Shown: one piece after another, positions 1-64,000 of the stretch | How positions within the stretch are numbered: the first letter of the stretch is position 1 | Layout of the letters: each line of letters opens with the position of its first letter | Virus record (IMG/VR): IMGVR_UViG_3300031963_000105 | Length of the DNA: 64,000 bases | Strand: one strand, 5' to 3' | Source: a virus | Notes under the pieces: model-generated | Told to the model about the DNA's origin: nothing | What the model saw: only the letters and a program-made list of their open reading frames with translations | Database searches by the model: none | Made by a program: the position numbers and the translations under genes

Positions 1-1
1 T

Positions 2-1087
2 GAAATAGAAAAAAATAAACTTTCTATATCTGAAAGTACAGATGAATTAAAACAAAAAATTAAAGATTTAAACGAAAAGAATAAAATTATATCTGACGCG
101 TTTAAAAAGATTCAAATCGAATCAAATCAAATCATTTCAAACAAAGCAGAAATTTCATCTGAAATAAACCAATCAAAAAAGGAAAAACAAAAATTTATAG
201 AAAAAGGTAATTCATGTCCTGTTTGTAATAGAGAATACTGCAAAGATGATATAGACACTATACAGACAAAAATAAACGAGTTAGACGTTTTAATAGAAGA
301 AAAAACAAAACAATTTAATATACTTCTAGATAAGGAAAAACAATTAAAAGAAAAAGCATCTGGAATCGAAACTGGATTAGAAAAAATAAAAAATAAAAAT
401 TTATTATATACAAATCAAATACAAAAAAATATTTTAACCGAACAAAAAATAGAAAACTTAATAGAAAAGAATAAAGAATATAATGATGACGTATTAAAAA
501 TTAAAAATGAAAAATATGATTATGATAAAAACATAGTAGAGTGTAATAAAAAAATTGAAAATCTGAACGAAAAACTTTTAGGAACTAAAAAACATTTACA
601 AGTTCTTGATTCTTGTAAATTTATAGTATCAGAAGATGGAGTAAAAACATTTATTATTAATAAAATACTGAAAATCTTGAATGAAAGATTAAATTTTTAT
701 TTAAAAACTTTTGATGCTCCATGTAAGTGTGAATTCAATGATGTTTTTGAAGAAATAATTTACAACGATCAAGGAAAAGAATGTTCATATTTTAATTTCA
801 GCGGGGGTGAAAGAAAAAGAATAGATGTTGCTATACTATTCACTTTCCAAGATGTTTTAAGATTGCATTCTGGAATATCATATTCTTTGAATATATATGA
901 TGAATTATTCGATTCCGCTTTGGATGACTTGGGAGTTGATAAAATATTGAATATTTTAAAATTAAAAGTGGAAAAGTATCAAGAATCAGTGTATATTATA
1001 TCTCATAAGACTAGTACAAAATCAAATATTGATAATGTTATTCTCTTAGAAAAAGAAAACGGAGAAACTAAACTTGTTAATTCGTAA
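2..1087 (+). CDS. 46: Recombination endonuclease ATPase subunit (T4 gp46/Rad50/SbcC-like), 5'-truncated by the window edge
   Basis: Frame is open from base 2 (EIEKNKLSISE...). Coiled coil with CPVC zinc hook (about 214-225), ABC signature FSGGE, Walker B IYDELFDSALD, H-loop IISH. Confidence 0.92.
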   Translation, partial: EIEKNKLSISESTDELKQKIKDLNEKNKIISDAFKKIQIESNQIISNKAEISSEINQSKKEKQKFIEKGNSCPVCNREYCKDDIDTIQTKINELDVLIEEKTKQFNILLDKEKQLKEKASGIETGLEKIKNKNLLYTNQIQKNILTEQKIENLIEKNKEYNDDVLKIKNEKYDYDKNIVECNKKIENLNEKLLGTKKHLQVLDSCKFIVSEDGVKTFIINKILKILNERLNFYLKTFDAPCKCEFNDVFEEIIYNDQGKECSYFNFSGGERKRIDVAILFTFQDVLRLHSGISYSLNIYDELFDSALDDLGVDKILNILKLKVEKYQESVYIISHKTSTKSNIDNVILLEKENGETKLVNS

Positions 1088-1110
1088 AACTAAACTAAAT
1101 TTTATATATT

Positions 1111-2409
1111 ATGGCTTTAAAAATCAAAGAAGAAAATAAAAGTAAGATTATCTATAAGTATAATCCAATATACATGGGAATCCCAATGCTCCCACAAGGC
1201 GCACCTCTTGGTCTTCCGGTTTATACCTTGGTATCTCTAATACCTATTAGCATACCGGATGCTCCTCCAGTAGAAATGCCGGAATCAAAACTTCCAAGAG
1301 CATTAAATTATTATGCAGATTATGGTGGTTGTGGATTCTGGAGAATGATTTGGCCTGAATATCTTTTGAACAGTTATCAAAAAGCTTGTATATCGGGATT
1401 AACTTGCATGGTATTAGATCCTAGATTTTATCAAGGAATAAAAGCTATAAGACTTCAAAGACAAGCTACACCAGCACAAAAAGATTTTGTTTTACAACTT
1501 AAACAGCTAGGAAAAGAATTAGGATTTAGACTTATATATGAAGTTGATGATATCGTATTTAAAGATGATATTCCAGACTATAATAGATGCAAAGATCCGT
1601 TCTGCGACAAAGCTATTACCGAAAGTATAGTAGAAATAATGCAATCTGTAGATGAAATTACAGTAACATGTAATTACATGAAAGAATATTATAAACAAAA
1701 AATTGGAACTGATAGAGTAACAGTTATTCCAAACTATGCTCCTAAGTTCTGGTTAGACAGATTTTATGATCCAGACCGGATTGAGAAACTGTATCAAAAA
1801 CACAAAAAGCGTCCTAGAATTTTATATTCTGGATCTGGAACTCATATTGACGTTTTAAATAAAACAGGTCTAAATGATGACTTTAAACATGTTACAGATT
1901 GGATAATTAAAGCCCGTAAAAAGTTCCACTTTGTATGGAAGGGATGCTATCCATTAGTTCTCAAACCATATATTGATAACGGAGACATGGAATATGTAGA
2001 ATGGTCATCTCTTATAGATTATCCACAAGGATTAGTAGATACTAATTGCAATGCTGTTTTTGCTTCGCTGCAAGACAATGTATTTAATAGATCCAAGAGT
2101 AATATTAAAATGGTTGAATCAGGTGCGTTAGGTATGCCCGGAGCATTCCAAGATATGTGTACTTACGAGGACGCAGATGTTAAATTCACGTCTGGAGACG
2201 ATTTAATTCAAAAGTTGGAATACATAACTTCAGATTTTGATCGTTACATGAAACTATCCAAAAAATCTAGAACCTTTGTAGAAGGTCTTTGGTTAGAGGA
2301 TCATATTAATGAATATGAAGCTGTATACTTTACAGAATGGGGTTCCAAAGAAAGAAAAGAAAAAGCACCAAATCTAGTAAAGAACAATCCAGAACAAGAT
2401 ATTTCTTGA
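1111..2409 (+). CDS. GT-B fold glycosyltransferase (phage GT4-like)
   Basis: GGCGFWRMIWP, YEVDD, VTVIPN, and C-terminal FNRSKSNIKMVESGALGMP motifs typical of phage GT-B enzymes; Pro-rich N-terminal extension. Confidence 0.75.
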   Translation: MALKIKEENKSKIIYKYNPIYMGIPMLPQGAPLGLPVYTLVSLIPISIPDAPPVEMPESKLPRALNYYADYGGCGFWRMIWPEYLLNSYQKACISGLTCMVLDPRFYQGIKAIRLQRQATPAQKDFVLQLKQLGKELGFRLIYEVDDIVFKDDIPDYNRCKDPFCDKAITESIVEIMQSVDEITVTCNYMKEYYKQKIGTDRVTVIPNYAPKFWLDRFYDPDRIEKLYQKHKKRPRILYSGSGTHIDVLNKTGLNDDFKHVTDWIIKARKKFHFVWKGCYPLVLKPYIDNGDMEYVEWSSLIDYPQGLVDTNCNAVFASLQDNVFNRSKSNIKMVESGALGMPGAFQDMCTYEDADVKFTSGDDLIQKLEYITSDFDRYMKLSKKSRTFVEGLWLEDHINEYEAVYFTEWGSKERKEKAPNLVKNNPEQDIS

Positions 2410-2434
2410 TTTTAAAATTAAAAAAGATTAATGT
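2406..2434 (+). promoter_or_regulatory. sigma70-like promoter for DNA polymerase
   Basis: TTGATT-17 nt-TAATGT, 8 nt before the gp43 ATG. Confidence 0.55.
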
Positions 2435-2442
2435 AATGGTTA

Positions 2443-5037
2443 ATGTATAGGAATATCTATTACGATTACAAGAAGAGTATAATTCATCTTTGGACTTGGA
2501 GTGAGGACGGCGAAAGAGTAAAAATCGAAGTCGATTTCGAACCGTTCCTATATGTAGAAGATAAGAATATACAAGATGCTACTTCTATTTTTGGTACAAA
2601 TCTTAAGAAGATGTCTTTTATTAATAATTTTAGAAGACGAGATTTTGTTAAAAATACTCAAAACAAAAGAATATTTTTTAATCTAAATCCAGATCAACAA
2701 TTTTTATTAACTACTTTCAAAGATGCTTCATTATTAGAAAATTTTTCTAAAAATCCATTAAGAATTTACTTTCTGGATATAGAAACTTATAAACAAAATG
2801 AATTAGATGCTTTTAGTACGGCAGAAGAAGCAAAAGACATGATAAACGTAATAACCGTTTATGATTCTTTATTTAAAAAATATTATGTATGGGGTCTTAA
2901 ACCATACTCAACACTTCAAGAAGATGTTACTTATGTAAAGTGCGCTTCTGAAAAAGAATTATTATCTTTATTCTTAAAATTTTGGAAAAAGAATACACCT
3001 GATATCGTATCGGGGTGGAACTTTCATGGTTACGATTTACCATATATCATGAATCGTCTTACTATTTTATTTGATGAAGATAAAAACAAAAAAATGTCTC
3101 CAATCGAAAGAGTGGAATATAGAGAAGGGGTATCCGTAAATAAATTAGGTCAAAAGAAAAACCAATGGTTTTTACATGGTGTTAGCTGTTTAGATTATAT
3201 GGATATATACAAGACTTTTTCTATGGGAGAAAGAGAATCTTATAGTTTAGGGTATATCGGCGAATATGAACTTGAAGAATCCAAATTAAATTATAATGCA
3301 TCATCACTAACAAAATTAGCTGATACAGATTGGACTACGTTTGTTGATTATAACATTCAAGACGTTAGACTTTTAGTTAAATTAGATGATAAATTAAAAT
3401 ACATGGATTTAATAAGAAACTTGTCTTATAAAGGATTTATTCCGTTTGAAAAATCTTTAGGTAAAGTTTCTATGATTACTGGCGCAGTAGCTCACCAAGC
3501 ATTACTGCAAAATTTAATAATTCCGACATTTACATACGAGAATATAAAACAAAAATTTGAGGGTGGATATGTTTTACAACCAAAACCTAACCTATATGAA
3601 GATGTTGTTACGTATGACGCTAATAGTCTTTATCCAAATACTATCATAACATTAAACATTTCTCCGGAAACAAAAGTTGGAAAGTTATTGGATGTAAAAG
3701 ACGGTAAGTTCATCATAAAAACTATCCAAAACAAAGAAATTTCTTTAACTAAAGAACAGTTTTTAAATCTTATAAGAGAAGAAAAATTATCAATAACAAA
3801 AGCTAATGTTTTATATACTCAAAAATTTAAAGGCGTCGTTCCAAATTTAATTGATAAAATTTATACGCAAAGAGTAGAAGCTAAAAATAAAATGCTTGAT
3901 GCTAAGAAAAAAGCGGCAAAGTGTAAAAACGAAGACGAAAAAAGGAGATTACTTACTATTGCAAATGATAATGACTCATTATCTAATGTATATAAAACTT
4001 TGATTAATTCTATCTATGGAGTTTTTTCACAACAATATTCTCCGTTTTTTGATATCGACCATGCTAAAAGCGTAACACTAACTGGACAATCTGTAGTTAA
4101 AAAGGGATCGCAATTATTTCATCAATATCTAGTTAATAAATGTGATTATAAAGGATCTTATGAAGATGTAGTTAAATACATTGATACGGACAGTGCGTTT
4201 CTTTCGTTTAAAGATTTTTTTAATTTCAAAGGCATTAAACTAAAAGATGAAAACGGATTAACAGAAGATGCTAATACGTTTATTTCAGATCTTGGAAAAT
4301 ATGTAAATGAAGAAATAAACGAGTGGGCTAAAAAAGATTTAAATTCTTTAGATCCTAGATATCATTTCAAGAGAGAAAAGATATGCGATGTTGCATTACT
4401 ACAAGCCAAAAAGTTTTACATATTACACGTTTTAGATAACGAAGGAGTTAAAACTGATAAATTCTTATATAAAGGAATAGAAATAGTTAAAGCCGCGTTA
4501 TCTAAAGAAGTTAAAGAATTAACTAAAAACGTTATAGAATCGGCTATACTTGCTAAAGATAGAAAAAAAGCATCTGATCTTTTCCATAAAGGATATGAAA
4601 ATTTTTGTAAACTTCCTATAGAAGCAATATCAGTTAGAAAAAATGCTAAAAGTTACTCTAAATGGTATGATTTATTTAATGATAATAAATTTGGTAAAGG
4701 AACACCAAACCATTATCAAGGAGCTTTATTCTATAATAAATTACTTGAAGACTATCAACTAAAACATCTATATCCAGAGATAGGAAATGGAACAAAGATA
4801 AAATATTTTTACGCTCAAAAAAATAAATTCAATATTAAAACTATGGCGTTTATAGATGAATATCCAAAAGAATTTGAAAATTCTCTGAAAATAGATTATA
4901 AGTTAATGTTTGAGAAAAACGTATTACCAGTAATAAGCAGAATTTTTTATATTATCGGATGGCCATTACCAGCAATTGGTTGTGAACAAGTAACAGATAT
5001 AATTAGTTTGTTTTCTGGCGACAAAAATAATCTTTAA
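2443..5037 (+). CDS. 43: Family B DNA polymerase (T4 gp43-like)
   Basis: Exo motifs FLDIET, SGWNFHGYDLPY, YNIQDV; polymerase motifs YDANSLYP, KTLINSIYG, YIDTDS, KKFY. Confidence 0.97.
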   Translation: MYRNIYYDYKKSIIHLWTWSEDGERVKIEVDFEPFLYVEDKNIQDATSIFGTNLKKMSFINNFRRRDFVKNTQNKRIFFNLNPDQQFLLTTFKDASLLENFSKNPLRIYFLDIETYKQNELDAFSTAEEAKDMINVITVYDSLFKKYYVWGLKPYSTLQEDVTYVKCASEKELLSLFLKFWKKNTPDIVSGWNFHGYDLPYIMNRLTILFDEDKNKKMSPIERVEYREGVSVNKLGQKKNQWFLHGVSCLDYMDIYKTFSMGERESYSLGYIGEYELEESKLNYNASSLTKLADTDWTTFVDYNIQDVRLLVKLDDKLKYMDLIRNLSYKGFIPFEKSLGKVSMITGAVAHQALLQNLIIPTFTYENIKQKFEGGYVLQPKPNLYEDVVTYDANSLYPNTIITLNISPETKVGKLLDVKDGKFIIKTIQNKEISLTKEQFLNLIREEKLSITKANVLYTQKFKGVVPNLIDKIYTQRVEAKNKMLDAKKKAAKCKNEDEKRRLLTIANDNDSLSNVYKTLINSIYGVFSQQYSPFFDIDHAKSVTLTGQSVVKKGSQLFHQYLVNKCDYKGSYEDVVKYIDTDSAFLSFKDFFNFKGIKLKDENGLTEDANTFISDLGKYVNEEINEWAKKDLNSLDPRYHFKREKICDVALLQAKKFYILHVLDNEGVKTDKFLYKGIEIVKAALSKEVKELTKNVIESAILAKDRKKASDLFHKGYENFCKLPIEAISVRKNAKSYSKWYDLFNDNKFGKGTPNHYQGALFYNKLLEDYQLKHLYPEIGNGTKIKYFYAQKNKFNIKTMAFIDEYPKEFENSLKIDYKLMFEKNVLPVISRIFYIIGWPLPAIGCEQVTDIISLFSGDKNNL

Positions 5038-5296
5038 AACTTTCTTGCATTGCTAATTGTTTTCTTAAATTAGAAAACATAGTTTTAATATCTTCATCTG
5101 AAGCTGGAATTTCTTTTCGTTCTGGTTTTTTAATAGAAGAAATTTCTTTATTAATATCGTTTATTTTTGAATTAAAAAAGTTTTCCAATTCTTCTTCTGA
5201 CATATCTTTAAATAATTCAGAATCAATAGATATTGGAAATGTTTTATGTCTATATTCGTTTGTATACGGATGATATATAAATTCTTTTTTACTCAT
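5003..5296 (-). CDS. Hypothetical late protein, convergent with and overlapping the 3' end of gene 43
   Basis: 97-aa ORF preceded by a late-type TAAATA box (GGATAAATATAAAAATG on the - strand). Confidence 0.6.
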   Translation of the reverse strand: MSKKEFIYHPYTNEYRHKTFPISIDSELFKDMSEEELENFFNSKINDINKEISSIKKPERKEIPASDEDIKTMFSNLRKQLAMQESFKDYFCRQKTN

Positions 5297-5312
5297 TTTT
5301 ATATTTATCCTA

Positions 5313-5341
5313 TTGATTTTTTATTCAAACAATATTAATAT
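5313..5341 (+). promoter_or_regulatory. sigma70-like promoter
   Basis: TTGATT-17 nt-TAATAT; supports the ATG at 5349 rather than the track start at 5313. Confidence 0.6.
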
Positions 5342-5348
5342 ATTAACG

Positions 5349-5738
5349 ATGAATACATCAAACACAAAACTAACGGTCTTCCTTGATTATTTAGGAAGAA
5401 GCATTATCGGTGAACTAACAGAATCCACAGATTCCGCTCTTAAAGTAAAGAATCCAGTAATTCTTCACGTACCTCCAGCACCAGACAATTCTGGTAGAAT
5501 GTCTGTTCAGCTTTATCCTCTATTTTTTAGAGAATTTTTAGCTGATAAAACTGAAGATGTAGTTTTTACTTTTCTAAAAGATAAAGTCGTCGAAACCTCA
5601 ATCGAAGCTATCGACTATAGACTTCAAGCACAGTACGCTCAAATGTTCAACAAGAACAATGAATTTGTCGCTGGAGGACAACCCCAACAAGCGCCACAAC
5701 AATCATCCAATGACGTGATTAAGTTGTTTGATGAGTAA
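5349..5738 (+). CDS. Hypothetical protein, possibly Sm/Hfq-like beta fold, with Q-rich acidic tail
   Basis: GRSIIGEL...LKVKNPVILHV pattern resembles Sm-like strands; lies between gene 43 and uvsX. Confidence 0.55.
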   Translation: MNTSNTKLTVFLDYLGRSIIGELTESTDSALKVKNPVILHVPPAPDNSGRMSVQLYPLFFREFLADKTEDVVFTFLKDKVVETSIEAIDYRLQAQYAQMFNKNNEFVAGGQPQQAPQQSSNDVIKLFDE

Positions 5739-5761
5739 GAGTTGAAACATAGGAAAAAAAG

Positions 5762-5797
5762 AAACCCCGAAAAGCTTTTGACTTTTCGGGGTTTTTT
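5762..5797 (+). terminator. Intrinsic terminator (possibly bidirectional)
   Basis: 13-bp stem AAACCCCGAAAAG / CTTTTCGGGGTTT, 7-nt loop, T-tract after and A-tract before. Confidence 0.85.
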
Positions 5798-5805
5798 ATT
5801 ATACT
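5778..5805 (+). promoter_or_regulatory. sigma70-like promoter for uvsX, overlapping the terminator
   Basis: TTGACT-16 nt-TATACT, 9 nt before the ATG. Confidence 0.5.
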
Positions 5806-5814
5806 AATAAGAGT

Positions 5815-6921
5815 ATGGCTAAAACAAAAAAAGAAACAGATAACAACCAAGTTGATATTGGACAAATTGATGATGCATTCAAAGTATTAGATGATCTAAA
5901 TCCAGATGCTGCGTTCTTGGATGAAAATACTCTATCTACAGTTAACGAATGGATCGATACAGGTTGCATGGCATTGAATGCTATTATTTCTGGATCACTA
6001 TATGGTGGTGTACCGATGGGTAGAATAACAGGGTTTGCTGGCCCTCAAGCTTGCGGAAAAACTTTAATGGTTAATAAGATTATGGCTAACGCGCAAAGGA
6101 AAGGTATGCACGTAGTTTACTTTGATACTGAAAACGCTCTAGACCGTGATACAGCAAAAAACTTAGGATGTGATCCATCAAAGATTAAACATTGCCCAAC
6201 TGAAATTATAGAAGATTGCAGAAATCAAATTGTAAAATTTTTAAAAACAGTAATTGAAAAGGGCTTGCAAGGAAAAGTTATGCTTGCGATTGATTCTCTT
6301 GGTAATTTAATCTCAGCTAGAGAAGCTAAAATTATTGAAGATGGAAAAGATTCAGCTGATATGGGTGCTAGAGCAGTATCACTTAAAAGTATGTTAAGAG
6401 CTATCACTCACGTATCGGCAAAAGCAAATTGTCCTATTATCTTTACAAATCACATTTATGATAATCCGGGGGCGATGTATCCAACATTAGTTAAAAACCA
6501 ATCTGGAGGTTCTGGTCCTCTTTATATGTCATCTGTATTAGTTCAGATGTCAACTAAACAAGAGAGAGTTGGAAAGTCGGATAACAAAAACGCATCAGAC
6601 GAATCAACTCCGATTTCAAAAGATGTAAACGGATTAACAATGAGAGCATTGACCACAAAGAATAGATTCGTTCCTCCGTTCTTGGAATGTGAAATGTATT
6701 TAAATTTTAAAAATGGTCTTTCAAAATATTCTGGTCTTTTGGAAATGGCAGAAGGATATGGTATTATCGAAAAGCAAGGGCATCGATATGCTATTGAAGG
6801 AGAAGTACTTGGTTTTTATAAAGAGTGGAGAGACGATGATGCGGCGTGGAGTAAAATATTACCTAAATTAGAAATTAAATTAAAAGAAAAACTTACATTT
6901 AAAAGTGAAGCATCGGAATAA
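5815..6921 (+). CDS. uvsX: RecA-like recombinase UvsX
   Basis: IDTGCMALNAIISG, Walker A GPQACGKT, YFDTENA, Walker B LAIDSLG, KNRFVPPF. Confidence 0.95.
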   Translation: MAKTKKETDNNQVDIGQIDDAFKVLDDLNPDAAFLDENTLSTVNEWIDTGCMALNAIISGSLYGGVPMGRITGFAGPQACGKTLMVNKIMANAQRKGMHVVYFDTENALDRDTAKNLGCDPSKIKHCPTEIIEDCRNQIVKFLKTVIEKGLQGKVMLAIDSLGNLISAREAKIIEDGKDSADMGARAVSLKSMLRAITHVSAKANCPIIFTNHIYDNPGAMYPTLVKNQSGGSGPLYMSSVLVQMSTKQERVGKSDNKNASDESTPISKDVNGLTMRALTTKNRFVPPFLECEMYLNFKNGLSKYSGLLEMAEGYGIIEKQGHRYAIEGEVLGFYKEWRDDDAAWSKILPKLEIKLKEKLTFKSEASE

Positions 6922-6923
6922 TA

Positions 6924-8348
6924 ATGAGTGAACAATTACCATTAGATTTCGAGGTTTTCGAAAAAATCATGATCTATAATGCTCTTATGGATCATGATTA
7001 TTTGGAAACTATTTTGGAACATACAAAGTCTTCTTTTTTTAAAGATCAAAACATTAAAAAAATTTTTGATGTATTAAAAAAGTATTACTTAGAACATAAT
7101 ACTGCTCCTAACATAACAGAACTAAAAGCACACTTAATAACTTCAGAGGATAAACAATCCCTTAAAGAATTGGTGTTGTCTTTTTCTAATCTAGATAAAA
7201 ATTATAACAAAGATATTTTGTTGAAAAATTCTGAAAGGTTCTTAAAAGAAAAATCAGTTTTAGATGTTTTTAATAAAACTTCACTAGATGTTCAAACTGG
7301 AAAAATAGATACATCAAAGATTTTAAATAAATTTGAAAACGCTTGTAGTATTTCTCTAATAGAAAACATTGGATTCGATTATTTAGAATCAGTAGATCAG
7401 CATTGCGAAGATCTTAAAAAAGTATTTAAAACAATCTCTACTGGTTGGAAATGGTTAGATAATAGAATTGGTGGAGGATTCATGCAAGAAGGAAAAGCAT
7501 TGTATGTTTTCTTTGGTGTTACTAACGTAGGAAAATCCATATTCTTAGGTAATATGGCGACAAACATATTAAATCAAGGGAAAACAGTAGTTCTAATTTC
7601 TCTTGAAATGTCTGAACAAGTATACGCTAAAAGAATTTCTTCTCAATTAACTCAAATACCATTTGATGGGTTAACAAATAATTTAGTTAAATTAAAAGAT
7701 TCTTTGAACGAATATAAAACTAAACAAAAAGATGCTAAATTAATAATTAAAGAGTTTCCGCCAAAGGGAGTAACGGTATTAAACATTAAGACATATATTA
7801 ATAAATTAGTAAAAAAAGGAATAAAACCAGATGCTATTATTTTAGATTATATAAATCTTTTAGCTCCTACGGAAAGCGGATCAAATTCATATGAATCTAT
7901 AAAACAAATAACAGAAAATTTGAGAGCGTTGTCATATACATTTGAATGTCCAGTGATTTCAGCTACTCAGGCTACAAGAAGTGCTGTTAACTCCGGAGAA
8001 TTAGATTTAGATAAGACTAGTGAATCCATGGGGCTTTCTCACACCGTAGATGCTCAATTTTCAATATGGACAGAAGAAGGAGATGCGGACTTAGGTATTA
8101 TACATATGGGTATTGTTAAAAACAGATTTGGTCCTAGAAAACATACAACCATATTGAATATTGATTACCCAACATTAACTCTATCAGAAAGCGAAGAAGT
8201 GGATTTGGAAAATCCAAGACCAAAAGCTAAAAATCCTAATAACATAGCTGATAAACTAGAATCTGATTTTGATGACGATCATTCAACATCCAGTTTAGAT
8301 GTTTTGAATACTCTAGAAAAATTAGATTTATTGAATGAATCCCAATGA
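6924..8348 (+). CDS. 41: Replicative DnaB-like helicase (gp41)
   Basis: Walker A GVTNVGKS, ISLEMSE, ILDYINL, SATQATR, SESMGL, KNRFG. Confidence 0.93.
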   Translation: MSEQLPLDFEVFEKIMIYNALMDHDYLETILEHTKSSFFKDQNIKKIFDVLKKYYLEHNTAPNITELKAHLITSEDKQSLKELVLSFSNLDKNYNKDILLKNSERFLKEKSVLDVFNKTSLDVQTGKIDTSKILNKFENACSISLIENIGFDYLESVDQHCEDLKKVFKTISTGWKWLDNRIGGGFMQEGKALYVFFGVTNVGKSIFLGNMATNILNQGKTVVLISLEMSEQVYAKRISSQLTQIPFDGLTNNLVKLKDSLNEYKTKQKDAKLIIKEFPPKGVTVLNIKTYINKLVKKGIKPDAIILDYINLLAPTESGSNSYESIKQITENLRALSYTFECPVISATQATRSAVNSGELDLDKTSESMGLSHTVDAQFSIWTEEGDADLGIIHMGIVKNRFGPRKHTTILNIDYPTLTLSESEEVDLENPRPKAKNPNNIADKLESDFDDDHSTSSLDVLNTLEKLDLLNESQ

Positions 8349-9268
8349 CTTTTGATAATATAGATGTAAATAATTTGATGCATGACAAAGCGTATCATAT
8401 TTTTACACACAAAGATTTAGATGGAGCAATAAGCCTACTAACTTTTTTATGGTCTAGACCAGATGCTGTTATTTCATATGAAGAAATAACAAATTTGGAA
8501 ATAGATAAAATTAAAAATTATGTTAATAGAACTATCAATCCACCAAACGTTGTATTATTGGATTTGCCATTAAGAGAAGAGTTTTTACCCGATTTAGATC
8601 AATCGTTTATAACGATAATAGATCACCACGAAAGATCAACTTCTTTAGTTGATAAATTTAAAAACTCAAAAATCTTACATAAAGAATTCACTTCTAATTG
8701 TTTGTTACTTAGGAAATTATTTCAAGAAAAATTTCCAAATTTAACTGATGCTCAAAAAAAATTAATATTATACGGTGACGATTATGATTGTTTTAAATTA
8801 GAATTTAAAGAGTCATATGACTTAAATATATTATTTTGGAATTTATATAGAAATAATTTTCAAGGTTTTATAAAAAAATATAAAAATGGATTTGTACCAT
8901 TTTCAGATAAAGAAAAAAAAGAAATAAATGAAGTTAAGATAAAAGCAAAAAACTATGGAGAATCTTTAAAAAAATTTAAATCTAAAATTAAAATAAATTT
9001 GGAATCAAGAGAAATAGTAGCGGTAATGTCTGATAAAACAGACATCCTTGCAATGGACTATTTAATAGATAAATACAAACCAGATTTATTTATGTACATA
9101 AATACAAAAACAGAAAAAATAACATTTAGACAAAAAAAGTCAGACTCACCTTTTGACTTAAAAGAATTTGTCGAAAAATATTGCGAAGGGTCTGGAAATA
9201 AATTTTCCGCAGTTGGAAAAATAACTCCACTCTTTTTGGAATTGACTAAAAATTTTGAGGAGCTATGA
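8345..9268 (+). CDS. DHH-family phosphoesterase/exonuclease (RecJ/NrnA-like)
   Basis: THKDLDG, LLDL, IIDHH, DDYD motifs; degenerate DHHA1 motif GSGNKFSAVG. Confidence 0.8.
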   Translation: MTFDNIDVNNLMHDKAYHIFTHKDLDGAISLLTFLWSRPDAVISYEEITNLEIDKIKNYVNRTINPPNVVLLDLPLREEFLPDLDQSFITIIDHHERSTSLVDKFKNSKILHKEFTSNCLLLRKLFQEKFPNLTDAQKKLILYGDDYDCFKLEFKESYDLNILFWNLYRNNFQGFIKKYKNGFVPFSDKEKKEINEVKIKAKNYGESLKKFKSKIKINLESREIVAVMSDKTDILAMDYLIDKYKPDLFMYINTKTEKITFRQKKSDSPFDLKEFVEKYCEGSGNKFSAVGKITPLFLELTKNFEEL

Positions 9269-9591
9269 TTATCACATCAACACAACAATTGGAGGAATTA
9301 TATAATCCATCCGAAGCATTAAATATAGAAGAATTTGAAAGTTTGACTTTAAAAATAGGATCATTTATTTGTATCTCTAAAAGAAAAAAATTAAACTTTT
9401 TAAACTTATTAAAACTAATAATAGACGATAAAAAAACACAAAAAATTTATTGTTCTATATTAGGAGAAGAAAATCTTCATGTTATAATAAGAGCTTACTT
9501 GGGTTCTACTCCAAATGTTTATAAAAAAATATTCAGATCTAAATTAAACAAAAATGGAAGAAATAACCGAGTCGAGCAAAAGGATATATAA
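9265..9591 (+). CDS. Hypothetical protein (positionally gp33-like)
   Basis: 108-aa ORF overlapping both neighbours; T4 order is 33-59-32, but I see no convincing sequence motif. Confidence 0.45.
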   Translation: MIITSTQQLEELYNPSEALNIEEFESLTLKIGSFICISKRKKLNFLNLLKLIIDDKKTQKIYCSILGEENLHVIIRAYLGSTPNVYKKIFRSKLNKNGRNNRVEQKDI

Positions 9592-10204
9592 CACATATTT
9601 AAAATTTTCTAGATATGGTAAACCATATCAATATAGAAAGAATTTTGATAATTTATCAGACGGCGTAATTTTAAATCTTAAAAAGCTAGAAACTTTTTTT
9701 TCTAAATATCCTCATATAAACATACAAAACTTTTTTGAAGCACCCATTTCTATATATCCAGATAATCCATATCCAAACTTGGATTATTTTAATACAAGAG
9801 TTGCGATAAGAGTATATTCGTTATTTAATAAAAAGAAAGAAAACGAAAATCCAGAAAATCAAATTGATTCTATAAAAGAAAGTTTTTCTTTTATTGGAAT
9901 GTTTTGTATTAAAAATAAAATACAGCTAGATGATTATCTAAAACATAAAACGGGTGTAATACCAAGTTGGATGGATCACTATAGACAAAGAAAAATAAAC
10001 CCATACTCGCTAATGGAAATTGGAGATATTATCAAAACTTTGGATGACACCCCAAGCGATATAGTAGATATATTTTCAGAAAATTTTAATAATAAAATAA
10101 TAACATTTAAAGTTAGATATAATAACTCTAACAAAACTATAGCTTTAGTTAAACAAGCAACAAACAAAATTAGAGATTTTGTAAAAAAAGAGTTGCAAAA
10201 GTAA
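9554..10204 (+). CDS. Probable helicase loader (gp59-like)
   Basis: 216 aa, basic and aromatic-rich helical protein directly upstream of gp32, as gene 59 is in T4. Assignment is mainly positional and size-based. Confidence 0.45.
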   Translation: MEEITESSKRIYNTYLKFSRYGKPYQYRKNFDNLSDGVILNLKKLETFFSKYPHINIQNFFEAPISIYPDNPYPNLDYFNTRVAIRVYSLFNKKKENENPENQIDSIKESFSFIGMFCIKNKIQLDDYLKHKTGVIPSWMDHYRQRKINPYSLMEIGDIIKTLDDTPSDIVDIFSENFNNKIITFKVRYNNSNKTIALVKQATNKIRDFVKKELQK

Positions 10205-10221
10205 AAAACCTGTAATAATAT
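10193..10221 (+). promoter_or_regulatory. sigma70-like promoter for gene 32
   Basis: TTGCAA-17 nt-TAATAT, 10 nt before the ATG. Confidence 0.6.
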
Positions 10222-10231
10222 TAAGTCTGAT

Positions 10232-11080
10232 ATGAGCAAATACACATCAAATCTATTCGAATCGTTGAAAGAAACGTTAAGCGCAAAAACAAAAACAGAT
10301 TCATCCTTCAAGGATTTCTTGAAGTGTGAACCGGACAAAACTTACATTGTAAGACTTCTTCCAAACTTGGAAGATAATTCAAAAACAAGATTTCACTACT
10401 GGCAGCATATTTTCGACAGTTGTGTAACTGGAAAGAAGATTTCTATTCTTTGTCCAAACACATACGGAGAAAAGTGTCCGATTGATGAATATCGTTCAAA
10501 GGTTTGGGCTTCAAAGAATGAAAAGCTTATTGAGCAATCCAAGCCATTGAGAAAAACTGAAAAGTGGCTTTATAACGCATATGTTATTAGCGATCCATCA
10601 AATCCAGAAAATAACGGTCAAGTTAAGATTTTGAATGCTGGTGTACAGCTTCAAAAGATTATTCAAAGCGCGATTGACGGAGATGATTCTCAAGAGTTTG
10701 GTTTCAAGATCTTTGATCTTTCTGAAAATGGTTGCAACCTTAGAATCAAGGTAGAGAAGAATGAAGGTGGTTATCCATCATACGTAAGTTCTAGATTCAT
10801 GTCTCCGTCGAAGATTGAAGGAATTGATGATACAGATTCCGTTTATGATTCGGTCAAGAGTCTTGACTCTATTTTCCAAAGAAAGACTTACGAAGAAATC
10901 AAGAAGTTAATGGATGTACATTTCTTCGGTAAAGATGAAGAAAAGAATGAAGCTCCAGTTAATGATATCGAAGAGGAAGAAGAAAGCTTTTCTCCAAGTG
11001 TATCATCTACGGAAAATGATTCAGACTCTTCATTAACAGACGAAGAAAAGAAGATGCAGGATATTCTAAAGGATCTATAA
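10232..11080 (+). CDS. 32: Single-stranded DNA-binding protein (gp32)
   Basis: IVRLLP, CPNTYGEKCPIDE, YVISDPSNPENNGQVK, FDLSENGCNLRIKV, YPSYVSS, acidic C-terminal tail. Confidence 0.93.
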   Translation: MSKYTSNLFESLKETLSAKTKTDSSFKDFLKCEPDKTYIVRLLPNLEDNSKTRFHYWQHIFDSCVTGKKISILCPNTYGEKCPIDEYRSKVWASKNEKLIEQSKPLRKTEKWLYNAYVISDPSNPENNGQVKILNAGVQLQKIIQSAIDGDDSQEFGFKIFDLSENGCNLRIKVEKNEGGYPSYVSSRFMSPSKIEGIDDTDSVYDSVKSLDSIFQRKTYEEIKKLMDVHFFGKDEEKNEAPVNDIEEEEESFSPSVSSTENDSDSSLTDEEKKMQDILKDL

Positions 11081-11083
11081 AAT

Positions 11084-11476
11084 ATGGATGAAAGTAAAGA
11101 AGACGCACTACAAGCTGCACTTTTAGCAAAATTTGTAAGCAGTTCTTTAAATAAGATCGATTCATTAGCAGTCGATCCTAGATCCAGAGCGAATAGATTA
11201 GATGTGAATCAGTTTGTATCAAAGGTTGTTAATAACAACCAAGGTCAACAGTATAATCAACAGAACATGGGGCAGCCGCCGATCCCGAGGGGGTTTGCGG
11301 CTCCACCACCAGAAGATGTAATAAGGCAGATGGTTCCTGATGTACCTAGACATCAGCCGCCACCTCCACAACAAACTTCTACACAATCTATACCAAATTC
11401 ATCTAATATCGAATCTATATTATCTAATATCGATAAAAATTTGGAAACATTAGTTAAGTTTATTAAAAATGGTTAA
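11084..11476 (+). CDS. Hypothetical Q/P-rich protein
   Basis: 130-aa ORF tightly packed in the operon; low-complexity centre and C-terminal amphipathic helix. Confidence 0.7.
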   Translation: MDESKEDALQAALLAKFVSSSLNKIDSLAVDPRSRANRLDVNQFVSKVVNNNQGQQYNQQNMGQPPIPRGFAAPPPEDVIRQMVPDVPRHQPPPPQQTSTQSIPNSSNIESILSNIDKNLETLVKFIKNG

Positions 11477-12227
11477 TTCGTTATTACCAATTCCAAAAAC
11501 ATCTTTAGAAAAGTTTTTAAAACCTATTAATAGAGCAACAGACTCTTGCATTTTAAAAACAAAAGAAAACTTATTATATAGTATTTGTACATCTGAAGAT
11601 AAGTCTGTTATTCTTTATGCTAAATGCGACTTACCATTAGTCATAGAAAATGAGGTTAAACTTAATCTTATTAGTATTAAAAAATTCTTAAATGGCTTAG
11701 ATTGCTTAGGAGATAACGGAACATTTAAAATGTTCTTGAATAAGAATCATATTAGATGTCAAATGGAAAACGAATCTGATTCTGAAAATACATTTTTTAA
11801 GTATCATTTGGTTGATGATGGTATTATTACAGAATCTACAGTTAATGTAGAAACAATATCAAAATTAAATTTTGATAACGAATTTGAAATTTCGACTCAA
11901 AAGCTTAAACAAATAATGTCAGCTTATACCTTTGTAACTGATGCATCTAAAATTTATTTTTATTCTAAAGATAAAAAAGTTCACGCAGATATTGATGATA
12001 AAACAATGTCAAACGTTGATAATATGAGTTTTGTAGTTTCCAATACATTAGCTGGTAATGATATTTTAGACCCAATACCTCTTAAACTAGAAGTATTTAA
12101 AAGCTTAATAACAAGCAAACTACCGATAAAAGTAAAAATCAATAAAGAATACAAAGTATTAGTCTTTCAAACAAAAGAAAATGACGATGTTGAATTAAAA
12201 TATATCGTATCAGCTCTTGTTAAATAA
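11469..12227 (+). CDS. 45: DNA sliding clamp (gp45/PCNA-like)
   Basis: 252 aa with two-domain clamp pattern (FLKPINRATDSCILK...; FEISTQKLKQIMSA...); located in the replication operon. Confidence 0.7.
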   Translation: MVNSLLPIPKTSLEKFLKPINRATDSCILKTKENLLYSICTSEDKSVILYAKCDLPLVIENEVKLNLISIKKFLNGLDCLGDNGTFKMFLNKNHIRCQMENESDSENTFFKYHLVDDGIITESTVNVETISKLNFDNEFEISTQKLKQIMSAYTFVTDASKIYFYSKDKKVHADIDDKTMSNVDNMSFVVSNTLAGNDILDPIPLKLEVFKSLITSKLPIKVKINKEYKVLVFQTKENDDVELKYIVSALVK

Positions 12228-12251
12228 ATTACATTTTATAAATTATAATAT

Positions 12252-12575
12252 ATGGCAATTAACAAAATCACAACAGTTAGTTATTTTGTAAAAAGAATGA
12301 AAGATTCTGGATACGTAACTGAAAAACTATTCACTAATTATTCAAAATCGGATGCAAGATCTTGGACTGTTGTAATAGATCCGGGAAATACATCTGTTTT
12401 TATAACATGTTTTAATAATCATAATTTTTTTGGTGAAGAATATTTCACTTTATATGATGGAGGACAATACATACCAGAAAATTTTAAGTTAAAAACAAGT
12501 TCCATAGAAGTTGTAATTGAATACCTTTCAAAATTCAATATCACTAATAAGTATTCGAAATACGGAAGCAACTAA
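12252..12575 (+). CDS. Hypothetical protein
   Basis: 107-aa ORF, coding-like composition, operon packing. Confidence 0.7.
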   Translation: MAINKITTVSYFVKRMKDSGYVTEKLFTNYSKSDARSWTVVIDPGNTSVFITCFNNHNFFGEEYFTLYDGGQYIPENFKLKTSSIEVVIEYLSKFNITNKYSKYGSN

Positions 12576-12962
12576 ATGGAACCCAAAAGAAAAAGAAAAA
12601 ATTCAAAAACAACATCAAGCCCTCAATTATCTTCCGATGAAGTTTTTGTTAAAAATAAAGAAGTTTCTTTAAACGATACTGAATCAAAAATTTTTGAACA
12701 GATAAATCATTTAGAACTTCAAAAAAGTCTTTTTCAATGGGAGAAACAATTAAGACAAAAACAACAAGTTAATAGAAGAGATTTATCAATTTTAAAAGAT
12801 ACGATAAGTGAATATATGGGGTCTTTCTTGTTATTTGGTTATAATTTAGAAGATGATAGAGTTATCATTCAAAAATTTGAAACTGCTAGAGATAGAGATG
12901 CAATAATGGAATTTTTAAAGAATGTTTTTGTTAAACAACAAATGGAAGGATTTTTAGACTAA
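12576..12962 (+). CDS. Hypothetical protein with basic N-terminus
   Basis: 128-aa ORF abutting both neighbours. Confidence 0.7.
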   Translation: MEPKRKRKNSKTTSSPQLSSDEVFVKNKEVSLNDTESKIFEQINHLELQKSLFQWEKQLRQKQQVNRRDLSILKDTISEYMGSFLLFGYNLEDDRVIIQKFETARDRDAIMEFLKNVFVKQQMEGFLD

Positions 12963-14161
12963 TGGACGTAATTGAAGAATTTTGTAAAAATAAATTAATA
13001 AATACATCTTTATTTAGGGATTCATCTGCTAAATTTTTGGATCCCAATTTTGATGTTAAATCTTTTTTATGTGAAGTTTTAAAATTAGTAGACATTCCTA
13101 ATATAAGTCCAATTTTATCAGAACAAGAAATAAACTATTATCCACAAAGAACAGATTTTTCCGGTCTATCCTCAGTAGGAGATCCTCGCGTTTCTCTTGG
13201 TTTATCAATATCGGCTGGATACACTAATTTCATGCCGAGAAATATAGTATATGCGGAAACATATAAATATGGTGGTGCGAGAGTAATAAACAATTATATT
13301 TGCGATAAAGACGGAAATCCAATAAAAATTCAAACATCAACCAGTTTAGAATCTAAACCACAAGAAGAAAAACTATTAGATGTAAAATCTATTTTAGAGC
13401 AACCAGAGGTTGCAAATTTATACCCTCATTATGATTTTAGTAAGACTATATGTTTAGAACAACCAGAAATTAAAATAGCAAATTTAGATTCATCAATAGA
13501 TGATATAGATCAACAAGATAATATAAACCCACCAGTTTTTACTCCCGGAAGTAATAAAGTTAATAATCTTTTTGTTTATGATTATTCTTTAGATTTATGT
13601 TTAAAAGATTTGGATTATGATATGTTGTTTGTACCAACAACACCAGATGAATATACAAACTTTACTAATGATTTTATTAAATTTGGTAGAAATCAACATT
13701 CTTTATATTTTATAGAGTTTCTTAAAAAGTTTTTCTTAAACAGAGGTTGGACATTATCATTTAATAAAATAACAAATCCTCCAATTTTTTATATTAAATT
13801 AACTAAAAAATCTGGATCAACAGATTTTACTTCTTTATTGGGAAGTAATGGATATAGTTATACTTCAACAGTAAAACATATGTATTTTAAATACTGGGAG
13901 GATCAAATGAGTTTTATTTCTGAAAAATTAAACATACAAAATATTTCTGTTAATATCTCAAGCACTGGTTTAAATCCATCAAGTAATGCTATGATGAGAG
14001 CTATAACAGATCAATATCCAGATTATAAGAGAATAATGAAAGATCCATTATTACAAAAACTATTTTATCAATACGCAAAAGTTAAATATACTGAAATTCC
14101 ACAGTATGAAAATTCTGCTACAAAATTAGCGTCTCCTATAAAAAAACTTTTTGTAGTTTAA
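12962..14161 (+). CDS. Hypothetical protein
   Basis: 399-aa ORF with TAATG stop/start overlap; no recognisable motif. Confidence 0.75.
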   Translation: MDVIEEFCKNKLINTSLFRDSSAKFLDPNFDVKSFLCEVLKLVDIPNISPILSEQEINYYPQRTDFSGLSSVGDPRVSLGLSISAGYTNFMPRNIVYAETYKYGGARVINNYICDKDGNPIKIQTSTSLESKPQEEKLLDVKSILEQPEVANLYPHYDFSKTICLEQPEIKIANLDSSIDDIDQQDNINPPVFTPGSNKVNNLFVYDYSLDLCLKDLDYDMLFVPTTPDEYTNFTNDFIKFGRNQHSLYFIEFLKKFFLNRGWTLSFNKITNPPIFYIKLTKKSGSTDFTSLLGSNGYSYTSTVKHMYFKYWEDQMSFISEKLNIQNISVNISSTGLNPSSNAMMRAITDQYPDYKRIMKDPLLQKLFYQYAKVKYTEIPQYENSATKLASPIKKLFVV

Positions 14162-16251
14162 TCACAGTCTGGAAGTTTAAACTCTGGAATTGGATTTGTA
14201 GTTCCGTCTGAATTATAAGAAACATTCACTCCATTTTCTGTAGTATCTATATAATCCTTTCCTCCGAAAGCATCAATAGAGTTAATTCCATATGCTCTAT
14301 TTCTTCTCAACTTGGCAGAGTTTACTCTTCCTGCATTTCCGAATGGTCCACCGCCTCCACCGCACGGTCCTAAGTCTCCTGCGTTTTTATGTCCGGGTTC
14401 TGATCCCATTCCAGTAGTTTGAGCTGGAGTTGGAATGCTTGATGCTGGTTGCCTTGCTGCTATTGATGCCGCAGCATTTCCATGAGTAACGCATTTAGGC
14501 GTGGTATATCCATGAGAATGAGGATCTCCGGGGGATCCGTGATTGTGAGTATAAGTGTAAACAGGAATCATAGCCGGTAAAACATAGCCAGTAACAGCAC
14601 CACCATAAGTACAAGTTCCAAAAACGAATAAAGGCATATATGTATAATAATCATATACCATTGCAAATCCAGTTGGTAAAAATGTATTATCCACAACCAT
14701 TGATATTTGAGCGGTAGAATATGTTTCTTCAATTTTAGTTTTTAAATAATCCGGAGTTAAAACTAAACCCATTAATGTCGCCGCTATATCGCGCATTACT
14801 TTATAAATTTTATCAAAAATATCTGTCTTGGTTGCGTCGGGTTTTACTGGGTTATTCCAATTTGCAGCGGAATGAACATTATGAGCAGAGCTTGATACTT
14901 CACTATCAATTCTTTCTCCGGGTACTGTTAAATGGGGGGCATAGATTCCACCATCCATCATTAACGATCCCTTTAAAGCTATATCACCCTGAACGCTTAA
15001 TTTACCACCAACATAAACTCTATCGGAATCTAAAATTATAGCATCTCCATTTGGATTACCTTTTGATTGTAAAACGATATTAGCTCCACCTATTATAGTT
15101 TTATTTGGAGAGTTTAAAAGTAATTCACCTTTAGATGTTGTAACTTCAACTACGGAACCACTTATTTTTTGTTTTCCAGAAGTAGCTACGTCTATTCCAC
15201 CAGAACCTACTTTTAATTGATAACTATGTGAAACGGTTTTTTGTTCATTTCCACTGGTTTGAACTGAAGGTTGATATATAGCAGCTTTGCAAGTTCCTTT
15301 AGAAGAAGGTATAAAACAATATTTTGGATTTCCGTCAGTAAGTTCTGTTATTAATGGATTTGGATCTGAAAGAGCAACAGTTTCACATTCTCTCATCGGA
15401 CCTCCAACATGAACTTTTATATCATTTGGTATTGTTTCTGTTAAACTTCCATCAGATGCTAATTTTTCAAGTTTTTCTATTTCTTTTTTATTTTGTTCAA
15501 ATTGCTCCGATACTTTTTCATTGGCTTTTTGTATGGCATGAATTGGAGAAGCAATAGAATTATTTTTACATCCACTACAACCACAAGACCCACCATTCAA
15601 TGCAGACACCGGCATAAAATCTAAAAAGAATGCGATAACTGCTTTTAAAATTTTTTCTACTTTATCTATAAATCCACCAAGAGGAGAATTAGGTAAAAAA
15701 TTAAAAATTTTTCTTAAATATTTTGATGCGGTAGCAAATGTTCTGGCGGCTCTATCAACTGCCATTTCTTGAGCGCAAATAGGACATTCTATTCTATCTC
15801 CTTTTCCAGCATTTGATTCAATTTCTTTTACACCCGCATTACTAATTTCATCTGCTATTTTTGCTAGTTTCTCTGCTGCTTCGCGTTGCTCTTTCCCTTG
15901 ACGACCTATTTGTATTGTTCTGTTTCCTTGTATGTATTCATGTTTATCACCATGAAAATGATATTGAGCATCACCTTGTACGAATTGATAAAAATCTTTA
16001 CCAGAGTAAAATCCCATATCAGTAGAAGATTGTTCTATCAACTTTCCTTCTGACATATGAATATAAGTTCCAAACTTATCTTGTAGTTGTATAAAAGATC
16101 TATCAACAGGTATTGCGGAACCGTTAGGATCTTTTTCTATTTTAGTTTGAAAATATAAAGCACCAGCTTCATTACCTAAACGACTTGCTTCTACTGATTT
16201 ATCGTTATTTACAATAGGAGGTTCAGAATTATTTGTTTTTTGTGATGCCAT
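14158..16251 (-). CDS. Baseplate spike/needle protein, gp5 C-terminal (beta-helix) part
   Basis: KFGTYIHMSEG...VQGDAQYHFHGDKHEYIQGNRTIQIG beta-helix repeats, later VxG-type strands, and HxH motifs THNH and PHSH; directly downstream of the gp5 OB-fold gene; AATAAGTA late box upstream. Confidence 0.65.
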   Translation of the reverse strand: MASQKTNNSEPPIVNNDKSVEASRLGNEAGALYFQTKIEKDPNGSAIPVDRSFIQLQDKFGTYIHMSEGKLIEQSSTDMGFYSGKDFYQFVQGDAQYHFHGDKHEYIQGNRTIQIGRQGKEQREAAEKLAKIADEISNAGVKEIESNAGKGDRIECPICAQEMAVDRAARTFATASKYLRKIFNFLPNSPLGGFIDKVEKILKAVIAFFLDFMPVSALNGGSCGCSGCKNNSIASPIHAIQKANEKVSEQFEQNKKEIEKLEKLASDGSLTETIPNDIKVHVGGPMRECETVALSDPNPLITELTDGNPKYCFIPSSKGTCKAAIYQPSVQTSGNEQKTVSHSYQLKVGSGGIDVATSGKQKISGSVVEVTTSKGELLLNSPNKTIIGGANIVLQSKGNPNGDAIILDSDRVYVGGKLSVQGDIALKGSLMMDGGIYAPHLTVPGERIDSEVSSSAHNVHSAANWNNPVKPDATKTDIFDKIYKVMRDIAATLMGLVLTPDYLKTKIEETYSTAQISMVVDNTFLPTGFAMVYDYYTYMPLFVFGTCTYGGAVTGYVLPAMIPVYTYTHNHGSPGDPHSHGYTTPKCVTHGNAAASIAARQPASSIPTPAQTTGMGSEPGHKNAGDLGPCGGGGGPFGNAGRVNSAKLRRNRAYGINSIDAFGGKDYIDTTENGVNVSYNSDGTTNPIPEFKLPDCD

Positions 16252-16283
16252 AATGTTACTTATTAATGTTTTATAAAATTCAA

Positions 16284-18092
16284 TTATGATGACCTAACAT
16301 TTGAAGGTTCTTGATATGAACCAACTACAATTGGTTTTAATGGGTTTCCATCTAAAAACATTACATATGCTTTAGATCCAACTTGAGGAATACTAAACAT
16401 ACCCATAGCAGTTCCCGCGCCTCCAATTTTAGCTACACCATTTCCCGCGTTTTGAAACATATCAGTTGGTTTCATTATATTATTATGTTGTTGACTTGGA
16501 GATTGTTCAATAGACGCTAATTCTCCTTCTCCTAATTGAGAAAATGTTTGATTTGCTTGTTTGGCATATGATATTCTATTTTCCATTTGTGGGTTTCCGG
16601 GTCTTAAGTATCCCCATCCAGTTGTAGGATTTAATGTCTGCCCGCTAAATAATTGAGCCGCTTCTTCTACGCTATTAGCATTAGCTATAGTTGATAATCC
16701 TTTCCAAGATGGACCACCACTAGAAGGTCTTCCGTTTAGAAAATCTGGATCATTAAATAATGCTTCTATTTGTGTTTGTACGGAAATTCCATTATTAATA
16801 TTTTCTTTTTTAACATTTTTAGCATAATTACGCATTCTTTCTAAATGAACACCTTGTTCTCCTAATAACCCATAACCCCTACCTCCATCATGAGTTAAAT
16901 TTGGATTAAACGAAGATTCTTGTTTTATATTACCAACAATAGCCCCAGCTACAACACTAGCTTGTTTGGGCGTTAAATTTCTTTTAATAGATTCATTATA
17001 AGCTGTTCTATATGCAATTGCAGCATTATTTGCTTGGTCGTTTGATAATTTTAAATCTTTTTTAACTAAAGAAATTACACTAGTTTCAGATTTACTAACC
17101 TCCGCAGCTTTATTATTCATTCCGTCTTTTTTTGGAAATTCTTGTTTAGTTGCTGTTCCGTCTTGAGCGATTGCAGAACCGGAAAATGCTGGTACGTTAT
17201 TGTTATTTAAATTATTAGCAGTTTGAAACCCATTTCCAGTTATTCCAGTTTCTACCGGTTCAAAATGCCATTGTTCCTTATTTACTGGAGTATGAAGACC
17301 CCATTTTTGTTTTAAAACTTGTAGTTCTGGTGGTGTTTTATTATCTTTATCCAGAGCAGTATCTATTCGCATTATATCAACGAAACCAAATTTTCCATTT
17401 CCTATTATTTTAATATCGGCAGCTATTCCAAATCCATGATTTGATTTATATGGTGGTGCTGTACCCCTTCCATTATTTTGTTTATATAGAGTTGCTTGAT
17501 CGGTTCCGGTGCTTCCTATTGCATTTTTTTCTGTCATGGTAGGCGCTCTGAATCCAGAACTTATAGTGACATCATAGCCAGCAGATTTTAATTCATTAGC
17601 AAACCCAGCAATTCTTTGAGAAAAAGTAGAATTAAGATTTTTTACATCTACCCCTACATTAACATTTTGCCCATTATAATAAGAAGCAGAATTTCCACCA
17701 TTACTGTTTTTAACGATAGCATTTAAATCATAATTATTTTTACCAACAGGAAAAGACGTGGATGGTGCGATACCACCAGTAGAACCATAAGTCATGAAAG
17801 TAGGTGCGGGAGTAGGAGTATATGTGCTTTGATTTACCGGAGCACCAGTTCCTCCACCAAAAAATGGCATAGCCATTTCCGACCAAGGTAATACGTCAGT
17901 TAATCTAGAAATAATATCAGGAGTAAAAACAGAAGATTCAAAAGATTTAAATTTAATATCTTCACCCGATTCGTTCCATCCTTTATATAAAGTATTTGTT
18001 AAATGCGGTATAAAAACCTGAACTCTTCCTCTATTTTCCAAGTCTTGGTTATTAACAACAATTCCAACATAAATGTTATTTAACTTATACAT
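16284..18092 (-). CDS. 5: gp5/VgrG-type OB-fold baseplate hub protein with inserted M15 (D-Ala-D-Ala type) peptidase and phage tail lysozyme domains
   Basis: OB N-half YVGIVVNNQDLENRGRVQVFIP...LPWS; OB C-half GMFSIPQVGSKAYVMFLDGNPLKPIVVG; M15 motifs SGFR, SNHGFGIAADI, EQWHFE; lysozyme motifs GAIVGNIKQESSFNP, GYGL, RISYA. Confidence 0.82.
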   Translation of the reverse strand: MYKLNNIYVGIVVNNQDLENRGRVQVFIPHLTNTLYKGWNESGEDIKFKSFESSVFTPDIISRLTDVLPWSEMAMPFFGGGTGAPVNQSTYTPTPAPTFMTYGSTGGIAPSTSFPVGKNNYDLNAIVKNSNGGNSASYYNGQNVNVGVDVKNLNSTFSQRIAGFANELKSAGYDVTISSGFRAPTMTEKNAIGSTGTDQATLYKQNNGRGTAPPYKSNHGFGIAADIKIIGNGKFGFVDIMRIDTALDKDNKTPPELQVLKQKWGLHTPVNKEQWHFEPVETGITGNGFQTANNLNNNNVPAFSGSAIAQDGTATKQEFPKKDGMNNKAAEVSKSETSVISLVKKDLKLSNDQANNAAIAYRTAYNESIKRNLTPKQASVVAGAIVGNIKQESSFNPNLTHDGGRGYGLLGEQGVHLERMRNYAKNVKKENINNGISVQTQIEALFNDPDFLNGRPSSGGPSWKGLSTIANANSVEEAAQLFSGQTLNPTTGWGYLRPGNPQMENRISYAKQANQTFSQLGEGELASIEQSPSQQHNNIMKPTDMFQNAGNGVAKIGGAGTAMGMFSIPQVGSKAYVMFLDGNPLKPIVVGSYQEPSNVRSS

Positions 18093-18100
18093 AAATTATT

Positions 18101-19807
18101 TTATGTTTTTTCTACTCCATCACTATCTTGTGGTTTTTTATTTGAATTAAAAACACCTTTAATCGATTCTCCCAATTTATTAATTCCAGAACCAACAGAT
18201 CCGGTTATTTTTGATATGTCTGATTTTACAGTTCCTCCAAGAGTTGAAACATCAGAAGATATATTTTTAAAATCTTCTTGAGTATTTCTTATTATATCGC
18301 CAAAATTTTTAGGGTTTCCGTATTTATCTTCTACACCTTGATCGGAATCAAACAAATTCTTATCCAAGAAATCATTAACTCCAGTTGGTAATGTAGATCC
18401 ATCGGCACTATATCTATTCCAAATAGCACCTGCTTTACTCATTACATCTGCTAATGGACTTGCTTTAGATGCGTAATTCGATCCAAATTTTTCAGCCAAA
18501 GCTCCGACCACATCACCTTGTAGTGCAGTATTTATATACGATAACCCAAAATTTGATAACGTATCGGATATAAATCCTTCTGGATCACTTCCTATTTGAT
18601 CAACTTTATCAATTATATTTTTTACTTCTGGTGGTAAAAATGAAGCTAATGTATTAAACGGATTCTTTACAAAATTCGATGCGGTATTAACATAGGTTTG
18701 TATTGAATTTAAAACATTCAACATTGGACCTGTCATATTAAATAATGAAGTAAAGAAATTTAAATCATCTAAAATACACTGCATAGTATCAAGTAATAAA
18801 CAAATCAAGTCTAAAGGAATTATATCCTCTATCATTTTCATTAATTGTTTTTGTATGTCTGCGATAATACCATTAACCCAAGCATAAACTTGTTTAATAT
18901 ATTTCGTCATTAACTTATAAAAATCATTCATCATTTTATTGAATGCTTTTACTACTCCATTTATTAATCTAACTGCTTTTTGAATAGAACCAAAAGCAGA
19001 CTTAGGCATTGTTAAATATGCTCTTGTTCTTATCATGTTACAAAATTTTTCTAATTTATTAACAGAACCCGGCCATATTTTTTCCATAGTGTTAGTAACT
19101 AAACTTGGAGTATATCTATTTGGACCGGTAATGGGGTTATTATCCATCATATCACCACCAGCGGCCATGTTACCCATTTGTCCTACCTCTTCAAAACAAC
19201 CTTTGGCAAAAGCAGGAGTCTTTTTTAATATATCAGACAATTGAGGTATTTTAATCATTCTTTGGAAGTCTTTAATAAAGTTATCATCTATTATATATTT
19301 TGGATTGTTTTCTCCTATAGATGCAGACAAAATGTTATTATCAAACCCATAAACTAAAAGACAAAGTAAAAGATAATATTTGTTTACATTTAAACCGGTA
19401 AATTGATGTTTTATTCGAGCCAATTCACCACCGAAAAGATATGGCAAAAGATTTAAGTTTGTTTGCTTTTCTAATTTTTCTATTTCTCCTTTTATTTTAG
19501 CTAAATCTTCTTTTGAAGTTGCTACTCTTGGGTATGGTGTTGCAAACTTAGTTTGATTTATTGGTCTTAATTTAGGTTCTTGCGCTGGTTTGGTTACTGT
19601 GGCGGGTTTAGGTTCTTGGGGAACAGTAACTACAGCTGATGGGGTTGTAGGAATAGCTGGCTTTGGTATGTTGATAATAACATCATCCGGATTATTAGAT
19701 ACTATTTTTGGTAAACTTGCGGCGGTTTTTTCCGATTCTTGTTGCATGATACTTTTATCATACATCGGATTAATCATTCCCAATAAATTATTAAGATCAC
19801 TAGCCAT
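18101..19807 (-). CDS. Putative virion/baseplate-associated helical protein
   Basis: 568 aa in the late tail operon; P/T-rich linker followed by long amphipathic helices. Confidence 0.65.
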   Translation of the reverse strand: MASDLNNLLGMINPMYDKSIMQQESEKTAASLPKIVSNNPDDVIINIPKPAIPTTPSAVVTVPQEPKPATVTKPAQEPKLRPINQTKFATPYPRVATSKEDLAKIKGEIEKLEKQTNLNLLPYLFGGELARIKHQFTGLNVNKYYLLLCLLVYGFDNNILSASIGENNPKYIIDDNFIKDFQRMIKIPQLSDILKKTPAFAKGCFEEVGQMGNMAAGGDMMDNNPITGPNRYTPSLVTNTMEKIWPGSVNKLEKFCNMIRTRAYLTMPKSAFGSIQKAVRLINGVVKAFNKMMNDFYKLMTKYIKQVYAWVNGIIADIQKQLMKMIEDIIPLDLICLLLDTMQCILDDLNFFTSLFNMTGPMLNVLNSIQTYVNTASNFVKNPFNTLASFLPPEVKNIIDKVDQIGSDPEGFISDTLSNFGLSYINTALQGDVVGALAEKFGSNYASKASPLADVMSKAGAIWNRYSADGSTLPTGVNDFLDKNLFDSDQGVEDKYGNPKNFGDIIRNTQEDFKNISSDVSTLGGTVKSDISKITGSVGSGINKLGESIKGVFNSNKKPQDSDGVEKT

Positions 19808-19828
19808 ATAAAAACTTACTCTTTTTTA

Positions 19829-19856
19829 TTGATTTTTAAAGGTAATATACTAAGAT
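19829..19856 (+). promoter_or_regulatory. sigma70-like promoter for dNMP kinase
   Basis: TTGATT-16 nt-TAAGAT. Confidence 0.45.
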
Positions 19857-19865
19857 AGTATCTTT

Positions 19866-20450
19866 ATGAATTATCCGATAATAGGGATTTCTGGAGCAGC
19901 AAGATCTGGAAAAGATACTTTATGTAAAGCACTTATAAGATTTTTTAAAACCAAAAACATAAAAGCCGAAAGAAAATCAATAGCAGGAGATACGGTAAAA
20001 GGAGATTTAAAAAATATTATAGGTAAAAAATTGAAAATAGATACCTTTACCGAAGATTCAAATATAAAAACTTTAATTAGACCTTTACTCGTTGAGTATG
20101 GAAAGTTGATGAGAAATAAAACTGAAGGTAGATACTTTATAGAAAAATTTAAAAAATCTCAAAATAATATAACTATTATTCCAGACATAAGATATGCCGA
20201 ATATAAAAAAGATGAATTGTTTTGGTTAAAAAAAGAACAACATGGTTTTCTAATTTTTATAAAACATGAATATGTTTTAGATGCTAATGAAACGGAAAAA
20301 ATAAACAATAAAGTAATTAAAAAAGATTGTGATTATTTTTTAAAATGGTCTACTTTATGTGAAGAAAATCCAATAGATTTAGAAAAAATAAATTCTATAG
20401 CAGAAAAAATAGGAACATTATATTTAAAAAAATTTACCACTTTCCAATAG
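19866..20450 (+). CDS. 1: Deoxynucleoside monophosphate kinase (T4 gp1-like)
   Basis: IIGISGAARSGKDT P-loop, IRPLLVEYG, IIPDIRY; near gene 3 as in T4. Confidence 0.85.
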   Translation: MNYPIIGISGAARSGKDTLCKALIRFFKTKNIKAERKSIAGDTVKGDLKNIIGKKLKIDTFTEDSNIKTLIRPLLVEYGKLMRNKTEGRYFIEKFKKSQNNITIIPDIRYAEYKKDELFWLKKEQHGFLIFIKHEYVLDANETEKINNKVIKKDCDYFLKWSTLCEENPIDLEKINSIAEKIGTLYLKKFTTFQ

Positions 20451-20745
20451 GACAGTTTGATGCTTTTAAATAAGTTTTAATGGCCATATTACATCCACAC
20501 TTTGTACATCTTTCGGCTCCTCTATCGAAAAATTCACACGAACCGCATATAGATTTTCTATGGTTTATAACAGCATCTGAAGCGTTAATAGGATTGCCTT
20601 GAGAAATACTTTTAACGTTTCTAACAACATCCTTTGTCAAATTTTTAACCATTTGAAAATTTGAAGGATAATTTTTTTTGTTAGAATTTTGCAATTCTCT
20701 TATTTTATTTTCTTGAATTTTTTGTTTTAAAAAATCTTTATTCAT
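20434..20745 (-). CDS. Small Cys-rich zinc-binding protein (DUF6171-like)
   Basis: RKSICGSCEFF...RCTKCGCNMAIKT...CPIGKW pattern. Confidence 0.65.
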   Translation of the reverse strand: MNKDFLKQKIQENKIRELQNSNKKNYPSNFQMVKNLTKDVVRNVKSISQGNPINASDAVINHRKSICGSCEFFDRGAERCTKCGCNMAIKTYLKASNCPIGKW

Positions 20746-20747
20746 AA

Positions 20748-22343
20748 TTAAGCATTGTATTTTTCGTCTTTTATTTCAAAAATTTTACTATGAGAATCTA
20801 CTTTATTAGCTACTATAACATTTGAATATAGTTCTTTGCTAAATTTATGTTCAACCTCAACCATCATCCACTGACCTAAAAACTTATCCCAAAAGTCATT
20901 TTGATATTCATCAGAATGTACGCTTTCTAATGTGAAAAAATTACCGGGTGCTCTAAATGTAAGACCATAAGTTTGAAATACTAACGCTTGATTTAAAAAC
21001 ACAAAATCCTTTAACATTTGAATTTGCGGTAAATTCTTTGGTATTTCTTTCACCGCTGAAAATACATTTTTTAAAGCGGAGTTTTGTTGTTTAATTTTGT
21101 TAATCTTTAAAAGAACTTGGCCGTTATTTGAATTCAAATTATGAAGACCAGAAACCATTTCTTTTACTTTATTTTCAAAATCGTTTATAGTATTATCTTT
21201 AAATAAAATATTAAATTCTCCTGTTGAAAAATCAAAATAATGTTGAGGAGAGCTTACTAAATTTCTGTCGTCTATATTAGACATTGGACAAAATTGGTAT
21301 GATGTTACTTTAGATGCAATTCCAGATGTAAAATTTTTTAAAGAATTTTGTGGTTCTTTATCAAAATCTGGTCCTCTAGAAACCCATTTTCCTTTTTCTA
21401 AAGATGCATCTTTAGTATCATAAAATACAAATCTTTCTTTTTGGTTTTTTGCGGAATCGTCAAAATATCTTTTTAATGAAACTAATTTAAATTTTTTATC
21501 CTCTGATGATCTTCCTATATTTAATATAACAGGAAATCCTTTTTCGTCGCAGCAATAAGGAAGAACATTCTCAATGTCATCAGATATATTATTAGAAGCA
21601 TATGAAGTATAAAATATTTTATTATCATCACTTCCATTATTCCAATTATCATTATCTATAGAAATAGCATCTTGATCTGGTTTGTCTATAGAACCGTTTT
21701 TTAAATAACCAATTTTTATATTAGTTTCATCTGGATATAATGCTGCTTTTTCTAATAATTTTTTTATAGCTACATTAGGATTAAGCTGCCTATCAGACTC
21801 GCTTAAAAATTGTTGAATGTTGTTCATTTCTTTAGCTATTAAAGCTGTAGACCACTCTAAATTTCTTTCTAAGAATAATTGATATCTTTCATCCCATAAA
21901 TAATATGTTTTAAATTTTTTCTCTGCATTGTCAGTTGGTTGATCTTGAACATCATAAACTACAAAATCAAAACATAATTCAAAATCTTTTAAATTTTCAG
22001 ATATAAATTCATTTTCGCTTTTATTATTTGGATTTACAGGATGTAATCTTACGCAAAATTTATTTCTACCATCCGGTCTATCAGTCATTAAATTTTCAGC
22101 ACTTTTCTTTTCTCCTGTTTTATCTTTATATGTTGATCCTTTTTCTAAAAACTGAAAATCGTTTTGTAATGTTATGTAACCAGTAGCCCACCATTGATTT
22201 AAATTTTCTTTTATAGAAAGTTCTTCAACTATATTCATCGGTATGAATACAGGATTTTTTATTCCATTATAAAAACATATTTCTACATAATAAAACTGAG
22301 TACCAATTTGATATATATAACCTTTTCCGCTATCAGTATTCAT
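20748..22343 (-). CDS. Baseplate hub protein (gp27/gpD-like)
   Basis: SIKENL..W.TGYITLQND near the N-terminus; C-terminal FRAPG...GQWMMVEVEHKF typical of hub proteins; tail operon position. Confidence 0.6.
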   Translation of the reverse strand: MNTDSGKGYIYQIGTQFYYVEICFYNGIKNPVFIPMNIVEELSIKENLNQWWATGYITLQNDFQFLEKGSTYKDKTGEKKSAENLMTDRPDGRNKFCVRLHPVNPNNKSENEFISENLKDFELCFDFVVYDVQDQPTDNAEKKFKTYYLWDERYQLFLERNLEWSTALIAKEMNNIQQFLSESDRQLNPNVAIKKLLEKAALYPDETNIKIGYLKNGSIDKPDQDAISIDNDNWNNGSDDNKIFYTSYASNNISDDIENVLPYCCDEKGFPVILNIGRSSEDKKFKLVSLKRYFDDSAKNQKERFVFYDTKDASLEKGKWVSRGPDFDKEPQNSLKNFTSGIASKVTSYQFCPMSNIDDRNLVSSPQHYFDFSTGEFNILFKDNTINDFENKVKEMVSGLHNLNSNNGQVLLKINKIKQQNSALKNVFSAVKEIPKNLPQIQMLKDFVFLNQALVFQTYGLTFRAPGNFFTLESVHSDEYQNDFWDKFLGQWMMVEVEHKFSKELYSNVIVANKVDSHSKIFEIKDEKYNA

Positions 22344-22349
22344 ATAATT

Positions 22350-22958
22350 TTAACACAAATTATCATTTACATTTTTAAGTAAATCTACGTGTAATTGATT
22401 AAATGCAAATGAAACATTACACACTATTTCATTAGCAGTCTGATTATCAAATGATATTTCACCCAAAGAAATTGGAAATGCATTTGTATAAGAAAATGAT
22501 ATAATCTTATTATTATATTCATCAATTCCAAATATAGAAATTTTTGAAGTAAAATCTACCATAGGATTTTTTAAATATATAGGTTCATCATTTAAAACTG
22601 GAACGTTTATAGATTCTGTTAATTTTGTTTTTGATTGTTTAAAATCATTAAATAAATTTAACCATTTCCATAAAACCCAATAATTTTTATATCCATTATC
22701 AACTAAAAATTTTATATTCAAGTCGTTGTATGATGGTCTACTTAAAGATGATGATTTATATACCTGACCTCCGTATGGAATTTCTATAGCTGGTATTTTT
22801 ATATCAGGAACTGGAGAACCAAATATAGTGAATTGTATACTATCTGCTCTATTTTCAGATTGTAAAACTCTATCATAAGTATCCTTTAACATTTTTGGTA
22901 TATCAACAACCAAAATAAATTTATCACTTCTAGATCTGTTTAATGCGGATTGATACAT
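22350..22958 (-). CDS. 3: Tail completion/tube terminator (gp3-like)
   Basis: Tube-fold motifs PVPDIKIP, YNDLNIKFLVDNGYKNY..LWKW, AFPISLGEISFD. Confidence 0.7.
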   Translation of the reverse strand: MYQSALNRSRSDKFILVVDIPKMLKDTYDRVLQSENRADSIQFTIFGSPVPDIKIPAIEIPYGGQVYKSSSLSRPSYNDLNIKFLVDNGYKNYWVLWKWLNLFNDFKQSKTKLTESINVPVLNDEPIYLKNPMVDFTSKISIFGIDEYNNKIISFSYTNAFPISLGEISFDNQTANEIVCNVSFAFNQLHVDLLKNVNDNLC

Positions 22959-22959
22959 A

Positions 22960-24819
22960 TTAAAATATTATAGGACAAAATGTTTCATTTATATTTACTT
23001 TTTCTTCTTGTTTTAAGTCTTGTTTATTATTTTTTTGATTCCCCCAGCCGAGCAACCAACTTTTAAGTTCACTTTCATCATCAATCGTTGCAACTTTTTC
23101 AATATCAATTGGTCCCACGTGAGAAAACGAAGCATTAACCTGAGTTGCTGTTTTTTTAAAGTGCGACATTCTACCTTCAAACAACGGACTTTTTTTAATT
23201 AAATCGGAATTGTCATTTAACGGTGTTATTCGAAGTGGACGACCTTGATCATCCACATCTGCTATAATGTAATACTTTTCAGCGACCGAAGGATCTAATA
23301 TAAATAAAGCCCATATCATAGACATAACTCTATCATCTCTATCCGTATCTTTTCTTTTGCTGAATGTAAAGTTTGGAAGTTTAACAAAAGTTTCTAATTC
23401 CAATAATGTGTCTAAGTCATTATACTTAACAGCATTTAAACTGTTAGACCAATATCTAAAATTTACAACACCTTTATATTTTGTATTTGTATGATTATAA
23501 ATACCAAGTCTATTTTCTTTATTATAAAATTTACTTCCTTGTATATCATACGAAACTATAGATTCATAGTTATGTGTATGATGTAAAACGTCCAATACTT
23601 GCTGTCCGTTATTATTATTTTCTACTAATACTGGAGGTCTTCCCCAATCTTCTAATATACCCATTAATCTTGTTCCAAAATGATAAGGACTTATTGTATT
23701 GGACGCAAACACTGCAACTTGTTCTATTTTAGTTAAATCTTGTATATTTAATATTTGTGCTACGGTATTACTTCTACCTATTCCTTCTCCAACGTCTACA
23801 CCAACAACATATATACCATCTGGAGACGGAGTGCTATATATTCTATATGCTCCATCATCCATTACGTATATAGGCTCTCTACATTGAGATTGTAATTGTT
23901 TTAATAAGTCTGGATCTATAGCGGTTTTACCCGGCTCATGAAATTTATTGCAATATTCTTGCTCAAAATCATCCATGTTATTATTCAATAAACTTAACGT
24001 TTCTCTTTTCCAATCTTCATCTCTACCCGGAACGTCATACCAGTTAACAGTTTCTAGATGCCAAGAACTTTTTTCTTTTTGCGATTCTTTATAAAGTTCG
24101 TAAAATTTATTATCAGTTCCATTTGGCGTTGATATAACAACGATTTGAGATTTTTTTGATGATGAAATAATAGGAATAGCACTCTTCCAAAGTTCTTGCA
24201 TAACCTCATTTGGACAGTGAGCCATCTCATCAATGATCAATAGATTTGATGTGCTACCTCTAGGACCAGATGATGAGGATGTACTAACTTTTATTTCAGA
24301 ATCATTACCAAGTTGAAATCCATCTTTTCTCCAAGACTTAACACTCGGTTTCATCCAAACTGGAAGTTCTTCAAATGACATTTTAATTCTAGAAAATATT
24401 TCTTTTGCCGTTGATTCTTTATTAGCTACAATTGTTATTCTTTTATCAGCTTGAAAACAAACTATCCATAAAGCATAAATTGTTATAGTTGTAGTTTTTC
24501 CAGATTGTCTACTGGATAAAATAATATTAAATCTATTATCTCTAAATGCTCTTAAAAGTTTTTTTTGGTATTTATATAATTCTATTTTTTTCTTACCATC
24601 ATCTATAGTATTTATGAAAAAGTAGTTTTCCGCAAAATGCAAAATATTTTTTGCGCATTTTTCGAACTCTTCTATCATCTCTGGGTTCCATTTTATTTGT
24701 GCATCTCCGCGCAATAAATTTTCGTTACCTTTATAAAATGATGCATCAACTAAAATATCTTTTTTATCTAAATTAGATAGATCTACTTTTTCAGTTATTT
24801 CTTTTTTTCTTCGACCCAT
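22960..24819 (-). CDS. 17: Terminase large subunit (gp17)
   Basis: YQKKLL, Walker A SRQSGKTT, Walker B LLIIDEMAH, ISTPNG, nuclease motifs GVDVGEG and DDRVMS. Confidence 0.96.
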   Translation of the reverse strand: MGRRKKEITEKVDLSNLDKKDILVDASFYKGNENLLRGDAQIKWNPEMIEEFEKCAKNILHFAENYFFINTIDDGKKKIELYKYQKKLLRAFRDNRFNIILSSRQSGKTTTITIYALWIVCFQADKRITIVANKESTAKEIFSRIKMSFEELPVWMKPSVKSWRKDGFQLGNDSEIKVSTSSSSGPRGSTSNLLIIDEMAHCPNEVMQELWKSAIPIISSSKKSQIVVISTPNGTDNKFYELYKESQKEKSSWHLETVNWYDVPGRDEDWKRETLSLLNNNMDDFEQEYCNKFHEPGKTAIDPDLLKQLQSQCREPIYVMDDGAYRIYSTPSPDGIYVVGVDVGEGIGRSNTVAQILNIQDLTKIEQVAVFASNTISPYHFGTRLMGILEDWGRPPVLVENNNNGQQVLDVLHHTHNYESIVSYDIQGSKFYNKENRLGIYNHTNTKYKGVVNFRYWSNSLNAVKYNDLDTLLELETFVKLPNFTFSKRKDTDRDDRVMSMIWALFILDPSVAEKYYIIADVDDQGRPLRITPLNDNSDLIKKSPLFEGRMSHFKKTATQVNASFSHVGPIDIEKVATIDDESELKSWLLGWGNQKNNKQDLKQEEKVNINETFCPIIF

Positions 24820-24825
24820 AAGTTC

Positions 24826-24839
24826 AATAAATATTTATA
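24826..24839. promoter_or_regulatory. Back-to-back late promoters (AATAAATA on +, TATAAATA on -)
   Basis: Palindrome ATAAATATTTAT (24827-24838) between divergent gene 17 and the ORF at 24855. Confidence 0.6.
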
Positions 24840-24854
24840 CAACATACTTAAAAA

Positions 24855-25241
24855 ATGAATACTAATGATGAATTTATAAATTTAGGAAGACAAGATAAGG
24901 CATATACTTACATAAGTAAATGGAAACTCCTTAAGCTTGATGTTGTAGACCCAAATGGTATTTGGAGTAAAATACAAAAAAAATTAAAAGATCTTAAAGA
25001 TGATGATAAATTAGAAGTATTCACACAAGATCAAATAAGAAAATTTTTCTTAACACGTCCAGAGATAGATATGGAAATAAATTTCTTTTCGGATTTGATG
25101 CCAAGTTGTTTAGTTTTTAAATATAAAAGAAGAATCTATTGTTATACATACGGCAAAGTAAAAAGAAAAAACGGTAGAAAAATAACCGCTAGATTTTATT
25201 TTGATTTAAATAAAGTTTTATCTCTTAACTTGCCTATTTAA
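24855..25241 (+). CDS. Hypothetical protein
   Basis: 128-aa ORF divergent from gene 17, convergent with gp53. Confidence 0.6.
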   Translation: MNTNDEFINLGRQDKAYTYISKWKLLKLDVVDPNGIWSKIQKKLKDLKDDDKLEVFTQDQIRKFFLTRPEIDMEINFFSDLMPSCLVFKYKRRIYCYTYGKVKRKNGRKITARFYFDLNKVLSLNLPI

Positions 25242-25571
25242 TTCATCTAGTATTATACTAAGATATTCGTTTTTAAGTAGTTTTAATTTAGTACCCGGTT
25301 CTGGCATTTTAGTTGGGTCTTTTATTTGATTATATTCACATACAAGCCACCATAAATTCATATTATTGTAATATTTATATGATATAAAAATCCAAGTGTC
25401 TTTTGGTTTTACTACATATTCTTCTTCTACAGAAGTTTCATTTGCTGGTATTATGTTTATGTTTTTTAATAAATTATAAAATAAAAATCCATCATCATCT
25501 TGATATAAATTGAAAAAATTTTCATATCTAGTATATGCTAATTTGTTTGGGTTTTTTATTGGACCGTTCAT
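25218..25571 (-). CDS. 53: Baseplate wedge protein (gp53/LysM-like)
   Basis: YVVKPKDTWIFISYKYYNNMNLWWLVCEYNQIKDP...PGTKLKL. Confidence 0.8.
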   Translation of the reverse strand: MNGPIKNPNKLAYTRYENFFNLYQDDDGFLFYNLLKNINIIPANETSVEEEYVVKPKDTWIFISYKYYNNMNLWWLVCEYNQIKDPTKMPEPGTKLKLLKNEYLSIILDELNRQVKR

Positions 25572-25574
25572 ATA

Positions 25575-26849
25575 TTATAATTTTAATTGAGCTTTAGCCA
25601 TATTTATTTTTTGAGTAGCTTCAGCATAAGCCCTCCCATTTGGATCAAGAGAAGGAAGTATAGCAGTATATTGATCTACAGTATTTTGTAAATTAGCTCT
25701 ATTATTATCATAAGTTCTTGTGTCTACTTCTTTAGCAAATTCTACTGCATTAATTTCTGCTTTTGTTTTTGGTGTTGCGTTTGGAAATTGTTCTGTTAGC
25801 TGTTGTGTATTTTGAGCTTCCGATGTTTTTTGAGCTTCCGGTGTTTTTTTTATCTCGTTTTCTCTTTTTCTGTTAAAGTCTTCAAATTCACGAATTAAAC
25901 TTCCGGCATCAGAAACTTCAATTCTATCTCCTCCTATACTTCCAGCAAATATATTTGAACTGTTTTGAACAAGTTCCATGAAAGTAATATTAACTTTATA
26001 TGCTTCTGGCATTAATATTTCTGGAACACCAAACTCTCTAAATTCTATCATTCTTCTAGTTGTTCCTATACAATCAACTTGTAAATTTTGAACTATAGAA
26101 ACTGGAGAATATATTCCACCTTGAGTTTCTCCATAATCTAAACGATATATTTTAGGAGGAATGTAAGTTGCTAAAGACGTTCTGGTTTTTAAATTTTGAA
26201 ATATAAAAAGATTTATAAAACAATAGTTGTTATATGCAGATTCTATTGAAAATGTGTTATATAAAGGAAATGAAATATTAAATGTTCTAGGTGCGGTTCC
26301 AGAGTAGTTATATACATCATCAAACCCAAATCCCGGAGTTGCCATTCCTACAGCAAAACTAACTCCAGCCTCCAACATAGCTTCTCCTGTTCCTCCGGAT
26401 GATTTTCCATCAGCTAACTTATTAATCATGTTTTGAGGGCCAGACGTAATAGTTTGCCAGTTGTTATTAACCGAATATAAATTATTATTACTTAAAAGAT
26501 GAGGAAATACATATTTAAATCCTGTAGGTTCTGAAGCATATAGTTGTGGATATATATCACCGCCTCCTTTTGGATCTCCTGCAATTCCGTTTAATGTACC
26601 TCCTATTGATTGAACTAATGATAATAAACTTGTAGTGTATGTACCATAGGTTAATTCTCTTTCATAAGCATATATTCTTGGTACTTCTTGTGTAGATCCT
26701 TTATTCTTCCAATCAAAATTATCACATATGTTTATTACAGAAGAACCACCCTTTGGAATAGCTTTTAAATATGGTTGAGCTATTTTTTTATTAAAAACGC
26801 TAAAGCTTATTTCTTTAACATCAAAAAATTTATTGTTGGGTTTACTCAT
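25575..26849 (-). CDS. Baseplate tail-tube cap (gp48-like)
   Basis: PRTFNISFPLY..., YIPPKIY..., NLQVD tube-fold pattern; adjacent to gp53 and the tape measure. Confidence 0.5.
   Translation of the reverse strand: MSKPNNKFFDVKEISFSVFNKKIAQPYLKAIPKGGSSVINICDNFDWKNKGSTQEVPRIYAYERELTYGTYTTSLLSLVQSIGGTLNGIAGDPKGGGDIYPQLYASEPTGFKYVFPHLLSNNNLYSVNNNWQTITSGPQNMINKLADGKSSGGTGEAMLEAGVSFAVGMATPGFGFDDVYNYSGTAPRTFNISFPLYNTFSIESAYNNYCFINLFIFQNLKTRTSLATYIPPKIYRLDYGETQGGIYSPVSIVQNLQVDCIGTTRRMIEFREFGVPEILMPEAYKVNITFMELVQNSSNIFAGSIGGDRIEVSDAGSLIREFEDFNRKRENEIKKTPEAQKTSEAQNTQQLTEQFPNATPKTKAEINAVEFAKEVDTRTYDNNRANLQNTVDQYTAILPSLDPNGRAYAEATQKINMAKAQLKL
25811..25846. repeat. 18-bp in-frame tandem duplication
   Basis: TTTGAGCTTCCGATGTTT / TTTGAGCTTCCGGTGTTT (KTPEAQ / KTSEAQ). 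Confidence 0.8.
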
Positions 26850-26850
26850 A

Positions 26851-29112
26851 TTATATTATTCTTAATGGAGACTGAATATAAGATGTTCTACTTCTAAGTA
26901 TAGGATCTGATACATTCATTGTAAATTTATTTTGATTTGCTCCTGCATTACTAATATTTACGACAGAATTATTACTTGTTTTTTGTTGTGATAATAATGT
27001 TTTGGATAGTTCTCCAAATTGTTTAGCCATAATTTCAAAATTAGATATTAAATTTTTATTCATCTGCTCAAAAACACCATCTGGTTTAGCCGCCATTATT
27101 TTAAATTGATCGTCAGGAGCAAATTTAGCTATTGTATTATTTCCTACTTTTAATTTTGGAGTATAATCAATTTCTCCATCTTGAACTTCAGTAATAACGC
27201 GATTAGATTGTAATGCATTAGGCCATGCGCTTCTATCATCACTTTCTGGTCCTCTAATTCTAGCACCAGATTCTTCCAATAATTTTAATTTTTCTTTAAG
27301 ATCATTTAGTTGTTTTTCTTTTTCTAAAGATACTTCTTTAGAAGAAGTAAAATCAATGATTTCTTTTCTAGTTTTTGCTGCTTCTTCATTTAATTTTGTT
27401 ATAGCAGAATATCTTTCAGTTTTTGGTTTAGATGTATCAAAAAATTGACTTTCATTTTTTTGAATATCAAATTCCGACTTTTGAACATCAAATTCCGACT
27501 TTTGAACATCAAATTCCGACTCTGGTTTAGAATCCCATCCCATTGTTTTAGCTACTAAATTATATAACCAATTTGGAAGATATTTTTTCATAAACGTTTT
27601 TGTACTTTCTTGCCAAAATTTACCCATGTCTAATTTAGACTGTCCAGTTTTTGTTTCTACTTTTACGTTTTCTTCAAATAAAGGAAGAAGAAAAGATGAC
27701 ATGAATGACAATGGACTATCATTTAATGTTTTAAGACCTTTAACGGCTTTTCCTGTATCTCCAGACATTAATCCCGTAACATAATCCCAAAGACCACTTC
27801 CCATATTTGAAATGCTTTTAATTATTGGATTATTTAATAATGCTTTTCCTATAGTTTTTGGTAAGTTTTTTAACCAATCTGCATTTTGTTTTTCTTTTTT
27901 TGTGTCTTCGTCTGTTTTCGTTATGTCCAAGTATGCGTTTAATGCTAATGCACCCCAACTTAAAGCTGCTCCGAGAGGACCAGAAACGGGAGTTATAAAG
28001 CTTCCGAATGCACCGAGTACGTCTATCAAAGCACCTCTAAAATCTCCATTTTTAAATCTATCCCAAGCAAACCCTAAACTTATGATACCACCTATCAGCG
28101 GTATAAATCTAACCATTTGTAGAAGTTTACCGCCAACCTTTGCTAACAATCCGGGCATAAATTTCTTACCAGCAGCTTCTCCTCCCTCTGCCAGTGTGGT
28201 TGATGCGGCTTTTCCCCCACCTCCCGTTATGAAATTGAATACTCCCTTTATCATTCCTTGAGCAAAGTCTTCTATAGTTTTAAATACAACACCACCTATA
28301 TTCAACCCTTTTGCCGCAAAAGTATATATAGTTTTTTCGAGAGCATTAAACGTACCCTTTAATCTATCCATGAAATCAAACTTTTCTTCTAAAAACGGTC
28401 TTATATAATCACCCCAAAATGCAGCTAAAACCCCTCCGGTTACTATATAACCCAATAAATCTAAAAGAGAATTTGAACCTTCCTTTTCTTTATCTTCTGG
28501 TTGTTTTTCCGATTGTTTTTGTTTTTCTGTTTTTTCTTTTAATTCAAAATATTTTCCAAAAAGATCACTCAAAAATTTATTTGTATTTTCACTAAATTCT
28601 ATAATAGAAGTTTCTTTACCCAAACCTCTTTGTTCTTGTATGTTGTTTTGATTTTTGTTTTTTTCACCAGTCTGTTGTTTATCATTTTTTATTTCTGGAG
28701 AAACTTCTGTATTGTTTTCGTTTAATGTTGGAGGAGCTTGTTTAGGTTGTTCGGGCGTTGATGTTGTTGATTTAGTATTAACGTCATCATCGTCTTTTTT
28801 ATTTAAACTTTCAGTAGCTTTTCTTAGTTGTTTTCTTAACTTGTTTTTATATTCCTTATATTCATCTCTTAAAGAATCGGGATCTCTTAACAAGCCAGAT
28901 AAACCTAGAGGATCAAATATTCTTTTTATGTCCTGAGTTTTTATATTATCTAATTGATTTTTAAACTTATCCAAGAAATTTTTCTTAAACGATCTTCTTA
29001 AATCATCAATATCGTTTTGAGTATCAAATAACAACATTTCCGCAAATTCTTTTGCAGTTAAAGAACCCTCAATGTTGAGTTTATTTAATAATTCTTCAGA
29101 CAATTCAGCCAT
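26851..29112 (-). CDS. Tape measure protein (gp29-like)
   Basis: 753 aa, helical, with G/A-rich hydrophobic segments (FIPLIGGIISLGFAWDRF...GDFRGALIDVLGA); TATAAGTA box at 29119-29126. Confidence 0.7.
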   Translation of the reverse strand: MAELSEELLNKLNIEGSLTAKEFAEMLLFDTQNDIDDLRRSFKKNFLDKFKNQLDNIKTQDIKRIFDPLGLSGLLRDPDSLRDEYKEYKNKLRKQLRKATESLNKKDDDDVNTKSTTSTPEQPKQAPPTLNENNTEVSPEIKNDKQQTGEKNKNQNNIQEQRGLGKETSIIEFSENTNKFLSDLFGKYFELKEKTEKQKQSEKQPEDKEKEGSNSLLDLLGYIVTGGVLAAFWGDYIRPFLEEKFDFMDRLKGTFNALEKTIYTFAAKGLNIGGVVFKTIEDFAQGMIKGVFNFITGGGGKAASTTLAEGGEAAGKKFMPGLLAKVGGKLLQMVRFIPLIGGIISLGFAWDRFKNGDFRGALIDVLGAFGSFITPVSGPLGAALSWGALALNAYLDITKTDEDTKKEKQNADWLKNLPKTIGKALLNNPIIKSISNMGSGLWDYVTGLMSGDTGKAVKGLKTLNDSPLSFMSSFLLPLFEENVKVETKTGQSKLDMGKFWQESTKTFMKKYLPNWLYNLVAKTMGWDSKPESEFDVQKSEFDVQKSEFDIQKNESQFFDTSKPKTERYSAITKLNEEAAKTRKEIIDFTSSKEVSLEKEKQLNDLKEKLKLLEESGARIRGPESDDRSAWPNALQSNRVITEVQDGEIDYTPKLKVGNNTIAKFAPDDQFKIMAAKPDGVFEQMNKNLISNFEIMAKQFGELSKTLLSQQKTSNNSVVNISNAGANQNKFTMNVSDPILRSRTSYIQSPLRII
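27458..27520. repeat. 3 x 21-bp tandem repeat (SEFDVQK/SEFDIQK)
   Basis: TTTTGAAYATCAAATTCCGAC three times, in frame within the tape measure gene. Confidence 0.95.
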
Positions 29113-29147
29113 ATATAATACTTATACGGCTATAAAGATTTGATAAA

Positions 29148-29975
29148 TTAGTTTAAAAATAAAATACTATCTATTTTTATTACTCCGGTATACTCATCTT
29201 TCTTAACTGTTAAGATGTCATCCAATTTAAGTTTCCATTTTGAAATGGTTTCTATAATCTTTTGAAGTATTTTACTTGGTAATTTTTCAGTTATTTGTAT
29301 TTTTTGTTTTAGCGTTAAACCGCAAAAATCTATTTCATTTGATGAAACAAAAATTTTATTTATATATTTTGAAGATTCTGTTATAAACGCTTCAGTTACA
29401 ATATTTTTAACATCTTCTTCTGTTTTTATATCAGAAGATTTTTTAAAGATTTTAATTATATCATTATCATAATCAACTTCTTGTTTTATTGTTGGTAGTT
29501 TTATCAAAACATTTATAGATACGTTTTCGTTTGAAATTGAAATTTCATCTGTATCACTTTCAAGTTCAAAAGTTTTAAACTTTTCAACCACATCATTTAA
29601 ATCTATATCTTTTGTTATGTTATTGTTATTATCGAATAACATCTTATAAGAATTTGATATTCTGTTTCTTAAGTTTATTGCTATACAAGCTTTATCTATA
29701 ATAGTTAAATTATCTAAATCTTCTTTTTTAAATTCTTCACTTTCAATAAGATTGTTTTTAATGATTTCATAAAAAGAATTAGAAAAAAATGTATTATAAA
29801 TAGAATTTTCCATCGCAGCAGATAAAAGCATTTTTTGTTGTTTTCCTTCTATTTCTTTAAAATTTAGAAATGTTTTTAACGACGGAATCCAAATACTAAC
29901 TTTAAATGTTTCAGTTGCAGAATTTAATAAATTTATCGCTGAATTAAAATCAACTATTGTATTTTCTTCTATCAT
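29148..29975 (-). CDS. Baseplate hub assembly protein (gp26-like)
   Basis: IWIPSLKTFLNFKEIEGKQQKMLL resembles the gp26 N-terminal motif; IKLPTI central motif; TATAAATA at 29985-29992. Confidence 0.55.
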   Translation of the reverse strand: MIEENTIVDFNSAINLLNSATETFKVSIWIPSLKTFLNFKEIEGKQQKMLLSAAMENSIYNTFFSNSFYEIIKNNLIESEEFKKEDLDNLTIIDKACIAINLRNRISNSYKMLFDNNNNITKDIDLNDVVEKFKTFELESDTDEISISNENVSINVLIKLPTIKQEVDYDNDIIKIFKKSSDIKTEEDVKNIVTEAFITESSKYINKIFVSSNEIDFCGLTLKQKIQITEKLPSKILQKIIETISKWKLKLDDILTVKKDEYTGVIKIDSILFLN

Positions 29976-29992
29976 AATAAAAAGTATTTATA

Positions 29993-30943
29993 TTATTGTT
30001 GGTTGAATTCAACAGCTAAATCCTCTAATGTTTTAGAAGTTCCTATAGATGATTCTCCGGAGCTTGATGATTGTTTTGCTTTATTATGTTCATTTACTAT
30101 ATTAATATAAATTTTTCTTTCTGATGGAGATATATTTAATATGTAATTTGAATCTAAACCGGAATCGGATAGATAATGTATTTCCTGAAAAAGATTTTTA
30201 ATATCATAAGAAAAAAACATCCTTAAAAAAGAAATAAACCCAAACCCGTATATACTAAACTTTTGATTTTTAAAATAATCTATACCTAATAAATTTTTAT
30301 CCATTAAAGATTCTAAATTTTGAAATATTTTATTTTCTATTTTTTGTTTTAAACTTATAGATAGTTTATCTAACAATTCTTGTTTTTGTTCATTATTAAA
30401 TTTTTGAAAATTTATTGATGCGTTTTCTATTTTTATATCTTTTATAAATTCCCCAAGAGTTTTGCTTATAGTGTCTATATCACTAGCCTTTAAAAAAATA
30501 TCTATATCTTTTACTGACGGCCATTTAAAATTTATGTTTATATTTTTTTCTCTAATTTTTTCATCTAAAAATGATTTAGAATTATTATATAACTCTTTTA
30601 TAAAGAAAGATAAATTAATTATTATTTTCTGTTTCTTTATGTTTTCTTGTTCTGTATTTTCTATTATAAATTCTATAGTATTTCCAATACTTAAAATTCT
30701 TAATTTTGTCACAAACATAACATATTCCATTATGTCCATTTGATCTAACATATCTGGATTCTTTATACAATTTTTAAGTATATCATTTAAAACGCAAAAA
30801 TATTCATAAAATCCATCGTTATTATAAGGAACCGTTAAATTTATTTTAGATAATAAAATTTGTTCTTGAGTTGTTAATTCCCTATATTTTATAACTGAAT
30901 TTGAATATGGTAAATCCAAACTATGATTAAAATATTGATGCAT
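29993..30943 (-). CDS. Baseplate assembly protein, gp26-like fused to a gp51-like C-terminus
   Basis: LPYSNSVIKYRELTTQEQILL (gp26-like), FKWPSV, and ILNISPSERKIYINIV (gp51-like). Confidence 0.6.
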   Translation of the reverse strand: MHQYFNHSLDLPYSNSVIKYRELTTQEQILLSKINLTVPYNNDGFYEYFCVLNDILKNCIKNPDMLDQMDIMEYVMFVTKLRILSIGNTIEFIIENTEQENIKKQKIIINLSFFIKELYNNSKSFLDEKIREKNININFKWPSVKDIDIFLKASDIDTISKTLGEFIKDIKIENASINFQKFNNEQKQELLDKLSISLKQKIENKIFQNLESLMDKNLLGIDYFKNQKFSIYGFGFISFLRMFFSYDIKNLFQEIHYLSDSGLDSNYILNISPSERKIYINIVNEHNKAKQSSSSGESSIGTSKTLEDLAVEFNQQ

Positions 30944-30953
30944 CTATATTTAA

Positions 30954-31679
30954 TTAATAGACGTCTATAAAATTTCCAGTATTTTTATCGGATACACAAT
31001 ACCTATCATATACGAAAGAAGCATTGCTAAATTTAAGACCATCTGGAGCATAAGAATATGATTCTCCGTCCATAGCTATTGGGGCTACATTATAAAATCT
31101 ATGTATTTTTCTTATAACCATATTTGAATATGCTCCACCTTTTGCTAACATAACAACATCAGCATAATCAGCTTTTACATATTTAAAAGATGTTTTTGGT
31201 CTTGCTACAAGACCATTATAACCAACTGTTATCAACCATGGTCTTATAACTAAATCTAAAAACGACGCATTAGTTTCCAATAAAGTAAGAGAAAAAGAAT
31301 CATGTTGTTTTCTAGTTGATGCGGTTGCTGGAGCCATATAACCTCCGTAAGATAATCCTTCGTGAGAAGCATTTACCGATTCTTGCGGAAGCTTAACTTC
31401 TTTTGCAAATACGCATCCTATTAAGTTTTCAAATGAATGTTGTAATCTACCATCAACTAACATTCTTGTTACATCAGCATTTAATTGCCAATCATTCTCA
31501 CCTTCAAAATCATTCAGCGAAACTTCAAAGCTATTAAATAGTCCGTTTCTTTTTAATGTATCGAAATTAAAATATACAAACCACTGACTAGCTAATGCTA
31601 CGTTAGTAGACCAAGAACCTAAAAGGTCTAGGTAGTAAGAATAAGGACTTCTTGATGTATCTGAAGGTCTGAATATCAC
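30954..31679 (-). CDS. Tail tube initiator (gp54-like tube paralogue)
   Basis: GTG start; KEVKLPQES...SFSLTLLET...IRPW...FYNVAPI tube-fold pattern. Confidence 0.6.
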   Translation of the reverse strand: MIFRPSDTSRSPYSYYLDLLGSWSTNVALASQWFVYFNFDTLKRNGLFNSFEVSLNDFEGENDWQLNADVTRMLVDGRLQHSFENLIGCVFAKEVKLPQESVNASHEGLSYGGYMAPATASTRKQHDSFSLTLLETNASFLDLVIRPWLITVGYNGLVARPKTSFKYVKADYADVVMLAKGGAYSNMVIRKIHRFYNVAPIAMDGESYSYAPDGLKFSNASFVYDRYCVSDKNTGNFIDVY

Positions 31680-31700
31680 AATAATACTTATTTAAAAGTA

Positions 31701-32240
31701 TTAGGTAAGTCTCCAATATTGATATGCTAAAGTAGCTTGTTGATTTAAAATATCACCAGCTGTTGTTACATCCAAAGTTAACTCACCTAAACTTACGCAG
31801 TAAGCTCCAAAAAATGTATATGTTCTTAATGGAGTACCGTCTTTATTTATAAGTGTTAAAATAACTTGATTGGAAACATCTTTACTTGGGATGTTATAAG
31901 CACCAGTGCTAGTAGCATCATCAAATACTAATTTAGTCCAATCTTCAAACTTTCTTCTAACAGAAAGACTTTGTGGAACTCTAAATGTTAGATTCCAAGC
32001 ATTTGAATTTGGGTAATTAGCGGTTCCGGGGACATTAAATTGCAAGCCCATAAATGGTACTTGAATATTGTTAATAGCTCTGCCGGGAAGAGTTGTTGTA
32101 GTTACATACATCAACTCATTAACGGTAAAACGTGTTCCGCCTAATGCGACAACTCTAAAAAGATTTTGTCTAGCAAAATCGTTTATTGATGCCGCGTTGT
32201 AGAAGTTTTCAATTCCAGTGGTGTCGAGTAATCCAGCCAT
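31701..32240 (-). CDS. 19: Tail tube protein (gp19)
   Basis: ARQNLFRV, TTLPGRAINNIQVPFMG, YTFFGAY, ATLAYQYW; follows the sheath gene. Confidence 0.9.
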   Translation of the reverse strand: MAGLLDTTGIENFYNAASINDFARQNLFRVVALGGTRFTVNELMYVTTTTLPGRAINNIQVPFMGLQFNVPGTANYPNSNAWNLTFRVPQSLSVRRKFEDWTKLVFDDATSTGAYNIPSKDVSNQVILTLINKDGTPLRTYTFFGAYCVSLGELTLDVTTAGDILNQQATLAYQYWRLT

Positions 32241-32256
32241 ATATATTATTTATCCT

Positions 32257-34971
32257 TTATCCTATCAATTCAGAGAAAGAAACTCCAGTTCTTGTTGCGA
32301 TGAAGTCCGCCAATATGAACTCAGCTGTTCTTACTGGTTTGATGTATATTGATATTTTCATTTCATTATTATCAATAACATCTGGAGTGTTATTTCTTTC
32401 ATCACAGATAATTTGATATTCATATAAACCGTCATTTAATTTAGCTTTATCAAATGTTGGTTGTAATGAACCAATTAATCTCTGTCTTGTTGTGAATGTG
32501 TTTGGTTCGAAGACGTAGTATTTTAATAACTGTTTAGTTTCTTTTTCTAAAGTTAAGAACAATCTACGAACGTTAATTCTATCGAATGCGGAAGGTTTGC
32601 GATATAAAGTCTTTTGACCGAATATAGCATATCCATCATTTCCAAAGAATGAAATTGGGTTTATGTTTATTTTATATAATAAATCTGATTGTTTTTGATT
32701 TGGTGTTATACCTAAATCTATAACATTTAATAGATTTCCTCTATTTAAACCAGCAGGAGCGGCCCATGGGAAAGCAACTTGTGAAGTTGTTGCAAATACA
32801 CCAGCGGCAAATGCTGAAGATGGAACCCAAACGAATTGATCTGAAAAATCATCAGCAACTCTCAACCAGTTTCCATATACGCATGAATAGCTGGATTGGA
32901 AAGCAGCAAATTGATTTTTCATTGGCCAATAAACATCATTAGAGAATACATAATTTTTTCTAGCTGTTGTTTTATAATTTTTTCCAGAAACAAAAATGTA
33001 TCTTAATGGGTCTGCTATGAAAACGTGATCTTTTCTATCAGAAACAAAAGTTAAGAATTTATTAGCAAGAGCTTGGTAGTCGGCGTTTATACCTGTTACG
33101 ATAGCTCCAGAGGTATCTTTTAATTCTGATATATCAACAGAATAATTTTCATCGAAAATATATTCAGATAATCCATCAGCTAATTTTCTAGCTTTTGCAC
33201 CAGCCCAAATAGTTCCTAATCCACATTCGGCTACTACATCGATATTTAATGTTTCGTCGTTTTGAATTGTATTTAATACTCTTTGTAATTTTGATGGAAC
33301 GTTTCCTAAATCAGTATTTTCAAAATCATTTTCGGAAACATATACACCAACTGGATATGCAGCTTTGGCTTTATCAGAAACTCTAACTTTTTTAGCTGGT
33401 TGTCCATTATCAGAAACCCATTTTCCATAAGTTGAAATATATGGATTTGTTACAACTTTAATGTTATTAGATCTTTTTTCTACTACGTTATCTAAGAAGA
33501 ATGTATTTGGAGTTCCAAAAGTAGGATTGTTTTGTGTTCTCTTTGAATATAAAGAACCGGAATATCCTTCAGCTACTCTATAATCAAGTACAACGGTATC
33601 TCTATTGTAGATAGATGTGTTTAATTTAAAGAGAACTAAAATTAAGCTATCATCAAATGATGATGTGGCAAAGTCATAGCCAGTAGGATATGCCTCCAAT
33701 GATTCGGATATACAATCTCCAGCGAATCCAGTATACTCTTGAGTTAATTTAAAATTCAATCTTGATTCTGGAATTTTAGCAAATGGCTGAATTCCAATAG
33801 AACCACCAATTGAAGATAAAGTTTGAGTGGTATTTATCGCAGTTATAGAATCATAATCTGTAGCTGGGTTTACGTTTCTATTGTCTGCTATGCCAACATA
33901 GTAACCTTCAAAAAGATTGTTTATGCTTGTTTTTGAATCGTTTAAAACGATTAAGCCAGCTTTACCTAATGAAGAAAATGAAGATAAAGTATTTGAATTT
34001 GTAGATATTAAATTCTGCCAATCAATACTATTTGATGCAATTTGATTATATTGATCATCAGTTAATAATATAGAAATTGGAGGAAGAAGTAAATAGCTGT
34101 TAGCGTCGGTTAAACTCGTAACAGGATTTATTACTGTTGAGGTATTAATGTTTTCATTATATGTACTTACAGAAATAACATAATTTGTTACTACTTGTTG
34201 AGTAGCAGTAGTTTTAACAGTTAATGTTCTCCACCATTCTACACCATCATTTAATACTTCAGTAGCAACCCATTGGTTTTGAGTTACTGGGAATATATCA
34301 GATGCATACAAATTAAATAAAGAAGTTAATTGCGGATAACTTGAAAATGGAGCAGATGCGGTTAACGCAAATGTATTTGAAACTACATCATCTACAGTTG
34401 CACCAGCTACTCTCAATGTACTAAGAGTTGGATATACTACTTGATCAACAAAGGTATCAACAATTGGATTTGTTGATTTATATTTTGGTAAATTTTGAGC
34501 GGCAGTAGTTGTAGCATATAAAGAATATGGAGAACCTAATGCAGCTAGATTTGATAATAACTCAGACTCGTTTACGCCATCTACAGTAATGATGTTATTT
34601 AATGGATAAGATCTAGTTTCAATTATTTCTTCAAAAACACCAGAAATTCCATATACTAATGCACTATATGAATTAGTATATCCTTCTCCCATTCCAGAAC
34701 CATATGGTAATCTAGAAACGAGTAAGTTTGCTGGAGAAGTATTTAAAATTTGCTTTGCAGAATGATACAAATATCTTTCAGCGGCATTTGTTGGTGTTCC
34801 ATAAATTTGTTCAAATTCACTGATATCAGTAACATTAACTAATGTTTCAGTTGGACCTTGAGGGGCAAAGCCTGATATTAAAACGTCAGTAGCTCCAATT
34901 GGTCTTGTTATAATAGATAAGTCCTGTTCAGTTATTTGTACTCCGGGTGATGCTATTGTTCTTGATGCCAT
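32257..34971 (-). CDS. 18: Tail sheath protein (gp18), enlarged
   Basis: Probable start MASRTIASPGVQITEQD; C-terminal PWAAPAGLNRG, FDRINVRRLFL, FEPN, ICDERNNTPDVID, IKPVRTAEFI. Confidence 0.96.
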   Translation of the reverse strand: MASRTIASPGVQITEQDLSIITRPIGATDVLISGFAPQGPTETLVNVTDISEFEQIYGTPTNAAERYLYHSAKQILNTSPANLLVSRLPYGSGMGEGYTNSYSALVYGISGVFEEIIETRSYPLNNIITVDGVNESELLSNLAALGSPYSLYATTTAAQNLPKYKSTNPIVDTFVDQVVYPTLSTLRVAGATVDDVVSNTFALTASAPFSSYPQLTSLFNLYASDIFPVTQNQWVATEVLNDGVEWWRTLTVKTTATQQVVTNYVISVSTYNENINTSTVINPVTSLTDANSYLLLPPISILLTDDQYNQIASNSIDWQNLISTNSNTLSSFSSLGKAGLIVLNDSKTSINNLFEGYYVGIADNRNVNPATDYDSITAINTTQTLSSIGGSIGIQPFAKIPESRLNFKLTQEYTGFAGDCISESLEAYPTGYDFATSSFDDSLILVLFKLNTSIYNRDTVVLDYRVAEGYSGSLYSKRTQNNPTFGTPNTFFLDNVVEKRSNNIKVVTNPYISTYGKWVSDNGQPAKKVRVSDKAKAAYPVGVYVSENDFENTDLGNVPSKLQRVLNTIQNDETLNIDVVAECGLGTIWAGAKARKLADGLSEYIFDENYSVDISELKDTSGAIVTGINADYQALANKFLTFVSDRKDHVFIADPLRYIFVSGKNYKTTARKNYVFSNDVYWPMKNQFAAFQSSYSCVYGNWLRVADDFSDQFVWVPSSAFAAGVFATTSQVAFPWAAPAGLNRGNLLNVIDLGITPNQKQSDLLYKININPISFFGNDGYAIFGQKTLYRKPSAFDRINVRRLFLTLEKETKQLLKYYVFEPNTFTTRQRLIGSLQPTFDKAKLNDGLYEYQIICDERNNTPDVIDNNEMKISIYIKPVRTAEFILADFIATRTGVSFSELIG

Positions 34972-35035
34972 AATGTATATCAATATTTACCTTTAAAAAA
35001 TATCATTTTTACAATTTGTTTTAAATTAAACTAAA

Positions 35036-35043
35036 TATAAATA
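35036..35043 (+). promoter_or_regulatory. T4-type late promoter TATAAATA
   Basis: Exact T4 late consensus 8 nt before the ATG at 35052. Other exact copies at 29985, 59227 and 61466 (- strand) and 50498 (+ strand). Confidence 0.75.
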
Positions 35044-35051
35044 TACAATGT

Positions 35052-35336
35052 ATGAACACTAATAAATTTGATCTACTCGTTTCCTCGCTACTGGAAGAAG
35101 CTAAATGCACAGGACCAACCAAAAAAGCTACATCAACAGCAAAAGGTAAAAAATGGATGAAATGCGTTAAAAACCCAAGTGGTGGAGGATACAAGAGAGT
35201 TCATTGGGGTCAAAAGGGAGTTAGAGTGACTGGAAAATCCGGTAATACTAAAAGAAAAAAATCATTTAGAGCTAGACATAAATGTTCATCGGCAAAACCC
35301 GGAACCGCAAAATATCAAGCTTGCAAAGATTGGTAA
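35052..35336 (+). CDS. Small basic Cys-containing virion-type protein (DUF6321/DUF5754-like)
   Basis: KRVHWGQKG...RKKSFRARHKC...YQACKDW motif after the propeptide-like SSLLEE. Confidence 0.7.
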   Translation: MNTNKFDLLVSSLLEEAKCTGPTKKATSTAKGKKWMKCVKNPSGGGYKRVHWGQKGVRVTGKSGNTKRKKSFRARHKCSSAKPGTAKYQACKDW

Positions 35337-35358
35337 TTTCTGGTAAGTTATTTTTACA

Positions 35359-35796
35359 ATGAAAAAATTCGATACTGTAATAGAAAACTACATTTCAGAA
35401 CAAATTGGATCATCTACATCTTCTGCTGTAAATATAAACCCAAATGTTTTTAAAACATTAAATGTAGCGCCAAACGCAGATCTTAAAAAGGTCGCAGACG
35501 TTTTGACAAAACTATTACCACAATTCAATAAAGATGTAAATCCTGTGGATTTAAAATCTCCAGATAGTTTCGATAATTTTATTTTAAATCTTAAAAAGAG
35601 TCCTACAAATTTAGAAATATTTAAACAGGAACTAAATAAAAATGGAATGGATCTAAAAGATTTAGAATTACAAAACACCCAAAATAATCAAGAACCAGAA
35701 GCTGAAAAAAATATAGCACAACAACAACAAGCATCTCCTAAACCTAATACTCCAACATCCCCAACATCATATACTTCACAGGGACCAAAGGCTTAA
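35359..35796 (+). CDS. Hypothetical protein with CTS-like N-terminus
   Basis: MKKFDTVIENYISE; Q/P/S-rich tail; GTAAGT box upstream. Confidence 0.7.
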   Translation: MKKFDTVIENYISEQIGSSTSSAVNINPNVFKTLNVAPNADLKKVADVLTKLLPQFNKDVNPVDLKSPDSFDNFILNLKKSPTNLEIFKQELNKNGMDLKDLELQNTQNNQEPEAEKNIAQQQQASPKPNTPTSPTSYTSQGPKA

Positions 35797-35820
35797 TATT
35801 TTTTACATTTAAAAAATTTA

Positions 35821-36645
35821 ATGAAAAACAAAAAAAATCGTAGGAAAGATAGTTCGCAAGAGCTATCGATTAACTCAAACGAAATTGAAAAAGATAATTC
35901 ACCATATGTCTTTCAAAGTGAAAAAATAAATTTCGAGTTATCTATTAAAGAATTACCTTGGACAGAAAAACAAAAAGAGATAATTTCAAATTTTTTAGAT
36001 AAAAAAACAAAAGTTTTATTATTAAAGGGACCAGCTGGTACGTCAAAAACTATTTTATCGATGTATTGTGGTTTAACTCTTTTAAACAAGAGAAGAGTTT
36101 CAGATTTAGTCTTGGTAAGATCTGCTGTAGAATCATCCGATTCAAAATTAGGATTTTTGCCGGGCGATATCATGGAGAAGTTTAATGTGTATTTGACACC
36201 ATTTCATGATAAATTTTCTGAGCTTTTAAGTAAACCCAATATAGATAGATTACAAAAAGATAATAGACTTACAATTTGTCCGATAAATTTTGCAAGAGGA
36301 TTACATTTTTCTGCAAAGTTTGTTTGTGCGGATGAAGTTCAAAATTTTTCTACCAAAGAATTACAAACAATTATGAGTAGAATTGGTGAATTTTCAAAAG
36401 TATTTTTATGTGGTGATCCAGAACAAAGCGATTTACCACAAGGAAAATCAGGATTCAGTAAAGTGTATGACTTATTTAATAATGAAGAATCTAGAGAAAA
36501 CGGAATCATTTGTATGGAATTAACAGAAGCTGATATCGTAAGATCAGAACTTTGTAGGTTTATAACACATAAATTCAAAGAATTAAATGTTCCAAAAATA
36601 GAAGAATTTAAAAAAGATTCTTGGAAACCGGGGGATCACAAATAA
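35821..36645 (+). CDS. phoH: PhoH-family ATPase
   Basis: GPAGTSKT, RSAVES, LGFLPGD, ARGLHF, DEVQN, SRIGEFSK, GDPEQSDL, DIVRS. Confidence 0.95.
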   Translation: MKNKKNRRKDSSQELSINSNEIEKDNSPYVFQSEKINFELSIKELPWTEKQKEIISNFLDKKTKVLLLKGPAGTSKTILSMYCGLTLLNKRRVSDLVLVRSAVESSDSKLGFLPGDIMEKFNVYLTPFHDKFSELLSKPNIDRLQKDNRLTICPINFARGLHFSAKFVCADEVQNFSTKELQTIMSRIGEFSKVFLCGDPEQSDLPQGKSGFSKVYDLFNNEESRENGIICMELTEADIVRSELCRFITHKFKELNVPKIEEFKKDSWKPGDHK

Positions 36646-36656
36646 GTAATTATATT

Positions 36657-36839
36657 ATGAACAACACACCACAATATCAAACCGTGGAAAATAAACCGAT
36701 TGGTTGTACTTTTTGCGGTGCTTTCATTCAAGGTAAAGTGACACCAAGAACGAATCCGCAAACAAAACAAGTAGTAAATGAATGCAGATGGGTTTGCTCT
36801 AGATGTGGAAACCTCACAAAAGTAGGCGTAGTAAAATGA
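36657..36839 (+). CDS. Small zinc-ribbon protein
   Basis: CTFC...CSRC; start at 36657 after an AATAAGTA box. Confidence 0.65.
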   Translation: MNNTPQYQTVENKPIGCTFCGAFIQGKVTPRTNPQTKQVVNECRWVCSRCGNLTKVGVVK

Positions 36840-37330
36840 ACTTTAATAAGTTAGTAAACGAAATATACGATACTAACGTTAATAAATCATATCCAGCTTC
36901 TAGTTCTGCACCTAGAAAAGATTTTGCTCCTGTATCATCAAGAGACGGATACCACTATCCATATCAAAATCAAGGCGCTCAAAACATAGAACAAGAACAT
37001 CCTAATAATCCAATATCATATCCATATCCATTACAAACGGTAAGTGATGACTTATCTCAAAGTTTTGTTTTTTTGCTTAATGGAACTACAAAAATAGTAG
37101 AAGCACAAAAAAATAAATCTTTAGACGTAAACCAAAAAAACGATTTAAATAAGTTAAAAAAATATTGTTTAAAACTTCTAGAAGGTATTAAAAAAGTTGC
37201 ATTTAAAGTAGATGAAATTTCCGACTTAGGAGTAGAAAAAACTCCAGAAATAAAGATTAATGCATCACAAAGCAATAATCCTAATAGCTTAAAACAGCAA
37301 GAAGTTTCAATTAAATTACCAACTAAATAA
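36836..37330 (+). CDS. Hypothetical protein with CTS-like N-terminus
   Basis: Start MNFNKLVNEIY, with ATGA-type coupling to the upstream stop. Confidence 0.7.
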   Translation: MNFNKLVNEIYDTNVNKSYPASSSAPRKDFAPVSSRDGYHYPYQNQGAQNIEQEHPNNPISYPYPLQTVSDDLSQSFVFLLNGTTKIVEAQKNKSLDVNQKNDLNKLKKYCLKLLEGIKKVAFKVDEISDLGVEKTPEIKINASQSNNPNSLKQQEVSIKLPTK

Positions 37331-37332
37331 TA

Positions 37333-37361
37333 TTGACAATATAATATTTGTATAATATTAT
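37333..37361 (+). promoter_or_regulatory. sigma70-like promoter
   Basis: TTGACA-17 nt-TATTAT. Confidence 0.5.
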
Positions 37362-37368
37362 TTTTGTA

Positions 37369-37821
37369 ATGAAAGAAAAATTTAAGAAAATATTCAAATC
37401 TACGCTAGTCGTAATAGTTATATCAACAGTTATAGGATTAGCTATAAAAAATATAGGTGGGGATTTTACAACAACATTTTTATTGGCTTTTTCTTGTCAA
37501 TATATACTATTTTCATTTGTTGGTAATGTATTAAACTCATATTTAATACAACAAAGCATTCAAAAACAGTTAGATAATCTAGAACCACTATCTACAATTT
37601 TACAATGCTCTTATTGCAACCAACAGAACGTAATGACTTTTGTTCCAGATGAATCTGAAACTTTTCAATTTACGTGTTTAAAATGTGATAAAAGAAATTC
37701 TGTTAAAATACAATTCGTTGTCGCTAGACAAACTGAAATATTAAATTTACCGGTTACATCAACCGGAGTATCAATAAGAGATAAAGAATTATTAGATAAG
37801 GAATTATTAAATGAACAATAA
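37369..37821 (+). CDS. Membrane protein (2 TM) with zinc ribbon
   Basis: Two hydrophobic helices then CSYC...CLKC; 15-bp duplication (DKELL x2) at 37780-37809. Confidence 0.7.
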   Translation: MKEKFKKIFKSTLVVIVISTVIGLAIKNIGGDFTTTFLLAFSCQYILFSFVGNVLNSYLIQQSIQKQLDNLEPLSTILQCSYCNQQNVMTFVPDESETFQFTCLKCDKRNSVKIQFVVARQTEILNLPVTSTGVSIRDKELLDKELLNEQ

Positions 37822-38077
37822 AAATAAAAAGAGTAAATGGTCGGCTATACATGAAGAATCAATCGTGTGGGCTAGATGGATAGCATTATACGAAGCGGTA
37901 AATATGATAGCGGAAACCGCAGAAAAAAAGAAAGTATCTTTTAAATCTAAACTTAAACCAATAGCTATAAACAAATATATAGAATCAACTCAGGATATAT
38001 ATCTAAGAAAAATATTAGAACAAGAGTATAATATTAATTTCTATTTTGACGATCAAGTAGAAAAAATATCTATTTAA
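37811..38077 (+). CDS. Hypothetical protein
   Basis: 88-aa ORF overlapping the upstream gene. Confidence 0.65.
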   Translation: MNNKNKKSKWSAIHEESIVWARWIALYEAVNMIAETAEKKKVSFKSKLKPIAINKYIESTQDIYLRKILEQEYNINFYFDDQVEKISI

Positions 38078-38706
38078 TAGTCACCATATACTGAAGTATC
38101 TGAACATAAACTATCACCATCTTCATAGTTGAAGTTTTGTTTAGATACTTCTTCTATTATATCATTATCATTATTAGGATTATTTCCTTGACCAGCACCC
38201 GGAGATCCAGATTCGTGCGAGAAGTCGTAACGTTTAGCTTTAAAAAACCAAACATAATGTCCTGCTATAGCATTAAGCTGAAACTCATCTATAACTTCTG
38301 TTAATTCGTAAACAGTAGCGCCTCGTTTTGGAAAATGTATCCTATCCAACCCAAACTCAGATAGCTCCATTAAATCTCCCATTTTAGGCTCTGCTCCATC
38401 CCCAAATACATCTTCAAACATTATAGGATGTATAACTCCAGTCATATCACTATCTGCTAATACACCAAACTTAGATAATAAATATGCATCATTATTTAAG
38501 TTTAATTGAACTATAAGTTTTTTACCTTCTCCATAACCAGCAGCTGGGTCTTCTCCGTAAAGAGGATTCATAGAGTTTAAATTTGATAAGTTGGAGAAGA
38601 AATTAACTTCTTGTCCATACATGCTTATCTGTTCTTTCCACCAATTTGAAAAGTTTAATCTCTCTTGAAAGTTTCTACTTTTATCTAAAAACCTTACCTT
38701 TTCCAT
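38074..38706 (-). CDS. 14: Neck/head-completion protein (gp14-like)
   Basis: EQISMYGQEV, LYGEDP, SKFG, GDLM, VYELTEV, FQL...YVW..KAKRYDFSHE. Confidence 0.8.
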   Translation of the reverse strand: MEKVRFLDKSRNFQERLNFSNWWKEQISMYGQEVNFFSNLSNLNSMNPLYGEDPAAGYGEGKKLIVQLNLNNDAYLLSKFGVLADSDMTGVIHPIMFEDVFGDGAEPKMGDLMELSEFGLDRIHFPKRGATVYELTEVIDEFQLNAIAGHYVWFFKAKRYDFSHESGSPGAGQGNNPNNDNDIIEEVSKQNFNYEDGDSLCSDTSVYGDY

Positions 38707-39070
38707 ATACGTCTCCTTTAAATGTTAGCTTATATGACCCATTTGGATTCATAGATAAATAAACTTTAGTTTGTTTTATCGCTTTTTCTGGTTCTTCTGC
38801 GGTAGGAATCAATCCATATTGTTTCTTTAATTGTTCTGCTTTAGCTAAACTTAATGGAACATCTTTACCGGTTCTTATGCATTGATTTATTTCATCATTC
38901 TTAGTTGTTAAATATCTAGCTACACCATTTACATTTTTAGTTTTACCTGTTGCTTGATTAACAGCATACATACCTTTTTCATGTCTATGAGTTCTTTTGT
39001 CTGGAGATAAAGAACCAGTATCTATAGAATTTATTTTTTTATCTATATTAAAAAATTCAAGAAAAGTCAT
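38681..39070 (-). CDS. Hypothetical protein with CTS-like N-terminus
   Basis: MTFLEFF; GTAAATA box at 39077-39083. Confidence 0.7.
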   Translation of the reverse strand: MTFLEFFNIDKKINSIDTGSLSPDKRTHRHEKGMYAVNQATGKTKNVNGVARYLTTKNDEINQCIRTGKDVPLSLAKAEQLKKQYGLIPTAEEPEKAIKQTKVYLSMNPNGSYKLTFKGDVYGKGKVFR

Positions 39071-39085
39071 TTTATATATTTACAT

Positions 39086-39115
39086 AAAAAAACCCCGTAT
39101 GATACGGGGTTTTTT
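39086..39115. terminator. Bidirectional intrinsic terminator
   Basis: AAAAAAACCCCGTA-TGA-TACGGGGTTTTTT perfect hairpin flanked by A- and T-tracts. Confidence 0.88.
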
Positions 39116-39135
39116 ATTTTGATTGTTTTTATATA

Positions 39136-40017
39136 TTATTTGTTATCAAATAACATTTTTCCTTTATTGACTGCACCTGAAACTTCTTGTTTCTTTTTTG
39201 TTAAAACGGAAACTCCCTTTTTAACATTATGGGATTTTAATTTTCCGTCTGCGCCTTTTCCAACTTGTGGAGTTTCAGCATGTTTCTTTCCAACTTTTAT
39301 ATTTCCAGAAACAACATTATTTTTAGGGTTGTTCATTCCAGCACTAAGCTTTTCAATGTCAACTAATGGTTCTCCTAATTCTTCGGCGTCGTCTAATGCG
39401 AAAGATTCTGGATAGGTTTCTTCTTCGTCTGAAGAAGATTCTTCACCTTCAGTTTCTTCCATTCCTTCTTCGCCTTCTTCGCCTTCTTCGCTTTCTTCAC
39501 CTTCTTCTTCTTCAGTTTCACCACCAATAGCAGCTTGAAGAATTTCAATAAGTTTTTCGGCCATTTCTTTATCGAGAGTTAAAGTAACGTCTTCTCCTTC
39601 TGAATCTGAATCCATGAATTCATCAACATCAGAATCTTCTTCTGAAGAGTCATCAAGACCTAAAGAAGAATCATCAAAAGCATTGTCAGACTCTAATTCA
39701 TTATTTGGTTGGGTGGAGAAGTTAAATGTTTCTTCTGAAACAATTTTATTAAACAAAGCATCAAAAGGATTTGTAGCTTCTTTAACACCAGCTAATTTCT
39801 TTAATGAAGAATCTGGTGTGTTTAATTCGCCTGATGCTTCATCTGGTTTTTCAACACCTTCAACTTCTTCTGGTCCTGTTCCTTTTTGGAACTCGGTTAC
39901 TTTTTTTTCGTTTTGTTTATCACCGAATGGCGCGCCAACCTTTAATTCTGTTTTTACTTCAGAGCTTGGTACGCTTTCGTTTAATACTTCGAGGTATGCT
40001 TTTGTTATTGGGTCCAT
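39136..40017 (-). CDS. Highly acidic protein, putative prohead core/internal protein
   Basis: E/D-rich centre, several xxE sites (VLNES, IVSEE), late box GTAAATA upstream, own terminator. Confidence 0.6.
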   Translation of the reverse strand: MDPITKAYLEVLNESVPSSEVKTELKVGAPFGDKQNEKKVTEFQKGTGPEEVEGVEKPDEASGELNTPDSSLKKLAGVKEATNPFDALFNKIVSEETFNFSTQPNNELESDNAFDDSSLGLDDSSEEDSDVDEFMDSDSEGEDVTLTLDKEMAEKLIEILQAAIGGETEEEEGEESEEGEEGEEGMEETEGEESSSDEEETYPESFALDDAEELGEPLVDIEKLSAGMNNPKNNVVSGNIKVGKKHAETPQVGKGADGKLKSHNVKKGVSVLTKKKQEVSGAVNKGKMLFDNK

Positions 40018-40066
40018 ATGTTGTATAATTATTTACTCTTTGTTTATTACAAAATCTATATTTTTT

Positions 40067-40876
40067 TTAATATTTACAATTGTCTAATATCATTTTAGAT
40101 TCTTTTTTTAAATCTAAACACTTGATTAATTCATAATCTTTCTCGCCATTAACCCATATTATATATGAACTGGGTACACTAAAATTAGTTATTTTTTCCA
40201 TGATAGTAGAATATAATGAAAGCTGTAAGCTATATTTAGTAAATTCACATTGATCTAAATGTGATAAGCAATCTATCATTTTATCACCTTTAAATCCTTT
40301 TCTTTTGATTTCTTTGTTTGTTTTATAATCAAAGATAACGAACTCATTCTTAACGAAATTATAAGAAAGATTATCAATAGTTCCACAAACACCAGTTTCA
40401 GAATCACCTATTACAAATTCGGACTTAATTATTATATGTTCTTTTTTCCACCAGTCGTAAAAGTTTTTAAAATTTTTAATTAATAGTGCTACGTCTTGAT
40501 AATATTCTTTTATTGAATTTTTAGTCTTAAATGTTTTCTTATCTTCAAAAAAGAAATTTATAGCCGTTTTATCTAAAGAAATTTGCTTTCTATTAAAAAA
40601 GTTTTCAACGTATTTATGAAATTCAGATCCTTTATGACAAGAATAATCTCTTTTAAAGTCCCATTGCTCTAGAATTTCTTCAACTGAAAATCCATCTCTT
40701 TTGGCTACCACTTCTGCTATAGCTTTAGAATTAAAAGGTTTTTCGAATTTTTTTATCAACTGAGAAACTGACATTCTAGCTGGTATTCCATCTATAGTAT
40801 ATTTATGATCCTTTTCATAAAACAATATATTAGAAAACGCATTCTCTAATTTTATTAGAGTTTCAAAATTTATCAT
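40067..40876 (-). CDS. PD-(D/E)xK exonuclease (Cas4/PDDEXK_1-like)
   Basis: SVSQLI, GSEFHKYVE, SEFVI...GTIDNL, IFDYKTNK, YSLQLSLY. Confidence 0.85.
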   Translation of the reverse strand: MINFETLIKLENAFSNILFYEKDHKYTIDGIPARMSVSQLIKKFEKPFNSKAIAEVVAKRDGFSVEEILEQWDFKRDYSCHKGSEFHKYVENFFNRKQISLDKTAINFFFEDKKTFKTKNSIKEYYQDVALLIKNFKNFYDWWKKEHIIIKSEFVIGDSETGVCGTIDNLSYNFVKNEFVIFDYKTNKEIKRKGFKGDKMIDCLSHLDQCEFTKYSLQLSLYSTIMEKITNFSVPSSYIIWVNGEKDYELIKCLDLKKESKMILDNCKY

Positions 40877-42075
40877 TTTCCAAATCCTATTACTCGTTCT
40901 TGTTTCTTTTCACTTTTTTCTGGTTTATGTAAAAGATTGTATATATCAGCAATAACCATATTTTCTGTTATATTATCATCTATTTGTTTTTTAGAAAACC
41001 CAAGATGTTTAGCTAGTTTTTTTGAATCTTCAAGATCTAAAGGACCAAATTCATAATCGATTTGAAGTCTACCTTTTCTTCTTAAAGCTTCATCAATATC
41101 TTGTTTTGGGCAGTTGTATGTTAAAACAATAGGACATTTTAAAATATCACCTAATATACCATCTGATATATTTAATAAAGATGTTACAGAAGAAGAATCT
41201 ATTCCATCATTTAATCTTTTAATGATAGCCTTTTCCGCATCTTCAAGAATCAATACAGAATTTTTCTTCTGTAAAAGAGATGCAAAATTGCTTGGGTTGT
41301 TGATAAAACTATCAACCATAATAGCTGGGATATATATGAAATCTTTTTTTACTTGAGTAGTTAAATATTTTAAGAAAGTACTTTTTCCTGTTCCGGGAGG
41401 ACCATGGAACATGTAAAGCCCTTTATTATTTTCAGATAACCTTTTTACGATTTCCTTTTCAACTGTTAAAAATTTACTACCATAATTTAATTCTATGTTA
41501 ATATTATCCGGCAAATCTAGTTTTATAGGTTCAAAAACAAATTCATCATATCGGTTTTTAATAAAGAGATGAATTTTCGAAAAGTTACAATCAACTATGA
41601 ACGGTTCAAAATCTCGTAGGGGAAGATCATGATTTAGGGATGTATAATAAATCATCATTTCATATGTTTTATTTTCAAGATCCTTTAACTTTTCTTGTGC
41701 GTCTTCTGGTTCTCCAAAAGATACCAAATCTCCTTTAGAATTTGTAAAATATGGCACCTCATCCAATTCGGCTTCTTTAACGATTATCTTAACAAAAACG
41801 TTTTTATATTTAAAAATAAAAGTTCCGGCTTTAAAATTTCTATTGTTATTCAACAAAGATTTTATTTTACCGGATACTGAATTATAAACCAAGCTTCCAT
41901 TTTCCAATAAAAAATCTAAAATATTAGACTTAAATGGTTCGTTTACATAAAAAACACAAGGAGCGCCTTCGTTTAAAGAACTCAAATGTAAAAAAATAGG
42001 AAATTCATTTGTTGAACCGTTACTTTTATAGAATCCAGTTAGATCAGCTTTAAATTTAGTTTTTGTTGTAAACAT
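40873..42075 (-). CDS. AAA+ ATPase
   Basis: GPPGTGKST, LILEDAE, LLNISDGILG, ALRRKGRL. Confidence 0.9.
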   Translation of the reverse strand: MFTTKTKFKADLTGFYKSNGSTNEFPIFLHLSSLNEGAPCVFYVNEPFKSNILDFLLENGSLVYNSVSGKIKSLLNNNRNFKAGTFIFKYKNVFVKIIVKEAELDEVPYFTNSKGDLVSFGEPEDAQEKLKDLENKTYEMMIYYTSLNHDLPLRDFEPFIVDCNFSKIHLFIKNRYDEFVFEPIKLDLPDNINIELNYGSKFLTVEKEIVKRLSENNKGLYMFHGPPGTGKSTFLKYLTTQVKKDFIYIPAIMVDSFINNPSNFASLLQKKNSVLILEDAEKAIIKRLNDGIDSSSVTSLLNISDGILGDILKCPIVLTYNCPKQDIDEALRRKGRLQIDYEFGPLDLEDSKKLAKHLGFSKKQIDDNITENMVIADIYNLLHKPEKSEKKQERVIGFGK

Positions 42076-42274
42076 ATCACCATACTACACGGGAAAAAAA
42101 TATTTTCAATAAAATTTTTTATTTTCAATCTATTGACTGAAAGATAAACAATTTATAACAAAAAAACAAATAAAAATATTTTTATAATTTTTTACGCATA
42201 TATTTATAAACAAAGGTAATACAATTTATTTTTTGATTATTTTTTTAAAAATACTTTATAAAATAAGTATTAAC

Positions 42275-42643
42275 ATGAAAAGGTTGACCAAAAAACAAGT
42301 ACTGGACATTCATGAAAAGTGTCTTAATTTGGTTAAAAGAAAACCACCTGAGTTTTTTCAACTCAAAAAAATGAAAAAATATCAGGGTTCATGCAATTGG
42401 ACCGATATAGAAATTGATTATAGAACAGAACTTTTATCAACAGCATATCACGAATGCGTACATTATCTATTTCCGGATTTTTCAGAATCGATGGTTCTTT
42501 ATACCGAAAAAAGAATTGTAAATGTATGTGATCCATTTGATATTTCATATTTTTTAAAAATTCTAGCGAATAAACTTTACAAATCAGAATTTCAAAAGTA
42601 TATATTAAAACACCGTAAAACTAAAAAGAACAAAACAACATGA
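42275..42643 (+). CDS. Small HExxH metallopeptidase-like protein
   Basis: TAYHECVHYLF; start at 42275 after AATAAGTA (42262-42269). Confidence 0.6.
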   Translation: MKRLTKKQVLDIHEKCLNLVKRKPPEFFQLKKMKKYQGSCNWTDIEIDYRTELLSTAYHECVHYLFPDFSESMVLYTEKRIVNVCDPFDISYFLKILANKLYKSEFQKYILKHRKTKKNKTT

Positions 42644-43611
42644 TATTCGAAGAACAAATCTCGCGCAAACCTAACCTTTACCCTTGGACCGATGAATTTA
42701 TTGAAGCTATGCACAATGGTTTTTGGACTGATAAAGAATTTTCATTCAAGTCTGATGTTCAACAATTTAAAGTAAAACTTACTGAACAAGAAAAAGAAAT
42801 CATAGTTAGAACTCTTTCCGCTATTGGACAAATCGAAATTGCGGTTAAAACATTTTGGTCTAAGTTGGGAGAGAATCTACCTCATCCATCTCTTGCTGAT
42901 TTAGGTTTTGTTATGGCTAATGTAGAAGTCATCCACAATAATGCATATGAAAGATTGATTACTACATTAGGATTAGAAGATGTTTTTGAAAAAAATTTAA
43001 AACTCGACTGGATTCAAGGTCGTGTAAAATATCTTAAAAAATATACACACCGTTTTTATAAAGATAGTAAGAAACAATATCTTTATGCATTAATTTTATT
43101 CACATTGTTTGTCGAAAACGTTTCTTTGTTTTCACAATTTTATGTAATCAATTGGTTTGCTAGACATAAGAATGTTCTTAAAGATACAGATCAACAAGTA
43201 AAATATACACGCAATGAAGAAAATATACACGCTCTGGTTGGTATTAAAATCATTAATACAATACGTAATGAATATCCCGATCTTTTTGACGAAGAATTGG
43301 TTGAAAAGATTGTAAGCGAAGCAAAAGAAGCATATGAATCGGAATCTAAAATTATTGATTGGATGGTAAATGGAATAAAGGAAGAAGGTTTAAGTGCTAC
43401 AATTCTAAAAGAATTTGTAAAAAACAGAATCAATGAATCTTTAACTCAAATTAAATTTCCAAAAGCATTTGAAGTTGATAAAGAAATTTTATCTTCTACT
43501 ATGTGGTTTGAGGAAGAATTATTGGGGAATAACATGACGGATTTTTTCCATTCTCGTCCAACAGAATATTCTAAGAAAAATCAATCCTTTTCAGAAGATG
43601 ATTTATTTTAA
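42640..43611 (+). CDS. nrdB: Ribonucleotide reductase class I small subunit
   Basis: FWTDKEF, EVIHNNAY, FVENVSLFSQF, RNEENIH diiron motifs; C-terminal DFF...EY. Confidence 0.95.
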   Translation: MIFEEQISRKPNLYPWTDEFIEAMHNGFWTDKEFSFKSDVQQFKVKLTEQEKEIIVRTLSAIGQIEIAVKTFWSKLGENLPHPSLADLGFVMANVEVIHNNAYERLITTLGLEDVFEKNLKLDWIQGRVKYLKKYTHRFYKDSKKQYLYALILFTLFVENVSLFSQFYVINWFARHKNVLKDTDQQVKYTRNEENIHALVGIKIINTIRNEYPDLFDEELVEKIVSEAKEAYESESKIIDWMVNGIKEEGLSATILKEFVKNRINESLTQIKFPKAFEVDKEILSSTMWFEEELLGNNMTDFFHSRPTEYSKKNQSFSEDDLF

Positions 43612-43765
43612 AGTACCTAAAACTCCAGAGGAAGTATCGGCTATTTACAAGTCTATTCAGGATGAATTGGTCGAGTTCGAACCAAATGAAACAGTCGAAG
43701 AACTATCAAAATCTTATGCTTTAGCTCAAGAGGAAATCATTAACGAATTATCAGCTAAATTTTGA
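43598..43765 (+). CDS. 55-aa acidic hypothetical protein (not in the ORF track)
   Basis: MIYFKVPKTPEEVSAIYKSIQDELVEFEPNETVEELSKSYALAQEEIINELSAKF; fills the nrdB-nrdA gap. Confidence 0.55.
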   Translation: MIYFKVPKTPEEVSAIYKSIQDELVEFEPNETVEELSKSYALAQEEIINELSAKF

Positions 43766-43793
43766 TTGCTATTCAGCTTCAATTTGCTAAGAT
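43766..43793 (+). promoter_or_regulatory. sigma70-like promoter for nrdA
   Basis: TTGCTA-16 nt-TAAGAT. Confidence 0.4.
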
Positions 43794-43809
43794 ATAAACA
43801 ACACATTTT

Positions 43810-45465
43810 ATGGAAAAATATATATATTGGCTTAACAAAGATTCGCGTAAATTTTTAGAACGAGGATATTTGTTAGAGGGAGAAACACCAGAACAACGAA
43901 TCCGAGATATAGCAGAAGCCGCAGGAAAATACTTAAACAGTACAGACTTTGCTGACAAGTTTGAGGATTACATGCATCGTGGGTTTTACTCTTTGAGTTC
44001 TCCCATTTGGGCTAATTTTGGCCGTAAAAGAGGATTGCCTATATCTTGCTTTGGGTCTTATGTTGGTGATACAATGGAAAACATAATGGAAAAAGTTTCT
44101 GAGGTAGCATTGATGACAAAACATGGTGGAGGAACATCAGCTTACTTTGGAGCATTAAGAGGAAGAGGAACACCAATCTCTTCCGGTGGAGAATCGACAG
44201 GTTCGGTTCACTTCATGGAGCTTTATGACAAGCTCATGGAAGTCGTTTCTCAAGGTAGTGTTCGCAGGGGATCCTTTGCGGCATATCTTCCAATCGACCA
44301 TCCAGACATTGAAGAATTTTTAAAGATTCGCGGGGAGGGACATCCAATTCAAAATCTTTCTATTGGTGTTTGTGTGTCTGATGAATGGATGAAGAAAATG
44401 GTTGATGGGGACAAAGAAGCTCGTAGAATTTGGGGTCTTGTTATCAAGAAACGTTTTGAATCGGGGTACCCTTACATCTTCTTTAGTGATAATGCTAACA
44501 ATCAAGCACCTCAAATCTATAAAGACAAGGGGTTAAAAATTAACAACTCTAATCTATGTTCTGAAATTATGCTTTCTAATTCGGAAGATGAATCTTTTGT
44601 ATGTGATCTTTCATCTTTAAATTTGGAAACTTGGGAAGAATGGAAAGCCACCGATGCAACAGAAGTTTTGGTATATTTTCTAGATGCTGTAATGTCAGAA
44701 TTTATTGAAAAAACCAAAGGGATTAAATTCATGGAAGCCGCTAGAAATTTTGCTATTAATCAAAGAGCATTAGGAATTGGGGTTCTTGGGTGGCATTCTT
44801 TATTACAATCCAAGATGATTGGGTTTGAATCGATGGAGGCTAAAATGTTAAACAATGCAGTATGGAAAGGAATCAGAGAACGCGCTAATTATGCATCTAG
44901 ATTTTTAGCTAAAAATTATGGGAATGCTCCAATTTACGAAGGAACAGAATACACAAGAAGAAATACAACAACTCTTGCTGTTGCACCTACAACATCATCG
45001 AGTTTTATTCTCGGTCAAGTATCTCCAAGTATAGAACCTCTTAATTCAAACTACTTTGTAAAAGATTTAGCAAAAGGTAAATTTACATATAAGAATCCAT
45101 ATCTTAAAAAACTTCTAAAGGAAAAGGGTAAAGATGACGATGATACTTGGAAGTCTATCCTTATTAAAGGTGGAAGTGTTCAGCATTTAGATTTTCTTTC
45201 CCAAGAAGAAAAGGACGTATTTAAAACATTTGGTGAAATTTCTCAAAAAGAAATTATTATTCAAGCAGCACAACGTCAAAAATATATTGATCAGGGTCAA
45301 TCATTGAATATTATGATTCCTCCAAATACCAAACCAAAAGAAGTTAATGAGCTTATGATATTTGCTTGGGAACAAGGAATTAAATCTTTGTATTATCAAA
45401 GAAGTGCAAATCCCGCACAGGAATTGGCGCGTTCAATTTTAACATGCAAATCTTGTGAGTCTTAA
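43810..45465 (+). CDS. nrdA: Ribonucleotide reductase class I large subunit (no ATP cone)
   Basis: PISCF, GGGTS, VSQGSVRRG, SNLCSEI, RALGIG, APTTSSS, QGQSLN, KSLYY, C-terminal CKSC. Confidence 0.96.
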   Translation: MEKYIYWLNKDSRKFLERGYLLEGETPEQRIRDIAEAAGKYLNSTDFADKFEDYMHRGFYSLSSPIWANFGRKRGLPISCFGSYVGDTMENIMEKVSEVALMTKHGGGTSAYFGALRGRGTPISSGGESTGSVHFMELYDKLMEVVSQGSVRRGSFAAYLPIDHPDIEEFLKIRGEGHPIQNLSIGVCVSDEWMKKMVDGDKEARRIWGLVIKKRFESGYPYIFFSDNANNQAPQIYKDKGLKINNSNLCSEIMLSNSEDESFVCDLSSLNLETWEEWKATDATEVLVYFLDAVMSEFIEKTKGIKFMEAARNFAINQRALGIGVLGWHSLLQSKMIGFESMEAKMLNNAVWKGIRERANYASRFLAKNYGNAPIYEGTEYTRRNTTTLAVAPTTSSSFILGQVSPSIEPLNSNYFVKDLAKGKFTYKNPYLKKLLKEKGKDDDDTWKSILIKGGSVQHLDFLSQEEKDVFKTFGEISQKEIIIQAAQRQKYIDQGQSLNIMIPPNTKPKEVNELMIFAWEQGIKSLYYQRSANPAQELARSILTCKSCES

Positions 45466-45482
45466 ATAAATATATAAACATA

Positions 45483-45902
45483 ATGAAAGTAAAATTATTA
45501 AACGAAAAAGCAAAAGCACCAGAAAGAGCAACAGCAAACGCCGCAGGATATGATATCTTTTCATGTTCAGATTATGTTATCTATCCCCATACTAGAGTTT
45601 TACTTAAAACTGGAATATCAGTAGAATTACCAGAAGGATATTACGGAAGAGTAGCTCCAAAATCTGGTTTAGCTTTAAACCACGGAATAGATGTAATGGC
45701 TGGTGTTATAGATTCGGATTACAGAGGAGAAATATCTGTTATATTGTATAATACCGATAAAGACAATCTTTACGTTGTTAAATCTGGAGATAAAATAGCT
45801 CAACTTATAATAGAAAAATATTATCCGTTTGGGCTTCAGGTCGTTGACGAACTAAGCGAATCTGAACGAGGTTCAGATGGATTTGGGTCAACTGGTAAGT
45901 AA
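45483..45902 (+). CDS. dut: Trimeric dUTPase
   Basis: AGYDI, GRVAPKSGLA, GVIDSDYRGE, IAQLI, RGSDGFGSTG. Confidence 0.97.
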   Translation: MKVKLLNEKAKAPERATANAAGYDIFSCSDYVIYPHTRVLLKTGISVELPEGYYGRVAPKSGLALNHGIDVMAGVIDSDYRGEISVILYNTDKDNLYVVKSGDKIAQLIIEKYYPFGLQVVDELSESERGSDGFGSTGK

Positions 45903-45916
45903 GTATATATTATAGT

Positions 45917-46468
45917 ATGTATTCCAACCAAAAAGATCAAATTAATTTAGAAGAAGTTTATAAAAATATTCATTCTGAAATAAACGAAGCTCAAGTACCA
46001 GATGCTTCATTTGGAAACGCAGTTGCTTTTTTGGGGATGATAGCTTTACCAGTAGCTATGGAATTTGTAATGAATAGATACAAAGGTTTTATTAGAAATA
46101 AAAACATCAAAGGTCTAACAGATACAATAGTTTCAACTATCAAAAATGATTCCGAACTTCAAAACAAAATTGAAAGTTTAAAAAAGGAAGCTGACGCTTC
46201 AAAAAGTGAAGAATATACAACAGCAATTAAACAATTATTATCAAAATCTATAAAATATAATGAAACCTTCAGTAACGAAGTTCAAAATGTATATGAAGAT
46301 AAAATTATTAAAGAAATATTAAATTTACTTCCAAATAACTTTAGTGGAAAAACAAACGATCAAATAACTAAAGAAGTTCAAAGAAACATAAATGTTTCAA
46401 ACGCAGAACAACAAAACCAACAGAGAAAAAGAATGGGTCTTCCATCTGTTAGACCAATGAGACTTTAA
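45917..46468 (+). CDS. Hypothetical protein with CTS-like N-terminus and one hydrophobic helix
   Basis: MYSNQKDQINLEEVYKNIHSEINEA; GTAAGTA box upstream. Confidence 0.7.
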   Translation: MYSNQKDQINLEEVYKNIHSEINEAQVPDASFGNAVAFLGMIALPVAMEFVMNRYKGFIRNKNIKGLTDTIVSTIKNDSELQNKIESLKKEADASKSEEYTTAIKQLLSKSIKYNETFSNEVQNVYEDKIIKEILNLLPNNFSGKTNDQITKEVQRNINVSNAEQQNQQRKRMGLPSVRPMRL

Positions 46469-46470
46469 TT

Positions 46471-46608
46471 ATGGCAGGAAAAGGGGATAAACCAAGACCA
46501 ATAGTAAAAAAACAATACGATAGTAATTTTGATAAAATAGTTTGGAATAAACCAAACGTTTTCAAAGAAGTAAAACAAAAAAATAACAAAATAATTTACA
46601 AATATTAA
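46471..46608 (+). CDS. 45-aa small basic protein (not in the ORF track)
   Basis: MAGKGDKPRPIVKKQYDSNFDKIVW..., resembling a recurrent GKGxKPRP...NFDxI phage microprotein pattern. Confidence 0.6.
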   Translation: MAGKGDKPRPIVKKQYDSNFDKIVWNKPNVFKEVKQKNNKIIYKY

Positions 46609-46613
46609 TTTTC

Positions 46614-46802
46614 ATGAGAGGTATAGAAAATTGTATTTTTTTAAAAGATGAAATCTTTTATGCGGATTTAGTCAAGTGGGAAGAATTATCAGATATTCCT
46701 TTAGAAATAAATGATGTTTTCGATTTTAAAATTGACAACAAAAAATATTGTGTTAAAGTTGTTAGTATCATCGGTGATGATGCTAAACTTAAACAAATAT
46801 GA
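46614..46802 (+). CDS. Hypothetical protein
   Basis: 62-aa ORF coupled to guaC by an ATGA overlap. Confidence 0.55.
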   Translation: MRGIENCIFLKDEIFYADLVKWEELSDIPLEINDVFDFKIDNKKYCVKVVSIIGDDAKLKQI

Positions 46803-47734
46803 AAAAATGTTATTCGTATAAAGATATATATTTAATTCCAAAATTTTCCGATCTACAATCTAGAAGTAAAGGGGATACTTCAGTTTTATTTGGAAATAAA
46901 ACTTTTGATCTTCCCGTGATGCCATCTAACATGAAATCTGTAATAGATTTAAACTTATGTAGATGGTTGTCAGAAAATAACTATATGTATGTTATGCATA
47001 GGTTTGATGATATAACAATTCCATTCGTAAGAAAAGCAAACGAAGAAAGCTGGAAAACAATATCAATAAGTATTGGAGTTAACGAAAATAGCATTTCTGA
47101 ATTAATGGCCATATACCAACTTGGTTATAGAGTTGATTTTATAACAATAGATGTAGCTCATGGTCATCACCTAAAAGTTAAAAGTATGATAAGCTTTATT
47201 AAAAAATTCTTTAAGAATACTTTTGTTATCGCTGGAAATACAGCATCAGCAGAAGCAACTAAAGATTTAGAAGATTGGGGTGCTGATGCTACTAAATGTT
47301 GCATAGGAAGCGGTATGGCTTGTAGTACAAAGTATAAAACAGGCTTTCATGTTCCCGCGTTTAGTTGCGTGGAAATGTGTGCTACAGTGGCTAAAAAACC
47401 AATTATAGCAGATGGTGGGGTAGTCCACTATGGAGATATAGCAAAAGCTCTTGTAGCCGGTGCTACGATGGTTATGTGCGGTGGATTGTTTGCGTCATGT
47501 TCCGACTCTCCCGCCCCAGTAGATAATAAAGGTGAAAAAATATATTTCGGAAACGCATCGGAAAGAGCAAAGGGAGAAAATAAACACGTAGAAGGATTTG
47601 AAGTTTCGTTAAAATCTGATATTTCAGTAAAAGAAAAATTAAAAGAAATTAAAGAAGCTCTTCAAAGTTCTATAAGTTATGCGGGTGGTTCTGATCTTAA
47701 ATGTTTTTCTAATATTGAGTATATAATTCAATAA
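46799..47734 (+). CDS. guaC: GMP reductase
   Basis: YSYKDIYLIP, PSNMKSVID, VMHRF, TIDVAHGH, IAGN, IGSGMACSTK (catalytic Cys), IIADGG, GDIAKA, SSISYAGG; no CBS domain. Confidence 0.9.
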   Translation: MKKCYSYKDIYLIPKFSDLQSRSKGDTSVLFGNKTFDLPVMPSNMKSVIDLNLCRWLSENNYMYVMHRFDDITIPFVRKANEESWKTISISIGVNENSISELMAIYQLGYRVDFITIDVAHGHHLKVKSMISFIKKFFKNTFVIAGNTASAEATKDLEDWGADATKCCIGSGMACSTKYKTGFHVPAFSCVEMCATVAKKPIIADGGVVHYGDIAKALVAGATMVMCGGLFASCSDSPAPVDNKGEKIYFGNASERAKGENKHVEGFEVSLKSDISVKEKLKEIKEALQSSISYAGGSDLKCFSNIEYIIQ

Positions 47735-47752
47735 AGAATAAATATTAACTAG

Positions 47753-48364
47753 ATGTACACTCTAGTTAATAATTTATCAGGTAAACCTAAAAACTGTAAC
47801 GCAGGATATAATAATTCTTGGGTTGAAGTATTAAACAACACCGATAGAGAATTATTCGCTCAAGCGTCTTACATAACAAACTTTGATGATTTAAAGGTAA
47901 ACATATCTACCGAAAATATAACAGTAGGTGCTCTTGAAATCAAAGATGGAAATTCAAACCTAAAGGCTGACGTAGCTTCTGCTGGAGGTTATAATGCATT
48001 AAGAGTATTATCACAAGATCTTGAATCGTCAGTGGATGATATTTCAATAGGAGATAAGTATGGAAATCATTTTGCGGAAATAGAACCGACTCATTCGGCG
48101 TTAAAAGTCTATCCGGTAATAAAAGGTGCAGGCTTTACAAAATGTGAAACAAGAACATCGGGCACTCCTTCTTTTATTTCAAATCAAATTCTCATTCATA
48201 ATAATCAAGACCAAGATGTTTCAGTTTCATTAACATTAACATCTGGAATGTCATGTCTAATTCCTGTTGGTAACAAGTTATCGCCCAACAATATAATGAA
48301 TTTAGACTTGTCTGTATTAGACGTAAACGATTACGCGGGTTGCCAAATTACATTCTTTTCCTAA
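47753..48364 (+). CDS. Hypothetical late protein, beta-rich, possibly structural
   Basis: AATAAATA box upstream; S/T/N-rich beta-strand pattern. Confidence 0.65.
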   Translation: MYTLVNNLSGKPKNCNAGYNNSWVEVLNNTDRELFAQASYITNFDDLKVNISTENITVGALEIKDGNSNLKADVASAGGYNALRVLSQDLESSVDDISIGDKYGNHFAEIEPTHSALKVYPVIKGAGFTKCETRTSGTPSFISNQILIHNNQDQDVSVSLTLTSGMSCLIPVGNKLSPNNIMNLDLSVLDVNDYAGCQITFFS

Positions 48365-48380
48365 TAAGTAGTAAATAACT

Positions 48381-49223
48381 ATGTTTACTATTATATTAGC
48401 TATTACAGCTTTCATCGTTGCTGGTTGCGCGGCTTACTTTTCTGTTCAAGGATTAGCGGCTTTATATGCAGGATCATACCTAGCGGTTTGCATAATGGCT
48501 GGTTCTTTAGAAATAGGAAAATTAGTAGCTGCTTCTTATTTAAAAAGACATTGGAAAGAAACAAATTTTATATTAAAGTTTTATTTGATCTTGGCCGTTG
48601 TAACATTAATGGGAATAACATCACTTGGAATATTTGGATTTTTAACGTCCGCATATCAAAAAAGTTATTCTGAATTTGAAATAGTCAGTACAAAAAAAGA
48701 AATATTAATTTCTAAAAAAGATAACGTTGCACTTGAAATATCTTCTATCAAAAATAGATTAGATACTTTAAACGGTATTAGAGTCACTCAAGAAAAAAGA
48801 GTTCAAGACGCGGGGAACTATAAAGTCCCTAGAGAACAAGCATACGAAGCTATAAACAAAGCCAACTTAGAAATTGAAAAACTTCAAAATAAAAGTGATT
48901 CTTTAAATGAAGAATTAAAAAATTATGACATAGAAATAATAGGTTTAAAAACCGAAGAAAACAAATCAAAAGATATAGGAACTTTAAAGTTTGTATCTAA
49001 TCTATTTTCGGTTCCTATAGAAACTGTTATAAAATGGTTTACTATCTTAATAGTTTTAGTTTTCGATCCTTTAGCATTAGCGTTGATATTAGCTTATAAT
49101 AACATCGTAACCAAACCAAAAAAGGTAAACGAAACGGTAGAAGATAAAAAAGATATACCCGAAGAAAAAAAAGTTAAAAAAATATTTAATCCATTTCTAA
49201 AAGTAAAATATAAAGATAAATAA
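48381..49223 (+). CDS. Multi-pass membrane protein with coiled coil
   Basis: Three N-terminal TM helices (AAYFSVQGLAAL, MAGSLEIGKLV), coiled coil, C-terminal TM (IVLVFDPLALAL). Confidence 0.8.
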   Translation: MFTIILAITAFIVAGCAAYFSVQGLAALYAGSYLAVCIMAGSLEIGKLVAASYLKRHWKETNFILKFYLILAVVTLMGITSLGIFGFLTSAYQKSYSEFEIVSTKKEILISKKDNVALEISSIKNRLDTLNGIRVTQEKRVQDAGNYKVPREQAYEAINKANLEIEKLQNKSDSLNEELKNYDIEIIGLKTEENKSKDIGTLKFVSNLFSVPIETVIKWFTILIVLVFDPLALALILAYNNIVTKPKKVNETVEDKKDIPEEKKVKKIFNPFLKVKYKDK

Positions 49224-49229
49224 TAAACT

Positions 49230-49391
49230 ATGAAATATTCTTACGATAGGTCGTATAGGGATTCTTTAGCTGAAGAAGTTGAAAGAATAATAAAAAAACT
49301 AGACGACGAATCGAAAGCTACTAAGGAATCATGGTTTCATAAATTAATCAATAAGATTAAACGTATCTTACGCCTTAATAGTCATACCTAA
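49230..49391 (+). CDS. 53-aa hypothetical protein (not in the ORF track)
   Basis: MKYSYDRSYRDSLAEEVERIIKKLDDESKATKESWFHKLINKIKRILRLNSHT; TAAATA box upstream. Confidence 0.5.
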   Translation: MKYSYDRSYRDSLAEEVERIIKKLDDESKATKESWFHKLINKIKRILRLNSHT

Positions 49392-50420
49392 AGTTGAAAT
49401 ATTTGCGCTTTTATTTATAACTTTAACTTGTTCTACCCCAAAGTTATTTTTATCTAAAGAAATAATACTAAATCCATTTTGCCAATTTGGTGCAGATCCA
49501 TAAACTGGAGACAAATCACAAGCACATCCATTTTCCCAAGCAAAAATTTGCTTCTCTTTTCTCGAACCGATTCCGGGAAATCTTTGTGATGTAGATCCAA
49601 TTCTGTGCGTATGGTTATGCATAACAGAAACCATCCATTTATCCATATGAGCTTTTGCTGAATAGCCACCGCTTTTTCTTACGATGTCTCCGTGCAAAAC
49701 AACAAATTCTGGAGTTAATTCTACATAATCAACCAAATCAACATATTGTTGATAATCACCTAAGAATACGTTTCCATAAGAAAGTCTATCTTTTATGTCA
49801 GGGAGTGAAGCCAATTCTCCAAGTCTGTCGCTCAAATATCTAAACCATCTACCGGAAATATCATTTCCACTGTGGTTAGCGTTTGTTTCTAAAATGTGAC
49901 AATCATTTGATATAGATACTAACTGAGCTAAAAATTTATGATATTCAACTCTTTCATCCATAAGAGAATAACGATGACGAATATCTTTTGGATATTTAGA
50001 TATAGCAAACATATCTAGTGTATCACCATTTAAAATTACAGTCTTTGGATTTAATTCTCTAACAACTTCAAAGAATATATCTATAGTGGCATCATCTTGA
50101 ACGGGGAAATGCATATCACCTATAACGACACAATAATCGTTAAGAGTTTTATTTATGTTATTATTTTGTTTTACGTTACAAGAGATTGGTGATAAATTTT
50201 CTAAAAAATTTAGAACGTCTTCCGGTTCTTTAGAAGATATTCTAGATAGATTTTCATTTACATAACCAACCACATTTGAATGCTCGTATCTTGGTTTATG
50301 TCTATCATAAAACCAATCTCTCGCTGTTGTCTCCCCAATTCCTAATTGGTTTGATATTTCCTTGAAAGAGAATCCTTTATCTCTTAGTGATTTTACTGTT
50401 TCTGGTGTTTTTGTTTCCAT
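49368..50420 (-). CDS. HTH-fused calcineurin-like metallophosphoesterase
   Basis: N-terminal HTH (LRDKGFSFKEISNQLGIGETTARDW); GDMH, LNGD, ANH, VLHGD, HNHTHR motifs. Confidence 0.85.
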   Translation of the reverse strand: METKTPETVKSLRDKGFSFKEISNQLGIGETTARDWFYDRHKPRYEHSNVVGYVNENLSRISSKEPEDVLNFLENLSPISCNVKQNNNINKTLNDYCVVIGDMHFPVQDDATIDIFFEVVRELNPKTVILNGDTLDMFAISKYPKDIRHRYSLMDERVEYHKFLAQLVSISNDCHILETNANHSGNDISGRWFRYLSDRLGELASLPDIKDRLSYGNVFLGDYQQYVDLVDYVELTPEFVVLHGDIVRKSGGYSAKAHMDKWMVSVMHNHTHRIGSTSQRFPGIGSRKEKQIFAWENGCACDLSPVYGSAPNWQNGFSIISLDKNNFGVEQVKVINKSANISTLGMTIKA

Positions 50421-50512
50421 TGTTTAAATGTTTTAATATAAAAAATAAAAAAAGTCAATTAAAAATAATTTTTTTTGTTTATGTGTTACAAAAATTGTAT
50501 AAATAATTATAT

Positions 50513-50938
50513 ATGTCCAGTAATAATAATCAGGGCGACAAAAAAAGTCAAGACACATTAATCGAAGTAATACCAAACATAGCAAAAATCCACCCATCGA
50601 TAATAGCACCATTACTTAAACCATTTTTCATGTTTATATTATTTTTAGCTATTGGTTATTACACGTTATGGATGTCTGCTAATTATGTAAAACGAGATGC
50701 ATTCGAAGCTTATACAACAAAGCAAGATCAACTTTTAAACTCCAGATTTGATCTCATACAAAATAGACTAGAATCAATATTAAACCAGCAGATAGTAACA
50801 TCAGAACAATTCAAAAATTTAAATTTAATTTTAAATACTCAGCAAAAATCCTTGGATACTTTAAACGACAGATTGACCTTCTTGGAAAGAAATTATTTCA
50901 AAAAAACAAGTGACGATTCTAATTCTGGCGTTAAATAA
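50513..50938 (+). CDS. Single-pass membrane protein with coiled coil (holin- or i-spanin-like)
   Basis: TM FFMFILFLAIGYYTLWM followed by heptad repeats; TATAAATA at 50498-50505. Confidence 0.65.
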   Translation: MSSNNNQGDKKSQDTLIEVIPNIAKIHPSIIAPLLKPFFMFILFLAIGYYTLWMSANYVKRDAFEAYTTKQDQLLNSRFDLIQNRLESILNQQIVTSEQFKNLNLILNTQQKSLDTLNDRLTFLERNYFKKTSDDSNSGVK

Positions 50939-50943
50939 TATTA

Positions 50944-51216
50944 ATGATAAGAATTTTAATTTTTCTTTTTTTAATAAACTTTAATATATTTGCAATCGAA
51001 AATAAAACAATAATTGTTTCCGGCGAAACAAATTATGAACAACAAAAAACAAAAAGTATAAAATCAAATCTATCTGGTGAATATAGATATGAATTTTATG
51101 AGCACAAAAGTAAAAGTTTTGTTTTGTATGTACAAGGAAAAATAGTGATGGATTATGATGTTTTCGGAAAAGAATTAAAAAATAACGTTTTTACCACATT
51201 CGGGATTGACTTTTAA
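50944..51216 (+). CDS. Small secreted beta-strand protein with OMP-like C-terminal Phe
   Basis: Signal peptide MIRILIFLFLINFNIFA; alternating beta-strands; ends in TTFGIDF. Confidence 0.6.
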   Translation: MIRILIFLFLINFNIFAIENKTIIVSGETNYEQQKTKSIKSNLSGEYRYEFYEHKSKSFVLYVQGKIVMDYDVFGKELKNNVFTTFGIDF

Positions 51217-51234
51217 TTTCATTTTACCTAATAT
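51206..51234 (+). promoter_or_regulatory. sigma70-like promoter
   Basis: TTGACT-17 nt-TAATAT, 8 nt before the ATG. Confidence 0.65.
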
Positions 51235-51242
51235 ATAGATAT

Positions 51243-51845
51243 ATGGGGATGTACGATGAAATAAAAATAAAACAAAATCTTTCTATTCCGGAAGATTTAA
51301 AATCTTTAAATATAGATTGGAAAGAATATAATTTTCAAACAAAAGATTTAGATAATTGTTTATCCGAATATTTCATATCAGAGGATGGGCTTCTATATGA
51401 ACATATTATAGAAAGAGAATATATACCTTATACCGAAGAAGAAAAAAAAGATAAAAACCATAAGTCTTGGAATCTTTGGAAAGATATTATAGAAAAAGGT
51501 TCAGAAGATAAAAAAATAGATTTTCACGGAACTTTAATTTTTTATACATACGATCAGTTAGACGAAGACACAGATTTTTGGATTGAATTTAAATCTTATT
51601 TTGTATATGGAAAACTAGACAAGATAGAACTTTTAGACTTTAAACTAGATAAAGATAGAAAAGTAAAAGATGAAAAGTGGAAAGATGCATATAAAAAACT
51701 TCAAAATCATCCTTGGACTATTTTTAGACGATACGCATCTTACTTAGGGTGGAGATGGTTTTGGAAAAAAATAATAAATTTATTCTATTTAATATCAACA
51801 GTTTCAAATAATATTAGAATGTTTATTATAAAAAATATACTATAA
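51243..51845 (+). CDS. Hypothetical phage protein
   Basis: MGMYDEI...FQTKDLDNCL..Y.I.EDG.L pattern recurrent in phage proteins. Confidence 0.7.
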   Translation: MGMYDEIKIKQNLSIPEDLKSLNIDWKEYNFQTKDLDNCLSEYFISEDGLLYEHIIEREYIPYTEEEKKDKNHKSWNLWKDIIEKGSEDKKIDFHGTLIFYTYDQLDEDTDFWIEFKSYFVYGKLDKIELLDFKLDKDRKVKDEKWKDAYKKLQNHPWTIFRRYASYLGWRWFWKKIINLFYLISTVSNNIRMFIIKNIL

Positions 51846-51860
51846 AGAATAAATAATTAG

Positions 51861-52289
51861 ATGAAAATGAATTTTTACGTTTTGGTTGAAAAAATAATGT
51901 CTTCTTTATTAGAAGAATCTTTTGATATATTTTTTGTCAAAACTATAAATTCAGAAATAGATGTTATTAAAGGAATAAAAGACTTTAAACTCAAGAAAAA
52001 TGCTCTTAAAGAAAAATATAAATCCTTAACATATCATCTTTTAAATTCAAACTACGAAAACGTTTTAAAAAATAACTTTCCAGATTTAAGACCTAAATCA
52101 ACTGACGCGGAGTTTGAAAAATATTTTCACGAATATCTAGTAAATAATCCTCCAGCTGGTAATAGTTTCAAAAAATTTATATCCGACATAGATAATATAA
52201 TATTAAAACTCGGCAATAGAAATAACCAACAGCTTGGTAATTTATTACTTCTCAGAAGTGAATATTTAATACAATACGGAGATTTTTAA
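51861..52289 (+). CDS. Hypothetical protein with CTS-like N-terminus
   Basis: MKMNFYVLVEKIMSSLLEES; AATAAATA box upstream. Confidence 0.7.
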   Translation: MKMNFYVLVEKIMSSLLEESFDIFFVKTINSEIDVIKGIKDFKLKKNALKEKYKSLTYHLLNSNYENVLKNNFPDLRPKSTDAEFEKYFHEYLVNNPPAGNSFKKFISDIDNIILKLGNRNNQQLGNLLLLRSEYLIQYGDF

Positions 52290-52326
52290 CTTTACTTTTT
52301 AAAAACAAAATTTATACTAATATAGT

Positions 52327-52608
52327 ATGAATAAAATTTGTAAAAAAATAGAGTCTAATACAGAGTACTATGTTAAATTTACGGACGAAGAACTTAAAGA
52401 ATTAAATATAAAAGAAGGAGATAAATTTTCTTGGGATATAAAAGAAGATGGAATTCTTTTAACAAAATATGAAAAAATAGATTTAGACTTATCAGAGTTC
52501 TCTAGAGAGTTATTAGAATTTATTATTTGCGAATCAAACAATAGAGATTTAACAATATCTGAATTTATAGAACAAATTCTTACTGAGAAAGTAAAAAATA
52601 ATATATAA
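52327..52608 (+). CDS. AbrB/MazE-like DNA-binding protein
   Basis: YYVKFTDEELKELNIKEGDKFSWDIKEDGILL swapped-hairpin pattern; C-terminal helix pair. Confidence 0.65.
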   Translation: MNKICKKIESNTEYYVKFTDEELKELNIKEGDKFSWDIKEDGILLTKYEKIDLDLSEFSRELLEFIICESNNRDLTISEFIEQILTEKVKNNI

Positions 52609-52649
52609 ATATTGTTATTGATACACTTATAAGATAAATATTTATTGCT

Positions 52650-52994
52650 ATGAATAGAAAAGACTTTAAAACATTATCGGAATCTTACGAAAAAATTTTT
52701 GAAAACACATTAACATCAATGATTGATGATGATCAAGCTTTAGCAAGTTCCGAAGTTCCAATGCCTTCTCCAGAAGTCTCTACACTAGCTATTACTAACT
52801 CTCCAGCTACAACCGAAGTAGATGAAGCAAAACAAATGGTTATTGCTAACTTAAAAACTTTAATCGGTCATGCTGAAAAAGCCTTGAACATCCTTCAGGG
52901 TGGTAAAGAATTGGAAGCTTGGATGAATGATAAAATTAGCGTAGCATCTAATGATGTGGTTCAAGTCGCTAATGCTTTAGAGTTTGGAGACTAA
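52650..52994 (+). CDS. Hypothetical protein with CTS-like N-terminus
   Basis: MNRKDFKTLSESYEKIFEN; C-terminal LEAWMNDKISVA helix; GATAAATA box upstream. Confidence 0.7.
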   Translation: MNRKDFKTLSESYEKIFENTLTSMIDDDQALASSEVPMPSPEVSTLAITNSPATTEVDEAKQMVIANLKTLIGHAEKALNILQGGKELEAWMNDKISVASNDVVQVANALEFGD

Positions 52995-53203
52995 ACTAAT
53001 TTAAAAATCTCACCCACTAAAGAAAAAGATTCATTCTTTGTCTTTTTAGATTTATTTTTCTTAACCTTTAAGAACTTCTTAATTTCTTTTTTAGGCATTT
53101 CTTTTGCTACTTCTTTAGCTTTTTTAGAGATTCCTTTTTGTCCTTTTTTAGCTCCCATTACGGCACCAAAAAATTTTCGTTGTTTTTCTGTTGTAGATGG
53201 CAT
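52991..53203 (-). CDS. Small basic protein (DUF3008-like)
   Basis: MPSTTEKQRKFFGAVMGAKKG...AKEMPKKEIKKF; GATAAATA box upstream. Confidence 0.65.
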   Translation of the reverse strand: MPSTTEKQRKFFGAVMGAKKGQKGISKKAKEVAKEMPKKEIKKFLKVKKNKSKKTKNESFSLVGEIFKLV

Positions 53204-53233
53204 ATACTAGTATTTATCTTTTTTATTAAAAAA

Positions 53234-53647
53234 ATGCAATACGAGCTTAAAAAAAGTTTAGAAATAGCTAATGCAGAATATGATGTCTCTCATGATATGA
53301 GAGTTCAAGTTTTTTCTTTTGGATGGTATAAAAAAAGATTAATTTGCATAGGTAAGAATAAAAACAAAACACACCCATTAAATATAACAAAAAATCCAAT
53401 TTATTTTGATAATAAAGTTTTAGAGACAAAAACAACTTGCGCTGAATTAGATTTATTTTTAAGATTAAAAAATAAAACTAATATACCTTATAATAAATTA
53501 ACAATAGTAAATGTCAGATTAGATAAAAATATGAATATTAAAAATTCTAAATGTTGTAGAAGCTGTAGTTCTTTAATTAAATATATGGATCCTAAAAATA
53601 TATATTATACGACAGACGAAGGATCATTTGAATTATATGAACAGTAA
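53234..53647 (+). CDS. Zinc-dependent deaminase-like protein (CAE / CCxxC variant)
   Basis: IGKN..KTHP, TCAELD, NVRLD...NSKCCRSC, KNIYYT; start revised to 53234. Confidence 0.7.
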   Translation: MQYELKKSLEIANAEYDVSHDMRVQVFSFGWYKKRLICIGKNKNKTHPLNITKNPIYFDNKVLETKTTCAELDLFLRLKNKTNIPYNKLTIVNVRLDKNMNIKNSKCCRSCSSLIKYMDPKNIYYTTDEGSFELYEQ

Positions 53648-53648
53648 C

Positions 53649-54053
53649 ATGAAAGAAAAATTAATAACAGCTTACATGGATGTCGCTGAAAGATTTTCAC
53701 AGTTATCAACTGCCACTAGGTTAAAGGTTGGAGCAGTGGTTGTAAAAGATAATAGAATAATATCTATAGGATACAATGGTACACCAGAAGGATGGTGTAA
53801 TAAATGTGAAGATGATTCTAATAAAACTAAACCAGAGGTTATCCACGCAGAGATGAATTGTATAAATAAATTAGCAAAATCAAACGAAAGCGGAAAAGAT
53901 TCTGTTATGTTCATAACTCATTCTCCATGTATGGAATGTGCTAAATCTATTTACGGATCTGGTATAAAAACAGTTTTCTATAAAATTCTATATAGAGATT
54001 TAAGTGGAATAGAGTTTTTAAAAAAGTGTGGAGTAGAAGTTTTTAAAATTTAA
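53649..54053 (+). CDS. cd: dCMP deaminase
   Basis: RLKVGAVVVKDNRIISIGYNG, IHAEMN, THSPCMECAKSI; probable start 53649. Confidence 0.93.
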   Translation: MKEKLITAYMDVAERFSQLSTATRLKVGAVVVKDNRIISIGYNGTPEGWCNKCEDDSNKTKPEVIHAEMNCINKLAKSNESGKDSVMFITHSPCMECAKSIYGSGIKTVFYKILYRDLSGIEFLKKCGVEVFKI

Positions 54054-54060
54054 AAAAGTC

Positions 54061-54089
54061 TCTGGTGCTCAAGCAAAGACTATCGAAAC
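54061..54089 (-). repeat. 3' arm of long-range inverted repeat flanking hsp20
   Basis: mRNA sense GTTTCGATAGTCTTTGCTTGAGCACCAGA is complementary to 54600-54626. Confidence 0.85.
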
Positions 54090-54569
54090 TTAGTCAACCT
54101 TAATATCTATGTTATAGACCTCCGGTTGTTTTACGGGAACGGTTACTCGCAATAAACCATCCACGTATGTTGATGTGATGTTTTTAGCATCTGTGTTTTC
54201 ATTCAAGACAAAAGAAAGACTTCCTTTACGCTTGCTTATTCCTTTTTTGACATAAGAAACGTTCTTATCATCATCCTTGTCTTCTTTAAGAACATCAATA
54301 TTCAAATGTCCATCTCGGACTTTGACATCAATGTTATTTTTTCCAACACCGGCTAGAGCAACTTCTACAATGTATTTGTCTGCTCCTCCGTCAGCATTTT
54401 TAATTGCTTTAATGTTGTATGGGTAAACAGCATTCTTTACTTCAAATGCCTTCTCCCAATCGTTTATTACGGTGTTTAGCCAATCATCATTGAACAGAGC
54501 GGGTAATTGGCTGAATACCCTTTCTGTGGACGAATAATGTCCGGGTGTGTATGTTGTTATGTTTGTCAT
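54090..54569 (-). CDS. hsp20: Small heat-shock protein Hsp20
   Basis: Alpha-crystallin motifs YPYNI, VEVALAG, YVKKGISKR, YVDGLLRVTVP; canonical SD AAGGAG. Confidence 0.95.
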   Translation of the reverse strand: MTNITTYTPGHYSSTERVFSQLPALFNDDWLNTVINDWEKAFEVKNAVYPYNIKAIKNADGGADKYIVEVALAGVGKNNIDVKVRDGHLNIDVLKEDKDDDKNVSYVKKGISKRKGSLSFVLNENTDAKNITSTYVDGLLRVTVPVKQPEVYNIDIKVD

Positions 54570-54600
54570 ATATTTTCTCCTTTTTTAAGCGAGGTATATG
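54567..54600 (-). promoter_or_regulatory. ROSE-like RNA thermometer hairpin over the hsp20 SD and AUG
   Basis: CAUAUA-C-CUC(G)CUU-AAAA-AAGGAG-AAAA-UAUAUG; contains the UCGCU anti-SD motif. Confidence 0.65.
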
Positions 54601-54626
54601 TTTGTCTAGCCTTTGTGAGCACCAGA
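54600..54626 (-). repeat. 5' arm of long-range inverted repeat flanking hsp20
   Basis: mRNA sense TCTGGTGCTCACAAAGGCTAGACAAAC, just downstream of a late-type TAAGTA box (54635-54640). Confidence 0.85.
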
Positions 54627-54701
54627 ACTATACATACTTATCATTTTTTTATTAAAAATACAACAAGATTTTTTTATGTATTATATGTAAATATATACTA
54701 G

Positions 54702-55148
54702 ATGACGACCTTTAAAAATTTTACACAAAAAAGACCTATAGTATTAATCATAAATAATACAAAAAGTGGTTATTCAGAAAAACTTAAGTATTTTTTTAAA
54801 GGTAAATCAAACATTAAAATATTTGATGATAATTTTAATATGGAAAAAATATTAAAATTAAACCCGAGATTAGTTCTAGATATAAATGAAAGTAATAAAA
54901 CGAGAGGTATTTATATAAACTGTTCAAACTCTATAATAGAAAAAATCAAATACATAATTTCTAATAATATAGAAATTCCATTTATAGGAAAACATCAAGT
55001 AAATAAAAATAAAAAATTAGAACTTCAATTATTTAAAACTGGAACTCCTTACTGCTATATAGAGTTTCCAACGTCCGGGTTTGAATATAAAACTTTACTT
55101 AAAAATACATTGATTATTTTAAACCGTATAGTAAACTATTTTAAATAA
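54702..55148 (+). CDS. Hypothetical protein (MTTFKNF CTS-like start)
   Basis: GTAAATA box at 54687-54693; alpha/beta pattern without clear catalytic motifs. Confidence 0.6.
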   Translation: MTTFKNFTQKRPIVLIINNTKSGYSEKLKYFFKGKSNIKIFDDNFNMEKILKLNPRLVLDINESNKTRGIYINCSNSIIEKIKYIISNNIEIPFIGKHQVNKNKKLELQLFKTGTPYCYIEFPTSGFEYKTLLKNTLIILNRIVNYFK

Positions 55149-56008
55149 TGGTAGAACTTAAATCATTAAGAAAAATATGTAAAATTCTTTTCGGTGAAAA
55201 TCAAGATACCTTTTTACCAGAACTTGAACATAATTGGAATAATTTAAATTTTAACGGACAAATAATAAAATCTGTAAATTGGTATTGCAACGATGAAAAA
55301 GAAGAATACAACAAAGAAGGAAATAAAGAATACAAACCTTCAGATGTATTATACGAGTTAAATGAATATGGTTATAGAACTTCCGAAGAAACAAACGATT
55401 TTTTTAATGAAAATTTAATAGCTTGTTTTGGTTGTAGTAACACTTTTGGTTATGGTTTACCTTGGAACGAAACTTGGAGTGCTAAATTAAACGATAAATT
55501 GGGAGTAGATTGGTGTGTTAAAAATTATGGAGTGTGTGGGGCTTCCATGGATACAATTAGTAGATTGATATACAATTATACAATATCACACAAACCAAAA
55601 ATAATATGTTGTTTTTTTCCCGAAATTTTTAGAATGGAATTATTTTCTGATGATAAACTATCAAATTTTACTCCAGTATATTCAAAGCATCAAAATAAAA
55701 AAATTTATCAAAATTACATAAACATCATAAATGAAGACTTTGGCGTTTATATGTTTGTTAAAAATTTTAAATTCATAGAAACAATATGTAAATTACATGA
55801 TATAAAATTATACTGGTCTACTTGGTCGAAAACAATTTTTAATTTCAACGAAGAAACAACAAAAAAATTCTTAAACGAAAACGGAATTAAAGTCGTTGAA
55901 CACGACACGCATTTTTGTAATCAACCTAAAGCTAGAGATAATGGACACTTCGGAAGAGAAGTAAATGAAAAAATAGCTCAGGGTTTTTGCGATGTGATTT
56001 TATCGTAA
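55148..56008 (+). CDS. SGNH-hydrolase-like protein (paralogue A)
   Basis: Block I FGCSNTFG, block II NYGVCGAS, block V RDNGHFG. Confidence 0.75.
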   Translation: MVELKSLRKICKILFGENQDTFLPELEHNWNNLNFNGQIIKSVNWYCNDEKEEYNKEGNKEYKPSDVLYELNEYGYRTSEETNDFFNENLIACFGCSNTFGYGLPWNETWSAKLNDKLGVDWCVKNYGVCGASMDTISRLIYNYTISHKPKIICCFFPEIFRMELFSDDKLSNFTPVYSKHQNKKIYQNYINIINEDFGVYMFVKNFKFIETICKLHDIKLYWSTWSKTIFNFNEETTKKFLNENGIKVVEHDTHFCNQPKARDNGHFGREVNEKIAQGFCDVILS

Positions 56009-56802
56009 AATTCTTTTGCTATATTTTTACTTGTATTTGGTCCGAAGTGTATTCCATCTAAACCATAATCTATATTAGATTCTAAATGACTTAAGTCTAC
56101 GTAATTATTAATATTTAAATGTCTTTCTATGAAAGATTTATCTAAACAATATATATTTCTAGCCCATGTAGACCAATAAAATTTTATATTTTTGTTGTCG
56201 CATAAATTTTGTATAAACTTAAAATTTTTTATAAAGTTATAAATTCCATTATCTTCAGTTGAAATTTTTTTATAAGCCATATAAAATTCATGTTGTATAA
56301 AAGAATATGTTTTTAATATCTCTTTGTTTTCAGTTTTTCTAAAATTTTTTAAATCCGAATTAACATCAAAAAATTCCATTCTAAAAAAATCTGGAAATAA
56401 ACAACATATAATTTTTGGTTTTTTATTTGAAACAAAATTATATATTAATCTAGATATGTTATCATTTGAACCTCCGGGTACTCCATAATTTTTAACGCAC
56501 CATTCATCACCTATAAATTTGTTTAACAAAAAAGGCCAAGTATCCTTATACTCAATAGCCATACCAAAGGTATTACTACATCCAAAACACCCTATCAAAT
56601 TTTCATTAAAAAAATTATTTGTTTCTTCGGAAGTCCTATAACCATATTCATTTACTTCATATTTTATAGTATCTAATTTATCAATATCATTTGTTTTAGT
56701 ATGTATGTTTTTACTATCGAAAGAATCTATATCCCATATAGTATCGTGTAATTGAGAATTAAATGTTTTACTTAAAAAATAATTTTTTAAACTATTTGTC
56801 AT
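55978..56802 (-). CDS. SGNH-hydrolase-like protein (paralogue B)
   Basis: FGCSNTFG, NYGVPGGS, LDGIHFG; clear paralogue of 55148-56008. Confidence 0.75.
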   Translation of the reverse strand: MTNSLKNYFLSKTFNSQLHDTIWDIDSFDSKNIHTKTNDIDKLDTIKYEVNEYGYRTSEETNNFFNENLIGCFGCSNTFGMAIEYKDTWPFLLNKFIGDEWCVKNYGVPGGSNDNISRLIYNFVSNKKPKIICCLFPDFFRMEFFDVNSDLKNFRKTENKEILKTYSFIQHEFYMAYKKISTEDNGIYNFIKNFKFIQNLCDNKNIKFYWSTWARNIYCLDKSFIERHLNINNYVDLSHLESNIDYGLDGIHFGPNTSKNIAKEFYDKITSQKP

Positions 56803-57041
56803 TTTTTTAAGTTCAATATATCAGATAACGACTTACATAATTTCATTGAATTTGGTATTGATAAATAAACTAAAAGACCATCAAAAGAAAAGCGGATAAC
56901 GGTATCTTCTAATACTTCCCCACTCTCATCTAGAACCTCTTCAATCGAAAAGTTTTGTATTAAAAATGCGGAATTCATTTTTTTTCTTTTTTCAATTTCT
57001 TTAGGCTTCATTCTTTTATCCCAATTACTTTTTTTCGGCAT
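56799..57041 (-). CDS. Hypothetical protein
   Basis: 80-aa ORF with a TATAAGTA box (57053-57060) and ATGA coupling to the SGNH B gene. Confidence 0.6.
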   Translation of the reverse strand: MPKKSNWDKRMKPKEIEKRKKMNSAFLIQNFSIEEVLDESGEVLEDTVIRFSFDGLLVYLSIPNSMKLCKSLSDILNLKK

Positions 57042-57067
57042 ATATATATATATACTTATATATATAT
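57040..57067. repeat. (AT)n dinucleotide runs flanking a late promoter
   Basis: (AT)7A at 57040-57054, then CTT, then (AT)5 at 57058-57067. Confidence 0.85.
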
Positions 57068-57172
57068 TTTCAAAAATTTTAGTAAATTATTGTTAATAAA
57101 TATATTTATCATTATTCAATAAAATTTTCATACGTATGTATTTAATGAGTTTATTTAAAATTTTTTTAATCA

Positions 57173-58606
57173 TTAGTTTATATTTTTTTTATATTTAATA
57201 ATCCATTTATTAATATCAATTTCATCGTTTAATAGTGGTTCGTTTTTAATGTTTAAACTTGTATTTAAAAGAACAGGAACACCACTATATTCATTCCATT
57301 TAAATAGAAGTTCATATAAATGTTTATTTTGTTTTTTGTTTATAGTTTGAACTCTTGATGTTCCATCAACATGAACAACCGATGGTATTAAATTTGGTTT
57401 TTTACATTTTACAGCATATTGCATATACGGAGAATCAAACTCCATATCAAACCATTGTTTACTATATTCTTCTAACACTATTGGAGCAAATGGTCTAAAC
57501 AATTCTCTATTTTTAATTTCATTAACTTTATCTTTTATATCTGGATCTCTAGGGTCTGCTAATATACTTCTATTCCCTAAAGCTCTTGGTCCAAATTCTG
57601 CTCTACCATAAGCAACAGCAGTTATCTTATCTGTTTTTAAATTGTTTAGTATATTATCTATTGGATATGTTTTCTTTATATCATATCCTAAATATGGTGT
57701 TTCCCAATTAACAAAGTCATTATATAAAGCACAAGCGGCTCCTAAACTACTACCAGCATCTCCGGGATTTGGCATAATCCAAACATTATCAAATATTTTC
57801 CATAGTAATGTATTAGCAGAACAATTAAGAGCACACCCACCCATAAAAACTAAATTCTTACATTTTGTTTTTTTGTAAGCATATAACATAAACTCCATCA
57901 TTCTTTCTTCATAAACTTTTTGAACTGATGCTGCTATATCAAATTTATTTTGTTCGTCTACTAGTTCATCCCAATCATATATTCCTTTATGAAAATTATA
58001 TTTTTGTTTTTTTGTATTAGGAAAATATGAATTTACTTTATTATAATATTTTTCTGGGTTTCCATATCCAGCCATCCCCATCATTATATATTCTTCTTTA
58101 TTTGGTTCCAGTCCAAGTAGTTTTGTAAATGCGCTATAAAAAAGACCAAAGCTGATTGGATAATTTTGACTATATATCTTTTTTATTTTATTATCATTTC
58201 CCAACCATATACTAGATGTATTAAATTCTCCTATAGAATCTAATACAACTATTGTAGCATTTTTAAATTTACTTGTAAAATATCCAGCAGAAGCATGAGA
58301 ATAATGATGTTTAAAATATTTAACCGGAATGTTTTTTAACAAAGAGTTAGTTTTAAAATATGGAACATCTCCACCTTTACCTCCTCGAAAAAACAATCTT
58401 AAATTTTTTAAAAAAGGATTTTCATAATATGCTATAACATCCGGAACTCCATATTCAAAAGCATTATTAATTATTTCTTGATTTAAAAACCAATCGTTTT
58501 TTACTTTACTATATCTCTCTGAATGAGAAGCGAAAAGTATTTCTCCATTTTTTATAACTGATAAAGCTGAATCGTGAGTTGTTTCGTTTATTCCATAAAT
58601 TATCAT
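57173..58606 (-). CDS. Carbamoyltransferase (NodU/CmcH/TobZ family)
   Basis: HDSA, ERYSKVK, HHYSHA, DSIGE, MGMAGYG, GGCALN, GDAG, GRAEFGPRALGNRSIL, RELFRPFAP, HVDGTSRVQT, LNTSLN. Confidence 0.95.
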   Translation of the reverse strand: MIIYGINETTHDSALSVIKNGEILFASHSERYSKVKNDWFLNQEIINNAFEYGVPDVIAYYENPFLKNLRLFFRGGKGGDVPYFKTNSLLKNIPVKYFKHHYSHASAGYFTSKFKNATIVVLDSIGEFNTSSIWLGNDNKIKKIYSQNYPISFGLFYSAFTKLLGLEPNKEEYIMMGMAGYGNPEKYYNKVNSYFPNTKKQKYNFHKGIYDWDELVDEQNKFDIAASVQKVYEERMMEFMLYAYKKTKCKNLVFMGGCALNCSANTLLWKIFDNVWIMPNPGDAGSSLGAACALYNDFVNWETPYLGYDIKKTYPIDNILNNLKTDKITAVAYGRAEFGPRALGNRSILADPRDPDIKDKVNEIKNRELFRPFAPIVLEEYSKQWFDMEFDSPYMQYAVKCKKPNLIPSVVHVDGTSRVQTINKKQNKHLYELLFKWNEYSGVPVLLNTSLNIKNEPLLNDEIDINKWIIKYKKNIN

Positions 58607-59220
58607 TATTCAGAATAATTTATTATCGCAGGAATTTCTTCAATATTCAATAAAAAACAACAAATATATCTAAGAACACCATTAGTTAATATTAAAGCGC
58701 CTTTATCATTTAGAACGGTAAATATATTATCTTCTTTTAATTCAAATCCTTTTGATTTTAAAGAGTATGATAATGTTATAATTTTATTTATGAAATAATT
58801 ATAAAAACTTTTATATGAAGTATTTAATAAAAATCTTACAGCTCGCTCTGGGTTTTTTGTTTTGTCTTTAAGCTTACCGCTAAAAAATTCTATTAAAAGT
58901 TTTTCCACTTCGGTTTTAAATATAGGATTATCTGGTGTTATATTTTTATCTTTTAATTTTCTTGCTATCTTATATAAGAAATGTTTTTTAATAGAAAATA
59001 TATAATTCTTATCTTGTATTTCAGAAGTTTCTATTTGATTTGAATTTATACTGTTATCTGTAGAGTATGGAATATTGTCTAATACTAAAAAATAATTTTC
59101 ATTTTTTTTATATAACCCATCTTGTATATTTTGCGTTGAAAAAAATAAAGGTAAAGTTTCTTCGTATGAAGTTGATACGAAAAATCTTATATTTTTAATT
59201 TTTATAATATCAGATTCCAT
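58606..59220 (-). CDS. Hypothetical late protein
   Basis: 204-aa ORF with TATAAATA at 59227-59234; TAATG coupling to the carbamoyltransferase. Confidence 0.7.
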   Translation of the reverse strand: MESDIIKIKNIRFFVSTSYEETLPLFFSTQNIQDGLYKKNENYFLVLDNIPYSTDNSINSNQIETSEIQDKNYIFSIKKHFLYKIARKLKDKNITPDNPIFKTEVEKLLIEFFSGKLKDKTKNPERAVRFLLNTSYKSFYNYFINKIITLSYSLKSKGFELKEDNIFTVLNDKGALILTNGVLRYICCFLLNIEEIPAIINYSE

Positions 59221-59235
59221 TAATAATATTTATAA

Positions 59236-59712
59236 TTACTTTACTCTTATTACTTCTGTTTTTGGACCATCGAGATCTAACTGAGTTCCCTTTTTAACAT
59301 ATTCTATAGCATACGGCGCTGGCATATTCTTTTTAACATACGCTAAAATAATATCATTTATTTTTAAATAAGATTCTTTTGTCCAATGTGATATATATGT
59401 AGAATCGATATTATCTTGCTTTGGTAGAATAACTCCAGAATATGTAAAGTCTATTATTTTTGGAGTACCTAAAACTACAATATCAGAATTATTTTCTAAA
59501 GGATATACCACACTATAATTTTTATCTATAATTCCTCTACTTTTAAGTTCTTTAAAAAGAAAAGAATGAGACTCTCTGGATGAATTATACGGAGCTAAAA
59601 AAGTTCCTTCCGAGTCCCCTAAAAAGTATATAAAATTATAATCTCTCCTATCATAAACGCCAGCGATATATTCTGGAGATTCTAATAGAAAATATTCTTT
59701 AAACGAAATCAT
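59236..59712 (-). CDS. Hypothetical protein with T4-like CTS
   Basis: MISFKEYFLLES. Confidence 0.7.
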   Translation of the reverse strand: MISFKEYFLLESPEYIAGVYDRRDYNFIYFLGDSEGTFLAPYNSSRESHSFLFKELKSRGIIDKNYSVVYPLENNSDIVVLGTPKIIDFTYSGVILPKQDNIDSTYISHWTKESYLKINDIILAYVKKNMPAPYAIEYVKKGTQLDLDGPKTEVIRVK

Positions 59713-60986
59713 TTTTCAATAAAAAACTGTTTGAATGATACTATCTTACTTTCTTGTTTAACTTCTTGTTCAGGTTTAACTTCTGGAGAAGCTGGTTTAT
59801 AGTTTGGATTAAAAACATCTGGTTTAACCTTTTTAAGATCATCAACTATAATTTCAAAACCACCATCTGGTTCCAATAATTTACCATCTGGTTTTTGAAA
59901 ATCTAAATACTCTTTTAATTTATCTCTATCATTAAAAAGATCTTCCAAGCTGGATACTCCGAAATACTCCATACAATCTTTTTTAAATTCTGGAGATCCA
60001 ATATATTTTGGATTTTTTTGTTTCTTATTCCACATTACAGAACGTCTAATAGCTCTTGCTCTACTACCTCTACCTCTCATAACCCCTTTGGCGTTTAACC
60101 CGACGATTAAACCAATTGGATTTCCATTTTCATCAAACTCCTTTTCGTTATCATCCAAGAATCTCAAATCGCTGGCATCACCGTTCAATACTTTGAATCC
60201 TAAATAATGACTAGGTAATACATTATTTTTTTGATAGAAAACATACGCTACGTTTCCACCATTTTTAAGAATATCCAAAGATGCTTTGTCGTTTTGTTCA
60301 CTACGACTAAATGTTTGGTGAATCAATTTACTTTGAGAATACTTTTTATAGCGGGGAACTATTTTTGTATAGTCGTAAAACGTAACACCTTTTCCTGCTT
60401 GCTCTTTAACAAAATCTTCCATCTTTTCTCCGAAGTCATAATCAGAAGTTCCATTCATTCTAATAGCAAGTTTTAATTTAAACTCATCTGCAAAATGTTT
60501 AAGTAAAACAATATCCGATTTTAATTTTGTAAAAAACAATTCAGGAGATAAATGTAACTCCTGTGCTTTTCTAATTCTGGATCTTAACTTACCTTTTAAT
60601 ACCGCCGGATTACCAGCGGTGTTTAAACAACCAATACGGCAACAACCAGAAGAACCAACGCAAACATCAACCCCTCCTTCTTCTGAAGGTGCTATATAAA
60701 GAATACCAGTAATATATTGATCTCCACTTCTTTTATCATGTAAAGATTTTAAGGTCTTTGCATCCGCTAAAACTGATAATAAATTAAGTCTTGGTAATTT
60801 TCTTTTAAGTTCTTGTTCAAACTTTATTTCCTCATCACTTAATTGTAACTTTGCCTCGGTCAATACTTCTTCTTGACATAGTTCACATGAAACACTTTCG
60901 TTTAAAAAATCTTCATACTTTAAAACATTGAATGTGTTTTTGTTATTTCTGTTTGTTACGTTTTCTACTAAAAGTTCTAAATCCAT
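59709..60986 (-). CDS. GP88-like (Cys-cluster, radical-SAM-like fold suspected) protein
   Basis: ILYIAP...CVGSSGCCRIGCLNTAG, IRMNGTSD, FYDYTK, TFSRSE, NVAYVF, GDASDLRFLD, VGLNAKG. Confidence 0.65.
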   Translation of the reverse strand: MDLELLVENVTNRNNKNTFNVLKYEDFLNESVSCELCQEEVLTEAKLQLSDEEIKFEQELKRKLPRLNLLSVLADAKTLKSLHDKRSGDQYITGILYIAPSEEGGVDVCVGSSGCCRIGCLNTAGNPAVLKGKLRSRIRKAQELHLSPELFFTKLKSDIVLLKHFADEFKLKLAIRMNGTSDYDFGEKMEDFVKEQAGKGVTFYDYTKIVPRYKKYSQSKLIHQTFSRSEQNDKASLDILKNGGNVAYVFYQKNNVLPSHYLGFKVLNGDASDLRFLDDNEKEFDENGNPIGLIVGLNAKGVMRGRGSRARAIRRSVMWNKKQKNPKYIGSPEFKKDCMEYFGVSSLEDLFNDRDKLKEYLDFQKPDGKLLEPDGGFEIIVDDLKKVKPDVFNPNYKPASPEVKPEQEVKQESKIVSFKQFFIEK

Positions 60987-61001
60987 AATTTTAATAAATA
61001 T

Positions 61002-61460
61002 TTACAATATACTTAGTATATTCAAATTGTAAACTGCAAATGCATCATTAGATCTATCGTATATTGCATCGATTCCGAATGAGTTCATAATACTTGGCAA
61101 CTCATCGAATCCCATCCAACTACTAAGTTCCCGTCCTTTATATTTTAAATTTTGATAATAATCCCAATCATCGGTTTTCCTTAAATCCAATATTTTATTA
61201 ATCGGATTCATTTTAAATTCTAAAACTGTTCCTCCTTCGTCGTCCCCAGAAAAATCCGCATAATTACTTTTTGCTAATTGTTCATCTGTAGTAACATAAA
61301 AAGCTTGTCCGAAATATCCCTTATGACATTTACTTAAATTCAACCCATTTTCTTTTATATCTTTCGCAGATGATAAATCGGTTCCATGATACACGGTAAG
61401 AGGATATTGAAAATTTTCTATTTCAGTTTGCTCTTTAAAAAAATATTCTTTGAAAGTCAT
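61002..61460 (-). CDS. ADP-ribosyltransferase-fold protein (H-Y-x / PARP-like) with T4-like CTS
   Basis: MTFKEYFFKE; VYHGT, GYFGQAFYVT, GTVLEF, AFAVYN; TATAAATA at 61466-61473. Confidence 0.7.
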   Translation of the reverse strand: MTFKEYFFKEQTEIENFQYPLTVYHGTDLSSAKDIKENGLNLSKCHKGYFGQAFYVTTDEQLAKSNYADFSGDDEGGTVLEFKMNPINKILDLRKTDDWDYYQNLKYKGRELSSWMGFDELPSIMNSFGIDAIYDRSNDAFAVYNLNILSIL

Positions 61461-61474
61461 TTCAATATTTATAC

Positions 61475-61503
61475 TTGACTAAAATAAAAAAATCAAATAC
61501 TAT
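61475..61503 (+). promoter_or_regulatory. sigma70-like promoter, back-to-back with a late promoter
   Basis: TTGACT-17 nt-TACTAT; the late box TATAAATA on the - strand ends 1 nt away. Confidence 0.6.
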
Positions 61504-61509
61504 TTTCTC

Positions 61510-61983
61510 ATGAATATATTTGTACTTGATAAAAATCCCATTCAAGCCGCTCGTCAACATAATGATAAGCATTGCATTAAGATGATTCTGGAGCATACTC
61601 AAATGCTTTCCACCGCCATCCGTGTTCATTCCAATGACACCGTTGATGGTGTATATAAACTAGCACACCTTAATCACCCATGCTCTAAATGGGTGCGCGC
61701 AGCGCGAAAAAATTTTATTTGGCTTTGTGAAATGACCGAAGAACTATTTCAAGAATATACTCGCCGCTATGGTAAGCAACATAAGTCCTATCCCATCTTC
61801 CAGTTGTGCAGGGATCACGCCAACATTGTTCCAGACGGAGACATGACCCCATTTGCTCAAGCTATGCCAGATGAATATAAAAATTCCGATCCGGTTACTG
61901 CATACCGAACATATTACCTCAAGGATAAAAAAGAATTTTCTACATGGAAACTAGGTAACGTTCCGGATTGGTGGATTGTATAA
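61510..61983 (+). CDS. Pyrimidine dimer DNA glycosylase (DenV/endonuclease V-like)
   Basis: MNIFVLD...DKHCIKMILE..QMLSTA, HLNHPCSKWVR, EYTRRYGKQH, AYRTYY. Confidence 0.8.
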   Translation: MNIFVLDKNPIQAARQHNDKHCIKMILEHTQMLSTAIRVHSNDTVDGVYKLAHLNHPCSKWVRAARKNFIWLCEMTEELFQEYTRRYGKQHKSYPIFQLCRDHANIVPDGDMTPFAQAMPDEYKNSDPVTAYRTYYLKDKKEFSTWKLGNVPDWWIV

Positions 61984-62453
61984 TGAAAGAAATAGAAATT
62001 AAAAAAGAATGGATTGAAGAAGCAGAACAAAAATCCAAAGAGATGGGACAACTAAGAAACTCCATAACAAAAGGAGAAGGTAATGTCGTTGGGTTTCTAG
62101 GTGAAATAGTAGCGGCGAATTATATTAAAGCCAAAATAGAAAACACTCATGATTATGATATTGTTAAGAATGATGTTAAAATAGATGTTAAAACAAAAAA
62201 GTGTTCTTCTAAACCAAAAGACTTTTATGAATGTTCTATAAGTGGATACAATACAAAACAAAATTGCGATGTCTATTTGTTTGTAAGAATACTAAATGAT
62301 AATTCTAAGGCATGGTTATGCGGAATGATACCAAAAACAAAGTTCTTTAAGAATGCAAAGTTTTATCCAAAGGGATTTATAGATACTTCAAATAATATGA
62401 AGTTCCATTGTGATACCTATAATATGATGATTAAAGATTTAGTACAGTTTTAA
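61983..62453 (+). CDS. PD-(D/E)xK restriction-endonuclease-like protein
   Basis: GFLGEIVA...YDIV...KIDVKTK; start at 61983 (TAATG overlap). Confidence 0.6.
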   Translation: MKEIEIKKEWIEEAEQKSKEMGQLRNSITKGEGNVVGFLGEIVAANYIKAKIENTHDYDIVKNDVKIDVKTKKCSSKPKDFYECSISGYNTKQNCDVYLFVRILNDNSKAWLCGMIPKTKFFKNAKFYPKGFIDTSNNMKFHCDTYNMMIKDLVQF

Positions 62454-62860
62454 CGCGCGCCTTCTGGACCTAAACGGTTTCCGAATTCACCCATCATACT
62501 TGATAACTTTTCTTTACCCGCTTTGGCTTCCGGTGATGCATTTTTATCCCATGTATCACTCATGTTTTGAAGACGTTCAGCAGTATTTTCTCCGCGTGTT
62601 AAATCTTTAACAACCCAATTAACCCAAGCACTTACATCGCTAGATCCAATATCTTCAAGAGATTCTCCTTCCGCAACATGACTAGCTACCTGATTAACAG
62701 CATCAAGAACTTTTTCTATACCATAATCTCTTAATAAATCGACATGGTTACTAGCTATTCTGCGACTTATTGCGCGATGAACAGAATCATAAACATTTCC
62801 TTCTTTTAAGATTTGATTAGAATATAAATTTTCTAATAGTATTTGGTCTTTGCTTCTCAT
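62450..62860 (-). CDS. Hypothetical protein with CTS-like N-terminus
   Basis: MRSKDQILLENLYSNQILKEG; TATAAGTA at 62870-62877. Confidence 0.7.
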   Translation of the reverse strand: MRSKDQILLENLYSNQILKEGNVYDSVHRAISRRIASNHVDLLRDYGIEKVLDAVNQVASHVAEGESLEDIGSSDVSAWVNWVVKDLTRGENTAERLQNMSDTWDKNASPEAKAGKEKLSSMMGEFGNRLGPEGAR

Positions 62861-62877
62861 ATGTTTATATACTTATA

Positions 62878-63132
62878 TTAGAGTTGATCGAAATCAGTAT
62901 CGGGATGATAAATGTCATCATCATAGCAATAATAAAAATGTTTATTATTCTTTGAATCCCAAACATAAAGATACCACTTACCATTCTTTTTAAAAGGAAT
63001 TTCTTTTCCTCCAGAACCAATTTTAATCGGAAACTCAAAACCTTTATCCCAATCCGCAGGAGGAACATTTCTTTCCTCGTTTAAAATTTTACTATATAAA
63101 CCCTCTAGAACTATTTGGTCTTTGTTTTTCAT
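62878..63132 (-). CDS. Hypothetical aromatic-rich protein with CTS-like N-terminus
   Basis: Start revised to MKNKDQIVLEGLYSKILNEE after a GTAAATA box. Confidence 0.7.
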   Translation of the reverse strand: MKNKDQIVLEGLYSKILNEERNVPPADWDKGFEFPIKIGSGGKEIPFKKNGKWYLYVWDSKNNKHFYYCYDDDIYHPDTDFDQL

Positions 63133-63142
63133 TATATTATAT

Positions 63143-63406
63143 TTACTTGGTTTTATCTCCCCTTTTCCAAGATATTCTTTTTGATCCCTTTTTGTGTCTT
63201 TTTCTCGTATTACACATAGACTTTGTTGGTCGGCAAGCAGGGTATCCTTTTCTTTTTTCACCCTTTTGTCTACCACATGGTTTTCCTGTTTTACAATCTA
63301 TCCATCCTTTACCTTTGTTTCTTTTAAACCATCCATGAAGACCTTGCTTCTTTTCCAAGTCAAAACCTTCTTCCAATACGGATTCTATAAGATTTACCAA
63401 GTTCAT
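63143..63406 (-). CDS. Small basic Cys-rich protein (DUF5872-associated type)
   Basis: MNLVNLIESVLEEG...GLHGWF...WIDCKTGKPCGR...YPACRP; start revised to 63406. Confidence 0.7.
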   Translation of the reverse strand: MNLVNLIESVLEEGFDLEKKQGLHGWFKRNKGKGWIDCKTGKPCGRQKGEKRKGYPACRPTKSMCNTRKRHKKGSKRISWKRGDKTK

Positions 63407-63570
63407 TTCTTTTTCTTTTTCCAAATCTTTCCTTGACGGCATTTTACAACCGCACCACTTTTATATGCAGATGTCTTTTTACCATATACCGAATCGGCTC
63501 TTTTAAGACATCTGTCTCTCTTTACCTTGGCTTCTGATAAAACTTTTTCTATTAACACAGTTAAATTCAT
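63403..63570 (-). CDS. 55-aa basic protein (DUF5872-like; not in the ORF track)
   Basis: MNLTVLIEKVLSEAKVKRDRCLKRADSVYGKKTSAYKSGAVVKCRQGKIWKKKKK; AATAAATA box upstream; ATGA overlap with the next gene. Confidence 0.7.
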   Translation of the reverse strand: MNLTVLIEKVLSEAKVKRDRCLKRADSVYGKKTSAYKSGAVVKCRQGKIWKKKKK

Positions 63571-63589
63571 ATATTATATTTATTAAAAA

Positions 63590-63997
63590 CTATTCTATTT
63601 TTCTATAAACAAAATTTCCCCTATCGGTTATTAACTTAGGTTCGTTTAATGCTATAACATCAAATAACGGATATCCATATTTGATTCCTCCTTTTGGAAT
63701 ATCAAACTTACTATCTTTTTGTACTAGATGTTTATTATAATCTTTTCTAAATTCTTCTTCGGTTTTATATATTACTGGATCTCCTATAGTAGCATAACCA
63801 ACAAGATATGCCTTTCCCTTTCCGGTTCTTATAATACCAACCTTTTTTCCTATAAATGATTTTAAAGAATTTCTATTTCTTGTCTCTATTGTTTTCTCTC
63901 CGCGTAAAATTTGACCGGTAAAATCTTGTATCTTATCATTAATGTTTATACCTATAGAAACATCATTTGATTCTAAAAAATATTCTTTAAATGTCAT
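63590..63997 (-). CDS. ASCH/PUA-domain protein with T4-like CTS
   Basis: MTFKEYFLES; FTGQILRGEKTIETR, GKKVGI, YGYPL...V. Confidence 0.8.
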   Translation of the reverse strand: MTFKEYFLESNDVSIGININDKIQDFTGQILRGEKTIETRNRNSLKSFIGKKVGIIRTGKGKAYLVGYATIGDPVIYKTEEEFRKDYNKHLVQKDSKFDIPKGGIKYGYPLFDVIALNEPKLITDRGNFVYRKIE

Positions 63998-64000
63998 ATA

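Follow-up and report, generated by a model that had tools for sequence, protein, structure and literature searches.

Three short leader peptides, borne by otherwise unrelated late proteins, most likely load these proteins into the head of a T4-type phage, after which the head protease would remove the leader. By analogy with T4, the leaders are probably capsid-targeting propeptides of the T4 type that use several grammars. The DNA analyzed here (hereafter “the window”) is a 64,000-nt stretch of virus record IMGVR_UViG_3300031963_000105, whose lineage comprises uncultured freshwater relatives of phage T4 in a deep-branching clade. No cultured relative of the lineage was found, and its capsid protein is only ~34% identical to cyanophage gp23.

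The original prediction held that about 17 genes of the window share such leaders. All 17 N-termini that it quoted are present at the starts and on the strands it gave and, as it had claimed, the downstream domains are unrelated: an all-vs-all BLASTP comparison detected no mutual similarity among the 17 proteins beyond the N-terminus. Leader profiles were built from the window, one complete relative, and 24 related loci, 736 ORFs in all. The decoys (n = 5,290) were shuffled N-termini and 26-mers starting at internal Met residues; for leader B, 975 head-module ORFs constituted an independent control set, and 1.84 billion cluster representatives were searched exhaustively at a cut-off of E <= 0.001. 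Could the leaders reflect chance similarity of AT-rich N-termini? This explanation fits part of the list: 10–11 of the 17 genes fall in lineage-wide leader families above the decoys, and the other 6–7, with no demonstrable tag family, are indistinguishable from chance (the N-termini at 52650, 39070, 54702, 36836, 60986, and 40017 are in the decoy range). For leaders A, B, and C1, chance was excluded. Leader A was observed 24 times, against 1.8 expected; leader B stands at residue 1 of 87 of the 736 ORFs in related contigs, all of which outscore the 5,290 decoys; and the C1 motif (M..KFDxLVxxLLxE) occurs at 12 N-termini and nowhere internally (333,210 residues). As an account of the whole pattern, we regard chance as exceedingly improbable.

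Leader A has the consensus MKSFKKYFLE/A (a slash marks the junction behind the leader) and, at 10 residues, equals the T4 capsid-targeting sequence (CTS) in length; its Glu lies at position 10 in 15 of 23 tagged proteins. Like MKTYQEFIAE, with which T4 IPII and IPIII start (MKTYQEFIAE/A), it is aromatic at positions 4 and 7 and has Glu at position 10, and its first seven residues match the start of T4 IPI (MKTFKEF...ITE/A). This likeness is a matter of pattern and falls short of a significant match: the leader A profile gives IPI 9.5 bits and IPII and IPIII 3–5 bits. Three of the five genes predicted for this class hold up:

63590..63997, minus strand: leader A, MTFKEYFLE/S; 135 aa; 18.8 bits on the class A profile; supported.
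61002..61460, minus strand: leader A, MTFKEYFFKE/Q; 152 aa; predicted PARP-like ADP-ribosyltransferase fold; supported.
59236..59712, minus strand: leader A, MISFKEYFLLE/S; 158 aa; 22.6 bits; supported.
38681..39070, minus strand: leader-A-like MTFLEFFNID, without a Glu site; 129 aa; class A score within the decoy range; unsupported.
54702..55148, plus strand: MTTFKNF; 148 aa; no profile score above decoys; unsupported.

The body of 63590..63997 is ASCH-like (a lead only, from an Atlas search), and its ortholog L040:1967-2389 bears that body behind leader B, MKNKDQIILENLYESI/SNDVSIG. This gene overlaps a preceding leader-B gene just past the end of the window (L056:2162-2761), the first in a same-strand run of six tagged genes. 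The leader of 59236..59712, whose start overlaps the end of gene 59709-60986, is kept in the orthologs of L020, L021, and L039. Adjoining a neck-protein-like gene (38074-38706), 38681..39070 had no family in Pfam or PHROG; no protein family was found for 54702..55148.

The cargo encoded by 61002..61460, which has an exact TATAAATA box upstream, appears from a structure model (pLDDT 86.7) to adopt a PARP-like ADP-ribosyltransferase fold; Foldseek matched the model to PARP10, PARP15, diphtheria-toxin-like proteins, and a cyanophage pre-ejectosome chain. Some 46 of 91 database homologs carry leader B and ~33 carry leader A, while distant homologs (44–52% identity) carry no leader. In the model, the leader forms a separate, low-confidence helix on a linker (residues 3–12, pLDDT ~63). 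This arrangement, together with the potential toxicity of a protein with such a fold, would suit propeptides that inhibit or destabilize potentially toxic late proteins, as a pro-enzyme lock or degron would, so that these stay inactive or short-lived in the cell that makes them, with no packaging involved. We deem that improbable: one peptide of 10–20 residues is unlikely to inhibit ~100 unrelated folds, including 30-residue basic peptides, and three different sequences interchange on one body. The proposal is, besides, compatible with packaging and would require the same protease.

Leader B, with the consensus MKNKDQILLENLYSKILLEE, is a two-part leader of ~20 residues. It heads at least 204 clusters among the 1.84 billion representatives (E <= 0.001); among the best 150 of these 204 matches, the motif begins at Met1 in 138, and Met lies three residues before Lys in 142. 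It had no matches in the 975 independent head-module ORFs. Its Glu occupies position 10 in 73 of the 87 tagged ORFs and position 11 in 12 more. Among the genes assigned to this class in the window, only the last fell short:

62450..62860, minus strand: leader B, MRSKDQILLENLYSNQILKE/G; 136 aa; 44.1 bits vs. 12.8 for the top decoy; supported.
62878..63132, minus strand: leader B, MKNKDQIVLEGLYSKILNE/E; 84 aa; 44.4 bits vs. 12.8 for the top decoy; supported.
45917..46468, plus strand: divergent leader B, MYSNQKDQINLEEVYKNIHSEINE/A; 183 aa; 26.5 bits on the iterated leader-B profile; supported.
52650..52994, plus strand: MNRKDFKTLSESYEKIFE; 114 aa; 7.4 bits, within the decoy range; unsupported as leader B.

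A late-box-like TAAGTATA lies upstream of 62450..62860, the L020 ortholog of 62878..63132 is 92% identical to it, and the G001 ortholog of 45917..46468 has MNDFEQKKLAEVYQKVY (12.4 bits).

The leader C patterns, M.KFDxLVxxLLxE and MNLxxLIExVLxE, are rarer than leaders A and B. Four assignments to this class were supported, one is marginal, and three were not sustained:

35052..35336, plus strand: leader C1, MNTNKFDLLVSSLLEE/A; 94 aa; C1 motif; supported.
35359..35796, plus strand: leader C1, MKKFDTVIENYISE/Q; 145 aa; fits the C1 pattern; supported.
63403..63570, minus strand: leader C2, MNLTVLIEKVLSE/A; 55 aa; 23.2 bits; supported.
63143..63406, minus strand: leader C2, MNLVNLIESVLEE/G; 87 aa, basic body; 24.8 bits; supported.
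51861..52289, plus strand: class C candidate, MKMNFYVLVEKIMSSLLEE/S; 142 aa; 14.9 bits vs. 11.5 for the top decoy; marginal.
59709..60986, minus strand: GP88-family gene, MDLELLVE...; 425 aa; Pfam GP88, E = 7.8e-24; leader not established.
36836..37330, plus strand: MNFNKLVNE; 164 aa; leader not established.
39136..40017, minus strand: MDPITKAYLEVLNE/S; 293 aa; under threshold on all three profiles; leader not established.

The 35052..35336 body, which contains Cys and weakly matches DUF5754, is 86% identical to that of G001:180451-180735, and the leaders of the two differ. For 35359..35796, no ortholog with a swapped tag turned up, and support is accordingly weaker. The start of 63143..63406 overlaps the upstream stop (ATGA); the N-termini of its orthologs differ, all ending at E/GF. 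No homolog of 51861..52289 with another leader was seen. The N-terminus of 59709..60986 is within the decoy range (its L021 ortholog scores 11.4 bits vs. 11.5 for the top decoy), and GP88 paralogs with leader B occur in relatives (L026:795-1931, L027:8205-9404, and G001:7776-8912). The 36836..37330 gene, whose G001 ortholog starts MNLKDIIEE, is not separable from chance because the motif is too short. The N-terminus of 39136..40017 is unusually conserved, with 11 of its first 14 residues identical to those of G001:183894-184742 at an overall identity of 42%.

The leaders are modular and interchangeable, are selected at the protein level, and have Glu at the junction with the body. Apart from leader A copies inside fusion proteins, their position is strictly N-terminal, beginning at residue 1 of the tagged protein. 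The 119 tagged genes represent 53 body clusters, and the database matches 97; one complete genome holds 13 tagged genes, and one 14-kb stretch holds up to 12. Two or three leader classes each were found on the ADP-ribosyltransferase, 135-aa protein, MAYPVSF, ACWKNYKQ, and KRDRCLK families, with swap junctions located directly after Glu (KQYIKE/MAYPVSF vs. NLYTE/MAYPVSF; YFLE/ACWKNYKQ vs. NVLTE/ACWKNYKQ). The KRDRCLK body (63403..63570) lies behind leader A in G001, and in L031 both B and A precede it. Leader-B fusions (e.g., L032:8947-9936) carry this body as their C-terminal domain as well, preceded there by an internal leader A; such internal copies stand immediately in front of the fusions' C-terminal basic domains. 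Double and hybrid leaders occur. The core of the original prediction, a modular tag with more than one grammar and a hydrophobic-x-Glu end on unrelated late proteins, held in every sequence-level test that was run.

Might the conserved 5' ends be nucleotide elements, i.e., cassette recombination joints or translation-start enhancers, with the peptide a by-product? The starts are A-rich and lie 8–14 nt past the late box without a Shine-Dalgarno site, and the hybrids show recombination inside leaders. The codons CTG and GAG are more frequent at leader B positions 9–10 than in the genome as a whole, a hint that the copies share descent. However, D5, L8, L9, E10, and L12 of leader B, invariant in 54 copies, are each encoded by 2–6 synonymous codons; the residues are fixed and the codons variable, and selection therefore acts on the protein. 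The same bodies are found with three leaders of unrelated nucleotide sequence, leader A also occurs deep inside ORFs, and late genes with the same promoter exist without leaders. We consider nucleotide elements very improbable.

Late boxes (TAAATA or TAAGTA, <=35 nt upstream of the start) had been claimed for most listed genes. They precede 12 of the 17, but also ~39–40% of the untagged window genes; only a larger set shows significant enrichment (41 of 76 tagged vs. 82 of 283 untagged genes, p = 7e-5). The cargo had also been expected to include basic DNA-binding proteins. The mature pI does exceed 10.5 for the cargo of 35052 (10.7), 63570 (Lys plus Arg, 40% of the body), and 63406; overall, however, pI does not differ between tagged and untagged genes, and basic proteins are not over-represented among the cargo. 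In relatives, it includes GP88-like proteins and a 511-aa CCA-adding/HD enzyme. Some cargo, that enzyme for example, is large or odd to inject, which counts against packaging.

T4 gp21 cuts behind L/I-x-E; within the T4 CTS, targeting is the role of residues 4 and 7, and processing that of residues 8 and 10 (PMC9026906). A hydrophobic-x-Glu site is present in the leader of every tagged protein. No head genes lie within the 64,000-nt window, which is linked to gp21 via syntenic relatives (median protein identity 46%). G001 (99% complete) encodes gp4, gp21 (Peptidase_S77, E = 3e-30), gp22, and gp23. Three further genomes (G006, G008, and G009; 99–100% complete, 203–212 kb, the latter two with terminal repeats) each hold the head module and 3–5 strict leader-B motifs; the reversed-pattern control gave 0. 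The motif ...ENQERWC(L/I)xE, with a variable run of Gly/Ser behind it, is common to 54 distinct gp23 N-termini, and the invariant (L/I)-x-E at the end of this propeptide is the predicted cut site of the capsid protein.

In leader B, the Asn-Leu-Tyr that follows the first Glu is conserved as strongly as the part before it; this is unexpected if the functional tag stops at a Glu10 cut. The invariance of Asn-Leu-Tyr, the amphipathic helices that the leaders appear to form (residues 3–12 in the ADP-ribosyltransferase model), and the housekeeping-like enzymes among the cargo would be consistent with docking to another late assembly or partner (e.g., an oligomerization helix, a chaperone, or a membrane-associated factory), the Glu junction being the helix end and no protease site. 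Docking of this kind seems unlikely. The Glu junction agrees with the gp21 rule and with the gp23 site of the same lineage, leader A matches the T4 IPI start, and internal leader A before separate domains fits a cut site better. Moreover, no leaders were found on tail, baseplate, or replication genes of the window or G001.

For capsid targeting, we infer core binding, gp21 cleavage, head retention, and injection from T4. Late in infection, tagged proteins would be made alongside the head proteins, and the amphipathic N-terminal leader would dock the cargo on the scaffolding core (gp22 and small core proteins), around which the major capsid protein would close. A gp21-type prohead protease would then cut after the Glu of hydrophobic-x-Glu, predicted at residue 10 for leaders A and B with a second leader B site near residues 18–20, and would also cut behind the internal leader A copies of fusion proteins. 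The freed cargo would remain in the head and enter the next host with the DNA.

As with T4 CTS internal proteins, unrelated late proteins of a T4-type phage here bear an N-terminal leader of 10–20 residues that terminates in hydrophobic-x-Glu, with Ala or Ser as the next residue. T4 also packages an ADP-ribosyltransferase (Alt), the fold predicted for one cargo here, and the cargo set is, as in T4-like phages, highly variable between relatives. Unlike the T4 system, this one has three leader families interchangeable on one body, many more cargo families (~100 body families in public data), mostly non-basic cargo, and leaders inside fusion proteins; leader B is a new sequence without CTS likeness (<0 bits). 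In the giant phages phiKZ, 201phi2-1, and SPN3US, gp21-like proteases cut ejection or inner-body propeptides after a short Glu-ending motif (PMC5694885, PMC9026906). There, many head-internal proteins are processed after x-x-Glu, resembling the leader sites here; N-termini are likewise conserved between diverged paralogs, and cut sites in propeptides redundant. The giant-phage propeptides, however, mostly exceed 100 residues and belong to paralogous families, whereas the leaders here span 9–24 residues on unrelated bodies (PMC5694885, PMC9026906).

No cargo here is homologous to a T-even internal protein. In the variable internal-protein loci of T-even phages, according to PMC3012670 (citing its reference 23), diverse anti-restriction proteins share only the CTS (e.g., IPI*, which acts against GmrSD); similarly, runs of small, fast-changing late genes here share only the leader. 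Such sharing would fit an arms-race arsenal that travels with the DNA.

The N-termini of the 17 listed genes, each named here by its start position, were all confirmed as read. The proteins behind them are indeed unrelated: when 80 window proteins were compared all-vs-all by BLASTP, those of the listed genes aligned with one another only over their first 12–23 residues. The analysis set comprised the window, a complete relative (G001), and related loci, amounting to 736 distinct ORFs. Of all pairs among these ORFs, 1.3% were non-homologous and yet matched with a high score within their first 18 residues, compared to an expected share of approximately 0.05% from shuffled or internal segments.

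We scored profiles for three leader families (A, B, and C) against 5,290 decoys, i.e. 26-mers beginning at an internal Met and shuffled N-termini. On the profile of leader B (19–24 residues; consensus MKNKDQILLENLYSKILLEE), 87 ORFs outscored every decoy; the top decoy reached 12.8 bits, and the leader-B genes of the window scored 44, 44, and 26.5 bits. Leader A (9–11 residues) has the consensus MKSFKKYFLE/A, the slash here and below marking the predicted cut after Glu. A simple pattern for this leader gave 24 N-terminal matches vs. 1.8 expected from its internal density, and the only high-scoring decoys on its profile were true internal leader copies. Leader C (13–16 residues) takes two forms, M..KFDxLVxxLLxE and MNLxxLIExVLxE; the former was found at 12 N-termini, with no internal occurrence across 333,210 residues. 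In an independent control of 975 ORFs flanking the capsid gene on 80 other contigs, there were no matches to B, one to A, and five to C, all five of the latter belonging to one small gene family adjoining the capsid protein gene (gp23). As a census of IMG/VR, the exact pattern MTFKEYF was rejected; its 19 matches were mostly unrelated, falling in a 228-aa protein family and inside long ORFs.

Searching all 1.84 billion cluster representatives with a profile made from residues 1–30 of 41 leader-B proteins yielded 204 matches at E ≤ 0.001. Among the best 150, the motif began at Met1 in 138, and the 138 matches of at least 60 residues formed 97 body clusters, the “body” being the part of the protein after the leader. 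A literature search did not find the leader B sequence in published work.

The original prediction held that about 17 late genes carry capsid-targeting-like propeptides. Ten or eleven of these genes have real shared leaders, while the others fall among the decoys or lack the length for a test:

63997, 61460, and 59712: leader A, supported by profile against decoys
62860, 63132, and 45917: leader B, supported by profile against decoys
35052, 35359, 63570, and 63406: leader C, supported by profile against decoys or by pattern
51861: marginal
52650, 39070, 54702, 36836, 60986, and 40017: within the decoy range or too short for the test

A minimal class of 8–9 residues (MNxxxLLxE) that might have rescued 36836 and 60986 was discarded, as its information content is too low. 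A further leader-B gene (199 aa), situated behind a TATAAATA box just past the end of the window, overlaps the start of the 63590–63997 gene, making six consecutive tagged genes. The proteins of window 39136–40017 and G001:183894–184742 are 42% identical overall, with 11 of the first 14 residues (MDPxTxxYLEVLNE) identical; the latter and the protein after gp23 contain an internal (D/N)LYxKILQE that is like the second half of leader B.

That more than one tag grammar is in use was borne out in the related loci, where the three leader families are swapped on the same bodies. There, 119 tagged genes fall into 53 body clusters, seven of which have more than one leader class. The ADP-ribosyltransferase begins with MTFKEYFFKE... 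in the window vs. MRNKDQILLENLYDSISNDK... in six relatives. Similarly, a 135-aa protein has MTFKEYFLE/SNDVSIG or MKNKDQIILENLYESI/SNDVSIG, the MAYPVSF body has MKSFKQYIKE/MAYPVSF or MKNKDQILLENLYTE/MAYPVSF, and a basic 30-residue peptide has MKTFKQYFLE/ACWKNYKQ or MNIKSIIENVLTE/ACWKNYKQ; the KRDRCLK peptide follows C, A, or B plus A. Wherever the sequences permit its placement, the swap junction lies directly after Glu. In an independent set of 91 database homologs of the ADP-ribosyltransferase, about 46 have B-type leaders, about 33 A-type, and one a hybrid; the most distant homologs (44–52% identity) begin directly at the catalytic domain.

Leaders are also found inside proteins. In leader-B proteins of 329–774 aa, an internal leader A is followed by a C-terminal domain which in other places forms a tagged gene of its own:

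...MKMNFEQYILE/KYKRMSAG: internal leader A ahead of a DUF5661 domain
...PTFKNYFELVE/KKVKRDRCLK: internal leader A ahead of the KRDRCLK peptide
...ITFKKYFTE/SKKSKSKKRKK: internal leader A ahead of a basic tail

Tandem leaders (B then A or B then B) were observed at L038:13131–13400, L037:2221–2490, and L031:1862–2089 in related loci and in protein P0233. The first leader has decayed in some such proteins (MKNKDQISTKN-ISFKDFFLE/K). Internal, tandem, and double leaders are what a cut site would explain; a translation-start element does not fit them. Among 54 strict leader-B copies, the residues D5, L8, L9, E10, and L12 show little or no variation and yet are encoded by 2–6 synonymous codons, a sign of protein-level selection on leader B. 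The over-use of CTG and GAG codons in these copies suggests that they were spread by recombination. Swaps, double leaders, and internal leaders show recombination as the route by which new cargo is recruited.

With respect to expression timing, TAAATA or TAAGTA was found ≤ 35 nt from the start in 41/76 tagged vs. 82/283 untagged genes of the related loci (p = 7e-5). In G001, this late-box-like motif, which is loose and frequent in such AT-rich DNA, precedes 4/4 tagged vs. 63/284 untagged genes (p = 0.003). Further tagged genes are coupled to one that lies upstream and is itself tagged. At window 35020–35051, 61461–61490, and 63133–63160, as at other late genes, TA(T)AAATA or TAAGTA stands ~8–14 nt before the ATG without a Shine-Dalgarno sequence; a motif so close to the ATG predicts that late mRNA leaders are very short or absent.

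The window (29% G+C) contains T4-type replication genes, baseplate genes, and genes for a gp5-like protein, a tail tube, and a 904-aa tail sheath that is at most ~40% identical to cyanophage sheaths. Among 50,697 phage records, there was no near match to the window, and near and protein searches of these records found no isolate of its lineage. Identical or near-identical DNA is present in runs from 16 studies, labelled as freshwater, lake, and river metagenomes and, oddly, as “fungus” metagenomes, and the capsid gene of the lineage has 469 relatives in IMG/VR. G001 (210.6 kb, 99% complete) is syntenic with the window and has 51 proteins in common with it (median identity 46%); three IMG/VR loci match the window’s GP88-like protein at 68–77% identity. 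The leader system in these relatives is far larger than is visible in the window alone. In the related locus L020, M(R/K)(N/S)KDQ(I/L)LLE(N/S)(L/I)Y begins nine genes with bodies of 84–658 aa, and a back-translated KDQILLENLY pattern located 21 further stretches on 16 contigs, with up to six copies per stretch. Leader variants include KDQILLENLY and KD(D/H/S)xxLxEAY. Two other features of the relatives were noted:

G001:14600–32500 (L045:14600–20000, L046:1–12500): an ~18-kb island of 41–48% G+C vs. 32% for the genome, with small ORFs that have no AT-rich upstream regions; either acquired DNA or an assembly chimera
L022:5717–8509: a 930-aa homolog of the window gene 43810–45465 (551 aa), matching only from residue 631 on, suggesting either a large inserted segment, perhaps an intein, or an added N-terminal region

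Because there are no head genes within the 64-kb window, we infer the gp21 protease, gp22 scaffold, and gp23 of its phage from synteny with G001. The gene order in that genome is gp4, a Peptidase_S77 protease, a 73-aa protein, a gp22-like scaffold, and gp23. The protease matches PF03420 (Peptidase_S77; E = 3e-30) and the PHROG head maturation protease (6e-60), and PHROG matches were likewise obtained for the scaffold and the major head protein. Three additional genomes (G006, G008, and G009; 203–212 kb, 99–100% complete, two with terminal repeats) have the head module together with 3–5 strict leader-B motifs; a reversed-pattern control gave 0. The N-termini of 54 distinct gp23 proteins have in common ...LMENQERWC(L/I)xE, after which the sequence becomes Gly/Ser-rich and variable, the same layout as in T4 gp23. 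In T4, a 65-residue gp23 propeptide is cut off after Glu; the solved chains have 521 residues in the precursor and 456 in the mature protein.

A candidate cleavage site had also been predicted, and hydrophobic-x-Glu is in fact found within the leader of 119/119 tagged proteins. A strict L/I at P3 occurs in 97% of B, 100% of C, and 52% of A leaders, A often having Phe or Tyr. The Glu is at position 10 in 15/23 A leaders and in 73/87 B leaders, with a second site at 18–20 in 61/87 of the latter. T4 gp21 cleaves after L/I-x-E; the first 10 residues of the internal protein IPIII are enough for targeting, and in the capsid targeting sequence (CTS) positions 4 and 7 serve targeting and positions 8 and 10 processing (PMC9026906). 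The T4 internal proteins IPII and IPIII start with MKTYQEFIAE/A and IPI with MKTFKEF...ITE/A. An Asp at position 10 stops processing in T4 while leaving targeting intact. Copies of leader A such as MKTFKQYFLE/A and MKTFKKFFTE/A have the length and first residues of IPI; they carry aromatic residues at 4 and 7 and have Ala after a Glu at 10. Scored on the profile of leader A, IPI, whose MKTFKEF matches the start of the consensus, reaches 9.5 bits and IPII and IPIII 3–5 bits, with shuffled decoys at up to ~8 bits, and we take the resemblance to the T4 CTS as a likeness, not as proof of homology. Leaders B and C, in contrast, are without counterpart in T4.

We consider it probable that this lineage targets proteins to the capsid and processes them as T4 does, by means of three interchangeable leaders. 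By analogy with T4, we infer that the tagged proteins would bind the core, be cleaved and packaged, and be injected, delivery at infection being what the original prediction had proposed.

Some head-module proteins have leader-like N-termini of their own:

L048:8866–9753 (of G001; also L080, L085, L117, L132): gp22, starting in part of the lineage with MNIKSILEKIDKNVLSEE/A or MNLKAILENLDKSVISE/A; resembles leader C MNIKSIIENVLTE/A, a likeness within the decoy range
between gp21 and gp22: a small core protein beginning MNI(K/R)NLISKL
L048:11607–12527 (homologs L065, L068, L073–L075): the protein just after gp23 (306–355 aa), beginning MSLFKDFYTKVIQE/A or MNLFNEFYKNILTE/A; without a Pfam or PHROG assignment

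It has to be asked whether the leaders mimic the way in which the head-core proteins themselves begin. In a post hoc look at leader C scores among 31 head-module families, gp22 ranked second and gp21 third. When gp22 N-termini were made into a profile for the reverse search, the best real match was a leader C gene, at 12.4 bits, with decoys up to 16.9. We regard such mimicry as a lead only, and as rather unlikely. Were it true, cargo would co-polymerise with the scaffold by imitating its assembly helix, and the products of fusion genes with internal leaders would be polyproteins, cleaved inside the head. Gaining one of the three leaders would then mean entry into an injected arsenal of > 100 families, readable from sequence alone and including tRNA-repair-type and ADP-ribosylating enzymes.

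Returning to the interchangeable-leader system, its putative cargo ranges from 40 to 774 aa; no leaders are carried on replication, tail, or baseplate genes. Basic, DNA-binding proteins had been proposed among the cargo. Several window cargos are very basic, but pI shows no difference between tagged and untagged proteins, and the idea was dropped as a general rule. Among the tagged bodies, a PARP-like ADP-ribosyltransferase fold and GP88-family proteins were identified, while the ASCH-like assignment is only a lead. When 27 window proteins were scanned against Pfam and PHROG, the 17 listed genes gave only GP88 and sub-threshold ADP-ribosyltransferase matches, and three neighbouring genes gave PhoH and weak neck-protein and nuclease matches. 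Other identified tagged bodies are DUF5661 and a PolyA_pol-head plus HD enzyme:

61002–61460: ADP-ribosyltransferase fold, leader A
L028:5374–6909, minus strand: 511 aa, PolyA_pol head and HD domain (CCA-adding-enzyme type), leader B; may be a packaged tRNA-repair enzyme

The structural model of 61002–61460 (pLDDT 86.7) supports a PARP-like ADP-ribosyltransferase fold for its body. Foldseek returned PARP10, PARP15, and diphtheria-toxin-like chains with a probability of ~1.0 and a TM of ~0.5; the best match was a cyanophage pre-ejectosome chain. Its Pfam matches are below cut-offs, and it has no match among the 50,697 phage records. His25, Tyr49, and Tyr55 are invariant in the family, with no invariant Glu at the third H-Y-E position.

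If the leaders work as in T4, a single head accepts several leader grammars, and such alternative capsid-loading tags could be of use in phage engineering. The cargo list is large and fast-changing, with ~100 unrelated families that include ADP-ribosyltransferase folds, GP88-like proteins, a CCA-adding/HD enzyme, and tiny basic peptides. Leaders working in this manner would allow the host-delivered proteins of an abundant, uncultured freshwater lineage to be listed from sequence, and would supply, for phages that resist cultivation, candidate proteins for counter-defence and for the first-minute takeover of the host.

Follow-up and report, generated by a model that had tools for sequence, protein, structure and literature searches.

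The hsp20 gene of a freshwater T4-like phage is bracketed by two complementary arms that close the two ends of its predicted mRNA into a long helix. This helix is under selection, since it recurs with compensatory changes in distantly related phages. A sister clade carries a local hairpin at each end of the same gene instead. We assign a probability of roughly one half to the reading that the helix is an end-to-end clamp, in which a single helix would stand in for the two end hairpins and shield the mRNA at either end.

The window and its hsp20 gene

The stretch of DNA analyzed here, referred to as the window, comprises 64,000 nt of IMG/VR record IMGVR_UViG_3300031963_000105 and is given as one strand, 5' to 3'. 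It encodes a tail sheath, a large terminase, a family-B DNA polymerase, a DnaB-like helicase, a ribonucleotide reductase, and a dCMP deaminase, which together identify the phage as a T4-like myovirus. A nucleotide query of the phage collection returned no matches. Among named Hsp20 proteins, the nearest are those of cyanomyoviruses and of Pelagibacter phage Mosig, at approximately 30% identity to that of the window. Read from 54642 to 54052, the minus strand presents in order a late box, five bases, the 5' arm, the leader, hsp20, the 3' arm, and a run of six U residues, and the features discussed below are as follows.

54635 to 54642, minus strand: late-promoter-like box GATAAGTA, a putative promoter recognized by family comparison
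54600 to 54629, minus strand: 5' arm of the long-range helix, 30 nt (RNAduplex, full-length fold, covariation)
54627 to 54616, minus strand: 5' arm, outer 12 bp (RNAduplex)
54615 to 54607, minus strand: 5' arm, middle 9 bp (RNAduplex)
54603 to 54600, minus strand: 5' arm, inner 4 bp (RNAduplex)
54577 to 54593, minus strand: small Shine-Dalgarno hairpin, CUCGCUU (54593 to 54587) with AAGGAG (54582 to 54577), with a bulged G (minimum-energy fold)
54090 to 54569, minus strand: hsp20 coding sequence, 159 aa, Hsp20/alpha-crystallin (PF00011, E = 9.4e-16, residues 63 to 157)
54057 to 54089, minus strand: 3' arm of the long-range helix, 33 nt, immediately 3' of the stop codon (RNAduplex, fold, covariation)
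54052 to 54080, minus strand: alternative terminator-like local hairpin with U6 (GUCUUUG, 9-nt loop, CAGAGAC), which competes with the long-range helix

Elsewhere in the window, two overlapping convergent paralogues (55148 to 56008, plus strand, and 55978 to 56802, minus strand) share the motif NEYGYRTSEETN.FFNENLI.CFGCSNTFG and create an inverted repeat of 100 nt that is 88% complementary. Neither paralogue has a match in PHROG or Pfam.

A long helix closes the ends of the predicted mRNA

The sequence UCUGGUGCUCA at 54626 to 54616 is the exact reverse complement of UGAGCACCAGA at 54071 to 54061, a perfect 11-nt inverted repeat, and this 11-mer occurs in the 64-kb window at these two sites only, in inverted orientation. 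Leader and trailer together form a duplex of 27 bp and -34.7 kcal/mol (RNAduplex). Its outer segment of 12 bp, one of them a G-U pair, is separated by a 2-nt bulge (CU, 54073 to 54072) from a middle helix of 9 bp that also contains one G-U pair, followed by a 3x3 loop and 4 bp adjoining the stop codon. On the far side, a 1-nt bulge is followed by two more outer pairs, out to A54629/U54057, and a U6 run extends beyond the helix from 54057 to 54052. The earlier note had described this structure as arms at 54626 to 54600 and 54089 to 54061 that form 11 bp, a bulge, 9 bp, a 3x3 loop, and 4 bp, with a U-rich tract beyond. Our analysis recovers the arm positions, the pairing pattern, and the tract, and it adds three outer pairs. 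When the 591-nt RNA is folded in full, its ends are closed in both the minimum-energy and the centroid structures.

The same note had argued that so good a match is unlikely to be a chance event, and the two comparisons that we made agree. The best of 30 shuffled flanks reached -25.1 kcal/mol against -34.7 kcal/mol for the real ones (z = -4.7), and a chance origin of the hsp20 bracket is unlikely. The bracket is also unique among the 84 ORFs of the window: all were scored alike, and the runner-up reached only -17.9 kcal/mol, with a median of -8.6 kcal/mol.

The helix is conserved and covaries among relatives

Scans of IMG/VR and metagenomes produced 45 hsp20 loci, mostly from freshwater, of which 37 are distinct. 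The long-range helix is kept in 29 distinct metagenomic loci, namely the window phage and 28 relatives, at 38 to 96% protein identity to the window and with differing arm sequences. Among these 29 loci, the helix measures 15 to 32 bp and -22.8 to -47.1 kcal/mol (RNAduplex), with 22 to 32 bp in 26 of them, 15 bp in L016, and 17 bp in L034 and L035. The 5' arms have clade-specific cores (UCUGGUGCUCA, CCCUAGUGUUC, UUUUAGUGCUUAA, UUUUGGUGCUUGA, and AUCUGGUGCUAAA), each of which lies opposite its own complement. The geometry around the helix is likewise conserved, as the 3' arm begins 0 to 11 nt past the stop codon in all long-range loci and the Shine-Dalgarno sequence and AUG lie 28 to 50 nt from the helix. 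Full-length folds close the ends in all 29 loci with a probability of approximately 1.00, and the hairpins that either arm could form by itself are far weaker, at 0 to -11.5 kcal/mol.

We aligned the complete mRNAs with MAFFT (alignment A3, 700 columns), and RNAalifold recovers the closing helix from this alignment unguided. Six of the 11 predicted pairs vary on both sides, for example, as CG 21, UA 7, and GC 1 at one pair and as GC 16 and AU 10 at another. In the outer 12-bp helix, 94% of the cells are canonical, compared to 34 to 49% when the 3' partner column is slid by 1 to 3 positions, and at least two strict Watson-Crick types are found at 8 of the 12 pairs. Whatever the tree, this variation requires at least 10 double substitutions, and parsimony on the Hsp20 tree counts 22 type switches. 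An alignment-free test, in which arms were swapped among loci, gave a mean of -34.9 kcal/mol for cognate arms and -22.1 kcal/mol for non-cognate arms, a gap of approximately 13 kcal/mol, and the cognate partner ranks first or second in 19 of the 29 sequences. A sequence-only alignment of artificially joined arms recovered the outer helix alone because indels scramble the inner part, and the covariation of the inner helix therefore rests on the swap test and not on column counts. The covariation among homologues that the earlier note had proposed to look for is thus present, with compensatory changes in 29 distinct loci.

The hsp20 coding sequence contains a structure of its own. A 14-bp hairpin at 54471 to 54519 of the window (minus strand; core AGCCAAUU ... 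GAUUGGCU, 21-nt loop) shows covariation across the 29 loci (AU 15 and GC 9; GC 18 and AU 11; CG 17 and UA 9), and here Gln-Leu codons co-vary with the variable residue preceding Trp.

Local hairpins replace the helix in a sister clade

On the Hsp20 tree, the eight loci without the long-range helix fall together in a single nested clade (SH-aLRT 99), which amounts to a single change. Their homologous 5' sequence (GUCCUAGUGCAC..., AUCAGUGCUC...) forms a local hairpin directly after the late box, all eight carry a canonical G+C hairpin with a U-tract 3' of the gene, and the clade is without the Shine-Dalgarno sequence as well as without the helix. Pelagibacter phage Mosig, P-SSM7, and S-RSM4 are laid out as a late box, a 5'-terminal hairpin, CU(C/U)GCUU...AAGGAG, hsp20, and a terminator. 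The hairpins that take the place of the helix in the sister clade and in these outgroups measure 10 to 14 bp.

Terminators are distributed differently among the long-range loci: in 21 of the 29, the 130 nt past the stop codon contain nothing terminator-like. Another four contain no more than a weak hairpin within the 3' arm, and a separate terminator is present only in the divergent L033, L034, and L035. The local hairpin within the 3' arm of the window has a 7- to 8-bp stem and -7.1 kcal/mol, compared to -34.7 kcal/mol for the duplex; with its 9-nt loop, it was seen by a separate scan, while a terminator tool with a loop limit of 8 reported none. Judged from sequence comparison, a paired 5' terminus and a structured 3' terminus would be common to all of the hsp20 phages compared, and in the window's clade the single long-range helix would supply both end structures. 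The replacement of one architecture by the other suggests that the two may be equal in function.

Two further observations concern individual loci. A conserved G+C-rich stretch of approximately 75 nt (UUUUGCGACACCUGCCGAUUGCCC...) occupies the interval between the stop codon and a weak terminator in three loci of the local-hairpin clade (approximately L022:852-940, L026:1674-1760, and L027:1394-1480), in which ARAGORN found no tRNA and Rfam no family. Also, 5' of hsp20 on a freshwater phage contig (L026:463-633, plus strand), Rfam reports STnc540 at 44.5 bits against a gathering score of 38. STnc540 is an enterobacterial sRNA family.

A late-promoter-like box and a predicted Shine-Dalgarno hairpin flank the 5' arm

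Of 35 loci compared, almost all carry a late box, with the family consensus GATAAATA or GATAATTA, ahead of the hsp20 leader, and ATAAATA-type motifs are approximately 6-fold enriched 5' of genes in the window. The box usually ends 4 to 6 nt short of the first paired base, which bears out the earlier placement of the 5' arm just downstream of a late box, and T4-type late transcripts begin about as far downstream of TATAAATA. The 5' arm thus appears to begin at the predicted transcription start. The motif TATAAATA is quoted as the T4-type late promoter in PMC3037559, where Miller et al. 2003 is cited for it. A scan of the window for late boxes shows that the hsp20 leader is unusually long. The variant GATAA[ATG]TA often begins only 13 to 17 nt ahead of the ATG, which implies very short or absent leaders, and the structured hsp20 leader of approximately 60 nt is an exception among the short late leaders of the window.

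The small Shine-Dalgarno hairpin sits between the clamp helix and the start codon and pairs across an A-rich loop in a ROSE-like manner. Its predicted stability falls from -8.0 kcal/mol at 10 C to -3.4 kcal/mol at 37 C and to zero at 65 C. All 29 long-range loci keep the motif, apart from slight variation (alignment A3), and a variant is also found in the leaders of Pelagibacter phage Mosig (L049), P-SSM7 (L051), and S-RSM4 (L050). An Rfam search of the locus and related leaders at a permissive threshold gave chance-level matches only and no known family. The hairpin may thus be an element common to the hsp20 leaders of many T4-like phages that has so far gone undescribed.

Metatranscriptomes contain hsp20 without its flanks

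Contigs from three metatranscriptomes of three studies cover 54112 to 54615 and none of the 1.3 kb of flanking sequence, and one DNA run covers nearly the whole of the same stretch. Since these RNA contigs contain hsp20 without its flanks, the gene appears to be expressed separately from its neighbors. The contigs break off at 54615 and 54112, with the outer 5' arm and the 3' arm outside their coverage, and both arms would be carried by one RNA. One RNA contig ends at 54615, which is the border of the outer helix. In the three lake metatranscriptomes in which hsp20 was assembled, neither the neighboring dCMP deaminase gene nor the ORF at 54702 is present. A contig end at 54112 or 54113 is common to two runs and could be due to strain variation or to an RNA end.

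The helix most likely acts at the RNA level

The composition of the duplexes does not by itself separate RNA from DNA. They are mostly Watson-Crick, with 37 G-U pairs in 767 bp compared to four A-C 1x1 mismatches, and only 13 of the 29 loci have a sense duplex that is more stable than its antisense counterpart. This strand asymmetry is not significant (P = 0.12), and G-U content alone therefore cannot decide between the two levels. Context favors RNA: the 5' arm follows the late box, and the 3' arm the stop codon, at short distances kept among loci; loci with the window's neighbors have hsp20 in one orientation; and RNA contigs contain the gene without its flanks. In addition, the bulge that separates the outer helix from the middle one persists across clades, and homogenization of DNA repeats would erase it. 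We conclude that the helix most likely acts as RNA.

The hsp20 gene shows cassette-like behavior. Near-identical cassettes (95 to 96% amino acid identity) occur in three unrelated contexts, namely, the window, L001, and L006. The neighbors of hsp20 in L001 (96%; L001:1-3477) have no detectable homology to those of the window, and L006 (95%; L006:1251-2756) places the gene within a phage tRNA cluster, after Glu and Gly and before Ser, Ser, Tyr, and Thr. In both, homology to the window breaks exactly at the outer arm ends. The first tRNA-Ser of L006 starts 5 nt past the 3' arm, and cleavage by RNase P would therefore put the 3' terminus of the mRNA at the base of the helix. The conserved arms may serve as homology handles for exchange among phages, and phage accessory genes can in this way move between genomes as RNA-structured cassettes.

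These cassettes, together with an antisense duplex almost as stable as the sense duplex, are what a DNA-level element would predict, whether the arms were recombination handles, the ends of a mobile or invertible cassette, or paired protein sites, with RNA pairing as a by-product. We nevertheless regard this reading as very remote, as the arms are positioned with respect to the stop codon and the predicted start of transcription, the bulges and the 37 G-U pairs persist, and the same 5' sequence folds locally in the sister clade. An invertible segment, which the earlier note had already considered less likely, was rejected: L009, L010, and L043 share the window's neighbors and have hsp20 in the identical orientation, a Pfam scan of the four adjacent ORFs detects no domain of a recombinase, and the DNA contigs contain no joints, although rare variants could escape. 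A PeSL shuffling cassette was rejected as well. PeSLs of T4-like phages are repeated motifs of an early promoter and a stem-loop, in direct orientation and at many sites (PMC4122927), whereas the arm 11-mer is inverted and confined to its two sites. An integron-cassette reading was also considered and rejected.

A proposed end-to-end clamp and its rivals

A paired 5' end blocks 5'-end-dependent decay via RppH and RNase E (reviewed in PMC3997798). On the reading that we favor, the end-to-end clamp, hsp20 would be transcribed from its own late-type promoter into a monocistronic mRNA of approximately 575 nt, the first bases of which would pair with those just past the stop codon to form a terminal helix of 15 to 32 bp. 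This would leave no single-stranded 5' end for host 5'-end-dependent decay (RppH with RNase E, or RNase J), and it would present 3' exonucleases with a stable stop to which read-through or processed tails could be trimmed back. A single helix would then do the job of the 5'-terminal stem-loop and the terminator hairpin in related phages. The strong G+C-rich outer 12 bp would remain closed during translation, and the weaker inner part beside the stop codon could be opened by terminating ribosomes. Against the clamp, a helix between ends approximately 540 nt apart has to compete with co-transcriptional local folds and with ribosomes. The pairing itself, its retention and compensatory change among relatives, and the placement of the helix were established in silico, and where the transcript begins and ends and how the helix affects its stability are inferred. 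Among the functions that the earlier note had listed, stabilization is thus the one we favor, on account of the conservation of the helix and the replacement of helix by hairpins. A heat-gated clamp or thermosensor, also on that list, is unlikely and was rejected, because folding predictions retain the long-range pairing at temperatures as high as 75 C.

The main rival to the clamp is processing by RNase III, in which the host enzyme would cut the helix, like the stems around 16S and 23S rRNA, either to release a defined mRNA from a read-through transcript or, as for icaR, to initiate decay. An RNase III substrate spans some two helical turns of double-stranded RNA, at 20 bp or more. Most of the helices resemble such substrates in their length of 22 to 32 bp and in being interrupted near the middle by a bulge or an internal loop (PMC6582327, rRNA stems; PMC3868564, icaR), longer precursors are plausible given that most loci have no terminator and one lies in a tRNA cluster, and the RNA contig that ends at the border of the outer helix would also fit. 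We still consider such processing unlikely. Three loci have just 15 to 17 bp (L016, L034, and L035), the 10- to 14-bp hairpins that substitute for the helix in the sister clade and outgroups are too short for RNase III, a 5' arm located at the predicted transcription start needs no 5' trimming, and the matching 3' contig ends (54112 and 54113) are inconsistent with a staggered cut. The variable length of the helix, from 15 to 32 bp, suggests a better fit to a clamp than to a measured cleavage site. The absence of canonical terminators from most long-range loci, compared to their presence in all local-hairpin loci, could alternatively point to a long-range terminator, in which the nascent 3' arm would pair with the waiting 5' arm and, with the U residues that follow, release RNA polymerase. 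The earlier note had raised long-range termination, and its observation of a U-rich run stands for the window, where the run directly follows the helix, as it does in L001 and L043. The U-tract is not conserved across loci, however; most have no U-run (e.g., L006, L009, L024, and L013), and L033, L034, and L035 combine the helix with a separate terminator, so that we give this reading very little weight.

Two other readings concern translation. The stop codon is brought near the Shine-Dalgarno sequence and AUG by the conserved geometry (0 to 11 nt and 28 to 50 nt from the helix, respectively), and terminating ribosomes might re-initiate on the same mRNA, a reading that the unusually long hsp20 leader also favors. 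We know of no bacterial precedent for closed-loop re-initiation, and the sister clade has lost the helix and the Shine-Dalgarno sequence alike; this reading seems improbable to us. A functional closed-loop bacterial mRNA in the broader sense, be it through ribosome recycling or through sealing of the ends into a circular mRNA by a phage RNA ligase, would be a similarly improbable outcome. If the circular version were true, the mRNA ends would be presented to the phage RNA ligase like a broken stem-loop. The hsp20 mRNA might instead be latent, with a closed form that is stable and poorly translated until slow 3' trimming or heat opens it. The end-to-end helix does adjoin the CUCGCUU hairpin that sequesters the Shine-Dalgarno sequence, and the logic would be that of hok tac/fbi (PMC9841398). 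Against this, no alternative partner was seen for the freed 5' arm, and the Shine-Dalgarno hairpin is also present in outgroup phages without the long-range helix, and latency seems improbable as well.

Comparison with known systems

5'-Terminal stem-loops, such as that of the ompA leader, and the 3' hairpins of terminators protect mRNAs (reviewed in PMC3997798). This is the layout of hsp20 in the sister clade and outgroups, whereas the window's clade has one long-range helix instead of two local hairpins. Phages with a local 5' hairpin and a terminator around the same gene thus constitute a natural control, and the contrast makes it testable whether one long-range helix can replace both end-protecting hairpins. 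The helix also offers a compact, portable design for stabilizing a message.

Long helices that bracket an RNA are best known from rRNA processing stalks, in which arms hundreds to thousands of nucleotides apart form an interrupted helix of approximately 25 bp around a functional RNA (PMC6582327). The stalks resemble the hsp20 helix in this respect but lie inside a long precursor and are cleaved, while the 5' arm of hsp20 seems to be the transcript start. In Staphylococcus aureus icaR, another mRNA with 5'-3' UTR pairing, an anti-Shine-Dalgarno motif (UCCCC) pairs with the ribosome-binding site, blocks translation, and recruits RNase III, which leads to decay (PMC3868564); the Shine-Dalgarno sequence of hsp20, in contrast, is outside the long-range helix. 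Pairing between the 3' and 5' UTRs of Bacillus subtilis hbs protects the leader from RNase Y (PMC5737220). That helix has 14 bp, is internal to the leader, overlaps the RNase Y site, and is not conserved in close relatives (PMC7821165), unlike the 15- to 32-bp hsp20 helix, which involves the extreme ends of the mRNA and persists in loci with as little as 38% protein identity.

Bacterial mRNAs with pairing between their own 5' and 3' UTRs are few, and the known cases are mostly poorly conserved or short (review, PMC7821165). The 5'-3' UTR pairing of hld/RNAIII, for instance, has 7 bp. The hsp20 helix adds a phage example that is longer (15 to 32 bp), terminal, and backed by deep comparative support. 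The hok tac/fbi interaction is described in PMC9841398, in a passage citing Thisted 1995 and Gultyaev 1997, as a long-distance 5'UTR-3'UTR helix that is strongly stabilizing for the full-length mRNA and supported by covariation. The hok mRNA of the plasmid R1 hok/sok family shares with hsp20 an end-closing helix, covariation across the family, and an adjacent element that sequesters the Shine-Dalgarno sequence. It differs in being a toxin mRNA in which closure silences translation until 3' processing, while hsp20 has a phage chaperone as its cargo and a longer helix, and no refolding pathway was found for it. By analogy, the hsp20 helix would work most like hok tac/fbi or hbs, from which it differs in its cargo, its length, its terminal position, and its phage context.
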